Part shown: positions 1 through 64,000 of the stretch, piece after piece
How positions within the stretch are numbered: position 1 is the first letter of the stretch
Layout of the letters: each line of letters starts with the position of its first letter
NCBI GenBank assembly: GCA_964618565.1
Contig: CAZUBA010000002.1
Span: 20,029-84,028, forward strand
Origin: an uncultured Candidatus Peribacteria bacterium
Lineage (GTDB): Bacteria > Patescibacteriota > Gracilibacteria > BD1-5 > UBA2023
Direction: 5' to 3'
Length of the DNA stretch: 64,000 nucleotides
Notes under the pieces: model-generated
Told to the model about the DNA's origin: nothing
Databases searched by the model: none
Seen by the model: the letters and a program-made list of their open reading frames with translations, nothing else
Program-made: the position numbers and the translations under genes

Positions 1-1331
1 TTATCATTTGATTTATAGATATTATTTATCAATTGAGTGCTTCCTCCATCATAGAAAATTTTAATATCCTTTGGAATCAAGGGTTTTTTAAATTGATCCA
101 CTTCATCCTGCATCTCTAGAAGAAGATTAGCAACATCCTGAAGTCTTTGTAGCATGAAACACGGGAACAATATTTTTCATTTCCGATCATAAGCTTCATT
201 TATAATAACTGCTAACTTTGCTTTTTCAGCTTTTCTTTCCGCATGTTGTCTTCATCCATACGTGGACTCTATCTGAAAAAAATCATATTTGAAAGGCGGT
301 ATATCTGGCTTATTGAGATAAAGAGGATCGAAGAACCTTCACAAGTCTCAAGAAAATCCAAGTGTTATCTCTCATCATTTTCAATCATCGACTATCAGAG
401 TTGCAATGCAAGAACCGAATACATGCTCAGCTCTATGAAATACAAGCTTTACTCAAGGCACAATTTGGTTTTCTTTTTCAAATCTGGTTCATTTCGTCAT
501 ACTGAGAAGCTTGCTTACATCATCTGCAGTATAGAATATCCTGCTCTCAATAAGCTTCTTGGTATTGCTGAACATTCCTCCAAGTTGCTTTACATCAGGT
601 ATTCACGCAAGTCTGAATTGTGCTTCTATTTTATTTATTACTTCTTGAATTGCCTCGTTTGTTCTTATGTCTCTATTGTGCAAAAGCTGCTTTTTCAACT
701 TTCTATCATGGTCATTTAATTTTTGCTTCTTAAGAGTCTTATAAAGGATAGATAGAATTGATGCTTGCTCTTTAAGCATCAAACATTGTTTTTCCAGAAT
801 TCTAAGCCTCTTTTCAGCTTCCTTCTTCATTACATCAACTGAATCTTTCAGCATTATTTCAAGAAGATCACGTCAAACATGGGAAGTAAAAGCAACTCAT
901 TCAAAAGATTTTTTTGATGTTGTGACTATATTTCCATCAGTAATCTTATTGCTTCATGTTATCATCATAGGAGCGCGTCAGCAATGATCCATATGCGCAT
1001 GCGTAAATACCATTGCATCTATGCTCGCTGGACTGAAAGGCAGTACTTGATTCCTTTCAAAATCAGTCTCTCTTTGTCACTGAAAAATTCATAAATCGAT
1101 AACTATGCTTTTGCTATCATTTCAACTTCTCTTTATATCAATCCTTGTACAGGATCAAGTAACACCATCACTTCATCAAGGTAAGGTTATTTTGATATCA
1201 AGAAGTTCAGTCACTTGCTTGTTGACCTTATTGACTAAGGCATCCGTTTGTTCACACACCACTGCTTCACTTATTTCTTGAGTTGAAACTATGTCTCACT
1301 CTGGTAAAGCATTCTGAACTTCTCTACTCAT
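1..1331 (-). CDS. MBL-fold beta-CASP RNA-metabolising hydrolase (RNase J/CPSF73-like); C-terminus lies beyond the window edge
   Basis: ATG at 1331-1329. Frame is open to nt 1 when TGA=Gly (checked by triplets). Motifs FTHAHMDHCGRAP (HxHxDH) and IESTYGGR (beta-CASP). Confidence 0.75.
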
Positions 1332-1452
1332 AGTAATATTTTATAAAAATATGATTATCCTTCTCCTTAATGTATTGGCTAAGCTTAATTTAAATTTAAG
1401 AATCTTTGAGCATGTATTATCATATCGGATTATTCTATTCTTTATTTGATTT

Positions 1453-4400
1453 TTACTCTTTCTCCTTAATTGATTTCAATATCTCTAGCAATTCATCTTT
1501 TCTAAATCTTAATTCAAGAGAATCATTCTGTGAATCAAATGATTGTGAGCAAGAAGTATCCTTATCGTTAACAATTATGTAATCATTTTCAATAAGCAAT
1601 TTAGCATCATCTTTTGAAATCTTATATTTTGTACTTATGTATGCATCAAGCTGATCAGATTCAATGGATATTTCTCAAACAGGCTCATTGCCTTCTGATT
1701 TTCATTTTCTTTTAAGGCGATCGATAAATTCTTTTAGCTTATCTTTTTCAAAATAAGTATTGAGTTCATCTTTCTCGGCATCAAATATCTGCTCATTAAC
1801 TGCTAAGGCTCAATTCACTTTTATCTTATTGTTTTCAATTAGTAAATCTGCATCTTCAATAGGAATCTCAAACAAAAGGCTTATGTATTCTTTCAGATCA
1901 AACACACCAACCAGCTTGAGATCATCCTTTGCCTTGAGTGCTTTCAGGATATCATTCATCTCCGCTTTATTAAATAACAAGACAAGATCATCTTTTCTTG
2001 GATTATAAGACTGAAGATAGAATGTATTTTTGCCATTTACTCTTATGAGCTGATTATCTATAAGAAGCTTAGCATCTACTTTGGATACCTTAAGCATCTT
2101 GCTGATATGCAGATTCAGCTTAATGCTCTTACCTCATTTTCTGGATTTTTCAATTTTCTTCTCTAATTGGACATGTCTTTCATAGGCTTCTCATATCTCT
2201 TCAAATCTTTGCTTATCCGTATCGCTCATCCTTCTGTTTTGCGAGCTTCAGATAGGTGTATCATAGTGTTTCTTGTATGGGTTTGCCAAGAATTCTACGA
2301 TTCTAGGATCTTTTGAGAGGATTATGGTATCAACAAGATAATTCTTATCATCTTTATAGAATGTAAGTGTCTTAGGAATATCCTCCATATAGAACCTCTT
2401 AATAAGCCGAGGCAAGAAAATTGCAAGCAGTTTAGTGAATCTCACGATATTGAATTCTCATTTATCAGTTCAAGAATATGATTTTATCAGTTTCTTGACG
2501 CCATAATTGTTTTTGACAAGATATTCAGGAAGCCATAGGAAAGAATTTATATCTCTGAGTTTTTCTTTAGGAATATCATTTATAAGATCAATGATATTCA
2601 TTCATCCGAAATCATCTTGCAGATCATCTAATTCTCTAGGAGTAAAGCTTCTTCATTTCTTTTTTGTGATTTCCGCTTTCTTATCGAATACCTGATTAAG
2701 ATCCTTGAATTCACCATCGGTATGGGTATAGATAACCTCATTAAGCATAGACTCATCTACTTTTGATACGAAAAGAAGCAGAGGCGTATCCTCATTGCCA
2801 TCTACTCATCAGATAATAAACGGAAGTCAGACATATCTGTGTTTTTCATCTGCAAAAATCACAGAAGTTTTTGGCTTAATGAAATCACCCATTCCCTTAT
2901 TATGGAAAATATTAGCATCCTCCATGTATTCAAACAAATTATTAGGAATTCCATGTAGTATTGATTTAACTATATTTTCAAAATGCTTACTCTGATTTTT
3001 CTTGTCCTTGTTATTATGATAATTTATTTCATGTCAAGAATTTTCAAGCCTGACTTTAAGTATGTCTATCGTACCGAGTATTTCTAGGATTTTCTTTTGC
3101 TTGACTCAAATAGAGGTAAGATCTACAAGTTCAAAGAGCATCTTCTCTTTTCAATTCATAGCATATTCCTTAAAAAGATTCAATTCCTGTTTATTTACTC
3201 AAAATTCTATTAATTTAGCTATATCAGTATCTTTTAGGGGTTCTCTGGTTGTAATGAACTTGAACATTTCCCTTTGGGCGATCAAATCGGAATTTCTCTT
3301 ATATTTTTTAAGTACGAATTCTTTCCATGATTCATTCTTACCAAGAAATCATTTATGGGATATGATTGAACATATGTCTATCATATCTCCAGAACAATCC
3401 AACTTGAATGATGCCTTAAGCATCTTTCAAACAAATGGATCAAGTGGAAGTGTCAATAATTCCCTACCTAATTTAGTCGGTACATGATCTTCTCAGATAG
3501 CTCAAATCTTGAGCAGATTATCATAAGACAGTTGAATAAGATCAATATTGGGCTCATGTATAAAAATCCTTTTTCGTTCTGATTCATCCTTTGCTAATTC
3601 TCATTTCAATTCTTTCATCAAATCTTTTCAGATAGAGAGAGATAGTAAAATATATCTTTCTAATGTGACATCTTCTATTTCTCATGATGGGAAATCTGGC
3701 AGATCCTCATATTTGGTGTCATTTGCAAAGATTCAAAGTCATTCTCCTATTCTTCCAGCTCTTCCCGCTCATTGATCAGCCTCTGCTTTTGAAATGACTT
3801 CTACCCTTAATTCTGGAACTCATGTTTTTGAGTTTACTTTAAGGCTCTTCTTTAATCAGTTATCGACAACTGAATTGATATATGGTATAGTGAGGCTTTC
3901 TCTTGCAACATTTGTAGCTATTATGACCACAGTCTTATCTCAATGTTTCTGCATCAATCGTTTTTGCTCGTCAATAGGAAGTTCTGAGTGAAGCGGGAGG
4001 ATTTCATATTCTTCATCATTCAGATGCAATCTCAATTCTTCCATAGTACCTTCAATTGTCTTCTTTCATTCAACAAAAGCTAGTACATTTTTCTTGTTTT
4101 TAGCTTGATTTATTATACTATAGAGAAATTCTCAACCAGAGATATATTCGCGAGTCAACTTGTGCGGTCTTCATTCGATTTTGATAAGAGGGATTTTTGT
4201 GGATATATCTTTAAAATATTCAGTGATAAGCTCATAATCTATAGTTGCTGACATTAGGACAAGTTTTGTCCGATCTTTAACATTCTTTTTAAGTTGCTCA
4301 AAGATAAAATCTTTCATCATCTTAAGAAGAAACTCTGTGGGAACGCTATATGTATGGAGTTCATCCATTATAAGTATATCAGGATTGATTCATGTGAAGA

Positions 4401-4902
4401 ACTGCCTTAATAACTGAAGTCAATCTGTCACATAAAGCAGTTCAGAAAAATTTGATGATTTTGTTTCTTTTCAGGTCCTATATCAGACTTTATGTCAAAT
4501 TGAATAATAAGGATCCCCTGTAGTCGCAAATAAGCCTGTACAAGTAAATTCACATGCATTTAAGGCTGCGATGATTCTCGGTTCCGATATGACAACCTTT
4601 AAGCCTTTTCATAAAAAAAGCTTAGGAGTTTCTGTTGTCTTGCCTGATCATGTCTTACCGTTTATAACAGTAATTAATTCTGAGTGAACGCTATCTATTA
4701 TCTCCTTTGTCTTATCTCCAGCACTTTTGTTATGAAAAGGCAAATCATATATTGACTTGATGATCTGATCCCTTTCTTCTCTGTGAATGATTTTTCATTC
4801 AACATCCATAATGCTTCAATCTGTTTGGATTCAAGGCGTGTAGATGCTTCAGTTGAATTGAAATCAAGGAAGTACGTTTGAATCGTTATTTGATCAAGGC
4901 AT
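1453..4902 (-). CDS. DEAH-box ATP-dependent helicase, HrpA/HrpB-like, with C-terminal S4-like repeats
   Basis: 1149-codon frame with no TAA/TAG (checked by triplets). Motifs GKTGSGKT (one Gly is TGA), IIMDELH, MSAT, IATNVARESLTIP, QGAGRAGR. TAA at 1455-1453. Confidence 0.8.
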
Positions 4903-5044
4903 TAAATTCATTTTTTGCATTTATGATTTACATTTTTTTTATACTCATTTTTGTATGCTTGTCAATACTTTTGACCAAGAAATTTTTCTTTAAAAAAAAC
5001 TAATTTCAGACTTTTAGAGCATCTGAAATAATTGATTTCTTAAA

Positions 5045-6010
5045 TTACTTGGATTTTGAAATATTCACATTAAGCAACCTTAATTTTTCCTTTAATTCTT
5101 TCAATGGCTTATTAGCTGATTTCAATTTGAATAATTTTTTAATAATCATTTCAAGTTGCGATGAATATGAGCTTCTGATTTCAGGATTCTTAATATCTCC
5201 TATCTTTTGCCTTGATGACTCAATACTATTTTCAATTTCAGAAACAAGCTCGTTGTAGGCTCTGGCATTCCTCTCTTTTATTGAGTTAGGATTATGCGCT
5301 GGCTTTGTTAACTTATAGTTTACAGGATCGGCGGCTCTTGGCTCCTCTTTCTTTCCCTTCTTTAACTTTCTTGGCATTTTTTCCTTATTGGCTTTTTTGA
5401 AAGCCCGCTCATCGCTATTTATTTTGCTTATCAATCTTTTTCTGAACGCAATGATGATCTTCAATTTTTCAATTCTCTCTAAATCACTTATTCTAAGTCT
5501 TTCTTTTTCTTCTTTTAACTTTTCTTTTTCAGGATCTTTTGCCTTTTCTTTCTTAATCTTCTTGATTGGCAACTCCTTTAAATCAGCTTCAATTTGAGCT
5601 GGCAGGCAAGTCGTCTCCTGTGCATCATTTGATTCTGCCATAGAATTAATATGATCATGTTTGGCCTTATCTAAAAGCGAGAATTGTTGTGCTCATCAAA
5701 TATTGAACAATTCTCTCAATAAAAGCACGGAATCCCTATTAATATTTACATTTTCTTTCAATAAAACCTTATAAATGAACATTACAGCCTCGACAGGATC
5801 TATTTTATGAAGATCGTTTTTATTGACTATTCATCTGATATAATCCCTTAGGACACTTGCACTGAGCTCTCTTGTTTTTCAAGACATCACTCCAGCAACT
5901 TTTGATCACACTTCATCCTTCACTTGCCCTGAATACGCTCATTTATGTTTAACGTCTGGAACATTTCCCTCGGATAACTTGCTTAATATTTGATTCCTAA
6001 TTTCAGACAT
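5045..6010 (-). CDS. hypothetical Lys/Glu-rich protein (321 aa)
   Basis: ATG 6010-6008 is in frame with the 198-aa track ORF. It is joined through TGA codons and has no TAA/TAG. A hairpin plus T-run lies downstream at about 5003-5030. Confidence 0.6.
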
Positions 6011-6234
6011 GTATATAATGTAAAGGATATATATTATGCACTGATTTATACTACTTTTTGGATATATGTCAATACTCAAAAACTTATATTTTTTTTAAAA
6101 ATTACACTCCACAAATTAGTTATAAAAAAATTTGACTTAAGTGCCTATTTCTATACAATGCAACCACTTTTGAATAAAAAGAGCTTTATTCAAGCATTTT
6201 TTATTCGTTTTTTACTTTTATTATTAGACTATAG

Positions 6235-6507
6235 ATGCCAAATACATCGTCAGCAAAGAAAGCTTTGAAACAAAGCCTTACAAACAGATCAAGAAATAAA
6301 CATTTCTCTGCATTATATAAAGAAAACGTGAAGGCTCTTGAAAAAGCTGTAAAAGCGTGAGAGACTAAGGAAGTTCCAGCTTTGTTGGCTGAAGTATATT
6401 CTTCTATTGATAAATTATCTAAAAAGAATATAATCCACTCTAACAACGGTAGCAGGAAAAAATCCAAATTCGCTAAGTTGGCAAAATCTTTATCGCTAAA
6501 AGCATAA
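6235..6507 (+). CDS. rpsT: 30S ribosomal protein S20
   Basis: MPNTSSAKKALKQS...NIIHSNNGSRKKSKFAKL. One internal TGA read as Gly. TAA stop. Confidence 0.85.
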
Positions 6508-6510
6508 TTA

Positions 6511-7023
6511 ATGGCCAAAGACAATAAACGGATTAATGAAGACATCAAGGCATCCAGAGTAAGCGTTATAAGCGCAACCTGAGAACAGCTTTGAGTATTG
6601 CCCATAGAAAAAGCTCTAGAGCTGGCAGAAGCATCAGAAATGGATTTAGTTGAGATTTGAGAACAAGATTGAGTGGTACTTACCAAAATATTGGACTACT
6701 GAAAACTTCTATTCAAACAACAGAAGAATATCTCAAAAGCAAAAACCAACTCCAAAAAAACTGAACTTAAGACAATCAGATTGACATATAGGATTTGAGA
6801 TCATGACCTTGATATAAGAAGAAATCAATCAATAAAATTCGCAAAAGACTGACATCCGCTAAAAGTAGTGTTGATGTTAAAATGAAGAGAAAACCAATAT
6901 GCCGCACAGGCACAAGAAAAAGTTACAGAGTTCGTCAATTCTCTAGAAGAATTATACAAACTTGACTGAAGGGTTACAAAAGCCGGAAACACATTCTATG
7001 CAATGCTGCATCCGAAAAAATAA
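6511..7023 (+). CDS. infC: translation initiation factor IF-3
   Basis: RINEDIKASRVSVISATGEQLGV...LDYGKLLF...LKGRE. The conserved GEQLG and DYGK glycines are TGA codons. Confidence 0.9.
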
Positions 7024-7052
7024 TTTAATTTAATCATTTTTTATAACATCTT

Positions 7053-7250
7053 ATGAAAGCAAAGACACACTCTGGAGCTAAAAAAAGAGTAAAAGTTACC
7101 GGAACTGGTAAGTATATCCTAGAAAAATCTTGTAAAAGACATTTGCTTAGCGATAAATCTAAAAAAGCTAAAGGAAGAAACAAATATGGAGTAGAAGCGA
7201 GCTCAGCAAATGAGAGATCACTTAAACAAAGCCTACCAAACGGACTATAG
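7053..7250 (+). CDS. rpmI: 50S ribosomal protein L35
   Basis: MKAKTHSGAKKRVKVTGTGK... Intact ORF in the track. TAG stop. Confidence 0.9.
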   Translation: MKAKTHSGAKKRVKVTGTGKYILEKSCKRHLLSDKSKKAKGRNKYGVEASSANERSLKQSLPNGL

Positions 7251-7309
7251 TAAGAAAGGTTGCCCCATTTTTCAAATTATAGATTAATAACTATTTACCA
7301 AAAAAGATT

Positions 7310-7654
7310 ATGACAAGAGTAAAGAGAGGTCTTATGACTCGCAAAAGACACAACAACCTACTTGCAAAAGTTAAAGGTTTCAGAATGATGAACGGAAATG
7401 TTTTCTCTAGAGCAAAAAATGCTCTTGCAAAAGCATGAACTAATGCGTACATCGGTAGAAAACTTAAGAAAAGAGATTTCAGAAGCCTTTGGACTATAAG
7501 AATCAATACAGCTGTTAGACAATATGATATTAACTATTCGACTTTCATCAACCTTCTATACAAGAAGAATGTAAAAATCGATAGGAAAGCTCTTTCTAAT
7601 CTAGCTATTGCTTATCCAGAAGTTTTCAAGAATATCGTTGATTTCGTGAAATAA
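7310..7654 (+). CDS. rplT: 50S ribosomal protein L20
   Basis: MTRVKRGLMTRKRHNNLLAKVKGF...KRDFRSLWTIRINTA. A TGA sits where E. coli L20 has Gly (AVIKAGQYAY). Confidence 0.92.
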
Positions 7655-7664
7655 TTATACACTC

Positions 7665-7696
7665 AAAAAACCGTCAGAGCAATCTGGCGGTTTTTT
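7665..7696 (+). terminator. rho-independent terminator after rplT
   Basis: Stem ccgtcaga/tctggcgg with loop gcaa, followed by TTTTTT. Confidence 0.7.
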
Positions 7697-7737
7697 ATTG
7701 ATTATAAATTAATAGGATTATTCTCCCCTATTTGAAA

Positions 7738-8064
7738 TTAAGTTCTTCTTATTGCTGTATTAATGTTTTTCATTTCATTGACCTTATCTTTTAATTCCTT
7801 CATTTCCTTTAATCTTTGTATCTTATTCTTGAGATCCAAATAATTCTTATTATGTTTTTTTACAAAGATCAGCTTAAGGAAGATGGCAATTCCTATGAGT
7901 ACTGTAAATATCGCAAAAATAGGCATTTCAAGCTCCCAAAACGCGTTATAGAACGCGTGAAGTGTGACTGAAAGGAAAAAGCCTGTAAACATGTATTTCA
8001 TGTAGTAATATTTTGAAATTGAATTTATATTCATAAAAGGTATCCTTTTGAATCTTTTCAGCAT
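7738..8064 (-). CDS. small membrane protein with C-terminal charged coiled coil
   Basis: 108-aa ORF bounded by an upstream in-frame TAA. Hydrophobic helices and an HAFYNAF motif. The PrsW-like resemblance is only weak. Confidence 0.5.
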   Translation of the reverse strand: MLKRFKRIPFMNINSISKYYYMKYMFTGFFLSVTLHAFYNAFWELEMPIFAIFTVLIGIAIFLKLIFVKKHNKNYLDLKNKIQRLKEMKELKDKVNEMKNINTAIRRT

Positions 8065-8170
8065 CTTGGTCGTTTTTGATATTTCCAGATTATCGATAAG
8101 TTCGAATTAAATTACGTATGTAAAAAAAGCTGGTTCACCAAAAAATGCAGCTGGCAATAAAATACATCTA

Positions 8171-8206
8171 AAAAAATATCCGGGAAATTCCCGGATATTT
8201 TTTTTA
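8171..8206. terminator. palindromic terminator downstream of rlmN
   Basis: Perfect palindrome atatccgggaa/ttcccggatat flanked by an A-run and a T-run. Confidence 0.65.
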
Positions 8207-8243
8207 TTATTCATTAAATATGAGCACTAAGTTATTCAGGGGC

Positions 8244-9314
8244 TTATCCTATGCTAGAAAAATCGCCACTTTCTCTTCATTCCCGTGTCGCCAATTGTCA
8301 GCATGCCGCATCTATGTCATCCCCCATTGTGTGTCTGATAGTTGATTGTAATCATACGTCAAATAGGATATTCTGGAATTCTTTGATCCTGCTTTTTGAA
8401 GTGGATTTCATTTCAGATTCACTGTCCCCTTCCCCTTCATTATAAGGGATGAAATTAACATGGGCAAGTTTTCATCTTAATAGTTCGGCAAGATCTTTTG
8501 CATTTTCAAGCGAATCATTTACTCAAGCAATCATTATATACTCATAGAATACCTTTTTATTGGTTTTGGCCACATATTCTTCCAAAGCTGGCATCAGCAT
8601 GCTTAATGGGTACATTATGTTGCAAGGCATAATGCTTTTCCTCAGTTCATCAGTTGCTGCATGCAGGCTTATGGCTAAAGAAGTCTGAGGGAAATCAGTT
8701 CAGAATTTCTTTATTCATGGCACGATTCAGCAAGTTGATATGGTAACTCTTCTGTTGGAAAAATCCAACTTATTTTGACTGCATACGATTTCTATAGACT
8801 TCTTGACATTCTCATAATTAAGAAATGGCTCTCACATTCACATGTACACGATATTCCTTAGGTTTTTTCATTCTGAATCAAGAAGCTTAGAGGCAAAAAG
8901 GATTTGTTCGACAATTTCATAAAACTCAAGATTCCGAGTAAATCAAAGTTTTCATGTTGCACAAAAAGCACAAGCCATCGGGCAACCCACTTGGCTTGAT
9001 ACGCAAAGGGTGTTCCTTCAAGAAAGGTGTCGCATTATTACAGCCTCCAGAAAATTTCAATCGGTAGTTTCAAAAAGCAGTTTTGTTGTCTGTCAATCTT
9101 CTGAAGTAATGTTTTTCTTAAGCTTAAGGCAAGAATAGAAGAAATTGTTATTCAGTATAGTTTTTGAAACTTTTGAAATCGTGGTGATATCATCATATTT
9201 TTTGATGAAATTCTTATAAATCGCATTTTCGATTTGAGCGTATCTGAAAGGCTTTTCTCAGTTTTCAATCAAGATTCTCTTTAGGTTCTCTTCATCATGT
9301 ATAGAGTACATCAT
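8244..9314 (-). CDS. rlmN: 23S rRNA/tRNA adenine-C2 methyltransferase RlmN (radical SAM)
   Basis: 356 aa. Motifs SSQVGCPMACAFCATG (CxxxCxxC), GMGEPFLNYENV, NFIPYN. TAA at 8246-8244. Confidence 0.88.
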
Positions 9315-9411
9315 AATAGTTTAAAAAATTAACTTGCCCATTGTACAGATATATTTAAAAAATCAATTCACATTTCATTCACTGTAATCTCACCATATTT
9401 TCACGCGTGCC

Positions 9412-9657
9412 CTATTGCAATTGTTCAAATATCCTTACTATTCCCTTTGCCAAAGAAAAACCCTTTTCGAATGAGAAGGGTTTTAACTTATAAGTTTGAG
9501 AATTGGAATTATTGAATTTTTCTTGTTCAGCATATATTTCATACCTCATTTTTTGAAGCTTCATAATAATTGATTCATGTTCAATAGAAGTACAGAAGAT
9601 TACACGAATCAGTGTCTTTGAAAAAATTTGAGATCCTTGTTCTGAAAACATGGGCAA
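9412..9657 (-). CDS. small ORF, or the frameshifted true C-terminus of the 9509..10252 gene
   Basis: 81-codon TGA-free frame ending in TAG. It opens immediately after an in-frame TAG at about 9661-9663. Confidence 0.35.
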   Translation of the reverse strand: MPMFSEQGSQIFSKTLIRVIFCTSIEHESIIMKLQKMRYEIYAEQEKFNNSNSQTYKLKPFSFEKGFSLAKGIVRIFEQLQ

Positions 9658-10252
9658 TCTCTAATACATTGCTATCTAATCAAAGTTCATCATCCATTTC
9701 CGGTGACTCATTTTTTGTTGAGGTCCACAATTTGCAATTTCAATTATCATTGATATGGAATCCCAATAGATTAAGCAAATTCATCCTTTTCTCTTCAATT
9801 GATTTTCAAGGCAGCAAAAGCGCACAGTGATCAATTTCATCAATAGTAGGAATTTTTAATTTGAATTTTTTAAGGTATTTTTCTCATTTTTCAAGAGAAT
9901 CAAGAAATATATAAGAAAACTCCCAATATAATTCTCAGATTCTTAATCAGTTTTCATCAATCTCTACTTGTTCTGATAAATCCTTTCTTATCTTAAGGTT
10001 AAGCCTATTTTCATATTTCCATTTTTCCAGCAGGTCTCGCGCTCGTTCGATTCTGTTTTTTGGAATAGCATTATAAGCTTTTGTTTCATTATTGAATGAG
10101 GTCATTCAATTTGAAATCCTATTTACTGTTTTCTTGGTTCAAGAAATAGCTCCTTCAGCCAAAGAGATTTCCTTGGTATTATCAAAGACATCTTGATGTT
10201 CAAGATGTCTGTCTGGTTTTTTATATTGATCGAATTGGTAAATTTTTGCCAT
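9509..10252 (-). CDS. hypothetical protein; 3' end uncertain (possible frameshift near 9650-9660)
   Basis: ATG at 10252, 9 nt after the upstream stop. Frame is open to TAA 9511-9509. The last roughly 50 codons look non-protein-like and overlap a cleaner ORF in another frame. Confidence 0.5.
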
Positions 10253-10260
10253 ATCAATAT

Positions 10261-11832
10261 CTATTTATTCTTAGAGAAATAATATAATATCTGTGCTATT
10301 TGTCCGCGATTAAAAACATTATTAGGTTCAAACTTATTTCATTTTCCTGTCGATGGGAATACAGAAGTGAATGTCTCTATATAAGGAGAATACCAGTCTG
10401 TTGAAACCACATCTATAAATCAGGCATTTCAAGAATTGATTAATATTTTATTTGAAGCCTTTATGAGCATTGTGACAAATTCAGCTCGGGAGATAGTATC
10501 ATTTGGCCTGAACTGTTTATTCCTTGCAATAAGTCAAAGATCTATTCATTTTTGAAGATAAGGAACTATGAAGGCTCAGCTTTTAATATCATTGAATGGA
10601 AGAGACCTTTGTGAATCTAGGGCTATATTATATAATTTGAATACAAATATAAGTCATTCCTGTCTTGTCAAGGTATTTCATGGTTTGAATTCTCAATCTT
10701 CAAAACCTCTTGTGATAGATTTATCATAAAGATATTTAGTCGCTCAAAATAATTTTGAAGATTTTGGTATATCTCTGAAAACAACTCATTCCGGAAGAGG
10801 CTGAAGCGCAATTGGCGCAGGAGCAATTACTGGAGCGGGCACTACTGGTGTTGTATCGGCAACATTGACTGCAGGCGTCTCTATAGCTAAGACGGGACTT
10901 TCAGCTGTCTTTGGAGGATCTTGCAGTGATACGACAGGATTAGGAGTTTGTTCGCTAGCATTTATGGTATCTATAATCGGAGCAGAATTCATTTTTGGCT
11001 CTTTTGCAAGATTGTTTTGGATGAATTCCATAGGATGTATTGTAAAAGCAATTGCATTTTCCTTGCCTAGTCATGCATCTACCGCTCAGAAGAAATCCAG
11101 GCTTACATTCTTTGCATCTTGGAAGGTATATGGCCAGTACGGATGAAATGGTGATACTTTCTTATCTATCTGAAAATGCAGATGCGGAGTTGTAGTGATT
11201 CATGTCATTCAGACTTTTCATAAGACATCTCCTCTGGAAATCTTTGATCATTCTTCGACGAATATATCATTCAAATGCTCATAAGAAGAGTAAAGGGTTT
11301 CTATGATGCCTCAATTCTTGACATCATCATGACGGATCACCACATACTTACCATCTCAAGTTTCTGTATTTTTGACTTTAATAACAACTCAATTAGCTAT
11401 GGATAATACTGGCGTTCAGATGGGAGCCCTGATATCGACCCCCGGATGGCTTCATGCATATTCTTGATAATCCAACTTATAATTGCCCATATAGACTACA
11501 GGATAAGTATATCTGGCAAGAATGGCTTCTTTATTTTGTCCAGAAGCATCATCAAGCAATCTGGTATCATATTTCGGAAGCTCTATGAATTCGTCTACCC
11601 CTAATGTGGCCGATGAAAAATCGATTGATTTATTGGTATTTTTTGATTTCAGCCAATTGGGGACAAATGCAATAGGATATGCTGTTCCATCATATGCATC
11701 TGATTTGATATTTGAATATTCCATCACAGAAGATTTGATGAACTTTATTCAATATACGGAAGCAAATAAGCATAACAGAAGCACAAGATTGAATCCTAGA
11801 AGCTGCATGAGAACATTTGATTTTCTTACCAT
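10261..11832 (-). CDS. M23 (LytM) family peptidase with C-terminal SLH-like repeats
   Basis: 523 aa. N-terminal TM segment; HPGVDIRAP and TTTPHLHFQI motifs; Pro/Ala/Val linker. Two repeats of the FRDIP...GFEDGEFKPGNTLTRQE and F.DV..DWYSPYIE type. Confidence 0.8.
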
Positions 11833-11977
11833 AATTTGTTTTTATATTTACACTGCTTAAATTTTATCACAAATTTTCTTTAAACGCAAAAAAAGTTAAT
11901 ATTTAATAAAAATGAAGATGAAATACTTAGGTTCATCATAGGGCATTTAAGAAAATATGGACTAAAACCATATGAAT

Positions 11978-12010
11978 AAAAAACCTCAATGACTAGATTG
12001 AGGTTTTTTA
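11978..12010 (-). terminator. terminator of the surface-protein gene
   Basis: Stem cctcaat/attgagg with A/T runs on both sides. Confidence 0.6.
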
Positions 12011-12026
12011 GAATTTATTTCTTTAA

Positions 12027-13757
12027 TTATTTTGCGTAACGTCTCCTTACAAAGAAGAATCACACTACAAGAGATATTCATAGGAGAAACATGATTTGAG
12101 CAGGTCCTGTCTGGACTTTTGTAGCATTTGAATAATCTTGTGATTCAGCCTTTGTTTCTCAATCTCCACAAACTGCTTTGATTGCAAAATCTTCATACTT
12201 CACTTTATCGCCGGAAATATTAAGTGTGTATTTAGTTACAGGAACATTTTCAATAAGGGTAAAAGTTCCATCTTCTGATTTTTTATAAACATTATAGCTT
12301 GTCGCTTCTGGAAGAGAATCCCAAGATAGATCAACAACTTCTCAATTCTTTGTAGCTTTTAATCCGCTTACATTTGAAATCATACATTTACCTCCTGCTG
12401 AGCTAAGTGAGAAATCGACTTCAACAGTATCGGATTGGATTCAGCTTATTTGAGCTCCATCCTTATTTAGAGGCTGTAATTGGAAGTAGTACTTCCCCAC
12501 TGCTGGATCAAGTCCAGAAATATACCAGTTGTAACCGCCTGAGGCAGATTTTATTTTATCTTTCTCAAATGTCACTGATTCTTTATTTTGCGTATCTCAA
12601 GCAGTCTTAAGGGTATCTGGAGATGTACCGTATATGAATTTGAATTTCGCATATTCGGCCTTATCTTGAGTCAGCTCAAAAGTAAATGAGACTTTTTTGT
12701 CTGATACTATTGATTTGATGTTTTTAAAAATGTTTGATTCTATTGCCTTAAGGCTTGCCACTCATTTCTTATCTGTAGTCTTGCCTAAAGAGTTCTTAAG
12801 GCTTACATCGACTTGATAATCTCAAGCTTGAGATGGTATTGTCAAAGTTCATGAATAAGTGCCTGGAGATGAAGTGACTTCTGTAAGCACACTTGAAGAA
12901 TCACCTATTGAAGCATTGAATTCTGTCAATCCAGGATCTGCAGTGGCAGTGACAGTAACAACAGAACCTGCTGGAACTTCAGTTCACTCAGTAATTTTCA
13001 AATCCTTAAATAATGGTCAGTTTGATTCTAATGTCACATTGATCTTCTCTGATTCAGCAATTTGCTTATCATTACCATCTAGAACCTTTACTTGAATAAT
13101 ATTTGTAGATTGATTGATATTTTTCATTTCTACTACAAATGTACCCTTATCATCAGATTGTGTTTCTAGATCTTTTTGTACTGCTCAATTAAGATAAAAA
13201 GTCACCTTTGAATTTTTCTTTGTTGAACCGCTTATTGTAACTTTGCCTTCCGCTATCGTCATTCCATTGTCCGGGCTAGTGATCGTGATATCTCATCATG
13301 TGCTTGCTCAAGTGTCTCAAGAACCTGCTCAGACATTAACATCAACACTTCATTCTAATTGATCATTGTCTATATCCAGAACAATGACTTTCATGTTTCA
13401 TTCTTTGGTGAATGAAAGTCATTTTGAAAATGTTTTTTGTCCAAGGTCGGCAGCGGTAAATTGATAACCGTCTGAATATGGAATTGTTGCTTTTGTATCA
13501 TTATCTACAGTTATATAGATAGTTCAAGCATAATCTTTTTTGACATTGCCCTCTTTATCGACAGCCTTGACGGTCACGTCCATTGCTTCTCAGATTTTAG
13601 CTGAAGCAGGTTTTGTTGTGACTTCAAAATGATCGACTTTTGAAGTTGATGCGGCTTTTGCCGGAGCTCCCGAAGCGCCTTCAGTCGCAGCAAATGCTCA
13701 CGAAAAAGAGCTTGCAACAATCGCAATAGCACTTAAGAAAGAAACCAATTTTTTCAT
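12027..13757 (-). CDS. secreted Ig-like/FN3-like repeat surface protein with C-terminal membrane anchor
   Basis: 576 aa. Signal peptide MKKLVSFLSAIAIVASSFSGAFA. Beta-rich repeats. The tail is KVQTGPAQIMFLLGISLVVGFFFVRRRYAK. Confidence 0.75.
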
Positions 13758-13865
13758 AAATGGTGATTTTTAGGAATATATTCGTCAGTAACGGGCATTA
13801 TATTAATAAAAAAGCTTATTTAAGCAAAGTAAATAAGCTTTACAAAAAACACTTTTATTTTTTAA

Positions 13866-14942
13866 TTAAGTGTATATTGCATTCATATTGGCTTTATCTT
13901 GCAAAAATTGAGGCATATTTTGGGCTGTTATAAAAGTCTGGAACCTATTGCAATAATTCATTACTAAATTAATGTGCTGGTCATCAAGCTCCGAAAAGAT
14001 ATCATCTAAAAGTATCACTATATTTTCTGAATGGAATTTCTTATAGAACTCGATCTCAAGGAATTTTAATCCAATAAGTATGCTTTTATTCTCCCCTCTT
14101 GATAGGCATTCTTCAGAACTTACGTCACTTTTTGCAGTCTTGACCATAAATTGGAAATCATCAAGATGAGGTCAAATATATGTATAACCTGTAATTATGT
14201 CCCTATCGGTATTTTTTTCGATATAAGAGGAAATTGAATTCTCAAGATTATTGAAATCGACTTTAGTCTTATAATTGAAATCAAGCTTATATCTGTTTTC
14301 TAAAAAATCTTCTACCACTGACATATTCGCTTCAATGAAATCAAGAAATTGCTTCCTGTGCGAATAATATTGGCTGGCAATCCTCACGAAAGCTGAATTC
14401 CAGAACTTCAGATCCTCTTTTGTTGCTTTTCATTCTTGGATTCACTTGAGAAGCTTATTCCTATTCCTTAAGACCTTAGAATAATCAGATCTGATTTTTG
14501 AAAATGATATAGAAGACAAAGTGCAAACCTCATCCAAAAAATCCCTTCTGAGCGTAGGTCAAAGATATATTATATTCATTTCAAGCGGTGCGAAGAAGAC
14601 TGCGATATGTTTTGTGTTTTCCAAATATTTAGGCCTAGTGCTTTTGGTTCAGTTAAGCAGGAATGAAGATTTTTGGGTTTTTGAGTCATATGTGACTTTT
14701 GGGGTTTTTGAAAGGTAATCTTCTCAGATTTCTCATTTCACAAGAAAACTTTCACCAAAAAAATTTACCAATCTTTCTATATTCTGAGATTGGTAAACTC
14801 TGGTATTGAGAAGCAGATATATCGCCTCCAGGATATTCGTCTTACCTGAGCCGTTTGCTCAGATAATCAGATTCATATCGGAAAAGTCGAATCTGGAATC
14901 CTTATGGATCTTGAAATCATGAAGCTCTAAACTTCGAAGCAT
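13866..14942 (-). CDS. recF: DNA replication/repair protein RecF
   Basis: 358 aa. Motifs LELHDFKIH, GANGSGKTNILEAIY (first Gly is TGA), LSRGE, ILLDDIFSELD. Frame checked by triplets. Confidence 0.88.
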
Positions 14943-15238
14943 TAGTTCATAATGTTATTTATAGCAATCTGATGATTGATTATGGGTTTCGGAGAACAAG
15001 CGAGAAGTTCCTCACGTGTTGAGAGGAAACCTGTCTTGACCTCATCTTCTCTAAGAGAAAGCATTTTTGATCCGTCAATCTGTACGGATGCCAATTCCTT
15101 ATCATCAACTTTTGATAGCATATCTATATAATTCACGATCGAATTCAAGTCTTTTTGGTATTTTTCAATGTCTTCAGGAGAAAGCAGGAGGCGTGATAAA
15201 TTTGCAATATGTTTAACTTGTTCTTGCGTTAATGACAT
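14942..15238 (-). CDS. gatC: Asp/Glu-tRNA amidotransferase subunit C
   Basis: MSLTQEQVKHIANLSRLLLSPEDIEKY... Its TAA overlaps the recF ATG by 1 nt (TAATG). Confidence 0.85.
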   Translation of the reverse strand: MSLTQEQVKHIANLSRLLLSPEDIEKYQKDLNSIVNYIDMLSKVDDKELASVQIDGSKMLSLREDEVKTGFLSTREELLACSPKPIINHQIAINNIMN

Positions 15239-15282
15239 TTTTATATAAAATCAGTTATAAATTTAGTGCATTATAGTAAAAT

Positions 15283-15642
15283 ATGGTAAAAATCAATGCG
15301 AATTTATTATCTAAGATCAAAGATAAATTTTCGTCGGATGAAAATGCATACATAAGGATAAAGCTTGATATATCAAAGGCTTTTTTTGCAATTTCAGCGT
15401 CTTTGTATTTTTTCTTTTACTTAAGCACGATTGCATGATTTCAAGTCGATTTGTTCTGAAAGCTATTAGTATGAATTTTCCCTATATTCCTTTTTTCAAT
15501 AGTAGCGCTTGCATATGATTTGGTCATCTATCTACTAAACACATATTCAGACAAGGCCAACAAAATGAAGATTCCTCTGATAGTTATCCTATGACTGATC
15601 TATTGTACGATTTTAGCAATATATCTAGGTTTAAAAATTTAA
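15283..15642 (+). CDS. small multi-pass membrane protein
   Basis: 119 aa and hydrophobic. Three TGA-Gly codons. Frame checked. Confidence 0.55.
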
Positions 15643-15656
15643 TCCATATTTTTATT

Positions 15657-16196
15657 ATGAAAAAACTTCTTTTATTGACTCCCCTGCTTATTCTGCTTGT
15701 CTCATGCGGAGGCGCGACCAATGATACTGCAACCAAAGAATTCTCATGAACTTGATTTACGATGAGCATACCAAGCGCATGGGTTGATGTCGAGCAAAAA
15801 GCTTTGCCTGTAACCAAGAACGGCAAGATAGAGCTCGCACTTACTTCTTCAGAGATAAGTGCCTGATTTGCAAATAATCTTGTAATCCTATCAGAGGATC
15901 TTTCAGAGAATACAACTTCTGTAAAATATTCCATCACAAATTATGTAAGGACAACTTGAAGCGTACAAGAATTCACAAAATTGAATGAAGAGGATTTTAA
16001 ATTCTCCGATGATGACGAATGAAAACTATATACTTTCGAGGCTAAATATTCGACTCAAACACCAAAACGCAAGTTCTTGCAAACTGCAAAAGTCTGCTGA
16101 AATAAAGCCTATCTGATCACAATCTGAATTAACACAGACAATGCCAATGTCGCAAAATATTCAAACCTGTTAAAATCTTTCACCTGTAAGAAATAA
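15657..16196 (+). CDS. lipoprotein (hypothetical)
   Basis: MKKLLLLTPLLILLVSCGG lipobox. 179 aa. Frame checked. A terminator follows. Confidence 0.65.
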
Positions 16197-16209
16197 TTAT
16201 CATCAATAA

Positions 16210-16240
16210 AAACTCGGGAAAAAATTTCCCGAGTTTTTTA
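16210..16240 (+). terminator. rho-independent terminator
   Basis: Stem ctcgggaaa/tttcccgag followed by TTTTTT. Confidence 0.7.
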
Positions 16241-16316
16241 TTCCTATAGACAAAAATTCAAAATCATATTGATTTTTAAAAGAATTGCCTATAATAATGC
16301 CACCAAGACAACCAAT

Positions 16317-16390
16317 GGCGCCATGGCAGATCGGTTATGTAGGAGCCTGCAAAGCTTCGTAGAGCGGTTCGACTCCGCTTGGTGCCTCCA
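16317..16390 (+). tRNA. tRNA-Cys (GCA), CCA encoded
   Basis: Hand-folded cloverleaf. Acceptor GGCGCCA/TGGTGCC; anticodon stem GGAGC/GCTTC with loop CTGCAAA; T-arm AGCGG-TTCGACT-CCGCT. D-stem has one mismatch, as in E. coli tRNA-Cys. Confidence 0.85.
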
Positions 16391-16436
16391 ATTGATTCAA
16401 AAGAAGTCCACAAGAAATTGTGGGCTTTTTTGAAGC
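16379..16436 (+). repeat. direct repeat copy 1 (tRNA-Cys 3' end plus its terminator)
   Basis: About 52 of 58 nt are identical to 20666..20724 by hand alignment. Confidence 0.7.
16404..16431 (+). terminator. terminator after tRNA-Cys
   Basis: Stem gtccaca/tgtgggc with loop agaaat, followed by TTTTTT. Confidence 0.65.
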
Positions 16437-16453
16437 AAAACTAATGTAAGAAA

Positions 16454-16558
16454 GCGGAGTCGGATAGAGAGGTTTGCGGAGCAAGTTTTGTCTTTCGTCC
16501 TCGCCCCGGATCTGGCAGCACGATAGCCAAGGAAGACCGACTCCTTTTGGTACCTCCA
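16454..16558 (+). other. GC-rich structured element ending in a tRNA-3'-end-like minihelix (pseudo-tRNA remnant or unknown ncRNA)
   Basis: ggagtcgg (16456-63) pairs with ccgactcc (16537-44). The 3' part cgactccttttggtacctcca resembles the tRNA-Cys T-arm, acceptor and CCA. GC is far above the surroundings. Confidence 0.3.
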
Positions 16559-16720
16559 TTGGGCTCTTCGCTGGAAATTAATATATTTGCAAAGGATAAG
16601 GCTTTATTTTAAGCTTTTTTTGTTACTTGATTTTCAAAATAGTTAATTCAATTAAACGCAAAAAAAATAAATTTGAGATGCAAAAATAATTTTATTTATA
16701 TAATATCAATATTTTAAATA

Positions 16721-17056
16721 ATGCTCATGAAAAAATTATTTTACATAAAACTTGTACATACCATCATTTGGCTATTTTATGTTTGTATAATCTTTTATAT
16801 CCTCTTTGCAGCAATTCTTGATAAGATAGATATTTATCTGTATATAGCAATAATCTTGGTTATATTCGAATGAATCATTCTAATCATCTTCAAAGGCAAA
16901 TGTCCACTTACGATAATAGCTTATAGATATTCAAAAAATCATGAGGCAGGCTTTGATATCTTTTTGCCGAAATGGCTTGCAGAAAGTAATAAATCAATTT
17001 TTACTTTAATTTTTATATTAGGAATCATCATTGTGCTATATCGGAACTTCGGCTAA
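16721..17056 (+). CDS. small membrane protein (CPLT motif; possibly DUF2784-like)
   Basis: 111 aa with 3-4 hydrophobic helices and FKGKCPLTIIAY. Frame checked. Confidence 0.55.
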
Positions 17057-17916
17057 TTCTCTTTCATTTTCATGAACAATAAAGAGGTCAAAATCAAAGA
17101 AATAGTAAAAATGACGGATATTATGAAAATCACAGGTACAACGTTTGCTCATGAATTGGCCATGAAGATTATCTTTGATACAAGTGCTAGCATCAAAATA
17201 GAAAGGAAAACTATATAGGCTGATACAAAAACAAATCAATATCTGTTTTTATTCAAGGCCATTATAGATGAGACGAATCCGATTGGCAAAAATAATCATA
17301 AATCAAAACCTTGGACTATCAAAGTTGTATAATGCTGCAACGATTCAGGATATATAGTTCAGTCAAATAATGGAGGCAAAATCACATTCAACCATAAAAT
17401 AGCTATCATGATGCAATTGATGATCAGGAATGCACTAATGTATTTTACTATTATTTTACATTCATATATATTTTCGATATCCTTATTGCTTATTTCAGGA
17501 AAAATAGTGAATAAGGCAAAAAAAGAAAAACAAAGCAATGATACATACACTAGAAAAATAGAATTATACATTGCCATTGCTGTATAAAAAAGGTAGGTCA
17601 GAAAGAAATAAAATAAAGTTCATAATAACAATATTTTTCATTTCAGATTATTTCTTCTGTACAGGTAAAGAGAAATAAGTAAAAGAGGGGCTCATACAAA
17701 TAGAGTGACATAATCCTGAGCTATTCATTGTATCGCAACATCCGTTGACATATGCTTATAGATGCCTTTTCCATATATTTCGATATTTTCTCATAAGATC
17801 GTTTTGAATATGAAAGGGTCAGTTCCGTCATTGGAAAATATTCAAGTCAGTGCAGCTATCGTTGACAAGATAAATATCAACAAAACCAGTACAGAAACAT
17901 ATGTGCTTTTTTTCAT
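17053..17916 (-). CDS. multi-pass membrane protein (hypothetical)
   Basis: 287 aa. Frame checked by triplets. TAG overlaps the convergent upstream stop by 4 nt. Confidence 0.6.
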
Positions 17917-17919
17917 AAA

Positions 17920-18618
17920 TTATTGATTAGCTTTAAATAAATATCAGATGAGAATTCAATTCAAAATCAAAACAGCCCAATTTATTGATATTGCGGCAAT
18001 TTCAAAAATATATTCCCTATTTATTCATAAAAAAAATGATATTAAGATAAATGAAGATATAGTCAATGAAAATCAAGCAAAAAATATCCTCTTAACCCAT
18101 TTTCTTATTCAAAAATTTTCAAGTGCCATTCAGAAAAACAAAAAAGATATGCTCATTATGAGATATCCCAATTCTTCAAGTACAATGAAAATGCCATGCG
18201 GATTATATTGTGTAAATATTGATATGGAATCTGACTCTCATCTTAAAAGGCTTGGCTGAATCACTGAAATTTGAATAAAAAAATCAATCAATAATACAGT
18301 GGAGGACATTATTGCAAAAGCAAATCATATATTGCTGAAAACTCTCTTTTCTTTTGAAATAAGATTGTTGATTAATGAAGAAAATATCACAAATAAGATC
18401 ATAAGTAAAATTGCAAAATACATCCAAATATAATCCCTAGGAAAACGTGATATGATCTGCGTATAAGGATAGCTTATGCACGATTCTGCACAGAAAGGTC
18501 ATGATATCGGCAATGTAAAAATTGCAATTCCGAATGCTATGATGGTAATCATAGACATTAGAATACAAATCCAGAATCAGAAATTTTTCTGCTGTTTATC
18601 TAATCTAGAAATATGCAT
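17920..18618 (-). CDS. multi-pass membrane protein (hypothetical)
   Basis: 232 aa. Frame checked. TAA lies 3 nt before the next ATG. Confidence 0.6.
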
Positions 18619-18940
18619 ATATCTGTCTTAATGATAGATATATGATAATCATATTTTTCATATATACAAAATTTATGATATATTTTAAAAACATCAGACA
18701 ATCAGCACCCTTAAATAAACTGAAATTGCCAAAAAATCCTGACCTTGAATTAATTCAAAAGCATTCAACGAGAAATGTGACTTTTAAAATATTAACTAAA
18801 AATAAAATTTTTTATATTCCCTAATCCTATTTGACATATTAATTAGAGTATATATACTCATTTAAAACCTATTAAATAAAAATAAAATTTAAGCTTTGTC
18901 TATGATTTAGGCAATTTTTATTTTTATAATCAAGAAGAAA

Positions 18941-20638
18941 ATGAACGGTATACTTGATCAGATATCGGAAATATGCGTGAAAAGACCCTGATTCCTAACC
19001 CCAGATCTCCTAACTAAAATTGTATGACTCTGAAAAAAGGAAGTTCTCAATATACTTGAACTTATAAAAAACTGAAAAGATCTTGAAACAGTTATCAAAG
19101 CGATAGATAAAAGCAAAAGCAGGGTTTGTGAAATTATAAATAATACTTGAAAATCTTCATGAAAAACTTTAGCGTCCAAAAATAAAAAGAACTCAGAAAA
19201 CAGGACTGCAGTAAAATGAAAAAAGAAATCCTTAGAAAAAAATCCGAAAAAAGCTATTAAAAGTAAAATAGAATGGATCGATACCGTACCGGAAGATGAG
19301 CTTCTTTTATTCTTCAAGAAAGACATAACCGCTTTGCTCGAAATGAAAGATGAGGCAGATCTGATAAAAGATGATGATATCGATTTATGAAAAATCATTC
19401 TGGGATTCAAAGAAATACATCTGAAATATGAGAAAAAATTCACTCTCATGATGCTCAATAGCTTCATGTATTATCTTAGGAAAAGGATCCAACTCAAAGC
19501 AAAGAAAAATGAAGAGCATATAGAAGAGCTTTTGGCATTCTTAGACGGGCACATTTGATCGCTTATATCAATCTCCGACTGAAAAGCTTGCTGAGACTTC
19601 TTATTTTGATTTAAAGCATTCAGATCAAAAAATCTGAGAAAAGAGAGTTTCAATAGAATTACTGAAAAGATGATCTCACTCGATAGAGAATTTTCTTGTG
19701 CAGACATCGCTAAAAGCATCTATTGATTGAAGATGATGAACGATAATCAAGTGAATAAGGATTTCTTCGTCAGTATGGCAACAAGGCTAAAGGAGGTGAA
19801 ATGAGATTTCAGCATGCAGCTTATTATAATGATATTTTTATGAATAAGGAATATGTCTCATTGCAGTGTCCCTATTTCCCTTCTTGAAACACTCTGAGAT
19901 TGAATAGCATCCATGAAAGAAAGATTGACATCAAGAGACCTGGATACGATCCTCTGATGATTGCGATATTTCACTTTTGTGCCCCCAAGACTTCAGCGTG
20001 CGATAATAGATAAATGTAAATTATGAATAGAATGATTGGATTCCGAAAAAATAAGCAGGATACGGGATATTATCTTGAGGCTTAAATGCTGACACAGATT
20101 CTGCAGGGCAGTCTACAGATTAGCCTGCGACTCAAAAGAAGCTTTTCACATGACAGAGGATGATTTCATGAGATGAGACGAGGAAGATATGACTCCATTA
20201 ATAATAGAAAAACAGGAAGAAGAGGAGGTGACATTTACCATTGATGAGATTAAGGAAACATTGACTCAAATCAATTGAAATGCATCGCTTAGCGAGCTCT
20301 CATACCTGATTCATGCCTTACGACACCACTCAGAGCATCCTGAAAGAGTAGAGATATTCGATACAATTGCTGAAAAAATCAGGCTGACCAAAGATAAATT
20401 CTTTTCATATGACTTTCAAAGAATCATATATGCCCTGACGGAAATGTGAGAAATATCTTTCAATTTTTCTGATTCTTTAATTGAAAAATGGAGGAAATGA
20501 GGTGTGAAGTGGGAAAAGGATCTGAACAAAAAGGAAATGAAACAAGTTATAAACTCTCTTGAAATCGGAGAGTACGAGAGATGAGAGCTGCTTTTCCTGC
20601 TTCAGGGATATCCCAGAGTATTTAGTATCTTAAAATAG
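18941..20638 (+). CDS. hypothetical helical protein (565 aa)
   Basis: A codon-by-codon read gives an open frame with about 40 TGA-Gly codons and a TAG stop. The large minus-strand ORFs in the track here are antisense shadows. Confidence 0.6.
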
Positions 20639-20665
20639 CCAGAATCCTGCAAGATCTGGCTCTGA

Positions 20666-20724
20666 TTGGTGCCTCTAAATTGATTCAAAAGAAGTCCGCG
20701 AGAAATCATGGGCTTTTTTGTAGC
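20666..20724 (+). repeat. direct repeat copy 2 (tRNA-Cys 3' end plus terminator-like hairpin), preceded by an anticodon-arm-like hairpin
   Basis: ttggtgcctctaaattgattcaaaagaagtccgcgagaaatcatgggcttttttgtagc. Upstream, gccaga-atcctgcaaga-tctggc (20639-61) mimics the Cys anticodon arm. Confidence 0.65.
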
Positions 20725-20736
20725 TTTAAGTCATGG

Positions 20737-22632
20737 TTAATTCTGATCTGAAATTTGTGTTTTATATGCAGATATTCAGTTTAATATTCGTTCTAATTCT
20801 CTTAATTCAAAGCTTTTGTTTAATTTTTTCATTTTTATCTCCATTTCCCTAATCCTTCCTTCACTATTCTTAAATACATTAAAAAGATCAGGAGAATCCA
20901 AAAATTTTCAAAAACAATAACTTAGGCTTGCAAGAGGCTTATAAGAAAATTCAGAATTAACTTCATTTGTGAGGTTTTCGTCTATAATTATCTTATAAGC
21001 AAAATCAATTAATTTTTCAATTGCCGTAGGCGTATTAATTCATCATAGATAACTCAAGGATTGCTCAAGCATATAACTATCAGACCAATTTATATCGTGA
21101 TCATATTTAATTCCATTTAATGCCTGGCCTTGAAAATACTTATATCTAACATTTGCGGATAATGCCATAAGATATTCTTGTTGTTCAATGGGCACTCAAA
21201 TATCTTTCATTATTCTAAACAAATAACTATGGTCTCCTTGTTTTACTTTTGCATCTTCAGAATAAGGTGTTTTAACGCATTTTTGTGCAAAAATATAATA
21301 TTCATTGAGAGTCATTTGATCTATATCTGTGTCAAAAAGAGAATTAAGCGTATTAGCCTCGTTCCTATCCCAATGCATTAGTGGGCGCTCATTTTCAGGG
21401 ATCAATTCAGCTATAGAATTTAATTCATTTCTTTCAGCAATTGTAACCTCAAATTTCATAGTTTTTGCAATAACTTCTCTAACTTTCTGAAAATCTCATT
21501 TTAATAGTTCATTTTTAACTTCCTCAATGAATTTTTCAATATCAGTTCTTAAAATGTCATATTCATTTTTTCTGGTCTGATTTGGTTCAATGAGGTATAC
21601 TGATCTACACCAAGGAGCATGAAGAATTTTAATGCCGAGTCATTCTTTTGCATTTTGTAATTTCCTTAGTACTGTCTCACTTCCGGCATTATTCTTTCAT
21701 GGTTTTGCTCAAAAAATTTCTGAATTTATATTATCATCAATGAGTTCTGCTAATTGTGACTTATAATCAATGTCTGAAAAATAATTTTGTACAAATATAT
21801 TTCCTGAAATTACCTCAAACTTAGGGTTTTTTATATCATGTTTGATAACGGTAGTATTAATTCTTACAATATCACTGACTTCAGGGACTTTACCATCTAT
21901 ATTTTCAAGTTCTGAACTTTGTTCAATTTTTACGTTAGGATCAATTTGAACACAAATATGTTTACCGTCTCAAGTTTTTATTGTTATAATTGCTGTTTTT
22001 TCGCTAGCTTTTGTTTGATTACTGGCAATAAATCACCAATCTTCAACCACCCTAAAATCAACCACTTCTCATTCAATAATTACTTTATCGCCAAAATTCA
22101 TATTATCTATATTTTCTGGATTGATCGGCAAATTAAATTCAAGTTTTATGACTTTTGCAGTATACTTAAACATATTAGAGATTACATATTCAGCAGATCA
22201 GGTAACCTCTACGATACCCTCAAATTGCATTCATTTATGTTTTTGACAAAATTGATATTCTTCTGGTGAAATATCAATAATGAAAGTATCTGAGACCCTT
22301 GTATCAAAGCCCTGAACCAATAATCAGATTCTTTCCCTATCTATAGTATTTTCTTTTGTGTATGCATCTACAACAATAAAAGATGCGCCGACTTTTTCTC
22401 CAACTTCAAAATAATTTTCCTTTCCCTCTTTTTGCCTATCAAATTTTTTTGAAAAATCAGTAACATCATATTGTTGAAGCATTGAATTTAATGAAATTTC
22501 ACCTGATCAAAGTTCTTCTGGATCATTGTTTGAAAGTATTGCTAATAAACTTTTTTTAGCCTTGCCTTGTAAATCAGGATTGTTTGATGCTGAACTAGAA
22601 GGTATAAATTTATCATCAACTATATTTGCCAT
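20737..22632 (-). CDS. hypothetical protein (631 aa)
   Basis: Frame checked by triplets from TAA 20739-20737 to ATG 22632. No family recognised. Confidence 0.6.
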
Positions 22633-22785
22633 ATAAATGTACTAAAATAATAATCATAATCATATTATATCATACAATTATCTTATTGCAAAAAAGTCAA
22701 AATATCTCTTCAGAGAATCAATATAAAACGGGTAAAAGCTTCATTTTTCATCCCGATTCGATTAATGTTATGTAGATTTTATGGT

Positions 22786-23415
22786 TTAAATTAGATTTTC
22801 ATTAATAATATCATACTCATCTTTCCATTCAAATCATCATTTTAAATATTCTTCTTTAAGTTTTAATTTTAGAATCCTATAATAGGAAATAAGAGCAGGA
22901 AAATCAGAAACACTTTTATCACAATAATGAACAGTGAAATCTAAATGCCATTCATCAAAATATTTATATCATGTTTCTATTACTCAGGTATGAGTTTCAA
23001 GTTTATCTAAGGCTTTTATATATTTGGATTCCTGTGTTTCATGTTTTTCGTATTCATTCCATAAATCGAATATTTCCTTTCAAATTTCATTTGGCAACAT
23101 ATCTTTTAACTTATTCATAGCCATTACTTCATTTTGAGTCTTAATATCTTGTCATCAATTTTTATGTAGCAAGGCTGCATCCAAATCTCAGGTAATTGAT
23201 TCTGCAATATCATGAATAACAGCTATTTTTAAAGCTTTTTCTAAATCAATATCTAATTGTAACTCTTTCTCTAGTAAAATAGCCATTATAACAAGTCTCC
23301 ATGTATGTTCTGCTGTTGATTCCTCTCTTCAATCGTTGGTCTTACACCACCTGTAAGTATTTTTAAGATTTCAAACAACTTGAATGAAATTAAATATTTT
23401 TTTTAGATTGTTCAT
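22786..23415 (-). CDS. HD-domain phosphohydrolase, YfbR-like 5'-deoxynucleotidase family
   Basis: Motifs STAEHTWRL and VIHDIAESITGD. 209 aa. Frame checked. Confidence 0.8.
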
Positions 23416-23438
23416 ATTTTTGCAGTTAAAAAAATCTT

Positions 23439-23978
23439 TTAATTAATATATTTTAACAACTCTGGAAACTCTTTGTATGGCTGGTTAAATGATATAGATC
23501 ACATATGTCAGTCATGTTTAATAATAAATGTTCAATCAAGATTATCGGCTATTTTCTTTCCTTTCTTATCATCACAGCCCCAAGGGTCATTATCTGAATT
23601 GATTATAATAAATTCACTGCAACTTTCTTTAATCTTAGCCCAGTTATACTCATTTTGTAAAATTGGGTTTGGTTCATTGTTTAAAGGCTCAATAAAACCT
23701 GCAATTAAGATTGATTTCTTAATCATTACATCAATATTTTCCAAAACACTCAAGATTGTAGGAACTCAGGCAGAATGTCAGACTAAAACAGTTTCAGAGT
23801 TGAAATGTCAGTTTTTTAAAATAAATGGTAACCATTCAGAAAGTTCAGGCAATTCAGCATTTGGTATATCTGGTAACCAAACATTATATCAAATTTTTTC
23901 TAATTCGTATTTTAACCATGGATGCCAGAATGATTCTGAGTTTGACCCAGTTCAATGTATTATTATGCAGTTTTTCAT
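23439..23978 (-). CDS. alpha/beta serine hydrolase, YdeN/RBBP9-like
   Basis: CIIIHGTGSNSES..., GHSAG nucleophile elbow, SDNDPWG, HMG. 179 aa. Confidence 0.7.
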
Positions 23979-23989
23979 GTTTTAATATA

Positions 23990-25078
23990 TTATATCTCAA
24001 TTATTCATTTAACTCAATACAACCAATCAATCTTTAAATTATTCTGTTTAAAGGCTGTGTTTAATAATTGTTGATGTCTTTCGCTAAGTCTTTTTCCTTT
24101 TACAGCAAAAGTCATTTTCCAAAGCATTGTTCTAAGGAAATAGATAGCAATCTTTTCATCAAAATATTCTGGTTTAAATCATAACTGGTTAAGAAATCAT
24201 TGTTTTAATTGTTCTGCTCTTGGATAGTGGCAAACCCAAGTCGGAGCACTACCTATTTCAGAAATTGGATCAAAAGCGACTGCATTTTCCCAGTCATATA
24301 AAGCAAGGATTTTATGGTTGTCAGGATTATATCTAATATTGTGGTCAGCAAGGTCATGGTGTACTAAATATGCTTGCCTATCTTTATTGATAATTGGTTT
24401 TATAGATTCAAAGTGATTTAAAATAAAATTTCTGGCTTTTTCATCAAATATTCAAGCTTCCTGTAAAACATTTAAATCATAATCCAAATATGCAGTTAAG
24501 TACTCAAAAGCACTATTTTTAGCACCTTGTAATCTGTCAGGTTGATTCTGAAATCTTCACCATCATTCAACAGGCATTTTGTATTCAAGTGCAATGTATT
24601 TGCCTAATTCATAACTAAGTTTATCATAATCTTCTTTTGTTCCATTCCATTGTGTTTCTAAATCTAAACCTGGAAGTACTTTCATGATTTGATAATCAAA
24701 ATCAAATTTTAATCTAGTTGTGTCAGATTCTAAAAGTTCATTTGTAGGAAATCAAGCTATTTTTGCTAAATCAGTAAAACCTTTTTCAAGAGACATGTAG
24801 TGTTCTGAAGTTTCTAATCAAACATTTCATCTATAAACAAGTTCTCATTTTTGGGTTTCAATAAAATAGATAACATGACCTGTCCCAAAACTATTTTCAT
24901 TTAGTTTTATATTTCTAATTTCATAACCCTTTTCTTCAAATATACCTCTAATTACCTCATCTCTAATTTGAGAAAAAGCCAAATATCTATCTTTCAATGC
25001 AAGTACTGTTTCTGACGGTCTGTGAGCATTGAAATAGTAGATTTCATCCGATGGATATGTTTGTTGTGATTGCCTCAT
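23990..25078 (-). CDS. aminoglycoside/choline-kinase-type phosphotransferase (APH family)
   Basis: LVHHDLADHNI (HxDxxxxN) and ALYDWENA motifs. 362 aa. Confidence 0.75.
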
Positions 25079-25209
25079 ATTTTTATCTTAATTATATTTT
25101 ATAAATCCAATCATCAGAAAAGGCTGTTCCCATGTTTTTTAGCCCTCTATTGTCTGTAGTCGTGCCATGTACAAAAAAGGTTATTTTTAATATAATTATT
25201 AATATTTTA

Positions 25210-26223
25210 CTATAATTCTCTAACTATAACATCCTTAAGGTATTGATTCTTAAAATCTGTCATCTCTCAGATTTTTGCTTTTCAATCCGATACGAATCTG
25301 ACTGAAAGTGGTTTTGAATATTTATTGCTTAGTGCCTGAACAAGTTTAAGGATATCGGCAACTTTTTTCTTATTTTGATTTATTCAAATTGGGTAGGTAT
25401 CAATTCATAATCAAGAATGTAGACTTAAAAATATATTCCTCTCAATGCTGAAATTTCAGACTGAATATTCTGAAGCAAGTTCAAAATCTTCAAGGCATGG
25501 AAACATCAATCAACAGAGTCAAACAGGTTTAGGGTTTTGCCTTTTTATGAAATTAGTAATTTGAGTATAAATATCCGTAGTAACTGAACTGCTGAAATCA
25601 ACTCAAAGTCTGTTTATAAAATCAATCAAGCTGCTTTTTCATTCAAAAAGTGGAGCAACGGAAGAATCAATTCACAAAAATTCACTGTCATTTTTAAATA
25701 ATCCAATTAATTCGTTCCATGCTTCCTCCATATTTAAAAGCCATTCATCCAGTGTCTTGCAATTTTCTGACAAATCTGTAGGCTGAAGTCATATGCTGAA
25801 TCAGTTTTTCTCATATTTGGCTGACGGGAAATATGGACTTGCCGTTTTATTGTTGAATGTGTATGTAAAATTAAATGTTTTTGAGGGATTTTCATTTATG
25901 ATCTCGTATAGTAAGTTAATATGTTTTTCTTCAATGGTCTCGTTTGTCAAATCTAGATTGATTGTAATATTTTGAGAATTTAAAAATTGTTCAAATATTG
26001 GATCAAGGGTTTTATAGCTAAAATCTCATAGAGATAACAATATTCATTGTTCAAGTAAAATTCAGGGATCAACTGTTCAGTCATTATTTTTAAGACATAT
26101 TCTTTTTGTTTGAATTTCAAATCAATGTGTTCTTAGGATATTTTCAATCTCAGCAGATTTTTCAATCATATCATGATTGAAACTTTCTCCGAAATAGCAT
26201 ATAGACCTTATTATTTTATTCAT
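25210..26223 (-). CDS. DUF711/UPF0210 family protein
   Basis: 337 aa. MFPCLEDF and SLHSGLGIDTYPI resemble UPF0210 signatures. Frame checked. Confidence 0.6.
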
Positions 26224-26238
26224 ATTCTAATTTTTTAT

Positions 26239-26718
26239 TTATGATTTATGGTATTTATCAATCTGTTCTTTGAAACCGTTTTTATCCAGTTGAATTAATT
26301 TAGAATCTTTTCAAAGAGGAGAATCTGTAATTTCTTCTCACATCCAATCTGGTTTTATGAAATTTTTTGCTTCTTCTTCTGATTTAAATTCAACTTCAGC
26401 TCTTTTCAGTCATTCATGATCTCAACGATAGATCTTGATTGAAACATTTTCACTGAGATTATATCAATCTCTGATTAATATCTTATTTGAAATTCATTTT
26501 AAAACCTCAAACTCATCTTTAGAAATCCTAATTTTTATTCAATCTCTTGATAGATCAGATATTTTTTCTTTTCTTTCAAGCTCATATATATCTCATTTAG
26601 ATTGAATCCTGAATTCGATTCAATTTCAGATAAATAAAAAATGTCTCTCATATCTTATGGGATTGATATTCTTTAAATCGGGTAAATCTTTAATTAAAAA
26701 TTTTCTTTCTATTTCCAT
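26239..26718 (-). CDS. CYTH-domain protein (triphosphate tunnel metalloenzyme)
   Basis: N-terminal MEIERKFL (ExExK). 159 aa. Confidence 0.75.
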
Positions 26719-27096
26719 ATTAAAATCATCAATAATCAAGCTCAGATAAATGATGCTTATCATATATTTTTTAGCTTAAAAATCAATATTTAAAAGCTTA
26801 CGGTATAAACAATGAATACTTGTCTTCATGAATTCATGAGCGAAAAATCACAGAAAAAGAACGTTTTCCAAAGAATTAAAGATTTTGAACTTTCCCTTTA
26901 AATAGTGCAAAATAAAGGGGGATAAAAATATATTGCGGTCTTTTAAGTGCCTCCGGACAGATTAAAAAATACAACTCTATTTAAAAATAGCTGGGGTTTT
27001 TGCTTATTTGAGCAATGTAACGAAATCAAAAGTGCATGGCGATAGTGAATTGAAGCTGAATATTAATTGAGAATACAAATTATGACCTTGTAAATC

Positions 27097-27124
27097 TTGA
27101 ACTTAAGACTGATTTGCTTATAAT
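27097..27124 (+). promoter_or_regulatory. sigma70-like promoter
   Basis: TTGAAC-N16-TATAAT, 70 nt upstream of the ATG at 27195. Confidence 0.4.
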
Positions 27125-27194
27125 GATAAGTCCAGAAGAAATAATTTTCTGGTCAAGAATTAAAAAAAACACTTTATTATTAAGAGAAAATATT

Positions 27195-27791
27195 ATGAGA
27201 AAAATCATTATTCTGACTTTCATGACGCTCGACGGGGTCATGCAGGCGCCTGGCGGACCCGAAGAAGATACATCAAACGGTTTCAAATACGGAGGGTGGA
27301 CTGTCCCCTATTTCGATGAATTCGCTGGGAAAGCCATGGAAGAACAGATGAAGCAACCTTTCAGTTTGCTCCTGGGCAGAAAGACTTTTGAGATATTCGC
27401 ATCTTACTGGCCGATGCATGCGAATGAATGGCCCGGCATTAACGAGTCCACCAAGTATGTGGTTTCTAATACGCTTACAAAGCATGATTGGGAAAATTCT
27501 ATCTTCATATCGGGTGATGTGGTAAAGAAAATAAAAGAACTGAAAAATCAAGCCGGTCCCGATATGCACGTGTATGGTAGCAGCAATCTCATACAGACAC
27601 TTTTGAAGCATGATCTCGCAGATGAGCTTTGGCTCAAGATATTCCCAATCACACTTGGTTCGGGAAAACGTTTATTTGGTGAGGGTACTATTCCTGCCGC
27701 TTTCACGCTTGTGGAATCCAAGACATCGCCCAGCGGGGTTATCATTGCTTCTTATGAGCGTGCCGGAGAAGTTGAAACGGGGTCTTTTTAG
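27195..27791 (+). CDS. dihydrofolate-reductase-like protein (RibD C-terminal domain family)
   Basis: MRKIIILTFMTLDGVMQAPGGPEED...YGSSNLIQTLLKHDLADELWLKIFPITLGSGKRLF. GC-rich with no TGA codon. TAG stop. Confidence 0.85.
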   Translation: MRKIIILTFMTLDGVMQAPGGPEEDTSNGFKYGGWTVPYFDEFAGKAMEEQMKQPFSLLLGRKTFEIFASYWPMHANEWPGINESTKYVVSNTLTKHDWENSIFISGDVVKKIKELKNQAGPDMHVYGSSNLIQTLLKHDLADELWLKIFPITLGSGKRLFGEGTIPAAFTLVESKTSPSGVIIASYERAGEVETGSF

Positions 27792-27889
27792 GTGTTATCC
27801 TGAATCTATAATGGATAATTGCAAAAAAATTTGTATTTTTGATTATTTTATTAATATTGTCAATAGTTTTACTTCTTAATCATAAGAAT

Positions 27890-28660
27890 ATGAGAAGCAG
27901 CACGGAAAAAGATTCCTCAAGCATAAACATGTGAGAGATTCTTAAAGAATATCAAAGTTTGGAAAGAGAGCGAATGAGAAGATCTGGAGAAATCGTAGAA
28001 GAAAAATGAAAATCTGAAGAAAAATTGGAAGAAGAATATTGAAATAGGATCTGGGAAGGGATAAGAAATCATTTTCCTGAAAGTTTCGATAAAAGAATCT
28101 TATGATTGGAGCATGCGCTTGAAGGGATAAATTTTCAATGATGGTTCGTCATGCAATCCCTGAAATGAGGTCATACCTATACCTCCAAGATCGATTGCTC
28201 CAATTATGATTGAGGTTTAGAAGCACTGTATGAAAAAGTCAAATCACTTGACTGAATGATTTTTAGCTGAGTCAGAATTGAGGTTGGAATGTCGAAAGCT
28301 ATATTGGATAAAACTGCAGATCAACTTATAAAAGAAAATGAGTTAAGCTCAGAAGATGCGGATTTATTGAATCGAATAATACAAGAAAATGAATGAGGTT
28401 TAAAAGAGCTATATAATAAAATCATGTCCCTAGCCGCTTGATCTTGAGAGCTTTTGCAAGTAACCCTTTACCGACTCGGAATTATAGCCCCATGATTGAA
28501 AGATGCAAAAGATTTGAAAGACTTTTTGGATAAGATTGCAGAGGATCAGATCTATATCATATTCAAGAAGACCGATGAGAAAGATCAGTTGAAAGCATGA
28601 ATCTTGACAGAAGAGGTTTCTGAAAGTATTTGAAAATTGGTGCAAGAAAAACAACCATAG
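27890..28660 (+). CDS. hypothetical protein (256 aa)
   Basis: Frame checked by triplets. TAG stop. About 15 TGA-Gly codons. Confidence 0.55.
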
Positions 28661-28840
28661 AAAATATTTAAAACTTGCTTCAGCCAGACTTTCCATTCAG
28701 CCAGGATGGGATGTGGCGGAATATTAACATTAAGCAAGCAATAGCTATATTGGCGGATATAAAAACAAAAATAAAAAACTAATTATTGTCCTATAATTCT
28801 TAGGTATTTTTTAGTTTGATATTTCTTTAGAAAACATTAA

Positions 28841-31800
28841 ATGAAATTTAACGCAATGGAAGAAGCTTTAATTAAGGCTTGATTAGCCGAATGAGCTAAA
28901 ACAAATCTAGGAATCGGACAAAATACTCAATCAATAAAAATAGTAATTAACTCTATAGTTACAACAACAAATGATTTTGAATCTATCTTTTTTTGAAATA
29001 AAGATATTATTAAGCCTTTGATTCTGTCAGATGATTGTGAGATAAGTAGTCCTAATACTTCAATTCCCTGTACAGAATCATGAATAACAAAGGAAATAAT
29101 CTTCAATCCTTTAAATAATCAAAATCTAATAAAACAAAGACAGGAAATAATTAGCTTCTTATTGAGTGATAGCATAAGTTTAGAAGAATTTATAAGAAAT
29201 AAAAACAGAGGTTATGCTTTAGGCGAAAGTCTTGAACATATATTTGAAAGACCGGACAAAGAATGAAGAAGAGAGATTCTAGGCTCTATTTATCACCACT
29301 ATAAAGAATTATGAATAGAATTTAATAGAGAAAAAATTCTAGAAGATTTAGAAGAAAATCGTTATAACAAGCTAGAAATATTTATTAAATATCAAAAATG
29401 GTCTGATACCGAAATAATATCAAGAATTGAATTAATTAAAAATGAGTGATTTAGTGGTGTTTTTGAAAGAACTCTTTGGGATCTTGTGAATATTGCAGAT
29501 ATAAAAATAAACCTTACAATTTTTGGAACATTCTTAAAAGAAATCAAGCATCCTGTATTTTTAGGTTTATGATATAAGCTTGATAATATTATAAGTGATT
29601 GAGTAGATAGATGATGCTTCCCTACTATAGAAGAATTAGTGACGGCGATAAGAAGTTGAGATAAAAAAAGATTTGATATAATAAAAGCTTTATCAAAAGA
29701 ATTATCTGAATTCACTTCAAAAATTTGAGCTATCCTATGATTTGCAAATCTAGTAAAAAGAGATTCTTATTCCCCAGTTCAGAATCTTGGATTAAAAAAC
29801 GTAAAACAAACTTATGATAACGGGTGGAGTTTTGCAAGGCAGAAATGTAAAAATGATCGGGATAAAAAAACAAAAGACCAGGTACGAAATTGACTTAAAA
29901 AAGATCATGATGTTACTGTTTTAAGTTGAAGCAATATGTCATGAAAATCATTCTTCCTTTTGCAGAACTTCTATATGCAATTATTGGCTCAATCATTCTG
30001 ATATGTGCCAGCAGAAAATCCTTCATTCAGAGTTTTTGACAAGATAGTTTTCGTTGATAGAGCTTCTACAGATTCATTCCATAATTTAAGCGCCTTTTGA
30101 AAGGAAATCGAGAATTGGAAAAAGATTTTAGATTGAGATGTTTCAAATATGATATTACTCTCAGATGAGGCTTTTTCAACTACCTCAGCAGAAGATCAGG
30201 CAATTCTTTTAGAGAAAACCTGAGATCATATTACTAGATCATGAGGTAAGATTGTGCTAGCCAATCATAATGATGCTTATATGAGAAGCAAAGCATGACA
30301 GGATTCGTTTGGTTTCTATCATTTTGACACAGGTTTCAAATCTAATTGAGATATTGATTTCTATCATACAATAAAAGAATGAATAGATGAATCGAAATCA
30401 TTTGAAGTTGCTCATAGGATGTGATTCCCAAAAGATGCTTTAGAATCTGCAATAAGATATATGAAATGAGAATCTGTTGAGATTACTGAGATTCAGAAAC
30501 ATTTATGAGTATTAGAAAGATATACTGAAGTAGAAAGAAATAAACAAAAGAGTGAAACTAGAAGTTTTATGAGATTGATGCCATGAGGCGATGAAATAAT
30601 TAAAAATGAAAATTGAGGTCATAGAAGTCATAATTTATACTGGAGATACACCATAGATCATACTGAAAGGGATGACTATTGAAATAATAGATGATGAAGA
30701 AAAGTTGAAAAAAGACCTGAATTTACCAGTCCATTCACTCTTCTAAGTGAAGACAGGGATTTCCATAATTGATTTAATCCTGGAAATTTTAGTTGGTTAC
30801 ATAGCTGAGAAAGTACGAGATATATTCAACAAATACTTTTACATTACTCAAGTTCTGATTCAAAAGAAATATTTGAAAGACAAAATATGTTTGAAGAAAT
30901 CTCAAAAGAATGAGCAGATCAGAAACTAGAAGCAATATTATGACAGATTTATGAATTCATATTTTGAATGAATTTTAGATATGATGAAAAGTTTTATAAA
31001 TCATTCAACAGAATAATAATCGGCTGATTATATGCAGAACTTAATGAATGACATAATGTACTGGATAGGTCTTGAGTAATATTGTCATTTATATGAATGA
31101 TTAAATGAGTAATGAAGTTATTGAATAGTGAAATAAATGATTTTGATATTGAAAAAATTGAAAAAGAGATAATTTCATTTTATAAACTTATAAAGGATTT
31201 GCGTGTACATGAAGAAAAAGGAAGAGATGAAGTACATAAATTATATAAAAGAGAAGATTGGGACAGAGAAGCTTATTGGTGAAATCATAAAGAAAAAAGA
31301 TTAAATATAATAAATGAGTCTTGAATTTCTTTTGTAAACGCAGAAATGGATGAAGATGAGATTAAGAAAATATTATATAAAAAAATTAAGGAATATGCGA
31401 CAGAGACTCATTCTAGAGCGACTGATTTGTTAATTCCTCTATCTATAACAGATTTTGAAACTGAAAAAATCCAAGAAGCTTTTAAGGATGCTTTTGAATA
31501 TGCTAAAACCGTTGATTGGTATTCTTGAATATGAATCAAGGAAATCTGACACATCATGTCATTAACTAATAAATGAAATCCAATTAAAGATTTTGAAAAT
31601 TACCTAAAAAGTTTTGATTCGGTTCATTTGCATCAAATTGCTAATTATTTTGATAATGTTTTTTGAATGTTATTTTGAGATATAAGGTCTTGAATTGATT
31701 TCTTTGAAAAATTAAAAACACAAATTAACTCAAAAGCTTCAGAAAAAATTAAAGATGATGAGGATGAAGAAATATTTTCTGTAAGCAGAAGGTCTAAGTG

Positions 31801-32575
31801 ATTTGATTTCTTACCACATTATAGTTTTGAAGATAGAGATAAATTATATCATGAATTTAGGAAATTATTTTCATTATTCACGTTTGCAAGACTTATTAGA
31901 GAACATGGCTATGCAAAGGTAAATTTTTCTGGAAATTGAAAACTGGATCTTACTAATGCCTGGAGCATGACAAAACCAAAAGATGAACAAATCAGAAATA
32001 GTATTATATTTGATGAAAATGAAAGAATAAAACTGATTTCTTGAACTAATATGTCATGAAAGACGTTTTACTTAAAACAGCTTATTTGGAATATTCTTTG
32101 TGCTCAAGCAACTTGATTTTGTCCTTCAGATTCTGCAACAATGCCAGTTTTCGATAATATCGTTTATTTAGATAGAGTTAATTGAAAAACAAAAGAAGAA
32201 TTAAGCGCGTTCTGAAATGAAGTCGAATACTGGAAAAAAGTATTTTGAGTTTGAATTGACTCCAAAATGAACATATTTGCATTTGATGAAACTTTCTCAA
32301 CAACTTCAGCAAAATATCAAACAGCACTTACATATTGAGTAAATGAGGATTTATTGAAGAAATGACAATTTGTAGCCATAGCTTCACATAGTCATGATTT
32401 CTTGAGAGATTTTAATGATACAAATTTAAATAAATCAAGAACATATCATTTCAAAACTCATATTTGAGAAGATTGACAAATAGCTTTTGATTATGAAATA
32501 GAAGATTGACACGCACCTTCTCAGGCAATTGCAGTAGCAAAAAAACTTTGAATCAGAGAAGATATTTTAAATTAA
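28841..32575 (+). CDS. tandem MutS-related ATPase (two MutS domain-V-like modules in one 1244-aa ORF)
   Basis: No TAA/TAG in frame across 3735 nt (every line checked). Module 1 has LSGSNMSGKS...LLSDEAFSTTS. Module 2 has ISGTNMSGKT...FAFDETFSTTS. Confidence 0.7.
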
Positions 32576-32629
32576 AATAATTATGTTATAGTCAAAACTC
32601 TAAAATGGAGCTTACTGAACCGTTAATGT

Positions 32630-35026
32630 TTAATTTTCAAAACTTTCAAGTTTCTTTATAAACAATACTCAAAGGTTCTGATCTGGTCTGACATAAGATT
32701 TGAAATTATATTGTGCTTTGGGGTCGTTTTCAATTTTCTTTCTTACTTTCTGCCAAATATCATCCCATGAAATTTTATCTGAATGAAGGATTGATTGATT
32801 TATTTCAGAAAATAATGGGTCATTTACAAGCATGGTTCAAGTTCACTTTGTTGTTATTATAGTTGCTCCTTTTGATTTATCTAAAACATTTGAAACATTT
32901 TGAAATCATCCGCAAGATCATAAAAATACCATCTTAGTGTTTTTATATACTTTTTCGATTGTGCTACATACATGATAACTATGTCATCTATGTACCACAA
33001 TATTTGGTCAATCAGGTGAATAATCTTTCATGTAATTCTCGATATCTTCAATTCAATTAGCATTAGTTTTTTGGTCAAATTCTGGGTTGTTTGCAAAAAT
33101 TATAGCCTGTTTCCTGCTAATTTGCTTTGATTTTATAATTACAAAGGTCTTGTGGTCTTCTATTTTCCATCACAACTGTTTATACGTTGCTAAAAAGTTT
33201 TTATAAGAGCTTTTTCCATCAGGGTCATTATAGAAAAAATACTGTTGTATGTTTCTTCAATTTTTATCAAAAAGATTTTTAGTTTCTATTGTATTGAGTT
33301 TTGGGAGCTCATATTTAATTAGCTCATTTTTAAAAAATGGATCATTAAATTTATTTTTTAACTTATTTCCTATTACTCAAAGCCTATTTTTTTCATTGGC
33401 TGTCGTATTTATATTTTTAAACCTTGTCTTTATTGTGTTTCAAATTAATTCTAACAGTTTTTCATCTTTTATAACAGAAACCAGGTCAGTAAAGGCAATG
33501 GCATTTCTTAAATCATTTCTTACAGAAAAAACCAGTTCAACTAAAAGTTTTACCAATTTATCCTTTTTAATGTGATTTAAAAAAACCTCAACTTGTCAGT
33601 AAGAACTAACTGCTTCTAAAAAAATAATTACTCACTCAAATCTTTGCTCTTGAAATAAATCATAAAAATCTTTTCACTGTTTTTTCAATCAATCATTTAA
33701 CCTTTTCATTATTCAAATATAAGAAGAAGTGAACACCTCTTCTCTTCCTTTAATAATGCAGTTGTACAAATCCTTGGAATCAAAATTTTCTATCATGGCA
33801 AATCTTATTTCGTCTTTTTCTTCATGAAGATTATTTATAATTCCCACAAGCTTTATATACATATCATTAGCAATAGGCTTTCATATTAAATCTACTTTGG
33901 CCCTTTTTACTATTCTCTCAATTGATAATGGGTCTGTTTTTTTTAATACATCAAGTAATCTTGAACTTCCGAGAATGTATAAAGCAGCTCAAGTATCGAG
34001 TTTGGCGCTTAATTCAGCTAGTTTTCAAAAATATGGCTTATCTAAAACTGAATCCTTTCATAAGATTAACTCATAATCATGGGGATGCCTTAAAATTCAT
34101 CTTGTTAAAGCTTCTTCATTAACTGAAATGCCAAATACTTCATTCTCTTCTTTTTTGTTTTTTTCAAATCAAAAATTAAATCAGTTATTATACGGAGTGT
34201 ATATGTATTTATAATAAAGAATAGGATCTTGAGCAATTACGTTTTTTATAACCTCTTTTGTAAATGGCTTTTCTCGGATCAATCGGTCCATATATGAGGT
34301 AAATACCAAGGCAGGATAAGTTTTTGAAAACTTTAGATAATTCTCTTCAGTTATAACAATTTTTGATATTTCTTTAATAAACGGCATAGTATCTTCATAT
34401 TTACAAAAGCTATGTACCAATAATGCAGGATTAGTTTTAGCTTTTTGTATTAACCATTCCTTCTCTCCCTGAGAAAAATCTTCTACATTAAGTTTTTTTT
34501 CATTAATTTCTTGGAATTTTCATTTTAATTTAATATCTTTAAAAATATTAAAGTCAATATCATATCCTTTCATATAATTATCTAATTTCAATTCCTTAAA
34601 AAGCCAAAAACCTTCAGGATCTTTCAAGGCAAATCTCTTTAGGGCATCTTTGCACAGAGCCTTCTTAATAAAGCTCTCACCAAATGGATATTTTCTCAAG
34701 ATAAAATCGTATTCAAATATTTTTGCTGTATTTTCTTTGAGCAAATATTCAAGAATTGCCTTACAGAGATATGGCTCTAAGCTTAAATCATTAATATCGT
34801 TATCAAAAAATTTTTCCCATCATTCTTTAAGATATTTTTGTATATATCCTTTACTTCTCTTCTCAACTTCGGATGATAGATGCTCTCTGTATGAAATTCT
34901 AACACAAGAAAAGGCATCAGCCTCCTGTTGTGTTGATGTAAAAATCTTTTTTTGTTCGTATTTGCCAAAGAATTCTGTCATACCTAATGAAAAGTTAGTA
35001 TTTGCTTTAAGCTTAACATAAATCAA
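32630..35026 (-). CDS. hypothetical 798-aa protein with C-terminal His/Cys (caspase-like?) region
   Basis: Three track ORFs share one frame, with no TAA/TAG (checked). TTG at 35026 or ATG at 34981 as start. C-terminal NIVVHRGHSYH...MVFLGSCGGF. Confidence 0.6.
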
Positions 35027-35268
35027 GTTTTAATGCAAAATTAAGGTTTATATGATTCACAATAGACGGATCTTAAGAAGACAACGATTTGCCTTCTCCA
35101 GCTCTAGCATCGCAACATTGAAGTTTATTTATTTAGAGCTATTATTATATTATTCTGCACTAAGATAGTACAACTTTTATTCAAGGATTTTTTTTGATAT
35201 ATATCATCAATTGAATATAATGAATAGTTACGAAAATTAACAAATCAATTTACTTTTTATATGAATAT

Positions 35269-35718
35269 ATGGAAAAATTAAGATATTCAATAGACATACA
35301 TGCTCCTAAGAAAAAAGTTTGGGAGACAATGCTAAATGACGATACTTACCGAAAATGGACAGAGGTCTTCAATCCTCCTGGTTCTGTTTCATATTATAAA
35401 GGAGAATGGAAGGAAGGCAGTAGTATGCTTTTTCTTTGACAGGATGAAAATTGAGTTTCAGGGATGATCAGTAAAATCAAAGAAGTCCGCCCATTTGACT
35501 ACTTGTCTATACAACATCTTTGAGAAATAATCAATGGGAAAGAAACATATTGGCCAGAAACTCAGGATGCACGAGAAAATTATACATTCATTGAGAAGGA
35601 TGGCTTTACTCAAGTATTAGTTGAACTTGATTCTAAGGAGGAATACAAAGATATGTTTGAGGAAATGTGGCCTGAAGCATTGAAAAAGTTAAAAATATTA
35701 TCTGAGAGCAATTCCTAG
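35269..35718 (+). CDS. SRPBCC/AHSA1 (START-like) family protein
   Basis: MEKLRYSIDIHAPKKKVWETMLNDDTYRKWT... 149 aa. TAG stop. Confidence 0.75.
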
Positions 35719-35720
35719 GA

Positions 35721-35787
35721 GGTTATATTTATATTCCAAGATCGATAACTCCAATTATGAAACTTAGAAGAATTTATAACTGAATAG
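35721..35787 (+). pseudogene. decayed fragment of a paralog of the 27890..28660 gene
   Basis: About 75% nt identity by eye to 28169..28260 (shared ccaagatcgat..ctccaattatga). Interrupted by indels and TAG/TAA. Confidence 0.35.
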
Positions 35788-35977
35788 CCCTAAAGAATCA
35801 TATTGAATGAAAGGACAATCAAACCTAAAGACTTAGGGTATTTATATTATTTTAAATATTTCTTGAGTTTTATTTACTGGAATTCTGTATAAGATATACT
35901 ATATAATAAAATATATTTGACAATGTTCAAGTGTTAAATAATATCCTTCCATAAAATTATTGATTTTTAATTTACAG

Positions 35978-36955
35978 ATGCAAATAAATATAATTACCTT
36001 AAGTTGAGAAGAGGCTTCAACTTTATTAAGTAAGTCAAAATCTAATGGTGTAATCAATGGTGTTTTAAAGTTAATATATCAATGAAACTTGTTGGTTCCA
36101 AATTTGGAACCAACAAGTTTGTCAACTTCAAAAATGCCGTGGACAAATTATTCAAACCCAAAGCCTGATCTTGCTGATGTAGAAATAGATGGAAAGACCT
36201 ATGCAATTGCAGAAGCCCATCTTCTAAGAGAGAATCATGTAAAATTTGTTCATTCAGCCGATTTGATGTATCCTGTTATTTGAGTTATTGAAAAATTATT
36301 GGAAAGAGATGAAAAACTAAGTGTAATTGATGAAATAAAGCTTCTGAGTCCGATTAAAAATGAGGTGAAAATATATGCGCAGGACATTTCAGCTTGAACT
36401 AAATTTAATTTCAAAAAAGATAAGATTAGTGCAAAAGGCTTTGTCACTACAAGTAATTGAAGAAGAATTGAGTTTTTTGTTATTGAAAATCCATCCAGTC
36501 CGATTCAAGAAATAAGAAGTGCCAATCTTTTTTCGACAATGCTCTATGAAAAAAGAGTAGAAAAAGAAGAGAATAGATACAGCTTTTGATTAAATCCTGA
36601 AATAAGTGAAAATTTTTTTAGATGATTTAGCAGATCGTATCCTGTGCAGATATCGACTATTATCGATATCTTAGTAAAACAAAGCAGCACATTTAATATG
36701 ATTGATAGTTCTAATGGCTATAGCTTTGGTTATGTGCAAAGAATTAAAAATCTACCAGGGAAAATAGATTTTGATTCTCTTGTAAAGAATGGAGCCCAAA
36801 TTGAAATTTTTGTAAATATGGCAAAAAGAAGGAAAATGCCCTCTTGAATGTTTGTTATACCCTTAGAATTTTCATTTCCATGACAAAGTGAGCCAACATT
36901 GATTTATGCGGCCATTACTGAATCATTAGACATTTTTGATAAAGCTCAAGAATAA
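35978..36955 (+). CDS. hypothetical protein (325 aa)
   Basis: Two track ORFs are in the same frame, joined through TGA codons. TAA stop. Confidence 0.6.
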
Positions 36956-36989
36956 AAGTTAGACTTTAAATATTAAAGCCTACCTGAAA

Positions 36990-37022
36990 TAAAGCCTCTT
37001 TAAAAATTTAAAGAGGCTTATT
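36990..37022. terminator. bidirectional terminator between convergent genes
   Basis: Stem aagcctcttta/taaagaggctt. Confidence 0.6.
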
Positions 37023-37024
37023 GT

Positions 37025-38542
37025 TTATTTTTTTGGCAGAATAGTTGTAATGGCTTCTGTAATCCTTGCAAATGTCTCATCAAAATCTCAAGAAGCTCTT
37101 AAATAATCCCTTCATTCTTGAGGATTAGCTTGTCTCATAGCATTCAAGGTTTCATCGAATTCATCCATTCAAGGAACAATGATTCATTTTTCTCTTAATT
37201 CTGCTCAGAATTGTGCCACATGTGATGTCTCTAAAAATATAACTGGAGTATCTGAGTGAAAAGTTATAAAATCATGATAATCAATTCCGCTCTTTTTTCC
37301 AAATTGCTTATACCTAAGCCACGGAGCCACAGCCGATGCCGTATGAGGATCTATTCAATGATTATATTCTTGTCAAAATTCTTTAATAGCATTTAATCTT
37401 TCAGTATCTGTTGAAGTTGTCGAAATAAAGGTTTCCTGTATTTTTCTCAGAATTTCAGTACCAACTTCAAACTTACCATTTTTAGAAAGCTCATCATAAA
37501 ATCATTTTATTCTAGCATTATCAAATCAGCATGCATCAAAAAGCATCCTTTCAAAATTGCTTGATTTTGCTATATCCATAGATGGAGCGTTTGTGACTTG
37601 TACAAAATCTTTTCAGTCTCTCTTGGGAGGCTCATAAATTCAAGTCTTGAAAAATTTATGCAGCATGTCATTTTCATTTGTTGCAACCACAATTTTTTTG
37701 ATGGGCAGTCACATTTTTTTAGCATAATATCAAGCCAACGCATCTCAAAAATTTCAAGATGGGACAGAAAATATTACTTCATCTCAATTTTTAATGGCTC
37801 AATTTTTCAATAATTCAGCATATGCCCTGAAATAATAGACAACCTGCGCTAAAATTCTTGCTATATTTATAGAATTAAAAGAAGTTATATTATGCTCCTT
37901 TTTAAAATCTACAAATTCTGGACCATTAACCTTTTTTACAATATCTTGAAGCGGATCAAAAGGCTTATCTGCCAATAAAGTTAGGGCATTTGGATTATCA
38001 ACAATCCCATTTACAGCTTGTAAGCCTTGGACGTGAGAAGGTCAAACATTAGGCAGCATAAAAACAGACCTGATATTTGTTCATTTTACTCCGCTATGAG
38101 CTGCGTTTATAGTATCTCATGAAGATGCTCATAAGACATTTACAATCTTTCATTTTGTCAATACAGAAAGTAATCTAGGAAGAAATTCCAAGGCCACATT
38201 CTTAAAAGCAAAAGTAGGACCATATCACAAATGAAGCGAATGCAGATTTGTATCTCATATTTGTTTCACAGGAGTAATTTCACTTCTATGCCACTGCTCT
38301 CAATAAGCATCATTGATTATCTTTTTCAATTCTTCTCAAGAAACTCAAAAATCAAATCTTAATAATATGCTTAAGGCCACTTCTTGATATGTTTTCCCAG
38401 CAAGATGCTGAATCTCCTCTGATGTTACTTGAGGAAAATCGGTAATGGACCACAATCCTCATGATAATGGCTGACTTGTTTGTATTGCACCGGATAAATT
38501 TAATCTTTCGTCAGACCTAGAATCAGATAATAGATAATTCAT
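37025..38542 (-). CDS. thrC: threonine synthase
   Basis: 505 aa. Motifs GGLW, GPTFAFKNVAL, SSGDTINAA, PSGNFGD. Frame checked by triplets. Confidence 0.85.
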
Positions 38543-38870
38543 ACTCGAGTTTTACTAATTAAAATGTTATTCTCTTTTACATATTTATATTCAATAGTCA
38601 AAAGTATTTTGGATTTTAAGATGCCTCAAGAAAATATTGACTTAATGAGATAAATAAATAAAAGGTATTAATTGATTTATTTTTTAAACAAAAAAGCCAA
38701 CTTAATAAAAAATAAAATAATAAGTTGTTTTCAAAGGAGATTAAAGATATCGAACAAAAACAAATATTTCTCTAGCTGGGAGAAGAAAGGAATGATGGAA
38801 ATTTCAGCAGTCGCGGGGAAACTATCTTTAGGTGCAACTAACAGAATCAAAAACCGAAAGGAGAATGAGT

Positions 38871-39212
38871 ATGTCAAGAATCTGCGGCTTAGTAGCAATT
38901 TTCGTTTTCTGTCTGATCCTGCCTTTGCAGGCAATCGCCGGCGAGCTTGAGGACGGGAAAATCAGCAATGGCCTGAAAAATGCGCCGGATGTGTCCATCC
39001 TTCAGAGCGAACCATCAGAGCCGATCGTGGTTGCAGTAGGAAACGCCTGGGACTACGCATCCGGAACCATAATGCAGCCGTGCGGTTGCTGGGGATACAT
39101 CCCTCCTTCAACCGCAGTCGAGCCCAAGTGCTTCAGTGGCTACGTAGTGCTTGCCGCATGTAACACCTATTGCTCAGGGGGAGGATACTCATATGGCTAC
39201 AGATGCATGTAG
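38871..39212 (+). CDS. secreted cysteine-rich small protein (GC-rich, TGA-free)
   Basis: RBS aaggag lies 7 nt upstream. Signal peptide MSRICGLVAIFVFCLILPLQAIA. C-terminal CGCWGY...C...C...C...C. TAG stop. Confidence 0.7.
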   Translation: MSRICGLVAIFVFCLILPLQAIAGELEDGKISNGLKNAPDVSILQSEPSEPIVVAVGNAWDYASGTIMQPCGCWGYIPPSTAVEPKCFSGYVVLAACNTYCSGGGYSYGYRCM

Positions 39213-39307
39213 TGTCCGCCTAGAGCAAAATAATGAAAAGTGATTTTATCAGCCTGCAGAAACTGTAGTGCAGTAAAACAGAAGAAGTTTGGCAACATGT
39301 CGAAATC

Positions 39308-39337
39308 GGGGCCTAGTCTTGCACTAGGCCCCTTTCT
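39308..39337 (+). terminator. GC-rich rho-independent terminator
   Basis: Stem ggggcctagt/actaggcccc with loop cttgc, followed by TTTCT. Confidence 0.7.
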
Positions 39338-39405
39338 ATTATGTCCCCCGTTTCTTAGGGGCAAGCTGAAACGAACTTGAGAGACTTGCACCCTTTAAAC
39401 TCCGA

Positions 39406-39433
39406 TTGACATTTTAATAAAAGGCTTTATAAT
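39406..39433 (+). promoter_or_regulatory. sigma70-like promoter
   Basis: TTGACA-N16-TATAAT. The -10 element ends 27 nt before the ATG at 39460. Confidence 0.5.
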
Positions 39434-39459
39434 TATTGTGATTTTAAATAAGCCATTAT

Positions 39460-39912
39460 ATGAAAAATGAAATAATAGAGAGATTAAGGGCGACTGAATG
39501 CGAGTGGCTGGAACTAGAAGATTCCATGGAAATTGATCAAGAAAACCGTAAGCCTGCCTCCTCGGAATGCCCTGAAACAATTATTGAGTTGACCGAAAGA
39601 ACAAGAGAAAGGACTCTTCGACAACTAGCCCTGATTGCCTGACTATCGGAATTGTTACCAAAAAGGCAGAAAGATGATCTCAATCCTCCAGATGTATTCG
39701 ACAGCATAGAATATATTTCAGCACAGGCGAAAAAATTACAAAAGCAGATACTTGATGCAGTGGCTAGTGATGTTAAGCAGATACTAGACAATGTAATGTT
39801 TAAAGCGTCATTGCTTTGATTACCAAGATGAATCAAAGATGGAGAAACAAGATTTTCAACTATTATTACAGAAATAGAAGCGCTTTGAGAAGACGAAAAT
39901 ATTCCTTCCTAA
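39460..39912 (+). CDS. 150-aa protein of unknown family, paralog A
   Basis: Frame checked. 4 TGA-Gly codons. Shares IIERLRATECEW and LLGLPRGIKDGETRFSTIITEIE with the 51750..52202 product. Confidence 0.65.
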
Positions 39913-40094
39913 AGGTGCATTTCTTTGTAAGTACATGCCCAATCAAAGTTCAAGATTAAATAAAGTTCCGGTAACAGCCGGAATTTTCAATTTTAAGCGA
40001 CGTGGGCTTATATCTCAATGATCAAATATCTTTTGACTACAACTGATATAAATGATAGAATTCGTATAATTTAAATTATTAACAATAACTAATT

Positions 40095-41105
40095 ATGAAA
40101 AATGCATTAATCTTATTTATAGTATTATTGTTTTGAGTATTTAATCTCACAAACACATATTCTGATTCAAATTCAGCTGTAAATAGAAATTCATCAAAAA
40201 AAGATGCTTATAAAGAAATCTTCAAAAAACAATTATGAGATAAGCTAACAAAATTAAATGATCAGAAGAAAAATTCATTAGTTACTAACATTGATATTTT
40301 ATTGAACAAATATAAATGAAATTCTAAAAAAATTAATGTATCTGTACAACTGACTGCGCTTAAGGAATTGATTGTTGAAGCAAATCAAAAAACAACAGGT
40401 GGCTGAGATATCACCAAATCCAATAACGAACCTTATGCCGATATGCTTAAAACATATGATATCAAAATATATAGCAATGGTATTAATCTTGAATTAAAAG
40501 ATGGAACTGCCAAGGGTTTGGAAAATGTGAAAAAGGATTTAGAAAAGGTCAGATTTCTATATTGAACAACTTCTACTGAGAAATATATGTTTGGCAGATC
40601 GTTTTTGGGTTTTACAGATAATTCTGATATGAAAAATATCTATAACTTATGCTTAGATAATTTAACTCCAGATACCAAATATACATTTTCAATGCTCTTA
40701 TTTCATATTAAAGATAAACAAAACGGGAATCAAGAAATAAGAAATGATTTCGCTCCAGGTTATTTTATAACAAAAAATGATAATAGCACGATATCATGTT
40801 CTAATAAATTAAATTTGCCAATTGATAATATTGATAATGTTAAAATCAAATCAGAAAATACAACAGCAAAAATTGATTGGGAATTCAGTAAGGGCGCAAG
40901 GGCAGAAATATATATATTCGATTCTCCAATACAGTTCAATAACAGTCAAAAATCAATAAATAAAATAAATTTGGATTATAATAAGAACTGATTATATAGC
41001 GCTGAGTTTAAAAATCTTCAAAAAGGAAAAAAATATTACTATTTTATAACTCAGGATGTCGAAAAGGCTGACATAATTAAAACTTGAGAATTTACAATCG
41101 ATTAA
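40095..41105 (+). CDS. secreted hypothetical protein (336 aa)
   Basis: N-terminal hydrophobic signal MKNALILFIVLLFGVFNL. The track ORF 40587.. is in the same frame. Confidence 0.6.
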
Positions 41106-41157
41106 AAAACCAATATTTATTGCTTTCTTTTATGACATAATTGAAATCTAATAAATT

Positions 41158-41196
41158 TTAAAACTCCAGTTGCAAATAACTGGAGTTTATTGTTTG
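41158..41196. terminator. bidirectional terminator
   Basis: Stem aaactccagt/actggagttt. Confidence 0.6.
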
Positions 41197-41247
41197 GATT
41201 CTAGTACTGATATAAGATAAATGTAATTACAATAAAAGAAGGGCAAA

Positions 41248-43347
41248 TTAAATTCGTCTCATAATACTCAATAATAATAATGTGGACTTGGCAACTATTT
41301 CTTTTCGTATGATATCATGTTCGCCTTCTTGATTAGAACTTATATATTTTTGCTCTGCCCATAGAATTCGATAAATGTATTTAAGTGTGTTTTTCATATC
41401 CGAGAGCTCGTATCCTCTTGGCATTGAGTAAGTATCATAATCGTACCTGAAACTCCCTGGAGGCAAGCGTGCCTCAAAAAGCTTTTTCAAAAGATTTTGC
41501 AGGTCATCTATCATGGACAATTCTTTTCTCGTATGTTCTGTGTATGTTACAACAAATAGATTCTTTCGCCTAAGAGTAGCTATTCCTTTAGTGTAGCTTT
41601 TTATGAATATTGCATTTCATTCTAATTTCTTTCGCGTATTCAAATCATATGCAGTAAGAGTTTTTAAATCTCATGAATTTGATTCGATAAGAGAAATTGC
41701 AATTTGAGGAACTATTCAGTCTACATATCAATATTTGTCATGCCAAACAGCAGAAAAGAAACCGAATAAAGAATTTTGTTTTCCATAGTTCAAGTAATCA
41801 TTTGATGACAGCACATCATTTCATACATATAAATAACCCTCTCTTTCCAACTCGGAATATTGATTATGAAATGTATTGAAATCATCACAATCAGAATGTT
41901 TGACTGAAGGCATATCCGCTCTAATTTCAGAAACATGCGCTAAATAAAGCAAACCATCGACTTGTCCTCAGATAACATCATTATCATTCGGATAAGATTC
42001 TGATTGTTCTCTCTTTATATAATCTTTCACAATATCATTATCTATTTTTCTGTATGGAGTTCAAAACAGTCGATCGGCCCAATCTTCCACCGTCATTGTT
42101 TTTCCTCATATCAAACTGATTGTTTTGCCTACAAGAGGACTCACACTGGAATGAATGGGATGCTCATAATGATGATTATTCTTATATATCGATCAAGACT
42201 GGGCAATAGAATAAGAATCGTTCTCATAATTCATTTTAAATGGATATTTGGGATAGTGCCTCTTGAATATGGCACAAATCTTCAATATTCATTTTAAGGA
42301 TTCAATTTCGGATTTATCAATAAGAGATATTTCTGCCATTATCTCCCCTGCTATCTTCGGCGAGATTATCTTAACCTCAAGATAAGCTTTTCTTAATTGT
42401 CAAAAAACTGATGTCGGCTGTTTCATCCTGTAGTCAAGAAGCTCTTTTCTCTCAGAATCGCTCAAGACACTGTTGTATTTAGGCGCGCCGACATTATTAT
42501 CAAATTCATTGTCATTTATATCTGGAAATTTGGAATTTTTTATTAAGATTCCATTATGTTCAACATTATAAATGTTTCCTTTGAAGTTTAATTCCAGATC
42601 TTGGATATCGTTACGATAAAATGCAAAACTCGCCTCCAAAACCCCTCTTGAAGATTCAGTTTCAATTCATTCAAATAATGTTAATTCATTGAGTATGTTC
42701 TCAGCTATTTTGGGTTCGTAATTTTTAATCATCAGGTATTTGAATCTTAATTGCCCCTTAACAGAAATAGGTTTTTTCCAAAAAATATAATCTATAAGCT
42801 CTTCAGTTTCTTCATGAATGAGATTGCCTCTTTTTTCAACATCTTTTCTGTAATTCAATACAATTCCCTCTTGTGAATCTGAAGGCAACAACCTTGTTCT
42901 ATATAATCACAGATTATCATCCAGAGGTTCGATTAGTGGCTTATCGATATTTCTTTTTATGAGATTTTTTCATGATATTCTGTAGTGCAGTTCGCCAATT
43001 TTCAATTCGAATTCAGAAAGATATTTTTTCAATATCAAGCAAAGATTGACCCTATTATCGTTTAGAATTTCGTAATAAGCGGCAGATCATCTTTTGATTT
43101 CAAATAAGCTAACCAGATCGATATCATCCAATTCTATCCGCATCTTCTCCGCTTCCTCACAATCATTGTTTTTGACAATGATGTAATAGCGATTTAGCTG
43201 TTCTTTTACTGCTGATATATGTTTTTTTTGCATAATTTCCGCAGTCCGCTTCTGAACGATTGATTTTGCATTCTCATATGCCTCCGGTCCTCTGGCGCCA
43301 GATAGAGATTGCTTCTCTATGATATTGGGTAAATTATTTCTATGCAT
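41248..43347 (-). CDS. hypothetical protein (about 700 aa)
   Basis: Four track ORFs share one frame, with no TAA/TAG between them (checked). ATG at 43347 (TTG at 43356 also possible). Confidence 0.6.
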
Positions 43348-43542
43348 GTCTCTCAAAATAGATAATTTTAAAAAAATTTATTAATATATTATAACAATAA
43401 TAATTACTTATGCAAATAATGTAGAATTATCATCATTTTACCTGTTGGCATATCATCATGATATGTCCATCTTCATGTCGTTTTATAAGTTCAATGAAAA
43501 CCAATTCAGCTTATGGCTTTATGACAAATAATTAAATTAAAA

Positions 43543-44145
43543 CTAAGATCAGCTTGTTCACAAGTATCATTTCAAATTTAAAATCCTATTTACTTTCTCT
43601 CATACAGCATAAGTTCTCACATCTGGACTATTTGGCTTAAGAATAGGAGTATCAAAAATAGTTTTTATCTCATCTGCTTGATCATATATTTTGGTTGCGG
43701 ATTTGACTGATAGTCACTTATGCCGTTGTCATGATGAACTTATGGTCACCTCATTCATATGTGTCGTTTCATAAAAAAGTTTGATATGCCATGCTGGAAA
43801 GAGAAATATTTTTGAAATTGCAATTGAGTTTTGAAAGTGTTCAAATAAATCATCATTTTTTGATGCTTGCCTCAATATTCAAAGCGGTCTTAAGCCACTT
43901 ATTGTCCTGTAGAATGCAAGGGCATAAATATCATTGTCAGTCAGCTTCAAAAGCTGTTCCACGAGGATATTGACAGGCTGACCATAAAGTCTGCATTTGA
44001 CTTCAACATCAGTCTCATCATCCAAACGTAAATCAGCTCATTTATTAACTCCTCTTTTAACTCATCAAAGAAGTTGTCCTACGCTTTGTTCTCAAATATG
44101 GCAGCTCAATTCACGGGCACGATTAATAAGGATTAGATCATTCAT
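43543..44145 (-). CDS. hypothetical protein (200 aa)
   Basis: Frame checked by triplets. TAG stop. Confidence 0.5.
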
Positions 44146-44268
44146 AAATATTAATGAGGTACAATATAGGTTATATATAACTTATAATGAAAAGATTTAT
44201 AAAGTCAATATTATACGCTGCCGCAAGAATCATGTAGCATTTGCCCGGGTGGAAATTTACCTATGATA

Positions 44269-44296
44269 TTGACATATGCTATATATTATATATAAT
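44269..44296 (+). promoter_or_regulatory. sigma70-like promoter with about 113-nt leader
   Basis: TTGACA-N16-TATAAT. Confidence 0.45.
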
Positions 44297-44415
44297 AATT
44301 TTACTTTTGGCTAATGCGCCATTTCAAACAAAAAATCAGTGAGATGGTTGATATTTTCAATCCAAATTCACTGATAACAGTTCATGAACATATAAATTTT
44401 TCCTAGGAGGAAAAA

Positions 44416-45126
44416 ATGGATACCCGAAATTCTAAGATTTTAGGATGGTCAGTATTTGCTTTAACTCTTTTGGCGTACATCCCTCTTGGTCTCGGCAGCT
44501 GGAATAAACCTGCAGAATTCAATATGCCTAGCTTTCTGGCATGGGTTCTATTGGCAGGACAATTCCTTTATGCAACCCACTCTCAAGGTTTTGATGGTTG
44601 GAGGATGCCCTTCGGATACTTCATCGGCAACATAGGAGTTGTGATAGTCATGTTGTATCGAGGCGGATATACGATGAATCTGACATTTACTGAGCATATC
44701 CTATTCGGAGGTACGATTCTTGTAGGAACAATATGGTTTATATGCTACCAGCGTTCGAAGAAAAGCAATCCTAGGATACTATACTTCGGAAACATCCTCG
44801 TCGATATGATATCCTTCTACCCGCAAATTAAGCAATTTGCAGGAGTGCATGATCCTGTCAGCCTCAAGACACTATTAGGCTGGGCAATGTTTCTCCTTAT
44901 CGCAGTCATTAATGTATTCGTGGTAGAAAGATTCATGAAGAAGATAGCAATGAAAGATAGAGAATATGAATTTGCCTTTAATCGAAAAAAGAGAGTCATG
45001 TCGATTTTGGAGGAAAGCCTATTCTCAATCGAGCAATCAATCTTCATCGGTGGCCTGCTCGTATTAATGCTGTTTTGAAAACATGAACTGATTAGTCCTC
45101 GCTCTAGCGAGGACTTTTCTTATTAA
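44416..45126 (+). CDS. multi-pass membrane protein with PQ-loop-like motif (GC-rich); extended 16 codons past a fossil TGA stop
   Basis: RBS aggagg. The 220-codon TGA-free ORF contains ISFYPQIKQF. The TGA at 45076-78 would read as Gly in this host. The next stop is TAA at 45124-26. Confidence 0.7.
45094..45118 (+). terminator. rho-independent terminator lying inside the read-through extension
   Basis: Stem agtcctcgc/gcgaggact with loop tcta, followed by TTTT. Confidence 0.7.
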
Positions 45127-45163
45127 TTGAAATTGTATAATGAAGACTTGAATTATTATATAG

Positions 45164-46555
45164 TTATTCTTCGTCGGTGAATATTTCAATTTTACCCTCA
45201 TCCATAACTGGCAAATATAAATTAAAGGTTGTTCCTTTATCTCAAACACTATGGACTGATATATTTCAACCGTGTTTCAATATGATGCTCTGAGTAATGA
45301 ATAACCCTAATCATCTGCCGGTATTCAAATCTCAACTTGTTCAGAAAAAAGGTTTGAATATTTTTTTAAAATCATCTTCTTTTATTCAGCTTCAAGTATC
45401 TTTTATGGATATGCATAAATACTCACCCTCTTTAGTTAATTTTAATGTATTTGTCATATTCCTATCAGCAACGATAGTTGAGACATCCAAAGTTATAGTC
45501 CCCTTTCACCTTATTGCCTCTTTTGAATTTTCTATCAGATTTGCTATTGCTTTTACAAGATGATTTCGATCTCCAAGTACAAAAACATTCGGATCTTGTA
45601 TATTGATATTAAAAGTCACTTCATTGTGAGTAGATCAATCCCATAATCCTAGGTTATGAAAAATTTCATTAACTTTAAGAGGCTTGAGTTTAATTTTTTG
45701 TATGTTTCTTACCTCACTGAATCTTCTTGTCATTTTTTCCCCCTTAATGCAAACTGCATAAATTTTTTCGATTATTTCCTTAAATGAATTTGTGCTTGAT
45801 TCGATTTTTCCGATTTCAGAATTAAATTCTCATGTATCTTTTAAATTTTGGATAATCTCAGATATTTCCTCCAATTGTAATTCTCAGAAATGGGTGTAAG
45901 AATTGATTGCTGTTAAGACTTGACTGAATAGATGCGATAATTCTCATAATGAATTTGCGAATTCGGTATTAATATTCGATTGGTGCAATAGCTCTTTGAG
46001 CTTTTTTTTCTCAGTTATGTCTTCAACCATAACCATTGCCATTCAATCATAAGGTATGACAGTAAAATTTCTCCATGTTCTCTTTCATCAGAACTTAGAT
46101 ATGTAATCAATATTATACAAATAATTTATTTCTCAATTTGTGCAGGATGATTGAATTGCATCCAAAAGTCCTATTTCTAAATACAGCTCGATATCTTTCT
46201 GTACATTTTTTCAGATAAGCTTATGGCTCTCATCTCAACTTATTGAATACATAGGCGGATTAACATACTTTATTGTGTAATCCTTATCAATCAATAAAAC
46301 TCAATAAGGTACTTTCTCAAGTACCCCCTGTAATATCCTGCTAATTGGAGTATTTATATTTATTCAAGTATTTTCAGGGGAAGCTGATTTAATTTCTTCC
46401 TTAGACATTGCATTTAATAATTCAGCTACTTTATCTGGATTACTGCTTAATATCCTTAGCAATTCTTGAGAACTTAATAAGCCGCCCTCGCATAATTCAG
46501 CAGCAATCTTATTTGGATCATCATTTGATTTAATTATATTTCCTACGCCGTTCAT
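45164..46555 (-). CDS. PAS-domain sensor histidine kinase
   Basis: 463 aa. ELSHLFSQ H-box-like region, N-box LIENSKEA, DTGSGI, GRGLGL. Frame checked. Confidence 0.8.
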
Positions 46556-46691
46556 AATAAGTATATATATTAAAAATAATTTAACCAAATAGTAAATATA
46601 TAAGTTTTAATGTCAAATTAAAGCATCTTGTAAATATATTCTTAGCATTTTCTTAAATATGGCTTAAAGTTGAGTTTCATTTGCGTAATTT

Positions 46692-46724
46692 AAAAAATAG
46701 ATAGCTTAAGCTATCTATTTTTTA
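46692..46724 (-). terminator. palindromic terminator
   Basis: aatagatagctt/aagctatctatt flanked by A/T runs. Confidence 0.6.
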
Positions 46725-46738
46725 AAGTCAAAGAGTAA

Positions 46739-47464
46739 TTAATCGCCATCTGCTCAGGTTCAAGAAATACCTGTATCATCATCGCCCTGATTGATCAGAT
46801 TAAAAGCCAAAAAGTTAGAAAATCAGTCATCATATAAAATTTTTTGTCATCTTCAAGGGAAATGTGAAGAAATACCAGAAACTGATTTTGAATTTTTTCA
46901 ATTCAACTCGACTGTGCCTGTTATTGGTTTTTTAATTGTTAATTTATTTGGATTCCTATCTTGAGCCCCTTGTAATGCTACAATATCAGTGAACTCTTTA
47001 ATATTTATGATTATCGCATCTTTTCCAGCTATTGCATCTATAAAGTTCTGTCAGATATGTCCTAGGGATAAGGCATAATATTTTCAATCCAGTTGAACTA
47101 ATGGAAGCATTCTCTTGTCTTTCATCAACTTGATTGCTTGAGTAACCTTTTGAAGTGCAAGGTCATTTTTATCCTCAAGAAGCTTTTTCTTTATATTTGT
47201 TTTGGAGATAATCCGATTAATCTTATATCTGATTGCAGCAGCAATATATCAAAAAATGGTATTTTGAGCTGCTATAAGATTGACTTTATTTATCCTTTTC
47301 GATAAATGTCAGGTGGGATACATATTATTTAATCCGAGATATTCTTGTAAAACCTCAAGTTCATCTAACTGTATTTTTCTAATATATAACTTCCCCAGCA
47401 TTTCTTCTGCTATTTCATCCTCAAAGGGAAAGGGATTTGCTTGAATATTATTATTTAAATGCAT
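46739..47464 (-). CDS. hypothetical protein (241 aa)
   Basis: Frame checked by triplets. Confidence 0.55.
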
Positions 47465-47640
47465 TTTTATAAATATTAATTCCTGAAAATAATATCATAA
47501 AATGTTTCAAGCGCAAAAAATAGCAATATAAAAAAGGGACTAATTTCAATTTAATTTAAATTTGATTGCATAATTGACAAATTCAATTAAATATTTATTA
47601 TGAATCATATTTGTTTAGGTTTAGCTTTTTTAATAAAAAA

Positions 47641-48666
47641 ATGATTCAAACTCCGGATATTCTTCAGCAATGAAATCTGAAAACCATCCGCGCATGTGCA
47701 CGTATTTTAATCTGCATTAAAAAATTTAAAAGAAAGGCTCTGAATATAATTGAGCCACTTTCCTATCAAACTGCAAACAAAAAAGTTCAAGCTTTTTTAA
47801 AGAATCACACTTCCAGTTCAATATGCCTAAGCAGCGTTCATGATACGCTTGACGCCTTAGAACAAAAGCTTTCTCCCGAACAGATCGATGAATCTGAAAA
47901 ACTATGAATTTATGTTGCGATCCTTTGGTCAAATCTTGATAAGATTTTAGATCATAAAAGTGTAACTGATGATATTTTTTTTATGATTCTAGATCATTAT
48001 TATAGCTTATCTAGGGGTTGATCTGTCAAAAATTTACCTTATGCTCAACCGAAATTTCAAGAATTAGAGATTATCGCAAGAAATATTGCAATGATCATTG
48101 CAAGGCTGCCTCAGAAAGAATTATTCCAAGAAATATTTGAGATTCTTTATAATTCTGTATGTGAACAAAGAAGAGGTGAAATCAGATCAAGAGGTTCGTT
48201 TGATTTCTGGTATCTTGACGAAATTAAAAGTGAACTCAGAACATATAATTGACTTTCAGGCGTTGAACAAGATTGGATTTTCCTTTCTGAACGCTTGTGA
48301 TTGGCCTCAGTCATGCTCTCGGCTTGAGCACCATTCTATTTTCTTACTGAATTTTCTGAAAAAGATAAGGCGGCATTTCTGGATTTGCTTCATTTTTGAT
48401 CAGTCTGACAATTATTAGATGATAGCATTGATGCTGAGAAAGATAATGATAACGGCAAATATTCATTCATGACATTGAAATGAAATAAGAGCATACGTGA
48501 AATTTTCGTTACAAATCAGCGAATTAAAAATATAATCAGGTTCCCTCTTAATTGAAGCTCTTTCCGCACATTCACAGCATTCAGGGATGCTTATCCGATT
48601 CTTAGCAAATTAAGGCCACCTGATAACAAAGCAGATCTTCCTTATGAAATCTGATCTTTAAAGTAA
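47641..48666 (+). CDS. hypothetical protein (341 aa) with one DDxxD-like motif
   Basis: Frame checked. GQLLDDSIDAEKDNDNGK is reminiscent of the second Asp-rich motif of isoprenoid synthases. No first motif was seen. Confidence 0.5.
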
Positions 48667-48679
48667 ATCTGATACATAA

Positions 48680-50485
48680 TTATAGGCTCGTATCATATTC
48701 CTCTAAAAATCAATCTTTTTGAAAATCCACCATTTCCTTATAGGCTTTATTTTTATTGTAAAGGGAATCATGGGATCATGAATCGATTACTTCTCAATTT
48801 TCAAGAAGGAATATTATATCTGAGTTCTTTATAGTTGATAGCCTGTGGGCGATGACTATTGAAGTCCTTCATTTCATGAGGTTGTTCAAAGATTTCTGGA
48901 TGATGCTTTCTGTTTTGGAATCCAGAGCTGAAGTCGGCTCATCAAGGATCAAGATATCAGGATCTCTTAATATGGCTCTTGCGATTGAAAGCCTTTGCCT
49001 TTCTCATCAAGAAAGCTTAAGTCACTTTTCACCTACTTCAGTTTCAAAACCAGCCTCCAGCTTCTCTATGAAATCAAGAATCTCCGCCTTTTTACAAGCC
49101 ATTCTTACTTCTTCTAATGTAGCGTCTTCTTTAATATATTTAAGGTTGCTTAAGATCGTCTCATTAAATACTGTAGTATCTTGAAATACTGCCGCAAATT
49201 TCCCCCTGTAGCTATCAAGAGTATAATCTTTGATATTGATTCAATCAACAATCACTTCTCAAAACTCAGTCTCATAGAATCTTGTCACAAGATTTGATAT
49301 TGTCGTCTTTCAAGATCAGGTATGTCATACAAATGCGACTTTTTGTCATTTTTTTATTTCCAGATTTAGATTTTTAAGTATTTCTCTGTCGCTTTTTTTG
49401 TAATTGAAAGTTATATCTTTTAATACTATATTGTTTTTTAATCAAGAGAATTCGATTTTTCATTCATTCAATTCTTTCGGAGAATCGGTAATTTGTTTTG
49501 TTTTATGAAAATCAGCAAGATCCCTTATGACGGATTGATATGATGATAAGAGACTATCTATGGGTCATGATATCCTTCATGAAATATAGATGAAAACAAG
49601 AAGCTCACCTATCGTCAGGAATCATTTTACTACAAAGAATACTCAAAAAATCATAACAGAAATCTTAGAGAAAGCTTGAACTCATTTTAATATGGTATTT
49701 AAAATATTCCATAAATAGTTGGATGAGGTCTGAATTTTCATGCTTTTTGAAAAATATGATTCAAGTGTTTCATTTTCTTGTTTCTCTTTTGCAAAAAGCT
49801 TTATGATTCCGATATTATTAAGAGCATCATTTAGCCGCTGATAACTCCTATTCCATGCACTATAGGCTTCCTTCTGTATATTAAAGACCTTGCCTCATAT
49901 CTTCAATGTTGCATATATGCTTATTGGCATGAATACCAAAGAAACAAGAGTCATCTTCCAATTAATATAAAGTCAAAATGAAAATAAGCTTATGAAAATC
50001 AATATCTGCGGCAATATCTTATTGAGAAAATTATGTCAAAAGCTCCAGAAAGCATCCGTGCCTTTGTTAAAGATATTTTGTTGAGTTCATGGATTTGTAT
50101 TGACAAAATCGTTATAAGGCAATAATAAAAAGCTTTTTCATATTTTAACAGCATACTTTGCCCAGTCCAAATGCATGATTCGATCGGTGTAATATTCATA
50201 TCATCATTGGGCAAGGATTAAAATTACAGATATTATCCCCCATATGATCGCTAAATAGATAAAATTTGATTTTATTGTTTCGTACGATATTTTATCCGTT
50301 GAAAACTCTTGAATATTATCAATGAATAATTTATAAAAATAAGGCTCTGCAAGAAGAAATGCCGTATTTATCAAAAGCAATAAAAATAACCACCAGAAAT
50401 TTTTTCTGATATGAAGATAATTATTGTAAATATCTTTTATAAGTTCCCATTTTGGAATTGCATGTGTGTCTTTTTCTTCAGTCAT
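48680..50485 (-). CDS. ABC exporter, fused permease/ATPase (MsbA-like)
   Basis: 601 aa. Motifs [42 protein letters not shown]. Frame checked. Confidence 0.85.
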
Positions 50486-50584
50486 TCAGTTCTTGATTAT
50501 AAAATTTATGCTTCAATCCTATACTATATTATTTTAAGGATAAAAGCAAAATTTGAATCGTATTTCCCTAAAGATCGAACAGGC

Positions 50585-50767
50585 TTATGAATTAAAAGAT
50601 ATTTTTGATTTTAGCTTATTATATTCGCTTTCATTTAATTCTAAGGAAGCCACTTTACCATTGACTGAAAAATTAAAATAAACAGTATAGCTGTCTTTTA
50701 TATTTTTTTCCGTGTAAGAAATAAGTCCGCAATTTATAATATTTCACTCTTTTACTTCTGAAAACAT
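50585..50767 (-). CDS. small ORF (60 aa), hypothetical
   Basis: ATG..TAA frame with one TGA. No supporting signals. Confidence 0.3.
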
Positions 50768-51028
50768 AATAATGATGTTATGAAACAATAATTATATCCT
50801 TAGCTATTCAATTATCCAATTAATTTATGAATAAAAATTCAAATTGTACAAGATACGCAGTTGAATTTGCAATCATGAATTGCTTCATAATATGATTTGA
50901 CATAATAATTAATAAAAATATAAATACTGAAACAAAAAGGTTTAAAAAGGAGGAGGTCTGGTTAAAGGAAAAGCTATGCGATGATTGGTTCATTAACCTT
51001 TACGGGCAGTTTTTGAAGGGGGTGCTTC

Positions 51029-51574
51029 ATGGACAAGAAAGCGTGGGATGAGTTTTTTCAAGCCAAGGAAATGTCCAGGTTCATGCTGGAAAACAAATTC
51101 AGGAATCTGGAAGCCATGATGAAAGAGGAGCTCGAAACGAGGGAAACTTACGAAGGGCTTCGGCAATCCAGCTTCCAATTCGAGTTCAAGCTGAAGCCCT
51201 TGGCAAAAATGGGGAGCCTCATCACAGACGTGAAGTCGATCTACTACTGCATCATCGGGAAATTCAACCACGATAAGAGCTTCGAACACTGCAAAGCTAT
51301 GATTGCTGAATTTGAGAAGAAGCTCAAGGAGCTCATCTACTTCGAAGAATGCTGCAAGATGAAGAAGTTCCTCAGGGCCGATGCCCAGTACGAGGAGATG
51401 GAAGCGTTGGGGCTCTTCGAGCTCGGCGACAAAGAACTCGACAAAATCTCTCTGCTGAGGGGTCTCGTCATGCGGTGCGCCTGCTGCTTCAACTTCATGG
51501 AAAGCTCTTCGCTGATCGAGGAATACGAAGGGCTCATGGTGAAAATCCGCCTTTATGAACCAGTTCCCGCGTAG
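51029..51574 (+). CDS. GC-rich, TGA-free, Cys-rich helical protein (181 aa), unknown family
   Basis: Intact in the standard code. G-rich RBS (gaaggggg). TAG stop followed by a strong terminator. Strong GC3 bias, unlike the neighbouring genes. Confidence 0.7.
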   Translation: MDKKAWDEFFQAKEMSRFMLENKFRNLEAMMKEELETRETYEGLRQSSFQFEFKLKPLAKMGSLITDVKSIYYCIIGKFNHDKSFEHCKAMIAEFEKKLKELIYFEECCKMKKFLRADAQYEEMEALGLFELGDKELDKISLLRGLVMRCACCFNFMESSSLIEEYEGLMVKIRLYEPVPA

Positions 51575-51597
51575 CTTCCTACCCAACTCAGATTAAC

Positions 51598-51626
51598 CAA
51601 AACCCCGCATAATGCGGGGTTTTGTT
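51598..51626 (+). terminator. GC-rich rho-independent terminator
   Basis: Stem ccccgca/tgcgggg with loop taa, followed by TTTT. Confidence 0.75.
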
Positions 51627-51695
51627 ATTTCATCATAAGCAGAACCTTAAAAATGCAGCCTAAATATGAACTACACACAGCAATGAGCTTGAGTA

Positions 51696-51723
51696 TTGAC
51701 TTTTTCAACAAAAGCACTATAGT
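51696..51723 (+). promoter_or_regulatory. sigma70-like promoter
   Basis: TTGACT-N16-TATAGT. The -10 element ends 27 nt before the ATG at 51750, the same geometry as at 39406. Confidence 0.5.
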
Positions 51724-51749
51724 CAGAGCATTAATTCTTCTTTATCTGC

Positions 51750-52202
51750 ATGGAAGTCCAAATTGTCAAAAGACTTAAAGAGGCTGAAGAAAAATGGCTC
51801 CTGTCAAATGCTGCTATTGAAAATATAAATTTGCAGATAGTCCAGCTGTTGGAGAAAAGGCCTAGAGAAAGAAGAAAGATGGTATTGACAATACAAAAGC
51901 AAACTAAAGACAAAATCATTGAGCAATTGAATATCATACTTTTATTGCAGAAAATCATATCACAAGAAACAATTATGTCTATTCCGGAAAGCATATTTTC
52001 GGATGTGAATTGCCTCACTGAAGAGGCTAAGAAAATACTCGATCTCATAGAAGACACTGACTCTGATGCTCTGGATGAATTGCTTGAAAAGATAACTTTC
52101 AGAGTTTTTTTCTTAGGGGTTCCTATTTGAGCAAAAGGAAGTGAAACAAGATTCTCTGAAATGATTTCAAAAATTGAATCGAATTTATCAAATATTGATT
52201 AA
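51750..52202 (+). CDS. 150-aa protein of unknown family, paralog B
   Basis: The track ORF continues through TGA 52128-30 to TAA 52200-02. Motifs IVKRLKEAEEKW and FLGVPIGAKGSETRFSEMISKIE. Confidence 0.65.
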
Positions 52203-52298
52203 TTCCCTACCCTATTCCCTTAAAGATGAATCCTTTTATCACTGTTATATGTAGATTCCATTCAGTATACGGATCTGACGATATATAAATATTTACGT

Positions 52299-53063
52299 TT
52301 ATTTGATATTAAAAATAAAATCCTTTAAAGCTGCCATTGAGCCTATATAGGCTTTAGTGATTTCAATGAGCGTTCATTCTGGTTCAAGAGCTTTTCAAAT
52401 ATTTATATACCACTTATTTTGCTTATCTCTATAAACATAAATAGGGATAATGGGGCTATTGTTTTTGATTGCCATCTTTGCAAATCATGGCTTTATTCAC
52501 TCATGCCAAGTCTTTATAGAGTCCAGACGAGTTGAATAAAACCTCTTATCTTTGGTATCATATGCTGTTTCTGGAATAAAATCTTGTTTTCAGCTTCCCC
52601 ACCAATTTCAATATGGAAATATTATAATATTATTATCTTTGAGTCAGTTTAGGATCCGTTTAACATCATGAAAATTCCGCTTTTGGGCAATCTGATTGTT
52701 AGGTACATTCAAATGAATAGGATATCAATCTATTAAAATGCCAAATAGAGCATGAGAAAATCTTGAATGAATGGTATAAATAAGATCAGCCATTCTTGAG
52801 TCTATGGCCATATCGCTATCTCATCTGAATACCACTTTTGATTTTTTTATTCATCTGACTTCCAATACATTTTTTAATGCTCAAAAATCATCCGGCATAG
52901 TAAAAATTTTGTGCCGTAAATCAGAATGAGGTGTTATATGATTTGGTGCAAATATTACAAATTTTCAACTTTTATTTAAATCTGAAACTTTTTCCAATGT
53001 ATTATTGTCATCTCAAACAAAAACTATTTTTGAAACAAATGAATCAATGTTCTCTATTCACAT
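52299..53063 (-). CDS. lysophospholipid acyltransferase (PlsC-like)
   Basis: FAPNHITPHSD (NHxxxxD) and IIIFPYGNWWG. 254 aa. Confidence 0.7.
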
Positions 53064-53267
53064 ATTGATTATTTATTAAACAATCTTTATATAATTATAT
53101 CCAAATAAAGTCATAAAACAAAAATTGCAAGTGATAATTTTGACCCCAATTTAATTAATATTTTCAATATTGGCAAAGAGGGCAGATTTTTGATTTCTAT
53201 ATAAAAAAAGGTATAATATCAGCTATTTCTATATTAAATAAAATGACTATCTTTTTATTTGAAATAT

Positions 53268-55079
53268 ATGAAAAATACAACTATTTCTTCAAAAAATAAG
53301 GCATTGAAAATACTGTTAATCATCGTCTTCATAATCCTATGATTTTTAATATTTCTAAGCTTTAGAATAACATTCAATTGATTTAAAGATGATAGCTTAT
53401 CTTATATGGATGAAAATTTAACTACAGAACAGAGGGTGACCGCTTTAATGGAGCAGATGACCGTTTCTGAAAAAATATGACAGATGATTCTAGTGGAAAG
53501 AGGAAGTATCTTTGATCCTCTGGATATTGCAAAATATTCTATATGAGCTGTCTTAAATGGCTCTGGGGACAATCCATTTCTCAACACCTCTTCCGGTTGG
53601 CTTGAAATGGTAAATAATATGCAGGCGTATGCTCAAAGAAGCAGATTAAGAATTCCGCTTCTTTATGGCGTTGATACAACACATTGACATACAAATGTGC
53701 ATGGCGCAACAGTCTTCCCTCATTCGATTTGATTGTGAGCGACCAGAGATGCAGATCTTGTAAGAAGAATCGGAAAGGCTACAGCCGAAGAAATGGTGGC
53801 TACAAATATCTTTTGGTGATATTCTCCAAATCTTGATATAGCAATTGATCCAAGATGGGGACGTTTTTATGAATCTTTTGGGTCTGATCCAAATTTAGTA
53901 TGAGAACTGGGACAAGCTTATATAGGATGATTTCAATCAAATCTCTCAAATGGTGCAAGAGCAATGGCTACTGCGAAGCATTATCTTGGTAACGGCTCTA
54001 TGGTATGGGGCAGCTCTTCACAGAGCAATTATTTTATCGATAAATGATGATCATTCATAAGTGAAAAGGAATTAAGAGAAGTGCATCTGGTCCCCTTCAA
54101 AAAAGCTGTAGATGCAAAAGTCTGATCTGTGATGATAGGCCTCAATAGCTGGAAATGAGTTAAGGTAAGCGCAAATAAATATCTCATTACAGATTTGCTT
54201 AAGAAAGAACTGTGATTTGATGGAATAGTGATTTCTGACTGGTACTGAGCATATGAAATAGAATGGAATGGGTATAAGTCCCTTATAAAGGCAATAAATG
54301 CAGGCATAGACATGGTAATGCTGCCATATGATTACAAATCATTCAGTGCCAATATGGAAACTGCAGTAAAAAAATGAGATGTTTCAATGGAACGGATTGA
54401 TGATGCAGTGAGAAGAATCCTGACAAAAAAAATTGAATTATGATTATTTAAAAAAAATCTGATTCCAAAAAAAGATTTTCAAATATTTTGATCAACTGAA
54501 CATCGAAATATTGCAAGAGAAGCAGTTAGAAAATCCTTAGTTTTATTAAAAAATAATGATAATCTTCTGCCATTATCAAAGGAAACAAAAAAAATAATAA
54601 TCTCAGGATCTGCTGCAAATAATCTGGGCAAGCAATCTTGAGGGTGGACAATAGAATGGCAAGGAGTAGATTGAAATAAATTCCCAGGCACAACAATATT
54701 ATCAGGTATAAGAAATATCGTTTCAAAGAACACCGATATTGAATTCAGTGAATTATGAGATTTCTGAAGTTCGGAAATTGCAGATGTAGGAATTGCAATT
54801 GTGTGAGAAGATCCGTACGCTGAATGAGTCTGAGATAAAAGAATGCTTGTTTTAAGTAATCAAGATTTGGCTGCCATACAAAAAACAAAATCATCATGCA
54901 GAAGGCTTGTTGTCATCATCATCTCTGGAAGACCGATTAATATAAGGAACCAAGAAAAAGATTGGTGAGCCATAATCGCAGCCTGGCTTCCATGAAGCGA
55001 ATGACAAGGTGTTGCTGATGTCATATTCTGAGATTACCCTTTTACTGGACAATTGCCGGTAAAATGGGATTTAAAATAA
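53268..55079 (+). CDS. glycoside hydrolase family 3 (beta-glucosidase/BglX-like), membrane-anchored
   Basis: 603 aa. Motifs KIGQMILVE, GVDTTHGH, KHYLGNG, GIVISDW, GEDPYAEG. Frame checked by triplets. Confidence 0.85.
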
Positions 55080-55083
55080 TTTG

Positions 55084-55116
55084 AAAAAAGAACCTGAATT
55101 TTCAGGTTCTTTTTTG
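55084..55116. terminator. bidirectional terminator
   Basis: Stem gaacctgaa/ttcaggttc flanked by A and T runs. Confidence 0.65.
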
Positions 55117-55133
55117 CAATAATGATATATCCT

Positions 55134-58100
55134 TTAAATATCTTCTTTTGAAAAGTTAATGGAATCATGGGCTGCTTTTTTACCGAAAGCATAGAAAACT
55201 CAAGGCCTTATGAACAGCTCAACTATAGTCGAAAGTATTATTCAGCCGAATATCACTGTTGCAAGCGGATTCAAGAACTCTTTTCATGTCGCATCTCAGG
55301 CAATAAGAAGAGGAATAAGTGCGAGCGAAGCAGTCAAGGCAGTCATCATTACAGGAGTCACTCTTTCGAGTGATCATTTTATTACCATTTCTTCTGACCA
55401 TTCCATTTTATCAACCTTAAGCAGATGCAGATAATGGGATAACAGCATTATTCCATTTCTTGATACGATTCAAATAAGAGAAATGAATCAGACAAGATGA
55501 GCAGTAGAAACAACATTTCAAGTTATTGCAATTGCAATCATTCAGCCTAAGAATGCAGTAAATACATCAAGGAATATCTGTCACACCAGAAGCATGCTTC
55601 TGAAATGCCAATACAATATTGCAGTTACTCATATAATCACAATTATGCTTATTAAAAATAGTCTTTGGCTAGCCTCTTTCTGATTCTTATAATCTCATTC
55701 GTAAGAAACGAAATATCCATCGGGCATTTTGATATTGCCGATATTGGCTTTTATTTCTTCCACAACTGACACTACATCCCTATCCTTTACGAATCAGCTT
55801 ATTATTATTCTTCTTTGAGCTCAATCATGGCTTATTGCATTCTGTCACTCGGTCTTCTGGATTACAGAAAGCTGATTGAGCGTTACCGGTTTTTCATATC
55901 ATGATGGAACAAGAGTATTTCCAAGAGCAGCCATTTCTCATTTCCAAGAAGGATCATATTTTACGATTATGGGATATCTTTCGTTTCAATCCAATACTTC
56001 TGTAGCCTGCATTCACATGAAAGACATTTCAAGCTGCTCATTCATCATTCAAATATTGACTCAATTATACAATGAAGCATCTCTATCGGTATAAATTGCA
56101 ACTTGAGGAACTTTTAATTCTTGCTCGACTTGCGCATTTATGACTCATGGAGTTTTTTTCATGGCCGCAAGAACATTTTGTGCTTGAGTCTGAAGAGTGT
56201 CCAGATCTTTTCAATATAATTTTAATACTATCGGAGCTCTGACTCATGATATTAACATCTGCAATCTATGCGTTATAGGTTGTCATAATGTAAATAATGC
56301 CTTTCATTTATATGAATCATATATTGCTTGAATATCATTTTCTATATCTTTCTTTTTAGCGATATCCGTGTCTATCCAGATTTCGAATTCTGAGCTATTC
56401 ACTCCACTGGCATGAGCGTCAGCATCTGCCCTACCCACCGTAGCAGCAAAAGATTTGACTCATTTTACATTAAGGACTTTTGCACTGACTTCCTTAACCA
56501 TATTCTTAGTGTACTCAAGCGAGCTTCAAATAGGAGCATACATCATTGTGGTATATGTCGGTTCATTGAAAGTTGGTAGTCATTCTTTTCAAGCTTGCAT
56601 GAATAATGTCACAGTTATCACAATGCTTGAAAGTGCTCATATCAATATTTTCTTTGGGTGTTTCAAACTGAAATGAATCGGAAATAAAGCCCAATTTTTA
56701 ACTTTTTTGATCATTGCAGTATCGTCTCTCTCAAATCAAATAGGAAGATTCTTATTCTCTTCCGGATCAAATTTAAGCTTATCGCTTCTTCTTTGGATAT
56801 ATTTCGGCAAAAGATAATAGCATAATACCGGCACTATCGTCAGAGAAACAAATAATGAAGAAATGAGCGATAGGATATATGCCGTTCAGATCGGAGCCAA
56901 TAATTTACCATCCACTCAAGGTAAGAACAGTAGCGGCAAGAATACGACTACCACAAGAATAGTTGCATAAACTATAGAATTCCTGACCTCAGAAGAGGCT
57001 TCATATATCACAGTTAAAGATTTCCTCCTTTGATCTGACGGCAGAAGTGAATTCTCTCTCAAGCGCCTGAAGACATTCTCAACATCGACAATCGCATCAT
57101 CAACCAATTCTCATATCGCAACAACAAGTCAACCCAGTGTCATGACATTTATTCATAGTCACATGAATTTGAATATTATGAATGTTATGAGAATTGAAAT
57201 AGGTATTGCCGTAAGAGTAATAGCAGTAGTTCTTACATTCATCAAGAAAAGGCTTAAGATTATCAGAACCATTATGGCAGAATCCCTTAATGCTTCTTCA
57301 ACATTGCTAAGTCATCATTCGATGAACCATTGCTGCTTGAATATATCTGATGTAAGGATGGTATCTTTTGGCATATTCTTCTGAAGATCTTCAAAAGCCG
57401 CATCTATATTCTTGGTCAGTTCAAGAGTATTCACATCAGGCTGTTTGATAATCCTGAGAATAACTCAGGGCTCTCAAGCAATAAGCGCATCTCATCTCCT
57501 ATTCGGATCCGGTGCAAATATGACATCAGCAACATCTCAGACAGAAATTGTCTTTAGGTCTGAATAATTTACACCTGCACCCCCTCCTCACATAGAACCT
57601 CCTCAGGCAATCTGAGCCTGTCATAGGGGCACGTTTTTAACAACAACCTTCTTTATCTCACTTGCAAGATTTGTTCTTCAGATTATACGTATAGGGGATT
57701 CCTTTGATCATTCGATCAGAAATCCTCATCATCTGTTTTCGTTCGATTGCTCAATAGATTTCAGAACCTCATCGATAGTTATTCCGTATTGGATAAGCTT
57801 CTCAGGCTTCACTAGGACTTGATATTGTTTTGCTTCTCATCACATCACCAGAACATTCGCAACTCATGGAATAGTAAGAAGCCTTTGCCTTATTGTCCAA
57901 TCTGCAATGCTTCTTAATTCCATAGGAGAAACGGTTCATTTCGGGGAAGATAAGCCTCACCACACTATCTCTCAAAGAAGTGAAGTGGTAGGGCCTAGAG
58001 TCGTTTTGGAATTTTTAGGCAGATTTATAGATTGAAGTTTTTCTGTAATTATCTGTCTGTTTCTGTATATGTCACTTCACCAATCGAACTCTACATTGAT

Positions 58101-58376
58101 TATTCAGAGTCAGATTGAACTGACACTTCTTATTGAAGTTATTCATGGAGAACCATTTATTCATCTTTCAATAGGAAAAGTGACAAGATTTTCAATCTCT
58201 TCTGGACTTAATCATTCTTTTTCTGCAAATATCGTAACTGTAGGTCTATTCAGATCAGGCAATACATCAATAGGCAACTTAGTCAAAGTGAAGCCTCACC
58301 ATAAGAGAAGCACGACATATACAGCAACAATCAAAAGCCTATTTTTCAAACAGAACTTAATTATATCATTTAGCAT
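55134..58376 (-). CDS. heavy-metal efflux RND transporter, CusA/CzcA family
   Basis: 1080 aa. Every line checked for in-frame TAA/TAG. Motifs [12 protein letters not shown] and [22 protein letters not shown]. Confidence 0.9.
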
Positions 58377-58409
58377 ATATTTCGGTTTTAATTAATAATT
58401 TTTAGGATA

Positions 58410-60551
58410 TTATTTCTTTTTCATGTCGTGTCATGCATGCTCTCATGCTCAGAATTGATCAGCTGAAGCCGCTTCTCATTTTACAGCATCAGCAAATGTA
58501 TATGTAACAGGAAGTCAAACCTCGAGCTTCATTCATCCATCTTCAATTACAACTTTAGTACCTATTTTCAATCCTTCAGTTACAATAACCTGATCTCAGA
58601 ATGTTCTAGAAGTCTTTATCACCTGTTTTTGTATAGTATCTTTCAAGACTTTAAGAACATACATTTCTCAATTTTCATCTTGTTTTATAGACTTCACAGG
58701 AATGCTTAACTGAACATTATTCGGATCAGATAGACTGACTCTTATGCTGCTTCAGATTAAGATTTCCTCTGATTCGTCTCATTCAACCATAGCTTCTACT
58801 ATTACTCATTTAGATGCAACATTTATGGCCGGAGCTACTCTTTTTATCGTTGCAGCATATTTCTTCAATGGTTCTATGGTTCTGATGAATGATACCTCTT
58901 GTCAGATTTTGACTTTAGAGAATTCTGACTCAGGAATTTCAAATCTTACAAATATATTAGCTTTTCTTTGAACTCCATCTTGAACTATATCAAATATAGG
59001 AGAAGTCATTCCAATGGATTCTCAAACATTTATAGTTCTTTTTGTTATTTTTCAAGAGAAAGGAGCCTTTATGTCATTTGAGAATCATGCTCAGTCAAAT
59101 AAGCTCAATCATAGATTAGCACTTTCCAGATCGGCTTTGGCATCTATGAGCATCTTCTGAGCTTCATTGACCATCTTATCAGCTTCAACTATAGACATCT
59201 GCTGGCTTGCACTGTCATTTGCAAGCATCTTATTCGTTTCTGCTTCCATTTTGATAGCTTCATTATCTGCCATTGTCTTCATATTTTGAGTTTCAGCTGA
59301 CATTCTATCTTTTTCAGCTATTGCCATTGCGAGATCTTTTTCCATGACAATTTTCTCGGAATCCAATTTCTGCAACATAAGCTTTTCATCGGAAACATCT
59401 GCTCAAGCCATATTCTTTTCTTTGGCAAGCATGCTAAGTTGCTCATTATACATATTAAGATTTGTCTGAATACCATTCATTTCATCTGTTTTTGCCATAA
59501 TAAGCATTGTCTTATCTGCATTCAACATAACTTCATCATATTCTGCGTTCAACAGAGTGTTATCCAAAACTTTAAGTCAAGCATCGACAGCCAAAAGCAT
59601 ATCTTTTGCTAGTGAGAATATCTCGTCCTGTGAAAGCGAATCAATAGCCTTCATTCTAGGATAAACTCCTGACATGGCATCGCCTAGGGCACTGATAGAG
59701 CCTGGTTCTTTTGCTCAAAGATAATATCTGCCATTCAGATAATTCGGATTATTGTTCAGATTATATGCCGATGCATAAAATACTCTTGTTAAAGTATTAT
59801 AAGCATTCTTAACGCTGGATTTTATATTTCAAGATGCGATTTTTAATTTGCTGTCTTCAAGATTGACTCAAGCATCAGTCTTGGCGGTCATATTCTCAAT
59901 CTTTTTCTGCTGAACAAGAATTTCTGTATTGAGCAGTCCAAGGTTTGCTTGCATCTTCTCTATCTTTGCATCTTGTTCCAATATTGTACTTTCAAGCTGT
60001 TTTTGAGTACTATCTCAGACTCTGGACTTAATAGATATGGCACTTTCTAATGTTTTCTTGCTTCAATCTATCATCAATTGCGTTGCCTTGATCATCTGCA
60101 GTCTTCTTTCTTCGGCTCATTTTAATGTCAACTCTGCTGATTTGACCATTCATAGGGCCTTGATTTTCATTGTCTTCCTTTCAACAACCATATTTGCCAA
60201 ATCAGGATTGAATTCAGCTGGCAGCAGTTTTGCGACTACTTGTCATTCTTTTACAGTGCTTCCTACATCGACAAGAAACTTGTCGATAATTCAGCTTCTA
60301 TAAGAATATATCTTTCAATTTTTTTCTGATAAGACTTCTCAGAGATATGTCGTCTCCGTTGTGCTTCCGCTATTTGCTTGGGTCGGATTTATGACTCAGA
60401 CATTCATCAGCTTGCTTTTCTTTGCAGTTGTTTTTGCAGCCATTGGCATCTCCTTTTTGCTTGAATCACTGAAATAATAATTTCCTGCATAGGCGACCGA
60501 TGATATGACAAAAATAGTCAGAAATACTTTTAGCATTCTACTTTTTTTCAT
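58410..60551 (-). CDS. RND periplasmic adaptor (MFP/HlyD family) with very long Met-rich coiled coil
   Basis: 713 aa, read codon by codon. N-terminal signal/TM. Beta-barrel-like C-terminus (FVRFEIPESEF..., VLKVLKDTIQKQVIKT). Confidence 0.75.
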
Positions 60552-60591
60552 AATATTAATTTAAGATAATAATTTTGCTTTATTCTTGAGA

Positions 60592-60909
60592 TTATTCTTG
60601 ATGAGTTTCTCATTCCATAGCTGACCCGTCATCCATTTCATGACTTGCTTCTGGAGCCTTAGCTTCTCAGACTATGCTTTCTTCATCCACTTCTGTTCAG
60701 CTCATGCTTTCTACAGTTCAGCTCATAGAGGATCCGTCATCCATAGGATGATTTTCTGATTCTTCGTTTACCTTCACAGCTTCTTCATGAGTTTCTCATT
60801 CCATCTGCTTACCGTCATCCATATTATGAGATGCTCCAGTTCAGCATGAATTAAGTAAAAAAATTGAGGAAATAGCTAATAATGCGATTAATAATGATTT
60901 TGCTTTCAT
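60592..60909 (-). CDS. lipoprotein with three H-x-MDDG...M-x-G repeats (putative metal-binding)
   Basis: LLNSCG lipobox. Repeats SHNMDDGKQMEGETHEE, NHPMDDGSSMSG and SHEMDDGSAMEGETHQE. First gene of the efflux operon. Confidence 0.65.
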
Positions 60910-61004
60910 AATGTTTTTTTAAAATAAATAAATATAAATTTGGGGACAAAAAAGAGCCAAAGAACTGTCCCCTGTAAGACAATCCATAAAATGGCTCAAA
61001 AAAA

Positions 61005-61400
61005 TTAATTAAGGTTTTTTATGATTCATAAAAGATTCGAATAGCTGGATTTTTGGAAAAAAATATCTGGCGGTGAATGCGGTCTTGAATTTAAATTAAT
61101 TTCAACTATCGGTTCATCATATTGAAAAGAGGAAAAAGAAACTAGATTAAATGCATTAACTGATTCTAGTTTCAGTTGGTTGCTGCTTATGTACCTATCT
61201 CAGATTATATCCTGATAGCAATCATCATTTTCCTGTTTTTCACCATCTTCAGAAACATCACAAAAAATTGAATCATCCTCATTATGCATTGCGTGCTCTT
61301 TATTTATCGATTCATTTTTCATTTCTGAAGCATGAATAAGCTGCATATTAGATGCAACTAAAAATAGTAACAATGTCAAAAATCAAATAATTCTTTTCAT
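61005..61400 (-). CDS. secreted hypothetical protein (131 aa)
   Basis: Signal-like MKRIIGFLTLLLFLVASN. Lies upstream of the efflux operon. Confidence 0.5.
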
Positions 61401-61817
61401 CAGATTAAGTTAATGATTTACCTGGGGGGTAGGTTATCCTATTATTGTAGAATGTCAAATTTATGTTTGAAAATAATTAGTGAAGATTATTAAATTTTTA
61501 CAAAAGGCTGAAAAGTATGGGTAGTTTGAAACTGAAATTTTATCAATGAAGCATATATGATAAGAAATAAAAAAAACCGCAAGAGTTCTGCTCTTAAACA
61601 ATAAATACGAAATATCAAATCCTGAATTATCATGAGATTTAGCTTTGCTTGATATAGTGATAAATAAGAACCTGATATTCCTAAGGAAAGATAATTCATT
61701 TAAATGCAGCATAAAGAAATAATCAATTCTGCATATATGAACATCTTCAAATAAATATATGCTGATATTACTGCTTTGAATTTTTTTAAATAGCTATTCC
61801 TAAAATATGAAAATAAC

Positions 61818-61848
61818 AAAACCCCCTCGTTAAAAACGAGGGGGTTAA
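61818..61848. terminator. GC-rich hairpin (terminator-like)
   Basis: Stem ccccctcg/cgaggggg with loop ttaaaaa. Confidence 0.5.
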
Positions 61849-61908
61849 TTCATAATCGCATAATCGATAACATGATGTTACGATAAGGAAAGGAAAATAT
61901 TGCATAAA

Positions 61909-62043
61909 ATGATGGAGCTCGCGACTTTTGAGGCTCTAAAGACAGTTTATTCATATCTGGAAAGATACTTTCTTACATGAAAACACAAAGAATATGAAGT
62001 TTACCTTGAAAGGATAAAAAATTCTAATATAAAAATAATTTAA
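61909..62043 (+). CDS. small ORF (44 aa), hypothetical
   Basis: aaggaaagga lies upstream. One TGA. Followed by the hairpin at 62061-62095. Confidence 0.3.
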
Positions 62044-62060
62044 TCAGGACAGAAATTTCA

Positions 62061-62095
62061 AAGATAAACTATCCTTACGGACAGTTTATCTTTTT
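62061..62095 (+). terminator. rho-independent terminator
   Basis: 10-bp stem aagataaact/agtttatctt followed by TTTTT. Confidence 0.55.
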
Positions 62096-62136
62096 AAGAT
62101 TTTTTTATTGATAAAGATGCAATGAAATAAGCGGAT

Positions 62137-63438
62137 CTATGGAAAAATCCTTTTCGGATCTCTAGGCATGAGAATCATTTCTTTGATTGTCTCAAATCAT
62201 AGCATCTGCTTGAATAATCTGGCAAATCAGAATCAGAATCATCCGTGTGGAGGTATTCAATGCTTAAAGGCTTCAAGATAATGACGGAATCATTCGACTC
62301 ACATTCATTTTTCAATGATTTTGCTTCTGAGAATATCATGTCGATGCTCTCTTTGTGCTCAAGAAGTTATCTCAAGTCATTTATAAACAAGATCGAATCA
62401 TGTGGAATACGGGCTTTCCCCATCTTTTGACATAGTATAGAATGCTCTGACGGATGAGGGATACTCTGTAATGTACAAGAAATCATGCCCATATTCCTTC
62501 TTTGCATATTCCGCAAGTTTCTTTTCTCACTCAGAGCTCATATCTTCCCCTTCTCAAATCAATATTGAGAATTCTTTCTCCAATATTTCTACGCACTCTC
62601 TGAATTTCATTGTAGGAAATGGCAGAGTTGGCACTTCTATTTCCAATCAATATAGTTCTCTGACTTTTTCTCCAAATTCCTCCTTTATGGCAGCAATTGT
62701 GTAAACGAGCATTTCAGATTCTAGTTCCAGAATCTCATGATAAGAGCTTATCGGTCACATCTCAATATCAAGCATAGTTATCTCTGTCACATGCCGAGAG
62801 GTGAAGGAGGGATCAGCCCTGAAGGCAGGTGCTACTTCCAATACCTTTTCAAATCATGCGGCGATTGCCATTTGTTTGTAGATTTGAGGAGATTGGGCAA
62901 GATAGGCTTTTTTATCGAAATATTCCATTTCAAACAGTTCAGCTCATCATTCCGAAGAAGTTCAAATGATTTTCGGAGTGTGTATTTCCATGAATCATCT
63001 TTTATGGAAGAATTCCCTTACTTTAAGATCAAAGCATGACATCATTTCAAATGCAAGCATAATCTTTGGTTCTCGCAGGCTTAAGTGCCTATGGTCAAGC
63101 CGTTCTGAAATAGATGGGTATCATTCTCATTTCCAAGAAATCGGGAGCTCTTCCTGTGCATATGAAAGCACTTCAATGTGTTCTGCGATAAGTTCCATTG
63201 AATGTAATTTTATCTCTTCCTTATATTGCATTACTCAAGTGACTTCAATGAAAGATTCCAATCTGAATTCAATTTTCTCAAATTTCTCCTTTTCTATGAA
63301 GATTTGTATGAATTCTGTCTTCTGCCTCAATATCAGGAATATGTATTTCTTATGTTCGCGGATGATATCTATAAATCATGATATCATGACTTCTCAACTA
63401 GTTTTTGAAGAGATTATTTCTCTTATGGTTGTTTTCAT
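62137..63438 (-). CDS. aspS: aspartyl-tRNA synthetase, archaeal/eukaryal type (class IIb)
   Basis: 433 aa. Motifs FRADPSFTSRHVTEITMLDIE (motif 2) and PPHGGFGFGFARL (motif 3). Frame checked. Confidence 0.85.
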
Positions 63439-63792
63439 AAATTTAAATATTAAGAAATGAAATTAAATTCTATAAACATCCGTTTATGATAATGAATCTA
63501 TTTATCCGCAAGCGGATTATTCAGATGCCAGAATTTATATTGCATCCTGAGAAATATCTTCAGATCGATTTTCTTCATAAGGTTTTGAAGTTAAAATTAT
63601 TTAAAAAAATCCCCGCTTTTTCAATTAGCAGGGATTTTCAATTTGTATTGAAAAAGAGCCACTAATTGTTTAGCAGGGAATTATTATTATTTGATGTAGA
63701 AAAAGCTTTAAACATTTTTCAAAAGTTATATAAGTACGGATAGGATAGCGAAATTTATTTTTTTGTCAAAAAAATCTGCCAGAAGATAAAAT

Positions 63793-64000
63793 TTATTTTA
63801 ACAGGATCTTAATCGCTTCTTTTATCTTAATCTCAAATCCTTCATCTATATTCAAAACCATTTGGCCATGACGATCTGATTCTTCAATAAAATATTTTCC
63901 ATATTCACATATCATATCTGCAATTTTCCGATAAGTCTCGTCATTGAGAGTTTTTGCGATTATCCAGTCATTCGGAGTAGAGCTATTTTTGATATTTCGG
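63793..64000 (-). CDS. hypothetical protein, C-terminal part only (N-terminus beyond window)
   Basis: Open frame from the window edge to TAA 63795-63793. Confidence 0.45.
   Translation of the reverse strand, partial: RNIKNSSTPNDWIIAKTLNDETYRKIADMICEYGKYFIEESDRHGQMVLNIDEGFEIKIKEAIKILLK

Follow-up and report, generated by a model that had tools for sequence, protein, structure and literature searches.

TGA read as glycine (NCBI code 25), with apparent loss of release factor 2, in a genome of probable Gracilibacteria lineage

The stretch of DNA examined here, 64,000 nucleotides from one contig of an uncultured bacterium and hereafter called the window, raises the question of whether TGA is a sense codon in the genome it comes from and, if so, which amino acid it specifies. 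Under the standard code (table 11), not a single stop-to-stop frame of the window attains 300 aa, and the longest extends over 243 aa. Reading TAG as sense leaves the number of frames of at least 300 aa at zero and reading TAA as sense raises it to one, while 24 appear when TGA is sense, the longest being of 1244 aa. Re-calling of genes by table, as greedy non-overlapping open reading frames (ORFs) of at least 80 aa, similarly showed coding density to increase from 25% of the window (median ORF of 106 aa, longest of 225 aa) to 88% (median of 252 aa, longest of 1244 aa) solely when TGA is sense, with all resulting ORFs terminating at TAA or TAG. In-frame codons summed over 54 ORFs called with TGA as sense comprise 723 TGA and 445 GGN, a count that leaves out the open-ended ORF at 3-1331 (minus strand) with 21 further TGA, and Pfam domains span such codons end to end, as ACR_tran does over the 64 TGA of a CusA/CzcA-like pump (Table 1). 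A preliminary description of this DNA had reported the same appearance of long genes ending at TAA or TAG. Its statement that almost no standard-code ORF exceeds about 100 aa was too strong, 41 frames of at least 100 aa being present. Its further statement that the window is readable only with TGA as glycine does not extend to four GC-rich genes with none or one TGA.

Table 1. Features of the window considered in this work; x denotes a TGA codon within a motif.
Feature	Position	Strand	Length and codons	Remarks
Whole window	1..64000 (contig C2:20029-84028)			gene-dense only with TGA as sense
Helicase	1453..4920	-	1155 aa, 46 TGA	Walker A GKT-x-SGKT, TGA 4648-4650
Initiation factor IF3	6511..7023	+	9 TGA	
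Ribosomal protein L20	7310..7654	+		TGA 7436-7438 opposite conserved Gly
RecF	13866..14942	-		Walker A x-ANGSGKT, first Gly is TGA 14859-14861
RibD_C-family gene	27195..27791	+	0 TGA, 19 GGN	GC 46%, standard-code readable
MutS-domain protein	28841..32575	+	1244 aa, 66 TGA	two P-loops
Cys-rich ORF	38832..39212	+	126 aa, no TGA	GC-rich
Paralogue A	39460..39912	+	150 aa	
Membrane protein	44416..45126	+	19 GGN, single TGA (45076-78, codon 221)	GC-rich
ABC exporter	48680..50485	-		Walker A x-HT-x-S-x-KT, all three Gly are TGA: 49325-27, 49316-18, 49310-12
Cys-rich ORF	51029..51574	+	181 aa, no TGA	enclosing frame 50981-51574, GC3 0.71
Paralogue B	51750-52202		150 aa	
CusA/CzcA-like RND pump	55134..58376	-	1080 aa, 64 in-frame TGA	Pfam ACR_tran 1-1020 of 1021, E 1.6e-217
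AspRS, archaeal-type non-discriminating	62137..63438	-	433 aa, 25 TGA	

Individual motifs were then inspected for the residue that TGA replaces. The TGA codons that the preliminary description had placed on glycines of the helicase, RecF and ABC exporter Walker A motifs were all found there (Table 1), as well as two in each P-loop of the MutS-domain protein, x-SNMS-x-KS (TGA 29927-29 and 29942-44) and x-TNMS-x-KT (TGA 32042-44 and 32057-59). In IF3, the motifs T-TGA-EQL-TGA (6580-6582 and 6592-6594) and DY-TGA-K (6700-6702) are likewise present; five of its nine TGA lie opposite glycine in the Thermus thermophilus factor (6580, 6592, 6658, 6850 and 6883) and five in that of Escherichia coli (6580, 6592, 6700, 6850 and 6883), with tryptophan opposite none of the nine in either protein. 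The codon in the AKA-TGA motif of L20, said to correspond to glycine in E. coli, aligns with the Gly of IKAGQYAY or FAAGNYAY in solved L20 chains of the PDB, and never with tryptophan in that alignment. Finally, TGA 39817-19 of paralogue A does face GGG 52116-18 of paralogue B, as had been noted, and TGA 39829-31 faces TGA 52128-30; nonetheless, the TGA/GGG pair alone is weak evidence, since these proteins are just 26% identical.

Columns occupied by TGA were evaluated in an alignment of the pump with 103 homologues sharing no more than 42% identity with it, used as the main test, and in a second one of AspRS with 105 homologues, none of them above 44% identity. At the 64 TGA columns of the pump, glycine accounts for 62% of the cells and is the majority residue in 42 columns, tryptophan having a mean column frequency of 0.6%; GGN columns of the same alignment contain 59% glycine. 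Very similar values, 58% glycine and 0.6% tryptophan, were obtained for the 25 TGA columns of AspRS. Jointly, glycine is the majority residue in 58 of the 89 columns and tryptophan in none, while TGA columns with at least 90% of a single residue are distributed as 38 for glycine, one for serine and none for tryptophan. Comparison of 26 translation proteins with those of E. coli K-12 placed glycine opposite 74 of 101 TGA and opposite 220 of 293 GGN codons, and tryptophan opposite no TGA. About a third of the TGA columns hold residues other than glycine (A, S, N, E), and so do GGN columns. At the sequence level, TGA behaves as GGN does.

These data bear directly on the possibility that TGA encodes tryptophan, as in code 4 of Mycoplasmatales, Hodgkinia, Zinderia, Nasuia, Stammera and some Eggerthellaceae, several of these users being insect endosymbionts. 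Long frames are obtained equally well with code 4 and with code 25, and the public proteins of the nearest relative have been translated with the former. Database proteins of relatives do carry W at the positions concerned, at 63 of the 64 pump TGA columns in P0001 and similarly in P0122 and P0124-P0131, one relative's record being even titled 'uncultured bacterium (gcode 4)'. Such W residues, however, reflect the translation choice of the pipelines and are not evidence. An annotation-free comparison with orthologues of the nearest relative (206 pairs, 85,148 aligned codons) showed TGA unchanged at 3195 of 4872 positions; among the 1677 changed ones, 1055 became GGN, including 175 GGC that demand a two-base change, against only 18 that became TGG. 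Amino acid composition points in the same direction, since code 4 would leave the proteome with 5.4% Trp and 2.4% Gly. Genome-wide, TGA and GGN occur at 46.6 and 23.5 per 1000 codons, together a normal 7.0% of glycine, and TGG represents 0.7% of codons. Considering alignment columns, codon exchange, composition and the tRNA identities described below, code 4 is ruled out, and its probability must be regarded as extremely small. The preference of the preliminary description for glycine (table 25) over tryptophan (table 4) is thus upheld by columns, codon exchange, composition and tRNA identity alike.

The machinery expected for reading TGA as glycine was sought in the complete assembly (1.76 Mb, 33% GC, 64 contigs, 95% complete, 8.9% contamination), in which ARAGORN detected only 30 tRNAs. 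One of them, at C27:4621-4699 (minus strand) and 64 nt away from a tRNA-Gly(GCC), has the anticodon UCA, and its G1:C72, C2:G71, G3:C70 and U73 constitute the full glycine identity set according to the rule of Shulgina and Eddy (PMC8629427). On the contrary, tRNA-Trp conserves the CCA anticodon and G73. Of 121 genomes belonging to the same GTDB order, 113 possess the tRNA(UCA) in full length with 82-99% identity; it keeps the anticodon in the 14 of 14 checked, and exhibits compensatory pairs in three stems while the identity elements are invariant. The genome encodes one class-I release factor, RF1, scoring 438.6 bits against the prfA profile, above its cut-off, and 238 against prfB, below the required 370; it displays a P-E-T motif and no SPF, and its GGQ is itself encoded G-TGA-Q. 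Profile searches found no RF2 (prfB) gene in this 95% complete assembly, nor in any of 15 sampled genomes of the order, while RF1 was found in all 41 sampled. The absence of RF2 is not to be taken as absolute, because the assembly is a fragmented metagenome-assembled genome of the completeness and contamination given above, although a missed gene is unlikely given its order-wide absence. The GlyRS (C30:16445-17821) is single and of the dimeric (alpha2) type, no glyQ being found in the genome. The tRNA with glycine identity and the apparent loss of prfB were thus both encountered, and all three checks suggested in the preliminary description (coding density, residues at TGA columns, machinery) speak in favour of table 25.

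ARAGORN labels the tRNA(UCA) as 'tRNA-SeC', which would fit TGA still acting as a stop or specifying selenocysteine, with the window being a set of fragmented pseudogenes or of programmed read-through products. Nevertheless, the acceptor stem of this tRNA has the usual 7 bp and its variable arm is short, unlike the architecture of tRNA-Sec, and no selA was found in the genome, which also lacks a detectable RF2. In-frame TGA, moreover, makes up 4.7% of codons, appears on all 64 contigs, lies inside essential genes (IF3, L20, RF1, EF-Tu, GlyRS) and is conserved in position between orthologues. Insertion by SelA/SelB/SECIS shares with the present case UGA read as sense and the ARAGORN label, but here decoding would be genome-wide and context-free, by an ordinary cloverleaf. 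Density and conservation of in-frame TGA thus rule out selenocysteine, read-through and pseudogenes, leaving them a vanishing probability.

A further alternative is that code 25 is accompanied by another change, such as CGA and CGG encoding tryptophan. Both codons are rare, 1.5 and 0.9 per 1000, and CGG=Trp has been reported in some Gracilibacteria, with CGA/CGG=Trp in Absconditabacteria (Shulgina and Eddy 2021, PMC8629427). With that extended code the genome shares the UGA=Gly background and the rarity of CGA and CGG, but here these codons are exchanged between orthologues with AGA, AGG and CGN, the replacement being an Arg codon for 108 of 169 changed CGA and 78 of 131 changed CGG, with Lys and Gln next and TGG not being among the replacements listed. 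The tRNA(UCG) agrees with an Arg-type identity, having A73, no G73 and a D-loop like that of other Arg tRNAs. Among codons represented by 12 or more columns of the pump alignment, none departed from its standard meaning, the only differing top residues corresponding to TTT (11 columns) and TGT (one column). Neither orthologue exchanges nor tRNA(UCG) therefore give any sign of the additional change, which is considered very unlikely.

Regarding the lineage, the closest genome in public databases bears the label 'Candidatus Peribacteria', a group reported to use the standard code. Since its own pump gene contains 64 in-frame TGA, this is treated as a problem of labelling. Named AspRS relatives are 'uncultured bacterium (gcode 4)' (81% identity) and 'Candidatus Gracilibacteria bacterium' (74%), which fits the association of table 25 with Gracilibacteria/Absconditabacteria made in the preliminary description. 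Campbell in 2013 and Rinke in 2013 are said to have described code 25 in Gracilibacteria (BD1-5/GN02) and Absconditabacteria (SR1). For BD1-5, proteomics showed UGA=Gly, with 97 Gly-unique peptides versus 3 Trp (Hanke 2014, PMC4032931), and prfB was missing from all genomes then available (Sieber 2019, PMC6851277). Because RF2 is present in 112 of 151 genomes of the GTDB class Gracilibacteria, a small order flagged as anomalous for code 25 within that class (GCA-2401425 or JAYELJ01; PMC13695967) was also considered as the source; the idea was dropped, since the order to which the genome belongs comprises three families and over 120 species, which carry the tRNA(UCA), and the named relatives are BD1-5. 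Within this order, as sampled above, tRNA(UCA) and RF2 loss are common to the whole.

Taken together, the genome almost certainly uses NCBI code 25, with a dedicated tRNA-Gly(UCA) and RF2 lost, and probably belongs to the BD1-5/Gracilibacteria lineage (Patescibacteria/CPR); the initial observation is confirmed and its table-25 interpretation supported. UGA would be read as glycine by this dedicated tRNA, presumably charged by the single dimeric GlyRS despite A36. Loss of RF2 would remove termination at UGA, leaving UAA and UAG, both read by RF1, as the probable sole terminators (1100 TAA and 238 TAG genome-wide). UGG would still be tryptophan via tRNA-Trp(CCA), wobble at U34 of the tRNA(UCA) probably being restricted so that UGG is not misread, and CGA and CGG would stay arginine, no further codon being reassigned. 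Code 4 systems resemble this arrangement in the codon captured, RF2 loss, a UCA-anticodon tRNA and AT bias, but here the amino acid is Gly instead of Trp and the tRNA with anticodon UCA originates in the Gly identity class. With code 25 of Gracilibacteria and Absconditabacteria it shares UGA=Gly, the tRNA-Gly(UCA) identity set, loss of prfB with prfA kept, low GC and a small CPR genome. There is no difference in kind, although among code-25 genomes the present one is at the large end and makes heavy use of TGA (66% of Gly codons). The recoding is already well documented for the lineage and is not new.

TGA use is, nonetheless, uneven. The few TGA-free GC-rich genes (Table 1) are likely imports from standard-code donors. 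The orthologue of the RibD_C-family gene in the nearest relative shows one internal GGN-to-TGA change, and the only TGA of the GC-rich membrane protein sits 15 sense codons ahead of its TAA/TAG stop. The TGA share of Gly codons drops from the genome-wide value to 24% in 25 translation-apparatus genes, while the share of GGT there is 45% instead of 9% (p = 3e-60). No TGA was seen in an S-layer-like protein (56 GGN) or in L7/L12, and only one in a type IV pilin. Depending on the genome within the order, RF1 contains between 0 and 17 TGA and EF-Tu between 0 and 24, RF1 being taken as the low-expression control because archaeal-type AspRS, found in just 4 of 41 genomes, was unsuitable. A tentative explanation, perhaps somewhat short of even chances, is that TGA, once captured, continues to carry a cost and to spread, mutation from GGN to TGA being opposed by translational selection. 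Such selection could come from slow decoding by tRNA(UCA), of which a single copy was found, or from misreading as Trp by tRNA-Trp(CCA). No published report of expression-linked TGA avoidance was found in the literature searched, which did not include Campbell 2013.

The value of these observations is practical and not conceptual: gene calls, domain searches and structure predictions for this genome must use table 25. Table 11 loses three-quarters of the coding sequence, while table 4, evidently used by several public pipelines for the closest relatives, makes about 4.7% of residues wrong, including P-loop glycines and the glycine of the RF1 GGQ motif. In addition, expression-linked avoidance of TGA offers a modest handle on the cost of a captured stop codon.

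The window's stop-to-stop reading frames reach 300 aa or more in no case with table 11 (longest, 243 aa) or with TAG as sense (259 aa), and in a single case with TAA as sense (334 aa), while 24 such frames, the longest of 1244 aa, appear when TGA is read as sense. When measured on a greedily chosen set of ORFs (80 aa or longer, none overlapping), coverage rises from 25% of the window with table 11 (median 106 aa) to 88% with TGA as sense (median 252 aa), a difference in coding density in agreement with the preliminary description. Thus, TGA alone produces this effect, which chance falls far short of explaining. Pfam domains of window proteins run unbroken across TGA codons; ACR_tran is matched over positions 1-1020 of 1021 across the 64 TGA of the CusA-like RND pump (E 1.6e-217), with Glyco_hydro_3, tRNA-synt_2, ABC_tran, IF3_N/IF3_C, and SMC_N being likewise continuous. 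In-frame TGA is used by all 64 contigs of the genome, a MAG of 1.76 Mb and 33% GC, 95% complete with 8.9% contamination, in which the window occupies C2:20029-84028.

The preliminary description had held the window to be readable only with TGA as glycine (table 25) rather than tryptophan (table 4). All motifs it quoted were located, at the kind of position it described, as was the TGA (39817) opposite GGG (52116) in two 150-aa paralogues, weak taken alone since these share 26% identity. The residue was then evaluated by three independent kinds of test, namely standard-code homologues, codon exchange between orthologues, and composition. For the first, TGA was masked as X ahead of alignment. 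Glycine occupies 62% of the cells in the TGA columns of the pump, being the majority residue in 42 of them, and 59% in the GGN columns of the same gene, with tryptophan at 0.6% by mean column frequency (103 homologues, each of at most 42% identity). The 25 TGA columns of AspRS show 58% glycine and 0.6% tryptophan (105 homologues, at most 44% identity). Among TGA columns with at least 90% of one residue, 38 are glycine, one serine, and none tryptophan. Across 26 annotated ribosomal proteins and translation factors of E. coli K-12, glycine stands at 74 of 101 TGA positions and tryptophan at none, glycine facing GGN at 220 of 293 positions. In PDB alignments, glycine faces 5/9 TGA codons of IF3 for T. 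thermophilus and E. coli chains alike, as well as the TGA of L20. The expected dominance of glycine in TGA columns is therefore borne out.

Codon exchange was compared free of annotation in 206 orthologue pairs with the nearest relative's genome (85,148 aligned codons). TGA was kept 3195 times and altered 1677 times, of which 1055 changes led to GGN (175 of these to GGC, two base substitutions away) and just 18 to TGG, despite TGG lying a single transition away. Regarding composition, TGA (46.6 per 1000 codons) and GGN (23.5 per 1000) together give 7.0% glycine, a normal value, while TGA as tryptophan would give a proteome with 5.4% Trp and 2.4% Gly. The reading of TGA as glycine is thus supported, and the original observation confirmed.

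The decoding machinery concurs with the remaining expectation, a UCA-anticodon tRNA-Gly and loss of prfB, to the extent that a 95%-complete MAG allows. ARAGORN detected a tRNA(UCA) 64 nt from tRNA-Gly(GCC), mislabelling it as SeC; selA was not found in the genome. This tRNA bears G1:C72, C2:G71, G3:C70, and U73, exactly the glycine-identity rule of Shulgina & Eddy (PMC8629427), and the sole tRNA-Trp has anticodon CCA and G73. ARAGORN draws the 79-nt tRNA(UCA) with a D-loop of 10 nt and an anticodon stem of 6 bp. GlyRS is of the dimeric type, with glyQ not found in the genome; it would charge tRNA(UCA) despite A36, and U34 would be modified so that UGG is not read. A single class-I release factor was found, scoring 438.6 bits, above the prfA cut-off, and carrying the P-E-T motif without SPF; against the prfB profile this same factor reached 238 bits versus a 370 cut-off, indicating no RF2 in the genome. 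In RF1, the universal GGQ motif has its second glycine encoded by TGA (G-TGA-Q; SxAGxQHVNKT), so RF1 itself needs TGA to be glycine.

Coordinates of the features considered (window positions, or genome contig, C, and position)
Feature	Location	Strand	Remarks
CusA-like RND pump	55134-58376	-	64 TGA
AspRS	62137-63438	-	25 TGA
RibD_C family	27195-27791		0 TGA, 19 GGN
GC-rich gene	38832-39212		0 or 1 TGA
GC-rich gene	44416-45126		one TGA, 15 sense codons ahead of stop
GC-rich gene	51029-51574		0 or 1 TGA
tRNA(UCA)	C27:4621-4699	-	
RF1	C7:26846-27919	-	10 TGA
EF-Tu	C45:390-1583		TGA-avoiding
Ribosomal-protein clusters	C31/C40		TGA-avoiding
Further loci	C20:244-2568, C8:33685-34068, C6:647-1438		TGA-avoiding

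A further change of code was also considered, given that CGA/CGG are reported as Trp in Absconditabacteria, and CGG as Trp in some Gracilibacteria (PMC8629427). No such change was seen here in codon exchange, tRNA, or the pump alignment. Arg codons account for 108 of 169 exchanges of CGA and 78 of 131 of CGG, Lys and Gln coming next, with TGG not among the listed replacements; tRNA(UCG) has A73 and resembles other Arg tRNAs. In the pump alignment every codon with at least 12 columns keeps its standard meaning, a different top residue appearing only for TTT (11 columns) and TGT (1 column). The extension is therefore rejected: unlike in Absconditabacteria, CGA and CGG behave as Arg, and plain table 25 is retained.

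This recoding is shared by the lineage. Of 121 genomes sampled from the same GTDB order, 113 have a full-length tRNA(UCA) (82-99% identity), with anticodon tca in 14/14 checked, base-pair compensation in three stems (acceptor, anticodon, and T), and invariant identity elements and anticodon loop; across the order, the conservation of this tRNA exceeds that of most proteins. RF1 occurs in 41/41 and RF2 in 0/15 sampled genomes of the order, while the class-level survey found RF2 in 112/151. Outside the order, RF2 is also missing from three or more families of the class (f14, f17, f27), which may be the Absconditabacterales together with the small orders that the gTranslate paper singles out (PMC13695967). 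The AspRS is a short archaeal-type non-discriminating enzyme of 433 aa, detected in just 4/41 order genomes at E <= 1e-40, so a different AspRS must serve most relatives. The AspRS of the nearest relative is an NCBI record named 'uncultured bacterium (gcode 4)' (81%), which we take to be the BD1-5 bin from Rifle in Wrighton 2012, and the next named relative is 'Candidatus Gracilibacteria bacterium' (74%). BD1-5 was first sampled at Rifle (PMC6851277). The nearest genome (L003 / G151) is labelled 'Candidatus Peribacteria', yet has 64 in-frame TGA in its pump gene; the label looks like a naming artefact. Proteomic data have validated UGA as Gly in BD1-5, with 97 peptides specific for Gly versus 3 for Trp (PMC4032931), prfB was lost from all BD1-5 genomes then available (PMC6851277), and GTDB-based tools assign table 25 to BD1-5 and Absconditabacterales (PMC13695967). 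The finding thus holds, and describes a recoding that is already known, with nothing new in kind, in what is probably a known lineage.

The standard code suffices to read four GC-rich window genes with many GGN. Of the 1125 genes in the genome, 49 are depleted in TGA (P < 1e-4), their GC being 40.6% versus 33.5%. Part of this set was probably imported from donors that use the standard code; in the nearest relative, one internal GGN codon of the RibD_C orthologue has already changed to TGA. Another part is highly expressed native genes, such as those for an S-layer-like protein (0 TGA, 56 GGN), L7/L12 (0 TGA), and type IV pilin (one TGA). In 25 translation-apparatus genes TGA makes up 24% of Gly codons versus 66% in the genome, and GGT 45% versus 9% (p = 3e-60), other codon families being biased in the same direction; GGT is the preferred Gly codon in these genes. 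TGA load varies widely among genomes of the order (G022-G257) sharing tRNA(UCA): RF1 has 0 to 17 TGA and EF-Tu 0 to 24, the EF-Tu gene lacking TGA altogether in 24 of 38 relatives. The degree to which genomes use TGA is thus still evolving.

The closest relatives' proteins stand in public databases as code-4 translations: W occupies 63 of the 64 TGA columns in one such record, P0001, with P0122 and P0124-P0131 being similar. All other findings in this genome depend on table 25 as an essential premise.

What the first reader, a model, noticed from the sequence alone, without database searches (positions are those of the whole stretch)
38790..39912. Repeated two-gene cassette, copy 1: GC-rich foreign-looking gene plus terminator, then a promoter driving a 150-aa paralog
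The same architecture occurs here and at 50940..52202:
1. A GC-rich ORF with no TGA codon, ending in TAG.
2. A GC-rich hairpin terminator.
3. A near-consensus promoter, TTGAC(A/T)-N16-TATA(A/G)T, whose -10 element ends exactly 27 nt before an ATG.
4. A 453-nt gene encoding a 150-aa protein.

The two 150-aa proteins are clear but divergent paralogs:
- N-terminus: I(I/V)xRLxxxExxW.
- C-terminus: LG(L/V)PxGxKxxETRFSxxIxxIE.

Both paralogs need TGA=Gly. The upstream partners are unrelated to each other: a secreted Cys-rich peptide here and a 181-aa cytoplasmic Cys-rich protein at the other site.

I do not recognise the paralog family. The pattern resembles variable cargo next to a conserved partner, such as effector/immunity, toxin/antidote or a preferred insertion site. 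That reading is inference only.
Basis: partly seen in the sequence, partly recalled or inferred. Interest (0 to 1): 0.75.

Follow-up and report, generated by a model that had tools for sequence, protein, structure and literature searches.

The report
Orphan paralogs beside foreign GC-rich genes
In a bacterium that reads TGA as glycine, the only two copies of a very rare 150-aa helical protein each sit just downstream of a separately transcribed, compositionally foreign, cysteine-rich gene that public annotations miss; the pattern is real, but whether the neighbours work together is unresolved.

Summary
pA (39460-39912) and pB (51750-52202) are true paralogs: 25% identity, Smith-Waterman z about 20. 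Each has a near-consensus promoter whose -10 ends 27 nt before the ATG.

Each follows a GC-rich gene that is TGA-free, ends in TAG and carries a strong hairpin terminator. Both arrangements recur in an independent sample, so they are not assembly chimeras.

The upstream genes uA and uB look foreign:
- GC3 is 0.60/0.73, against 0.18-0.32 in native genes.
- They have Shine-Dalgarno sites, which native genes lack.
- They have no TGA, although 64.5% of native Gly codons are TGA.
- Cys is 7.1%/3.9%, against 0.55% native.
- No homolog turned up in any collection searched.

pA and pB are native in codon usage. They are acidic, predicted helical bundles with a conserved C-terminal L-G-x-P-x-G-x4-ETRFS motif.

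Among 1.84 billion representative proteins the family has one other member. It lies in a 51%-GC contig that also reads TGA as sense, is fused to ankyrin repeats, and has an unrelated, non-foreign upstream neighbour.

Terminator plus promoter separate the neighbours, so they are not an operon. No toxin, immunity, integron or phage signature was found.

Most likely these are native orphan paralogs next to independently acquired genes in permissive divergent intergenic regions. A functional cargo/partner link remains possible.

The parts
38865..39212 (+). uA: a foreign-looking gene for a secreted Cys-rich small protein. The probable start is 38871, giving 113 aa, preceded by an AAAGGAG Shine-Dalgarno site at 38857-38863.
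   Evidence: - GC by codon position is 0.49/0.49/0.60; there is no TGA and the stop is TAG.
- P(no TGA | native usage) is 1.4e-6.
- There are 8 Cys in 113 aa, against 0.55% in native proteins.
- The N-terminus MSRICGLVAIFVFCLILPLQAIA looks like a signal peptide (read by eye).
- The ORF is intact in L012 with one change, TGG->TGA. A 1-nt indel there breaks the antisense ORF that gene callers prefer.
- No homolog was found.
39308..39332 (+). Intrinsic-terminator-like hairpin after uA, followed by a second small hairpin at 39343-39359.
   Evidence: 10-bp stem with 7 GC pairs, then TTTCTATTAT.
39406..39433 (+). pA promoter, TTGACA-N16-TATAAT. The -35/spacer block TTGACATTTTAATAAAAG is shared with pB and with the L005 homolog.
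   Evidence: -: 12/12 match to consensus.
- the extended motif is essentially confined to the three family genes.
- The -10 ends 27 nt before the ATG.
39460..39912 (+). pA: 150-aa acidic helical protein, family member 1, with 4 in-frame TGA=Gly codons.
   Evidence: -: paralogy with pB.
- native-like synonymous codon usage.
- pI 4.6.
- no SD, like native genes.
- Already deposited as EKE27276.1 / UniRef K2F7Y5, a hypothetical protein.
39966..39983 (.). Hairpin TTCCGGTAACAGCCGGAA with flanking T/A runs, downstream of pA. It is a likely terminator.
   Evidence: One search lists it on the minus strand. Read on the plus strand, it is followed by TTTTCAATTTT.
50897..50924 (+). Candidate promoter of uB, TTGACA-N16-TATAAA, placed just before the rise in GC.
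   Evidence: Read directly. The scanner did not list it because it requires T at -10 position 6.
51029..51574 (+). uB: a foreign-looking gene for a 181-aa cytoplasmic, helical, Cys-rich protein, preceded by AAGGGGG.
   Evidence: - GC by codon position is 0.47/0.27/0.73, a strong coding periodicity.
- There is no TGA (P 7e-4).
- There are 7 Cys (3.9%).
- The 3' end is conserved in L003.
- No homolog was found.
- It is absent from public gene calls.
51598..51624 (+). Intrinsic-terminator-like hairpin after uB.
   Evidence: a 13-bp perfect inverted repeat, CAAAACCCCGCAT/ATGCGGGGTTTTG, followed by TTATTT.
51696..51723 (+). pB promoter, TTGACT-N16-TATAGT. The leader carries ATTCTTCTTT (51734-51743), which the L005 homolog also has.
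   Evidence: The -10 ends 27 nt before the ATG.
51750..52202 (+). pB: 150-aa acidic helical protein, family member 2, with 1 in-frame TGA=Gly codon.
   Evidence: -: paralogy with pA.
- AF2 model: pLDDT 77, pTM 0.70, five helices plus a short beta element at the ETRFS motif.
- pI 5.0.
- Deposited as EKE27267.1 / K2FZB5.
- The allele in L003 keeps the motif and shows a synonymous GGA->TGA change.

Best explanation
Each site holds two independent transcription units that happen to be neighbours.

pA and pB are native, anciently diverged paralogs of a tiny family. So far it has been seen only in bacteria that read TGA as a sense codon. The proteins are acidic, cytoplasmic helical bundles of about 150 aa, with a conserved C-terminal L-G-x-P-x-G-x4-E-T-R-F-S-x5-I-E motif. 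Each is expressed from an inherited sigma-70-type promoter through a short leader that lacks an SD. I infer that they act through protein-protein contacts as an adaptor or partner. This rests on their acidity and on the fusion of the third family member to ankyrin repeats.

uA and uB are real protein-coding genes acquired horizontally. They are compatible with either genetic code because they contain no TGA. Each brought or kept its own Shine-Dalgarno site and GC-rich terminator. They landed in the divergent intergenic regions upstream of pA and pB, where an insertion disrupts nothing.

On this reading the repeated adjacency reflects permissive landing sites plus chance, not an operon or a dedicated pair.

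Shown: paralogy, foreignness, separate promoters and terminators, rarity of the family. Inferred: the adaptor role and the absence of functional coupling.
For: Native versus foreign:
- Synonymous codon usage of pA/pB fits native genes. That of uA/uB does not.
- GC3 is 0.30/0.32 for pA/pB and 0.60/0.73 for uA/uB.
- 38 of 41 native genes, and also pA and pB, match at most 3 of 6 positions of AGGAGG upstream. uB has AAGGGGG (5/6). uA has AAAGGAG 7 nt before its probable start at 38871.
- TGA is 64.5% of native Gly codons but 0 of 20 in uA+uB.

Separate units:
- A hairpin terminator and a 10-12/12 promoter lie between the genes at both sites.
- The promoter core and the 27-28-nt distance to the ATG recur in the L005 homolog. 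The promoter therefore belongs to the paralog, not to the cargo.

Other family member:
- The L005 gene 10001-10792 is 40%/33% identical to pA/pB.
- It has TGA at the same motif glycine.
- It carries ankyrin repeats (Ank_2, 6e-11).
- It follows an unrelated 66-aa ORF of ordinary composition.

General HGT pattern:
- RibD_C (27195-27791; TGA-free, TAG stop, GC3 0.49) and the SD-led gene 44416-45126 are also foreign-looking.
- Both also sit to the right of a minus-strand gene, and neither has a paralog beside it.

Precedent:
- TGA-free, code-11-compatible phage genomes targeted by Gracilibacteria CRISPR spacers have been described (PMC10746230).

Protein properties:
- pI is 4.6-5.0.
Against: - Both of the only two paralogs have such a neighbour.
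- uA and uB form a more extreme class than the other foreign-looking genes. They share high Cys, TAG stops and strong terminators.
- The terminator-to-(-35) spacing is nearly the same at the two sites, 73 and 71 nt.
- If only uA and uB are counted against about 11 divergent intergenic regions, chance adjacency is about 0.02. That figure is my own rough estimate from the ORF map.
- The intergenic spacers between terminator and promoter are GC-richer (0.35-0.46) than native intergenic DNA.
- The absence of any homolog of uA or uB among 5.8 billion protein clusters is odd for ordinary recent HGT. The search is word-indexed, however, and would miss distant relatives.
Confidence: 0.45

Rival explanations
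1. Functional two-gene module. A variable, Cys-rich cargo protein (uX) works with a conserved acidic helical partner (pX). The partner could be a chaperone or adaptor, an antidote or immunity-like binder, or a regulator of the cargo. The two are kept adjacent by selection although transcribed separately.
For: - 2 of 2 paralogs are paired, co-oriented, with near-identical geometry.
- Both cargos share unusual traits: Cys at 7.1%/3.9% against 0.55%, GC3-rich codons, SD, TAG stop.
- Both pairs are retained in a second sample.
- Small acidic helical proteins are typical binders, chaperones or immunity proteins (general knowledge).
Against: - A terminator and a separate promoter lie between the genes.
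- uA has a signal-peptide-like N-terminus and would leave the cytoplasm, while pA stays inside. uB has no such N-terminus.
- The L005 homolog has a different, non-foreign, non-Cys-rich neighbour, with a 216-nt gap.
- No toxin, immunity or defence model matches.
Confidence: 0.27
2. Targeted capture site. The region upstream of the pX promoter is a hotspot where code-neutral gene cassettes (ORF plus terminator) are inserted or exchanged by a site-specific or homology-driven mechanism. This would be analogous to, but not the same as, an integron platform.
For: - There is a sharp compositional boundary near the promoter at both sites.
- The cassettes have similar sizes (about 635 and 755 nt) and similar right-hand spacing.
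- A 26-nt imperfect inverted repeat brackets the uB ORF (50971-50996 / 51552-51577).
- A pool of TGA-free mobile DNA exists for these bacteria (PMC10746230).
Against: - No recombinase or transposase was seen among the ORFs near the sites that I scanned.
- The two sites share no boundary sequence of 11 nt or more.
- The hairpins are plain perfect stems with T-runs. Read by eye against the attC core sites, they match only 6/7 and 5/7.
- No comparable inverted repeat flanks uA.
- Both strains sampled carry the same cassettes.
- The contig breaks near the sites are explained by hairpin palindromes.
Confidence: 0.12
3. The GC-rich segments are not protein-coding. They would be structured RNAs or compositional noise with accidental ORFs.
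For: - Gene callers never call uA or uB.
- GC-rich DNA gives long ORFs in several frames.
- The uB transcript folds with z -4.2.
Against: - uB has a textbook GC3 periodicity of 0.47/0.27/0.73.
- uA has an SD and a signal-peptide-like N-terminus.
- The indel in L012 spares uA but breaks the alternative ORFs.
- Rfam finds nothing except terminator look-alikes.
- uA folds with z -1.5.
- The z-score for uB includes the terminator hairpin.
Confidence: 0.04
4. Assembly chimera. GC-rich DNA from another organism was joined into an AT-rich genome at the hairpins.
For: - NCBI contig AMFJ01000504 starts 94 nt before pB.
- Logan contig L002 starts 131 nt before pA.
Against: - Independent assemblies span the junctions. 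L001 (SRR446577) and L012 (SRR944699) cover both sides of uA.
- L003 (SRR944699, a 95%-identical strain) covers the uB 3' end, terminator, promoter and pB.
- Other contig ends also fall on hairpin palindromes.
Confidence: 0.02

Closest known systems
Code-11-compatible (TGA-free) mobile DNA associated with Gracilibacteria/Absconditabacteria (mBio 2023, PMC10746230)
   Same: [quoted passage not shown] They are found in association with code-25 bacteria.
   Different: These are single chromosomal ORFan genes. They have no phage hallmark genes, no PHROG hit and no match in phage or IMG/VR collections.
Ordinary horizontally acquired genes or islets in intergenic regions
   Same: There is a compositional and codon-usage shift, foreign translation signals, and placement in divergent intergenic DNA. 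The RibD_C gene at 27195-27791 is a clear example in the same window.
   Different: uA and uB have no detectable homolog anywhere. They are very Cys-rich. Both lie next to the only two members of one orphan family.
Integron gene cassettes
   Same: Short single-ORF units of foreign composition, each ending in a hairpin-forming inverted repeat and placed next to a conserved element.
   Different: No integrase was found. The hairpins are simple terminators without attC architecture. The cassettes have their own promoter or SD. There are two separate single insertions rather than an array.
Type II toxin-antitoxin and polymorphic toxin/immunity pairs
   Same: Small adjacent genes, one variable and one conserved. 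The conserved one is a small acidic helical protein.
   Different: The pair is not co-transcribed and no family matches. The conserved gene is the downstream one, and one 'cargo' is Sec-exported.
Four-helix-bundle adaptor or chaperone proteins (FliS-like, BAG-like, ESCRT-III/PspA-like helical hairpins)
   Same: A predicted long helical hairpin followed by shorter helices, with an acidic pI.
   Different: The Foldseek matches are all non-significant (best E 0.16-0.22, TM 0.3-0.57). This is a resemblance only.

Membership tests
New 'pX' family (pA, pB, L005 homolog) | A helical domain of about 150 aa with N-terminal L-x3-E-x2-W-L and C-terminal L-x2-P-x-G-x4-E-T-R-F-S-x5-I-E | tested here: met
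   The alignments show 27 invariant columns across the three sequences. Pairwise z-scores are 20-40.
New 'pX' family (pA, pB, L005 homolog) | Own promoter T[TA]GAC[AT]TTTT[AC]A..AAAA with the -10 ending 27-28 nt before the ATG, and no SD | tested here: met
   The motif was derived from these same three sequences, so the test is partly circular.
Type II toxin-antitoxin | Two genes co-transcribed as one operon, usually abutting or overlapping | tested here: not met
   There are 247 nt and 175 nt between the genes, containing a terminator hairpin and a separate promoter.
Type II toxin-antitoxin | A recognisable toxin fold/family and an antitoxin DNA-binding domain | tested here: not met
   No significant Pfam, NCBIfam or PADLOC match; the best hits fall far below the curated cut-offs. 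The pX proteins are acidic.
Polymorphic toxin / immunity | A toxin with a conserved N-terminal trafficking part and a variable C-terminus, with the cognate immunity gene immediately downstream varying with it | tested here: not met
   uA and uB share nothing. It is the downstream gene that is conserved.
Integron cassette | An adjacent IntI tyrosine recombinase and attI site | tested here: not met
   No recombinase domain was found in the ORFs flanking either site that were scanned. Not every ORF of the window was scanned.
Integron cassette | An attC site: an imperfect inverted repeat with RYYYAAC / GTTRRRY core sites and extrahelical bases | tested here: not met
   The hairpins are perfect 10-13-bp stems followed by T-runs. 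Read by eye, the flanks at site B match the core sites only 6/7 and 5/7.
Bacteriocin plus immunity | A secreted peptide with a leader, plus a co-transcribed and usually membrane-bound immunity protein | tested here: inconclusive
   uA has a signal-peptide-like N-terminus and 6 Cys in the mature part. pA is soluble, acidic and separately transcribed, and uB has no signal peptide. No bacteriocin family matched.
Prophage or phage moron | Phage hallmark genes or phage homologs nearby | tested here: not met
   PHROGs gave only non-significant hits with E of 0.069 or more. There was no match in 50,697 phage records or in IMG/VR.
H-NS-like xenogeneic silencer | An oligomerising helical N-terminal domain plus a basic C-terminal DNA-binding domain | tested here: not met
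   The helical N-terminal part is present. The proteins are acidic throughout, with pI 4.6-5.0, and no motif matches.
Known structured RNA (Rfam) | A covariance-model match at the gathering score | tested here: not met
   Searches returned only sub-threshold terminator look-alikes.

The most novel reading that the evidence does not exclude
The pX loci are dedicated docking sites or partner genes for a circulating pool of code-neutral cargo genes. These cargo genes are TGA-free, SD-led and Cys-rich, and move among bacteria with a reassigned stop codon. That would be a previously undescribed cargo-plus-partner system with no recognisable recombinase, in which the acidic helical pX protein binds, chaperones or regulates whichever foreign Cys-rich protein sits upstream.
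Probability: 0.12. Interest if true: 0.75.

Novelty: new member of a known kind. Interest (0 to 1): 0.4.

Why it matters
The finding has three modest uses.

1. Annotation. In genomes with recoded stop codons, standard gene callers can miss real, compositionally foreign genes. They may even call the antisense strand instead. uA and uB are absent from every public gene call I could query.

2. A clean example of code-neutral acquisition. These genes are TGA-free, SD-led and GC3-rich, and they sit inside a TGA=Gly genome. One strain variant already carries a TGG->TGA change that is harmless only under the host's code. This bears on how gene flow crosses a genetic-code barrier.

3. A new orphan family. 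It has three members among 1.84 billion representative proteins and a sharply conserved ETRFS motif and promoter. If more members turn up, that will decide whether the link to foreign neighbours is biology or coincidence.

Tried and rejected
Profile libraries:
- Pfam, NCBIfam, PHROGs and PADLOC gave nothing significant for pA, pB, uA or uB.

Sequence searches:
- The 5.8-billion-cluster search returned only self hits and one allele for pX. It returned nothing for uA or uB.
- The exhaustive HMMER search returned one extra homolog.
- GTDB genomes, JGI metagenomes and IMG/VR scans gave nothing new.
- A degenerate DNA pattern allowing TGA=Gly gave only chance hits.
- Phage and plasmid tblastn gave nothing. 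One hit at E 0.3 to a Klebsiella DUF4157 gene was dismissed.
- PDB sequence searches gave nothing.

Structure:
- The pB model was usable, but Foldseek against PDB and BFVD gave only generic helical bundles with E of 0.16 or more.
- The single-sequence uB model had pLDDT 51 and was not searched.

RNA:
- Rfam gave nothing.

Ideas rejected:
- Contig breaks as evidence of cassette polymorphism. Other contig ends also sit on hairpin palindromes, which points to an assembler artefact.
- A diversity-generating retroelement as the cause of the divergent patch in pB of L003. The substitutions are not adenine-specific (inspection).
- Integron attC sites. The hairpins are simple terminators.
- An H-NS-like silencer. 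The proteins are acidic.
- Homology of the whole upstream regions between loci. Only the promoter and leader are convincingly shared, and global alignment z-scores are 1.5-2.5.
- A donor like the 51%-GC code-25 contig L005. It is neither supported nor excluded: codon fit is slightly better, and the probability of no TGA under its usage is about 0.15.

Other:
- In one search I mistyped the tail of the L005 protein. This was corrected and re-run.
Full report
**Source and genetic code.** The window is 32% GC. Long ORFs exist only if TGA is read as a sense codon; native genes carry up to 66 in-frame TGA. The two 150-aa proteins are already deposited as hypothetical proteins ACD_3C00228G0001 and ACD_3C00230G0001 of an 'uncultured bacterium (gcode 4)'. 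Reading TGA as Gly, it supplies 64.5% of Gly codons in 24 native genes.

**Checking the observation.**
- uA (38865-39212) and uB (51029-51574) have GC 0.53 and 0.49, no TGA, and TAG stops.
- Terminator-like hairpins lie at 39308-39332 and 51598-51624.
- Promoters lie at 39406-39433 (TTGACA-16-TATAAT, 12/12) and 51696-51723 (TTGACT-16-TATAGT, 10/12).
- Both -10 elements end 27 nt before the ATG of a 453-nt gene.
- pA and pB are 25% identical over 147 residues (E 3e-15).
- The Smith-Waterman score is 157 against 34.7 +/- 6.2 for 2000 shuffles. It is still z 9.7 when the conserved C-terminal motif is removed.
- They are the only two copies in the window.
- uA and uB are unrelated to each other.

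**Not an assembly artefact.** Some public contigs start just before pA or pB, which raised the possibility of a chimera. An assembly of a different sample (SRR944699) gives two contigs that argue against it. L012 matches window 38258-40350 at 99.3%, across thrC, uA, pA and the next gene. L003 matches 51414-52418 at 95.4%, across the uB 3' end, terminator, promoter and pB. Other contig ends in these assemblies also sit on hairpin palindromes (55084-55113 and 46697-46726). The breaks are therefore assembler behaviour, not evidence of variable cassettes.

**The upstream genes are real and foreign-looking.**
- uB has GC by codon position of 0.47/0.27/0.73. That is a strong coding signature, opposite to native genes, whose GC3 is 0.18-0.32.
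- uA has an AAAGGAG site 7 nt before its second ATG (38871) and an N-terminus that looks like a Sec signal peptide (MSRICGLVAIFVFCLILPLQAIA, read by eye).
- In L012 a 1-nt indel at 38818 leaves uA intact but disrupts the antisense ORF that gene callers prefer.
- 38 of 41 native genes match at most 3 of 6 positions of AGGAGG upstream, whereas uA and uB have Shine-Dalgarno-like sites.
- Given native usage, the absence of TGA has probability 1.4e-6 for uA (13 Gly) and 7e-4 for uB (7 Gly).
- Cys is 7.1% and 3.9%, against 0.55% in native proteins.
- Synonymous codon usage fits native genes poorly.
- Neither protein has a detectable relative. Searches covered four profile libraries, the 5.8-billion-cluster search, phage and plasmid records, IMG/VR and PDB sequences.
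- Neither exact product exists in the public gene-call collection. Standard callers miss them.
- Rfam finds no RNA family. Folding z-scores are -1.5 for uA and -4.2 for uB, the latter including the terminator.

**The paralogs are native and belong to a very rare family.**
- pA and pB have native-like GC3 (0.30 and 0.32), native-like codon usage, no SD, and in-frame TGA.
- A profile search of 1.84 billion representative proteins returned only pA, a pB allele, and one further protein, P0004 (E 7e-16).
- P0004 is the TGA-truncated call of a 263-aa gene at L005:10001-10792. L005 is a 51%-GC contig that also needs TGA as sense.
- Its first 150 or so residues are 40% and 33% identical to pA and pB. 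The rest is ankyrin repeats (Ank_2, 6e-11).
- TGA encodes the invariant glycine of the P-x-G motif in pA, pB and this homolog. The pB allele in L003 has GGA->TGA at another glycine. Both support TGA=Gly.
- The three proteins share 27 invariant columns, concentrated in L-x2-P-x-G-x4-E-T-R-F-S-x5-I-E.
- They are acidic, with pI 4.6-5.0.
- An AlphaFold2 model of pB (4-sequence alignment, pLDDT 77, pTM 0.70) gives five helices, with a short beta element at the motif.
- Foldseek found only generic helical bundles, with best E 0.16-0.22.

**The promoter belongs to the paralog.** The L005 gene has TAGACA-16-TATCGT ending 28 nt before its ATG. It shares the -35/spacer block T[TA]GAC[AT]TTTT[AC]A..AAAA with pA and pB. 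It also shares a 10-nt leader block, ATTCTTCTTT, with pB. Global alignment of the whole upstream regions is only weakly better than shuffles, z 1.5-2.5. Each paralog is thus an autonomous unit with an inherited promoter, and the foreign DNA ends upstream of it.

**Is the adjacency functional?**

For a link:
- Both paralogs have such a neighbour.
- The two neighbours share an unusual profile.
- The terminator-to-(-35) distances are 73 and 71 nt.

Against a link:
- A terminator and a promoter separate the genes.
- One cargo is exported and the other is cytoplasmic.
- The L005 homolog follows an unrelated 66-aa ORF of ordinary composition, after a 216-nt gap.
- The window holds two more foreign-looking genes that also sit to the right of a minus-strand gene with no paralog nearby. 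These are RibD_C at 27195-27791 and the SD-led gene at 44416-45126.

With about 11 divergent intergenic regions, I estimate the chance of the double adjacency at roughly 0.02 (two insertions) to 0.1 (four insertions). No recombinase, shared boundary sequence or attC-like structure was found. TGA-free, code-11-compatible phage genomes linked to Gracilibacteria are documented (PMC10746230), so a pool of code-neutral DNA is plausible as a source.

**Verdict.** The best-supported reading, at about 0.45, is native orphan paralogs sitting beside independently acquired, separately transcribed foreign genes in permissive intergenic sites. I infer that the paralogs are acidic protein-binding adaptors. 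A functional cargo/partner module is at about 0.27 and a targeted capture site at about 0.12. With only three family loci available, neither can be excluded. Toxin-antitoxin, polymorphic toxin/immunity, integron, prophage and RNA-gene readings each fail at least one defining feature tested here.

Noticed in passing
window 52040-52300, compared with L003: There is a patch of high divergence: about 22 substitutions in the last 160 nt of pB, plus indels downstream. The preceding 626 nt (uB 3' end, terminator, promoter, pB 5' two-thirds) differ at only 3 positions. This looks like a recombination import or a locally fast-evolving C-terminal region. The substitutions are not adenine-specific, so it is not DGR-like.
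   Followed up: partly
window 39050 (uA codon 60), compared with L012: The strain variant has TGG->TGA. That is Trp->Gly under the host's code but a premature stop under the standard code. It is a possible first step in adapting a code-neutral foreign gene to the host code, or it reflects relaxed selection. L012 also lacks 2 nt (39326-39327) in the 3' arm of the uA terminator.
   Followed up: partly
window 27195-27791: This is another TGA-free gene with a TAG stop and higher GC (GC3 0.49). It encodes a RibD_C-domain protein (Pfam 4.6e-24). It is probably horizontally acquired from a standard-code organism, and it lies in a divergent intergenic region with no pX paralog nearby.
   Followed up: partly
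window 44416-45126: This 236-aa ORF has a hydrophobic, membrane-like sequence (by eye), GC 0.41 and a single TGA. It is the only gene in the native set with a perfect AGGAGG Shine-Dalgarno site. It has no Pfam match and may also be foreign.
   Followed up: no
whole window: Native genes essentially lack Shine-Dalgarno sequences: 38 of 41 match at most 3 of 6 positions of AGGAGG. They use TGA for 64.5% of Gly codons and contain only 0.55% Cys.
   Followed up: yes
window 38677-39192 (minus strand) and 51029-51574: Public gene calls (Logan and ENA assemblies) call an antisense ORF across uA and nothing for uB. Neither uA nor uB exists in the 15-billion-protein collection. This is an annotation blind spot for compositionally foreign genes in recoded genomes.
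   Followed up: yes
window 50971-50996 and 51552-51577: A 26-nt imperfect inverted repeat (77% complementary) brackets the uB ORF almost exactly, from the 5' leader to across the stop codon. The two arms pair in the minimum-free-energy fold of the transcript. It could stabilise the mRNA, be a relic of terminal repeats, or be chance; my rough estimate of chance is about 0.1. uA has no counterpart.
   Followed up: partly
window 50977-51016: The uB leader holds short upstream ORFs whose ends depend on the genetic code. ATG-CGA-TGA is a 2-codon ORF under the standard code. The ATG at 50981 is in frame with uB and is separated from it only by one TGA (51014-51016). Under code 25 a 197-aa N-terminally extended uB is therefore possible.
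   Followed up: no
L005:9848-9875: The sequence CAAAAC-N16-GTTTTG lies 70 nt upstream of the -35 of the L005 homolog. Its outer stem matches the uB terminator (CAAAACCCCGCAT...ATGCGGGGTTTTG), which lies 71 nt upstream of the pB -35. It could be a decayed homologous hairpin or coincidence. Alignment support for the upstream region is weak, z 2.5.
   Followed up: partly
L005 (Logan SRR22387871 contig, 67 kb): This 51%-GC contig nevertheless needs TGA as a sense codon. TGA makes up about 9% of Gly codons in eight genes. This shows that the reassignment is not confined to AT-rich genomes.
   Followed up: partly
window 55084-55113 and 46697-46726: Perfect AT-flanked palindromic hairpins lie between convergent genes and coincide with the ends of public contigs. 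Assemblers break at these terminators.
   Followed up: yes

What the first reader, a model, noticed from the sequence alone, without database searches (positions are those of the whole stretch)
44416..45126. Fossil standard-code stop: TGA followed directly by a terminator, predicting 16-codon read-through into the hairpin
The GC-rich membrane-protein ORF is TGA-free for 220 codons and then reaches TGA at 45076-78. Sixteen nucleotides later comes a GC-rich stem (agtcctcgc/gcgaggact) plus TTTT. That is the normal layout for a gene end in a standard-code organism.

In a TGA=Gly host the ribosome should continue through GKHELISPRSSEDFSY to TAA at 45124-26. This means translating through its own terminator hairpin.

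This is direct sequence evidence that the gene and its terminator were imported from a donor where TGA is a stop. It has not yet been adapted to the new code.
Basis: partly seen in the sequence, partly recalled or inferred. Interest (0 to 1): 0.65.

Follow-up and report, generated by a model that had tools for sequence, protein, structure and literature searches.

The report
Imported gene keeps its old stop codon
A membrane-transporter-like gene that a Gracilibacterium (a bacterium that reads TGA as glycine) took from a standard-code relative still ends in TGA. The host should therefore read on for 16 extra codons through the gene's own transcription terminator. This is a clean but expected side effect of gene transfer across genetic codes.

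Summary
The window comes from a low-GC Gracilibacteria (BD1-5) genome in which TGA encodes glycine: 730 in-frame TGA against 445 GGN, and 13 of 17 TGA in RlmN align with Gly.

ORF 44416-45078 is an outlier:
- It has 19 GGN and no internal TGA (p about 1e-7).
- Its GC3 is 0.455, against 0.276 +/- 0.052 in native genes.
- It has the only AGGAGG ribosome-binding site placed before a real gene start in the window.
- It ends in TGA, followed 15 nt later by a 9-bp GC-rich hairpin and a T-tract.

The protein family is small, with 31 representatives among 1.84 billion proteins. All 26 homologous loci examined lie in standard-code DNA, and the named ones are Patescibacteria. All 23 aligned homologs end where this TGA lies; two carry short unrelated extras and none carries the 16-residue tail. 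Eleven of 21 distinct homologs also stop with TGA.

The "fossil stop in an imported gene" reading is therefore well supported. Actual read-through is inferred, not shown.

I add one consequence. The effective stop, TAA 45124-26, lies 9-11 nt past the hairpin. That is at or beyond the expected transcript 3' end, so either non-stop mRNAs or suppression of the terminator is predicted.

The concept is known from code-11-compatible phages of these bacteria and from recoded E. coli. Interest is modest.

The parts
44269..44296 (+). Sigma-70-type promoter-like site, a perfect TTGACA-16 nt-TATAAT. It lies in the AT-rich spacer 120 nt upstream of the ATG.
   Evidence: 12 of 12 matches, one of only two perfect sites in 36000-55000. 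Function not tested.
44405..44410 (+). Shine-Dalgarno sequence AGGAGG, 5 nt before the ATG.
   Evidence: It is the only AGGAGG in the window placed before a real gene start. The native genes show no such motif.
44416..45075 (+). Coding sequence of 220 codons with no TGA. It encodes a 7-helix membrane protein with a PQ-loop-like motif, SFYPQIKQ.
   Evidence: 19 GGN, 0 TGA, GC3 0.455; the AlphaFold2 model has pLDDT 95, and the top 13 Foldseek hits are cystinosin and the KDEL receptor. describe the family.
45076..45078 (+). TGA. This was the stop codon of the gene in its standard-code ancestry, and it is predicted to be read as Gly in this host.
   Evidence: homologs end at this aligned position, and 11 of 21 distinct homologs stop with TGA. 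TGA = Gly in this genome.
45079..45123 (+). Fifteen further codons of the predicted read-through tail (KHELISPRSSEDFSY), which overlap the hairpin.
   Evidence: for the translation; no homolog has these residues; one public assembly's gene caller, using an alternative genetic code, reports a 236-aa product.
45094..45115 (+). Intrinsic-terminator hairpin: 9-bp stem with 6 G-C pairs and a 4-nt loop.
   Evidence: free energy -19 kcal/mol, z = -5.3.
45116..45126 (+). T-rich tract TTTCTTATTAA. Its last three bases are the effective stop codon TAA (45124-26).
   Evidence: The TAA ends 11 nt after the stem. That is at or beyond the usual release point of intrinsic terminators, which is 7-9 nt after the stem (my own textbook knowledge, not a tool result).

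Best explanation
The gene is a recent horizontal acquisition by a code-25 Gracilibacterium from a standard-code bacterium, most likely another member of the Patescibacteria (CPR).

What was imported. The unit is about 0.7 kb: Shine-Dalgarno site, ORF, TGA stop, and probably the GC-rich intrinsic terminator.

What happens in the new host. TGA is a glycine codon there, and RF2 is reported absent from the phylum. The ribosome should therefore insert Gly at 45076-78 and translate 15 more codons through the terminator hairpin. It should stop at the TAA inside the T-tract (45124-26), giving a 236-aa protein with a hydrophilic C-terminal tail.

Consequence for termination. The effective stop now lies after the hairpin instead of 15 nt before it, so two outcomes are expected:
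(a) Transcripts released at the terminator lack a complete stop codon. These would be non-stop mRNAs, which call for ribosome rescue and possibly tagging of the product.
(b) A ribosome closely following the polymerase prevents the hairpin from forming. Transcription then runs on, antisense, into the convergent kinase gene.

Shown: the foreign signature, the homologous position of the TGA, the code of the host, and the geometry. Inferred: the read-through itself, expression of the gene, and outcomes (a) and (b).
For: Host code:
- TGA is a sense codon, makes up 62% of Gly-type codons, and aligns with Gly in RlmN.
- The host AspRS is 79-82% identical to Gracilibacteria / 'gcode 4' BD1-5 proteins.
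- prfB was not found in any BD1-5 genome (PMC6851277).

Foreign origin:
- 0 of 19 internal Gly codons are TGA, p = 1.2e-7.
- GC3 is 0.455 against 0.276 +/- 0.052 in native genes.
- AGGAGG sits at the start, while native genes lack a Shine-Dalgarno site.
- The family has only 31 representatives among 1.84e9 proteins.
- All 26 homologous loci fetched are standard-code. All those with taxon-labelled records are Patescibacteria, and none is TGA-recoded.

Fossil stop:
- All 23 aligned homologs end at this position and none has the tail.
- Stops of distinct homologs are TGA 11, TAA 6, TAG 4, and at least 8 of 21 have a strict hairpin plus T-run downstream.

Terminator:
- Hairpins with 6 or more G-C pairs follow the GC-rich TGA-free genes at 39308, 45094 and 51598.

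Not an artefact: independent assemblies agree.

Intact protein: the AlphaFold2 model has pLDDT 95 and a 7-TM fold.

Recurrence: a second gene with the same signature exists in another Gracilibacterium (L034 13805-14437). It has a GGAGG site, 9 GGN and no internal TGA, ends ...TGA TAA, and is followed by a GC-rich terminator.

Precedents:
- Code-11-compatible phages of these phyla use TGA stops followed by nearby backup stops (PMC10746230).
- A terminator placed a few bp after a translated gene is almost completely repressed in E. coli (PMC4824070).
- tmRNA acts on read-through and non-stop complexes in recoded E. coli (PMC6207430).
Against: - No expression or peptide data exist. The gene could be silent.
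- The closest homolog is only 42-44% identical, so the donor is unsampled. 'Recent' rests on composition alone.
- The protein departs from the family at 2 of 11 nearly invariant positions (F141 and V144 in alignment A3).
- The terminator shares no sequence with those of homologs. Native genes also have intrinsic terminators (7665, 8170, 36992, 41161, 55115), so the hairpin could have arisen in place.
- prfB, tRNA-Gly(UCA) and tmRNA could not be checked, because only a tRNA-Cys lies in the window.
- Lower TGA use in a highly expressed native gene, GroEL of L035, shows that TGA depletion is not by itself proof of transfer.
Confidence: 0.8

Rival explanations
1. Dual-code cassette. The gene is kept free of internal TGA, and ends in TGA plus a nearby backup stop, because it rides on an element that shuttles between standard-code and code-25 hosts. 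Its state would then be maintained by selection rather than 'not yet adapted'.
For: Code-11-compatible phages of Gracilibacteria and Absconditabacteria show exactly this pattern (PMC10746230). The second example, in L034, lies beside a tRNA gene and terminase, integrase and methylase genes. Four such genes occur within 25 kb of the window.
Against: No relative of the gene was found in the phage, plasmid or viral-contig collections. The gene and its neighbours have no PHROG hit with an assigned function. No integrase or transposase is next to it. The 12-nt inverted repeat that brackets it is about chance level. All homologs sit in chromosomal-looking Patescibacteria contigs.
Confidence: 0.08
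2. Dead passenger. The gene was imported but is not productively expressed. The missing usable stop before the terminator makes its product unstable, and it is drifting towards loss.
For: The effective stop lies beyond the expected 3' end of the terminated transcript. There are two departures at nearly invariant family positions. The only two SNPs between the two sampled populations fall inside the gene, and one is non-synonymous at a mostly conserved Tyr.
Against: The 220-codon ORF is intact. It has a perfect promoter-like site and an AGGAGG site. The fold prediction is high-confidence, and the motif SFYPQxKQ and the four columns at least 90% conserved across the 24-sequence alignment (G155, S201, E206, M218) are retained. 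The gene is present in two populations. This rival shares the fossil-stop reading and differs only in whether the gene is productively expressed.
Confidence: 0.07
3. Native gene with expression-linked avoidance of TGA. The gene is vertically inherited, and its GGN-only glycine codons reflect codon preference rather than transfer. On this view the terminal TGA is an ordinary Gly codon in a native C-terminal tail.
For: GroEL in a related genome uses TGA for only 6 of 60 Gly-type codons, against a 27% locus average.
Against: Avoidance here is total (0 of 19). It is accompanied by raised GC at all codon positions, by a Shine-Dalgarno site that native genes lack, and by a GC-rich terminator. No homolog was found in any other TGA-recoded contig. 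The single TGA falls exactly at the family's C-terminus.
Confidence: 0.03
4. Assembly chimera or contamination. A fragment of a co-occurring standard-code CPR genome was joined to the Gracilibacteria contig by the assembler.
For: Public short contigs break at the hairpins (39329 and 45115).
Against: Three separate assemblies from three sequencing runs carry the same junctions. One is a distinct population with 2 SNPs, and it includes 8 in-frame TGA of the adjacent kinase gene. The gene lies only 37 nt from the stop of that kinase gene.
Confidence: 0.01
5. Context-dependent termination. This organism still terminates at some TGA codons, for example close to a 3' hairpin, so the protein ends at residue 220 as in the donor.
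For: None from this window. Position-dependent stop and sense reading is known only in some ciliates (my own knowledge, not a tool result).
Against: prfB is reported absent from all BD1-5 genomes (PMC6851277). UGA = Gly has been confirmed by proteomics in this phylum (cited). Native conserved genes such as AspRS end on TAA or TAG at the conserved C-terminus.
Confidence: 0.01

Closest known systems
Genetic code 25 (UGA = Gly) of Gracilibacteria/BD1-5 and Absconditabacteria/SR1
   Same: The host genome fits this code. TGA is abundant in frame and aligns with Gly, and the closest AspRS relatives are Gracilibacteria.
   Different: The finding is not about the code itself. It concerns a single gene inside such a genome that still carries standard-code punctuation.
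Code-11-compatible phages of Gracilibacteria and Absconditabacteria (Liu et al. 2023, mBio, PMC10746230)
   Same: Both involve genes without in-frame TGA, some with TGA used as a stop and another stop close behind. They would be expressed in a host that reads TGA as Gly.
   Different: Here it is a chromosomal cellular gene for a PQ-loop-like membrane protein, with no phage or plasmid relatives. The backup stop lies inside the terminator's T-tract, a geometry that paper does not discuss.
Genomically recoded E. coli and foreign genes ending in an unreadable stop (Ma et al. 2018, eLife, PMC6207430)
   Same: In both, a foreign gene's stop codon is not recognised by the host. This leads to read-through, C-terminal extension, ribosome rescue and tmRNA tagging.
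   Different: In that system UAG is unassigned, so ribosomes stall. Here UGA is efficiently decoded as Gly. Trouble is expected only where the mRNA ends before the next stop.
Position effect of a translated ORF on an intrinsic terminator (Li et al. 2016, NAR, PMC4824070) and classical attenuation
   Same: In both, a ribosome translating up to or into a terminator hairpin represses termination.
   Different: Here the overlap is an accident of a code change, not an evolved regulatory device. Transcription-translation coupling in Gracilibacteria is unknown.
PQ-loop / cystinosin / KDEL-receptor 7-TM fold (the SWEET-related TOG superfamily)
   Same: The model has seven long helices and an SFYPQxKQ motif. 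The top 13 Foldseek hits are cystinosin and the KDEL receptor, with probability 0.66-1.0 (at least 0.85 for 12 of them) and query TM-score 0.41-0.57.
   Different: There is no Pfam PQ-loop hit, Foldseek E-values are only 0.01 or weaker, and sequence identity is 10-15%. The family is small and apparently specific to Patescibacteria.

Membership tests
Host genome using genetic code 25 (TGA = Gly) | Long ORFs are restored when TGA is read as a sense codon | tested here: met
   ORFs of at least 100 aa sum to 17 kb under the standard code and 101 kb with TGA as sense. Greedy gene calls cover 88% of the window.
Host genome using genetic code 25 (TGA = Gly) | In-frame TGA aligns with conserved Gly, not Trp, in conserved proteins | tested here: met
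   In RlmN, 13 of 17 TGA align with Gly of PDB 6fz6 and 0 with Trp. TGA makes up 3.9% of codons, too many for Trp, since TGG occurs only 142 times.
Host genome using genetic code 25 (TGA = Gly) | tRNA-Gly(UCA) present and release factor 2 (prfB) absent | not testable with these tools
   Only a tRNA-Cys lies in the 64-kb window. The rest of the genome is not available. Absence of prfB is taken from PMC6851277.
Horizontally acquired gene | Composition and codon usage deviate from the resident genes | tested here: met
   GC is 0.41 against 0.32. GC3 is 0.455 against 0.276 +/- 0.052 (z = 3.4). 0 of 19 internal Gly codons are TGA against 62% expected, p = 1.2e-7.
Horizontally acquired gene | Expression signals unlike those of resident genes | tested here: met
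   AGGAGG lies 5 nt before the ATG. Using my crude gene starts, native genes show no Shine-Dalgarno motif. In a scan that does not depend on called starts, the only AGGAGG or AGGAG before a real gene start is at 44416 and at the other foreign-looking gene, 38871.
Horizontally acquired gene | Patchy distribution: relatives in other lineages, none in the host's own lineage | tested here: met
   Twenty-six homologous loci are all standard-code, and the named ones are Patescibacteria or Paceibacterota. Only the window and its own population are TGA-recoded.
Horizontally acquired gene | Empty site in sister genomes, or phylogenetic nesting inside a donor clade | not tested
   The neighbouring kinase has no close homolog besides itself, so no syntenic sister locus could be fetched. 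No tree was built, and all homologs are 38-44% identical.
Intrinsic (Rho-independent) terminator | G+C-rich stem, short loop and a T-rich tract directly after the stem | tested here: met
   The stem has 9 bp with 6 G-C pairs, the loop is 4 nt, and the tail is TTTCTTATT. Free energy is -19 kcal/mol, z = -5.3.
Intrinsic (Rho-independent) terminator | Transcripts end at the T-tract in vivo | not testable with these tools
   No transcript data are available.
PQ-loop / cystinosin-like 7-TM proteins | Seven transmembrane helices with the cystinosin / KDEL-receptor fold | tested here: inconclusive
   The AlphaFold2 model has pLDDT 95 and seven long helices. The top 13 PDB hits are cystinosin and the KDEL receptor, with query TM-score 0.41-0.57 but E-values of 0.012 or weaker.
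PQ-loop / cystinosin-like 7-TM proteins | Match to the Pfam PQ-loop profile; two PQ motifs | tested here: not met
   There is no Pfam hit apart from a sub-threshold 2TM match. Only one PQ-type motif, SFYPQIKQ, is evident.

The most novel reading that the evidence does not exclude
The code change rewires transcription termination as well as translation termination at imported genes. The effective stop has moved from 15 nt before the hairpin to 9-11 nt after it. This natural transfer would then yield one of two outcomes. Either terminated transcripts are non-stop mRNAs whose product is rescued or tagged by tmRNA, a natural 'genetic firewall' acting on a cellular gene. Or the ribosome suppresses the terminator and transcription runs on into the convergent kinase gene. 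More broadly, Gracilibacteria genomes may carry a recognisable class of standard-code cassettes exchanged with other CPR bacteria. These cassettes have a Shine-Dalgarno site, no internal TGA and a GC-rich terminator. There are 4 in this 64-kb window and 1 in 21 kb of a relative. Their stop-codon spectrum would record which imports survive.
Probability: 0.3. Interest if true: 0.55.

Novelty: new member of a known kind. Interest (0 to 1): 0.35.

Why it matters
This is a clean natural example of what happens to a gene that crosses a genetic-code boundary in the permissive direction, from three stop codons to two. The coding body works unchanged. Only the punctuation fails, which costs a short C-terminal tail and places the new stop beyond the gene's own terminator.

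It gives a simple, scorable signature for finding recent imports in code-25 genomes: no internal TGA, many GGN codons, a Shine-Dalgarno site and a GC-rich terminator. It also points to concrete peptides and transcript 3' ends to look for.

It shows that CPR bacteria with different codes exchange genes, which bears on how strong a barrier a code change really is. It does not reveal a new mechanism or system.

Tried and rejected
- Phage or mobile-element origin. tblastn of the protein against 50,697 phage records and 72,556 plasmids found no match. The viral-contig scan found no relative. The PHROGs scan of the gene and its neighbours gave nothing with an assigned function.
- Empty-site test. 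The adjacent histidine kinase has no close homolog other than itself, so no sister locus could be fetched. The contigs of the two closest Gracilibacteria, reached through AspRS, lie 17 kb away in window terms and do not cover the region.
- Looking up the 236-aa read-through protein, and a code-25 translation of RlmN, by exact sequence.
- A family-wide alignment was too divergent for the metagenome scan. A 10-sequence subset worked.
- Pfam gave no family for the protein, nor for the other foreign-looking genes at 38871 and 51030, the paralog pair g32/g42, or g34, g35 and g38.
- Flanking repeats as insertion scars. Only a 12-nt A/T-only inverted repeat (44289-44300 and 45151-45162) was found, about what chance gives in this DNA.
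- Non-coding RNA in the GC-rich islands. Rfam at gathering threshold found only the tRNA. The island at 38.7-39.2 kb, which my crude caller first read on the minus strand, is better explained by a plus-strand, standard-code ORF.

Full report
**1. What is in the sequence**

ORF 44416-45078 starts with ATG and is preceded by AGGAGG (44405-44410). It runs for 220 codons without any stop and reaches TGA at 45076-78.

Fifteen nucleotides later comes the hairpin AGTCCTCGC-TCTA-GCGAGGACT (45094-45115), followed by TTTCTTATTAA. The terminator scan lists it with 9 pairs, 6 of them G-C. It folds at -19 kcal/mol, z = -5.3 against 200 shuffles.

Reading TGA as a sense codon adds G-KHELISPRSSEDFSY and ends at TAA 45124-26. 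'GC-rich' here means 41% in a 32% genome.

**2. The host reads TGA as glycine**

- Under the standard code, ORFs of at least 100 aa sum to only 17 kb. With TGA as sense they sum to 101 kb.
- A crude gene call with TAA and TAG as the only stops covers 88% of the window. It contains 730 in-frame TGA against 445 GGN and 142 TGG. TGA is thus 3.9% of codons, a glycine-like frequency rather than a tryptophan-like one.
- In the RlmN homolog (8244-9314, minus strand), 13 of 17 TGA align with Gly of the solved RlmN 6fz6 and none with Trp.
- The window is cellular. It encodes RlmN, RecF, an M23/SLH peptidase, a DEAH-type helicase, AspRS, threonine synthase, an ABC transporter and a GH3 glycosidase.
- Its AspRS is 82% identical to an 'uncultured bacterium (gcode 4)' protein and 79% to a 'Candidatus Gracilibacteria bacterium' protein.

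The host is therefore a Gracilibacterium (BD1-5). For that phylum, UGA = Gly has been confirmed by proteomics, and prfB has not been found in any genome (PMC6851277; PMC10746230).

**3. The gene is foreign to this genome**

Four independent signals agree.

(i) Glycine codons. There are 19 GGN and no internal TGA, where 62% TGA is expected. The binomial p is 1.2e-7.

(ii) Composition. GC3 is 0.455 against 0.276 +/- 0.052 for native genes of at least 150 codons. In 100-nt steps, the GC rise runs from about 44400 to about 45100, which is the ORF plus the hairpin.

(iii) Translation signal. With my crude starts, 3 of 52 genes show any Shine-Dalgarno-like tetramer. In a scan that does not depend on called starts, AGGAGG or AGGAG stands 4-10 nt before a true gene start only at 44416 and at 38871. 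The latter is another GC-rich, TGA-free gene. The other matches are internal methionines.

(iv) Distribution.
- The family is tiny, with 31 representatives in 1.84 billion clusters.
- Twenty-six homologous loci were fetched from genome and metagenome collections, with GC 38-62%.
- Their coding density under the standard code is 0.78-0.97, apart from one 2.2-kb contig at 0.66.
- The ones with taxon-labelled records are Patescibacteria or Paceibacterota genomes assembled from metagenomes.
- None shows TGA recoding.

The best identity is 42-44%, so the actual donor lineage is unsampled.

**4. The TGA is the ancestral stop**

In a 24-sequence alignment, all 23 homologs end at the column of the window's last residue before the TGA. 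Two carry short unrelated extras of about 9 and 1 residues. None contains the tail.

At the DNA level, the 21 distinct homologs stop with TGA (11), TAA (6) or TAG (4). A strict scan finds a hairpin plus T-run within 100 nt in 8 of them, and several more are visible by eye.

If the 11 TGA-ending homologs were placed in a code-25 host, their tails would be 3 to 444 codons long, median 29. Sixteen is unremarkable.

**5. It is not an artefact**

- Contig L003, from a different run (SRR944699), spans 44133-45603 with 2 SNPs. It includes 8 in-frame TGA of the convergent kinase gene.
- Contigs from two further runs are identical to the window over 39329-46718 and 45115-46718. Their gene caller reports a 236-aa product for this gene.

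**6. Did the terminator come along?**

The evidence is circumstantial.

- A whole-window scan finds four hairpins with 6 or more G-C pairs. Three follow GC-rich, TGA-free plus-strand genes (39308 after 38871-39212; 45094; 51598 after 51030-51574).
- The fourth is at 61846-61820 on the minus strand.
- Native genes that have terminators use stems extended by A/T runs with 4-5 G-C pairs (7665, 8170, 36992, 41161, 55115).
- The hairpin starts 15 nt after the TGA, within the 10-55 nt range seen after other stops in the window. By contrast, it ends 9 nt before the TAA.

The layout makes sense only with TGA as the stop. However, there is no sequence similarity to the terminators of homologs.

**7. 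What the protein is**

- Pfam gives nothing above threshold.
- An AlphaFold2 model built from 25 family sequences is confident (pLDDT 95, pTM 0.89) and has seven long helices.
- Foldseek against the PDB returns cystinosin and the KDEL receptor as the top 13 hits. Probabilities are 0.66-1.0, query TM-scores 0.41-0.57 and E-values 0.012 or weaker.

Together with the invariant SFYPQxKQ motif, this points to a PQ-loop-type 7-TM protein, probably a small-solute transporter. Membership of the Pfam family is not met.

**8. How it most likely works in the host**

This part is inference. Gly-tRNA(UCA) decodes 45076-78, and the ribosome melts the hairpin and proceeds.

Intrinsic terminators release RNA about 7-9 nt after the stem (my own textbook knowledge). 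Here that is about 45122-45124, while the TAA occupies 45124-26. Terminated transcripts would therefore often lack a complete stop codon. They would be non-stop substrates for ribosome rescue, as documented for read-through products in recoded E. coli (PMC6207430).

Alternatively, if translation follows transcription closely, the ribosome would occupy the hairpin sequence and repress termination. This is what happens when a terminator is placed a few bp behind a translated gene in E. coli (PMC4824070). Transcription would then continue antisense into the kinase gene (45164-46555, minus strand).

Which outcome dominates cannot be decided here.

**9. Rivals**

- A shuttle cassette kept code-neutral by selection, as in the code-11-compatible phages of these phyla, is not excluded. 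It lacks support, since there are no phage, plasmid or viral relatives and no mobility genes nearby.
- Expression-linked TGA avoidance exists in principle (GroEL of L035). It does not explain the GC shift, the Shine-Dalgarno site or the phyletic pattern.
- An assembly chimera is excluded by independent assemblies.
- Residual termination at TGA has no support.
- The gene may be a poorly expressed passenger. That possibility is compatible with the main reading.

**10. Generality**

The window holds three more GC-rich, TGA-free plus-strand genes, all ending in TAG:
- 27196-27791, RibD_C family.
- 38871-39212, a secreted Cys-rich protein.
- 51030-51574, a coiled-coil protein.

In 21 kb of another Gracilibacterium (L034), the gene at 13805-14437 shows the same signature. 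It has a GGAGG site, 9 GGN and no internal TGA, and ends ...AAA TGA TAA. It is followed by a GC-rich terminator and sits beside a tRNA gene and prophage-like genes. The phenomenon therefore recurs.

**11. Verdict**

Conceptually it is an expected consequence of code 25 and parallels published phage observations. I therefore file it as a new member of a known kind, with modest interest. The relation between the terminator and the stop codon is the one testable extra.

Noticed in passing
window 27196-27791 (+), 38871-39212 (+), 51030-51574 (+): Three more GC-rich, TGA-free, standard-code-looking genes lie on the same strand. They are a RibD_C/DHFR-like protein, a 113-aa secreted Cys-rich protein with an AGGAG ribosome-binding site, and a 181-aa coiled-coil protein with GC3 0.74. 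All three stop with TAG, whereas native genes mostly use TAA. The last two are followed by the strongest GC-rich terminators in the window (39308-39332 and 51598-51624).
   Followed up: partly
window 39460-39912 (+) and 51750-52202 (+): Two 150-aa paralogs (25% identity, E = 3e-15, no Pfam family, normal TGA usage) each sit directly downstream of one of the foreign-looking gene-plus-terminator units. Each has its own promoter-like site (39406-39433 and 51696-51723). This is a repeated two-gene arrangement of unknown meaning.
   Followed up: partly
whole window: Native genes have no Shine-Dalgarno motif upstream of their starts, and leaders after promoter-like sites are short. AGGAGG or AGGAG before a real gene start occurs only at the two foreign-looking genes, 44416 and 38871.
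   Followed up: yes
L034 13805-14437 (+) (GCA_028689205.1, JAQTWP010000007.1): This is a second 'fossil TGA' in another Gracilibacterium. The gene is GC 0.37 in a 0.28 locus, has a GGAGG site and 9 GGN with no internal TGA, and ends AAA TGA TAA. It is followed by a GC-rich terminator, then a tRNA gene on the other strand and terminase, integrase and methylase genes.
   Followed up: partly
L035 12425-14089 (-): GroEL of a more distant code-25 relative uses TGA for only 6 of 60 Gly-type codons, against a 27% locus average. Four of the six lie in the C-terminal Gly-rich tail. This hints at TGA avoidance in highly expressed genes.
   Followed up: no
window 44289-44300 and 45151-45162: A perfect 12-nt inverted repeat, TATATAATAATT / AATTATTATATA, brackets the unit running from the -10 box to just before the neighbouring gene's stop. 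It is about what chance gives in this AT-rich DNA.
   Followed up: partly
window 61820-61846 (-): A fourth GC-rich terminator-like hairpin (12 pairs, 7 of them G-C) lies inside a small, doubtful ORF (61700-61954), about 290 nt downstream of the AspRS gene. What it terminates is unclear.
   Followed up: no
window 39329, 45115, 46718 (ends of contigs L030 and L031): Public short-read assemblies of the same population break inside or at the end of the terminator hairpins. This is probably an assembler effect of the inverted repeats.
   Followed up: no
window 44570 and 44598 versus L003: The only two differences between the two sampled populations over 1471 bp both fall inside the imported gene: Y52F and a synonymous change. 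There are none in the 808 bp of flanks. The numbers are too small to interpret.
   Followed up: partly

What the first reader, a model, noticed from the sequence alone, without database searches (positions are those of the whole stretch)
50940..52202. Repeated two-gene cassette, copy 2: GC-rich 181-aa Cys-rich protein plus paralog B
The 181-codon ORF at 51029..51574 samples at roughly 45-60% GC by hand count in 60-nt stretches. Neighbouring genes sample at about 20-30%.

Its other properties also differ from native genes:
- It uses GGN for glycine and has no TGA.
- It has strong GC3 bias.
- It has a G-rich RBS and a TAG stop.
- It has a textbook GC-rich terminator (51598..51626).

The protein has clustered cysteines (YYC, HC, ECC, RCACC) and no family I can name.

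Promoter 51696..51723 and paralog B (51750..52202) follow immediately. This mirrors 39406..39912 down to the 27-nt spacing from -10 to ATG and the identical 150-codon length.
Basis: partly seen in the sequence, partly recalled or inferred. Interest (0 to 1): 0.7.

Follow-up and report, generated by a model that had tools for sequence, protein, structure and literature searches.

The report
Foreign-looking orphan gene in recoded bacterium
A small gene with an unknown product, written in a GC-rich, standard-code-compatible "dialect", sits in the AT-rich genome of a bacterium that reads TGA as glycine; it is most likely a captured foreign gene, and a second, unrelated gene of this kind sits in the same position beside a sister gene 12 kb away.

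Summary
The window comes from a TGA=glycine (code 25) Gracilibacteria/BD1-5 genome from the Rifle aquifer, at 32% GC.

**The 181-codon ORF (51029..51574)**
- It is 49% GC, with GC1/2/3 of .47/.27/.73 against .39/.32/.27 in native genes.
- None of its 7 glycines is encoded by TGA. Native genes use TGA for 65% of glycines.
- It has a strong Shine-Dalgarno site, in a genome where about 1 of 47 native genes has one.
- It ends in TAG and is followed by an intrinsic terminator.
- Its untranslated flanks are also GC-elevated.

Three independent assemblies carry the same joins, so it is not a chimera.

**The "repeated cassette" is only half repeated**
- The two 150-aa downstream genes are true but old paralogs (25% identity). 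Each has its own promoter.
- The two GC-rich upstream genes are unrelated. One is a 181-aa cytoplasmic helical Cys-rich protein. The other is a 113/115-aa secreted 6-Cys peptide.

None of the four proteins has a homolog or family in any searched resource; the 115-aa peptide got no large protein-database search.

**Best reading:** these are single-gene islets acquired from higher-GC, standard-code, SD-using donors, lodged just upstream of a lineage-specific paralog pair. Their function is unknown. The finding is moderately interesting and is a new member of a known kind.

The parts
50897..50924 (+). Candidate promoter for the 181-aa gene (TTGACA-16-TATAAA), in native AT-rich DNA just left of the island
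   Evidence: Read directly from the sequence. The scan did not list it because its rule requires a T at position 6 of the -10 hexamer. This assignment is inferred, not shown.
50940..51028 (+). GC-elevated 5' leader (43% GC) with the SD GAAGGGGGTG at 51015-51024. It also holds an orphan AAAGGAGGAGG at 50945-50955 and in-frame upstream ATGs at 50976 and 50981.
   Evidence: Native intergenic DNA is about 24% GC, and native genes lack SD sites (1 of 47).
51029..51574 (+). 181-aa ORF: a soluble, all-helical, Cys-rich (7 Cys) orphan protein with pI 5.5, no TGA codon and a TAG stop
   Evidence: GC1/2/3 of .47/.27/.73 identifies this frame as the coding one. The open antisense ORF at 50993..51586 is its shadow.
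51598..51624 (+). Intrinsic terminator (12-bp stem, 7 G-C pairs, followed by a T-rich tail)
   Evidence: (I8). Weak Rfam matches here hit only the terminator parts of leader and sRNA models.
51625..51695 (+). Spacer, still GC-elevated (34%). The island ends at the -35 hexamer of the next promoter.
51696..51723 (+). Sigma-70-type promoter of paralog B (TTGACT-16-TATAGT)
   Evidence: It is similar to the paralog A promoter (P = 0.008).
51750..52202 (+). Paralog B: a 150-aa native-composition gene with one TGA = Gly, predicted as a 5-helix bundle. Conserved C-terminal motif LGxPxGxKxxETRFSxxIxxIE.
   Evidence: Comparison between strains gives 12 synonymous and 10 nonsynonymous codon differences, including a GGA<->TGA change.
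38871..39212 (+). Copy 1 cargo: a 113-aa secreted peptide (115 aa if started at 38865). It has a Sec-type signal ending LQAIA|GE and 6 Cys in the mature part. GC3 is .60, 0 of 13 Gly are TGA, and the stop is TAG. A GGAG lies 8 nt before the ATG at 38871.
   Evidence: Public gene callers instead called the antisense 171-aa ORF.
39308..39332 (+). Intrinsic terminator of the copy 1 cargo gene
   Evidence: (I11)
39406..39433 (+). Promoter of paralog A (12/12 match to consensus)
39460..39912 (+). Paralog A: 150 aa, with 4 of 5 Gly encoded by TGA. Equals GenBank ACD_3C00228G0001.

Best explanation
The 181-aa ORF is a real, separately transcribed protein-coding gene. It lies on a compositional islet of about 0.75 kb (about 50,940-51,695), probably acquired horizontally from a higher-GC, Shine-Dalgarno-using, standard-code donor. 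The recipient is a TGA=Gly Gracilibacteria (BD1-5) chromosome.

The islet landed in the divergent spacer between an MsbA-like ABC exporter gene (minus strand) and a native 150-aa helical-bundle gene, paralog B. It probably borrows an adjacent native AT-rich promoter at 50897-50924. It is translated from its own SD and stops at its own hairpin terminator. Paralog B is then read from its own promoter.

The gene works in the recoded host because it has no in-frame TGA and ends in TAG. Its product is a soluble, all-helical, acidic protein with seven cysteines. My guess is a metal- or redox-cofactor-binding or disulfide-forming protein.

A second, unrelated islet at about 38,750-39,405 encodes a secreted 6-Cys peptide. 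It occupies the same position in front of paralog A. So the spacer just upstream of this gene family's promoter is either a preferred capture site or the site of a functional partnership.

Shown: the composition, the coding frame, the signals, the physical linkage, the paralogy, and the absence of homologs in the resources searched. Inferred: foreign origin, promoter use, protein function, and any link to the paralog.
For: **Recoded host.** Searches show that TGA is a sense codon here.

**Multiple foreign signatures**
- GC3 is .73, against .27 in native genes.
- 0 of 7 Gly codons are TGA (P = 6e-4).
- Synonymous-codon likelihood is among the lowest in the window.
- The two islands are the top two GC and tetranucleotide outliers.
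- The non-coding leader and 3'UTR are also 39-45% GC, against about 24% in native spacers. This argues for a mutational history elsewhere rather than codon selection.
- Strong SD sites occur on the 181-aa, 115-aa and TM236 genes, while 1 of 47 native genes has one.
- Native highly expressed genes (S20, IF-3, L20) have GC3 of .30-.33.

**Coding frame.** The three-position periodicity picks the plus frame.

**Physical linkage**
- Logan contig L006 equals window 46697-51606 at 100%.
- ENA contig L004, from another sample, spans 51414-52418.
- L001 and L007 span the whole of copy 1.

**Other imports in the window**
- A RibD_C gene has 0 of 19 Gly encoded by TGA.
- A 236-aa membrane protein has a single TGA 18 codons before its TAA, which looks like a former stop codon.

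**Association with the paralogs.** The paralogy has E = 3e-15. If 4 islets fell at random among about 50 spacers, both paralog-upstream slots would be filled with P of about 0.005. This is my own post hoc calculation.
Against: - No donor or homolog was found. The 181-aa protein has no homolog in the 5.8e9-cluster search, in the exhaustive HMMER scan of 1.84e9 representatives, or in tblastn-type scans of JGI metagenomes, GTDB genomes, IMG/VR, phages and plasmids.
- A recent import from a deeply sequenced aquifer might be expected to have a visible relative.
- There are no mobility genes, tRNA gene, or significant flanking direct or inverted repeats.
- Every spanning contig recovered carries the island; an empty slot would not have been retrieved by these look-ups, so variable presence is untested.
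- GC2 is as low as in native genes (.27). A K/E/L/F-rich helical composition explains this, but it is also what a native protein would show.
- The few differences between strains in the cargo genes are all nonsynonymous: A151S and C152Y in the 181-aa gene, and W to G in the 115-aa gene. So purifying selection on them is not demonstrated.
Confidence: 0.6

Rival explanations
1. The two genes form a functional module with variable cargo and a conserved partner. The 150-aa helical-bundle paralog would be a cognate partner (immunity, chaperone, regulator or anti-toxin) for whatever Cys-rich protein is encoded just upstream. This resembles polymorphic toxin/immunity or effector/chaperone pairs. The cargo genes are swapped in by recombination, which explains why the cargo differs while the partner family is kept.
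For: - Both members of a two-member orphan family carry an atypical, Cys-rich, orphan gene directly upstream. Orientation is the same, and the island ends at the -35 box in both loci.
- No third paralog exists in the window or in the databases.
- The C-terminal third of paralog B is a divergence hot spot between strains: 22 of the 23 differences within the gene lie in about 155 nt.
Against: - The genes are not co-transcribed. A strong terminator and a separate promoter lie between them.
- The paralogs have native composition and TGA codons, while the cargo does not. They therefore did not travel together.
- There are no hits to PADLOC, Pfam, NCBIfam or PHROGs toxin, immunity or defence models.
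- One cargo protein is secreted and the other is cytoplasmic. A single kind of partner is hard to reconcile with both.
- The sample is only two loci.
Confidence: 0.2
2. The composition is maintained by selection, not inherited from a donor. The genes would be lineage-specific effectors kept TGA-free, SD-bearing and GC-rich because they must be decoded by a standard-code, higher-GC partner or prey cell after nucleic-acid transfer. Alternatively, an RNA-level property such as stability or structure is required.
For: - It would explain several things at once: the total absence of homologs, the absence of TGA, and SD sites in an SD-less genome.
- It would also explain persistence of the unameliorated composition in strains about 95-99% identical.
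- The 181-aa mRNA folds somewhat better than shuffled sequences (z = -3.1 from 20 shuffles). A 26-nt pairing joins the 5' leader to the 3' end of the ORF (I2, 75).
Against: - There is no evidence of any transfer apparatus or of such a mechanism in CPR bacteria.
- The likely promoter lies outside the GC-rich segment.
- One strain has already gained a TGA codon in the 115-aa gene (TGG to TGA). That would be a stop codon in a standard-code cell.
- Copy 1 shows no excess RNA structure (z = -1.5).
- The fold z-score includes the terminator hairpin.
Confidence: 0.05
3. It is a native gene whose GC-ending codons reflect translational selection for, or deliberate throttling of, expression.
For: C-ending codons for Phe, Tyr, Ile, Asn, His and Cys are the Watson-Crick partners of G34 tRNAs. 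Such codons are often preferred in highly expressed genes of AT-rich genomes. This rests on general knowledge.
Against: - The ribosomal protein and IF-3 genes in the same window have GC3 of .30-.33.
- The enrichment also covers CTC/CTG, AGG, GGG, AAG and GCC.
- The untranslated flanks are GC-rich too.
- Avoiding TGA for Gly runs against the native preference of 65%.
Confidence: 0.05
4. It is an assembly chimera or contaminant fragment, or the GC-rich stretch is a non-coding RNA and the ORF is spurious.
For: - The GenBank contig AMFJ01000504 starts at window 51656, just after the island.
- Paralogs A and B are each 'gene 1' of their original contigs.
- An antisense ORF of 197 codons is also open.
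- Public gene callers did not record the 181-aa product.
Against: - Independent assemblies from SRR446575, SRR446577 and SRR944699 cross every junction collinearly.
- Logan contigs end inside the terminator hairpins, which is a palindrome effect.
- There are no Rfam matches beyond terminator fragments.
- The strong codon periodicity (GC3 .73 against GC2 .27) is a coding signature.
Confidence: 0.03

Closest known systems
Horizontally acquired orphan (ORFan) genes and genomic islets, recognised by atypical composition in the amelioration framework of Lawrence and Ochman (from my own knowledge)
   Same: - A sharp local rise in GC and GC3.
- Deviant codon and tetranucleotide usage.
- Translation signals foreign to the host.
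- A short, self-contained transcription unit with no detectable relatives.
   Different: - The recipient uses genetic code 25, so absence of TGA and presence of an SD become extra markers of foreignness.
- There is no integrase, tRNA target or flanking repeat.
- No donor was identified.
- Two unrelated islets occupy the same position relative to members of one paralog family.
Code-11-compatible phages targeted by Gracilibacteria and Absconditabacteria spacers (Liu et al. 2023, mBio, PMC10746230)
   Same: These are genes that lack in-frame TGA yet are associated with code-25 hosts. They show that standard-code-compatible DNA can enter and function in these lineages.
   Different: - Nothing here looks viral. 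There are no PHROG, IMG/VR or phage matches.
- That paper found integrated prophages in these lineages to be densely TGA-coded, which is the opposite of these islets.
Polymorphic toxin/immunity or effector/chaperone two-gene modules
   Same: A variable, Cys-rich or secreted small protein sits next to a small helical protein that recurs as a family. There is also a hot spot of divergence between strains in the partner gene.
   Different: - A terminator and a separate promoter lie between the genes.
- The partner and the cargo have different evolutionary origins.
- There is no homology to any toxin, immunity or defence family.
Integron gene cassettes
   Same: Single-gene units of foreign composition are inserted at a recurrent position next to a conserved element.
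   Different: - There is no integrase, attI site or attC-like imperfect inverted repeat.
- These cassettes carry their own SD and terminator and are not arranged in an array.

Membership tests
Horizontally acquired genomic islet | Base composition and codon usage deviate from the host genome | tested here: met
   - GC is 49% against 32% (z = +4.0).
- GC3 is .73 against .27.
- The two islands are the top two tetranucleotide outliers.
- Synonymous-codon likelihood is among the lowest in the window.
Horizontally acquired genomic islet | Non-coding flanks share the foreign composition, which separates mutational history from codon selection | tested here: met
   The leader is 43% GC and the 3'UTR plus spacer is 40% GC. 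Native spacers are about 24% GC.
Horizontally acquired genomic islet | Homologs in a plausible donor, or phylogenetic incongruence | tested here: not met
   No homolog was found in any protein or nucleotide resource searched.
Horizontally acquired genomic islet | Mobility hallmarks: integrase or transposase, tRNA target, flanking repeats | tested here: not met
   - Neighbouring genes encode ThrC, MsbA, a histidine kinase and orphan proteins.
- The only tRNA gene is at 16.3 kb.
- Flanking repeats are no better than chance.
Horizontally acquired genomic islet | Variable presence among close strains | tested here: inconclusive
   - The islands are present in contigs assembled from SRR446575, SRR446577 and SRR944699.
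- One Rifle contig, L005, diverges from the window after position 50719. Only 31 nt of different sequence are available.
Toxin-antitoxin or toxin-immunity operon | Two small genes co-transcribed as one operon | tested here: not met
   A 12-bp-stem terminator at 51598-51624 and a separate promoter at 51696-51723 lie between them. Copy 1 has the same arrangement.
Toxin-antitoxin or toxin-immunity operon | Sequence or fold similarity to known toxin, antitoxin, immunity or defence families | tested here: not met
   - Pfam, PHROGs, PADLOC and NCBIfam gave nothing significant.
- The paralog B model (pLDDT 82) has no Foldseek match with E < 0.1 in PDB or BFVD.
Integron cassette | attC recombination site and a nearby integron integrase | tested here: not met
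   Apart from the terminator hairpin, inverted repeats are weak or look like chance matches. No integrase domain was found among the neighbours scanned.
Structured non-coding RNA | Match to a covariance model, or excess folding stability without a coding signal | tested here: not met
   - Rfam returns only terminator fragments.
- Fold z-scores are -3.1 (terminator included) and -1.5.
- Codon periodicity is strong.
Diversity-generating retroelement target | Template/variable repeat pair and a reverse transcriptase | tested here: not met
   No second copy of either island exists in the 64 kb.

The most novel reading that the evidence does not exclude
The orphan 150-aa paralog family marks a dedicated capture-and-expression slot. 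At this slot a TGA-recoded CPR bacterium would repeatedly install single-gene cassettes that remain readable under the standard code: TGA-free, SD-bearing and GC-rich.

In the boldest form, these are effector genes kept code-neutral because they are decoded in a standard-code host or prey cell. The paralog would act as their handler.
Probability: 0.06. Interest if true: 0.75.

Novelty: new member of a known kind. Interest (0 to 1): 0.35.

Why it matters
**A clean example of gene flow into a recoded genome.** In such a genome, "foreign" can be read off four independent signals: GC3, avoidance of the reassigned codon, presence of a Shine-Dalgarno site, and GC-rich untranslated flanks.

**Genes that enter are those that survive the code change.**
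- The imported genes have no in-frame TGA and end in TAA or TAG.
- One neighbouring import appears to read through its former TGA stop.
- One strain already shows a TGG to TGA change, which is adaptation to the new code in progress.

**A practical point for annotation.** Public annotations missed both cargo genes. They called antisense or out-of-frame ORFs instead. So such genes are invisible in protein databases of code-25 organisms.

**An open lead.** The recurrence of two unrelated imports in front of the two members of one orphan family is unexplained and worth a genome-wide test.

Tried and rejected
**Homology and family searches that found nothing**
- 181-aa protein: the word-indexed 5.8e9-cluster search and the exhaustive HMMER scan of 1.84e9 representatives.
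- 181-aa protein: tblastn-type scans of JGI metagenome contigs, GTDB genomes and IMG/VR. Also plasmids and phages and PDB sequences.
- 115-aa peptide: metagenomes, IMG/VR, plasmids, phages and PDB.
- Paralogs: single-sequence and profile searches returned only themselves. Scans of GTDB genomes and IMG/VR also found nothing.
- Pfam, PHROGs, PADLOC and NCBIfam gave nothing significant for any of the four proteins.

**Structure**
- The single-sequence AF2 model of the 181-aa protein is too poor to search (pLDDT 51).
- The paralog B model is good (pLDDT 82), but it matches only generic helical bundles.

**Ideas tested and dropped**
- Non-coding RNA: rejected.
- DGR or internal repeat copies: none.
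- Target-site duplication or a duplicated promoter flanking the islands. An AATAAAAGG-containing repeat and a left-flank TTGAC box looked suggestive, but local alignments are no better than shuffles (P = 0.16 and 0.89).
- A third paralog in the window: none.
- Relatedness of the 181-aa protein to the paralogs: none.
- Assembly chimera: rejected by independent contigs.

- Exact-product look-ups of the 181-aa, 115-aa and several neighbouring ORFs failed because gene callers chose other frames.
- Code-25 translations could not be submitted for structure prediction. The code-4 database versions were used instead, with Trp at the TGA sites.
Full report
**Context**

The window is not standard-coded. 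Long ORFs cover 17 kb under table 11 and 101 kb when TGA is read as sense. In the long native genes TGA supplies 65% of glycine codons, about 4-5% of all codons, while TGG stays near 1%. That is the genetic code 25 pattern.

The two 150-aa genes are identical, apart from W/G at the TGA sites, to GenBank proteins ACD_3C00228G0001 and ACD_3C00230G0001 of "uncultured bacterium (gcode 4)". I recognise these names as the Rifle aquifer ACD metagenome and its BD1-5/Gracilibacteria bin; the searches returned only the names. The surrounding genes are ordinary chromosomal ones:
- S20, IF-3, L20, GatC, RecF and RlmN.
- Asp/Asn-tRNA synthetase and a GH3 glycosidase.
- Threonine synthase, a histidine kinase and an MsbA-type ABC exporter.

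**Checking the observation**

- The ORF at 51029..51574 has 181 codons and a TAG stop.
- It is 49% GC in a 32% GC window (z = +4.0).
- It and the 38.9-kb island are the two most GC-rich and the two most tetranucleotide-deviant stretches of the 64 kb.
- GC at codon positions 1/2/3 is .47/.27/.73, against .39/.32/.27 in native genes.
- None of its 7 glycines uses TGA (P = 6e-4 at native usage).
- Its synonymous choices (CTC/CTG, AGG, GGG, TTC, ATC, TAC, TGC, AAG) are nearly the reverse of the native ones.
- The terminator at 51598-51624, the promoter at 51696-51723 and the 27-nt distance from the -10 hexamer to the ATG are confirmed. The same holds for their counterparts at 39308-39332 and 39406-39433.

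- Native genes here essentially lack Shine-Dalgarno sequences (1 weak case in 47). The 181-aa gene (GAAGGGGGTG, 5 nt before the ATG), the copy 1 gene (GGAG, 8 nt before the ATG at 38871) and a third atypical gene (AGGAGG) all have strong ones.
- The untranslated leader and trailer of both islands are 39-45% GC, against about 24% for native spacers.

Corrections to the finding:
- Neighbouring genes are 26-37% GC, not 20-30%.
- Under code 25 an upstream in-frame ATG at 50981 is open through the TGA at 51014, so a 197-aa form cannot be excluded.

**Is it a gene, and on which strand?**

The antisense frame is also open for 197 codons. Public pipelines called either antisense or out-of-frame ORFs in both islands. 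That is why the true products are absent from protein databases.

The plus frame is the coding one, for these reasons:
- It has GC3 far above GC2, as expected of a coding frame.
- The antisense frame would need GC1 = .73.
- Its SD and terminator are on the plus strand.
- In copy 1 the plus frame gives a textbook Sec signal peptide.

Rfam finds nothing except terminator fragments. Folding excess is weak: z = -3.1 including the terminator hairpin for copy 2, and -1.5 for copy 1.

**Is it an assembly artefact?**

No. The evidence comes from four independent contigs.
- Logan contig L006 (SRR446575) equals window 46697-51606 at 100%. It runs from the ABC exporter through the whole 181-aa ORF into the terminator.
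- ENA contig L004 is a MEGAHIT assembly of a different sample, SRR944699. It covers 51414-52418 at 95.4%, running from inside the ORF through the terminator and promoter into paralog B.
- Copy 1 is spanned by L001 (99.97%) and by L007 (99.3%).

The contig breaks in the older records have technical explanations. Logan contigs end inside the terminator palindromes (39329 and 51606). GenBank AMFJ01000504 starts at 51656.

**What is repeated**

Only the downstream gene is repeated.
- Paralogs A and B are 25% identical over their full length (E = 3e-15).
- They share the C-terminal motif LGxPxGxKxxETRFSxxIxxIE and the same length.
- Their promoters are similar (P = 0.008).
- They have native composition and carry TGA codons.
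- They are the only members of their family in the window and in the public databases searched.

The upstream genes are unrelated to each other.
- The 181-aa product is soluble, acidic (pI 5.5) and predicted all-helical. Its Cys residues are at 74, 88, 108, 109, 150, 152 and 153.
- The copy 1 product is a 113/115-aa secreted peptide with six Cys in a Gly/Tyr-rich C-terminal domain.

Each pair consists of two transcription units separated by a strong terminator. "Repeated two-gene cassette" therefore overstates the case. A more accurate description is: two unrelated foreign-looking single-gene islets, each ending at the -35 box of one member of an old paralog pair.

**What it most likely is**

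The combined signals fit a transcription unit that evolved in a higher-GC, SD-using, standard-code genome and was then captured. Those signals are the GC-rich third positions, the GC-rich untranslated flanks, complete avoidance of the host's favourite glycine codon, a strong SD in an SD-less genome, and TAG stops.

Translational selection is an unlikely alternative, because S20, L20 and IF-3 in the same window have GC3 of .30-.33.

The window holds two further, more ameliorated examples.
- A RibD_C-domain gene at 27195..27791 has 0 of 19 Gly encoded by TGA.
- A 236-aa membrane protein at 44416..45126 has an AGGAGG SD. Its single TGA lies 18 codons before its TAA, which looks like a former stop codon now read through.

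Transfer into a code-25 genome is expected to be feasible for genes without in-frame TGA. Code-11-compatible phages linked to Gracilibacteria have been reported (PMC10746230). I therefore give about 0.6 to horizontal acquisition.

The main weakness is that no donor or homolog of any kind exists in the resources searched. In addition, there are no mobility hallmarks.

**Function**

Function is unresolved.
- Pfam, PHROGs, PADLOC and NCBIfam give nothing significant for any of the four proteins.
- The paralog B model is confident (pLDDT 82, five helices). It matches only generic helical bundles.
- My working guess for the 181-aa protein is a Cys-ligated metal or redox protein.
- The between-strain changes A151S and C152Y, inside the RCACC motif, show that at least Cys152 is dispensable or that constraint is relaxed.

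**Why both islets sit in front of the paralogs**

This remains unexplained. If the four atypical genes were dropped at random into about 50 spacers, both paralog-upstream slots would be filled with P of about 0.005. This is my own post hoc estimate.

The options are:
- A preferred insertion or retention site.
- A functional partnership with variable cargo and a conserved partner (rival, about 0.2).
- Coincidence.

I tested for duplicated target or promoter sequence at the island edges and found nothing above chance.

**Verdict**

This is a new member of a known kind, namely compositionally foreign orphan islets. It has two added points of interest:
- The recoded host makes the foreign signature unusually legible.
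- The cargo recurs next to a paralog family.

Interest is 0.35.

Noticed in passing
window 44416..45126 (+): A 236-aa multi-pass membrane protein with foreign-like traits: GC3 of .44, an AGGAGG SD, and 1 of 20 Gly encoded by TGA. Its only TGA lies 18 codons before the TAA. It looks like a standard-code gene whose TGA stop is now read through as Gly, adding a 17-residue tail after that Gly (KHELISPRSSEDFSY...). An ENA table-11 gene call (P0008, 220 aa) clusters with it at 90% or more.
   Followed up: partly
window 27195..27791 (+): A RibD_C-domain (dihydrofolate-reductase-like) gene with GC3 of .49, 0 of 19 Gly encoded by TGA and a TAG stop. It is the third most GC-rich stretch of the window and is probably an older import from a standard-code donor.
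   Followed up: partly
window 39050 vs L007 (ENA ERZ936476, SRR944699): The only substitution in the 115-aa ORF between strains is TGG to TGA. This is Trp62 to Gly under code 25 and would be a stop under the standard code. An imported gene is thus acquiring the host's reassigned codon.
   Followed up: yes
window 52038..52195 vs L004: Differences between strains in paralog B are sharply clustered. There is 1 difference in the first 620 nt of the alignment and 22 in the last 155 nt or so of the gene. These make 12 synonymous and 10 nonsynonymous codon changes, including a GGA<->TGA change that is silent only under code 25. This suggests a recombination tract or a local diversification hot spot.
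   Followed up: partly
L005 1..31 (ENA ERZ28564412, ANAN16-1_SAMN03202999), abutting window 50719: A Rifle contig is 100% identical to window 50000-50719. It then continues with 31 nt (42% GC) that match nothing in the window. This could be a different occupant of the copy 2 spacer in another population, or an assembly end artefact.
   Followed up: partly
whole window, gene starts: Native genes have virtually no Shine-Dalgarno motif (1 weak case in 47), and 40 of 51 genes end in TAA. Translation initiation in this organism appears to be SD-independent.
   Followed up: partly
window 38677..39192 (-), 50827..51276 (+): Public gene calls (Logan, ENA) in both GC-rich islands are antisense or out-of-frame ORFs. 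The real products are absent from the 15-billion-protein collection. Such imports may therefore be missed systematically in code-25 genomes.
   Followed up: yes
window 50971-50996 / 51552-51577: A 26-nt imperfect inverted repeat (77% complementary) pairs the 5' leader of the 181-aa mRNA with the 3' end of its ORF. In the predicted fold it closes the whole message into a panhandle. Its significance is unclear.
   Followed up: partly
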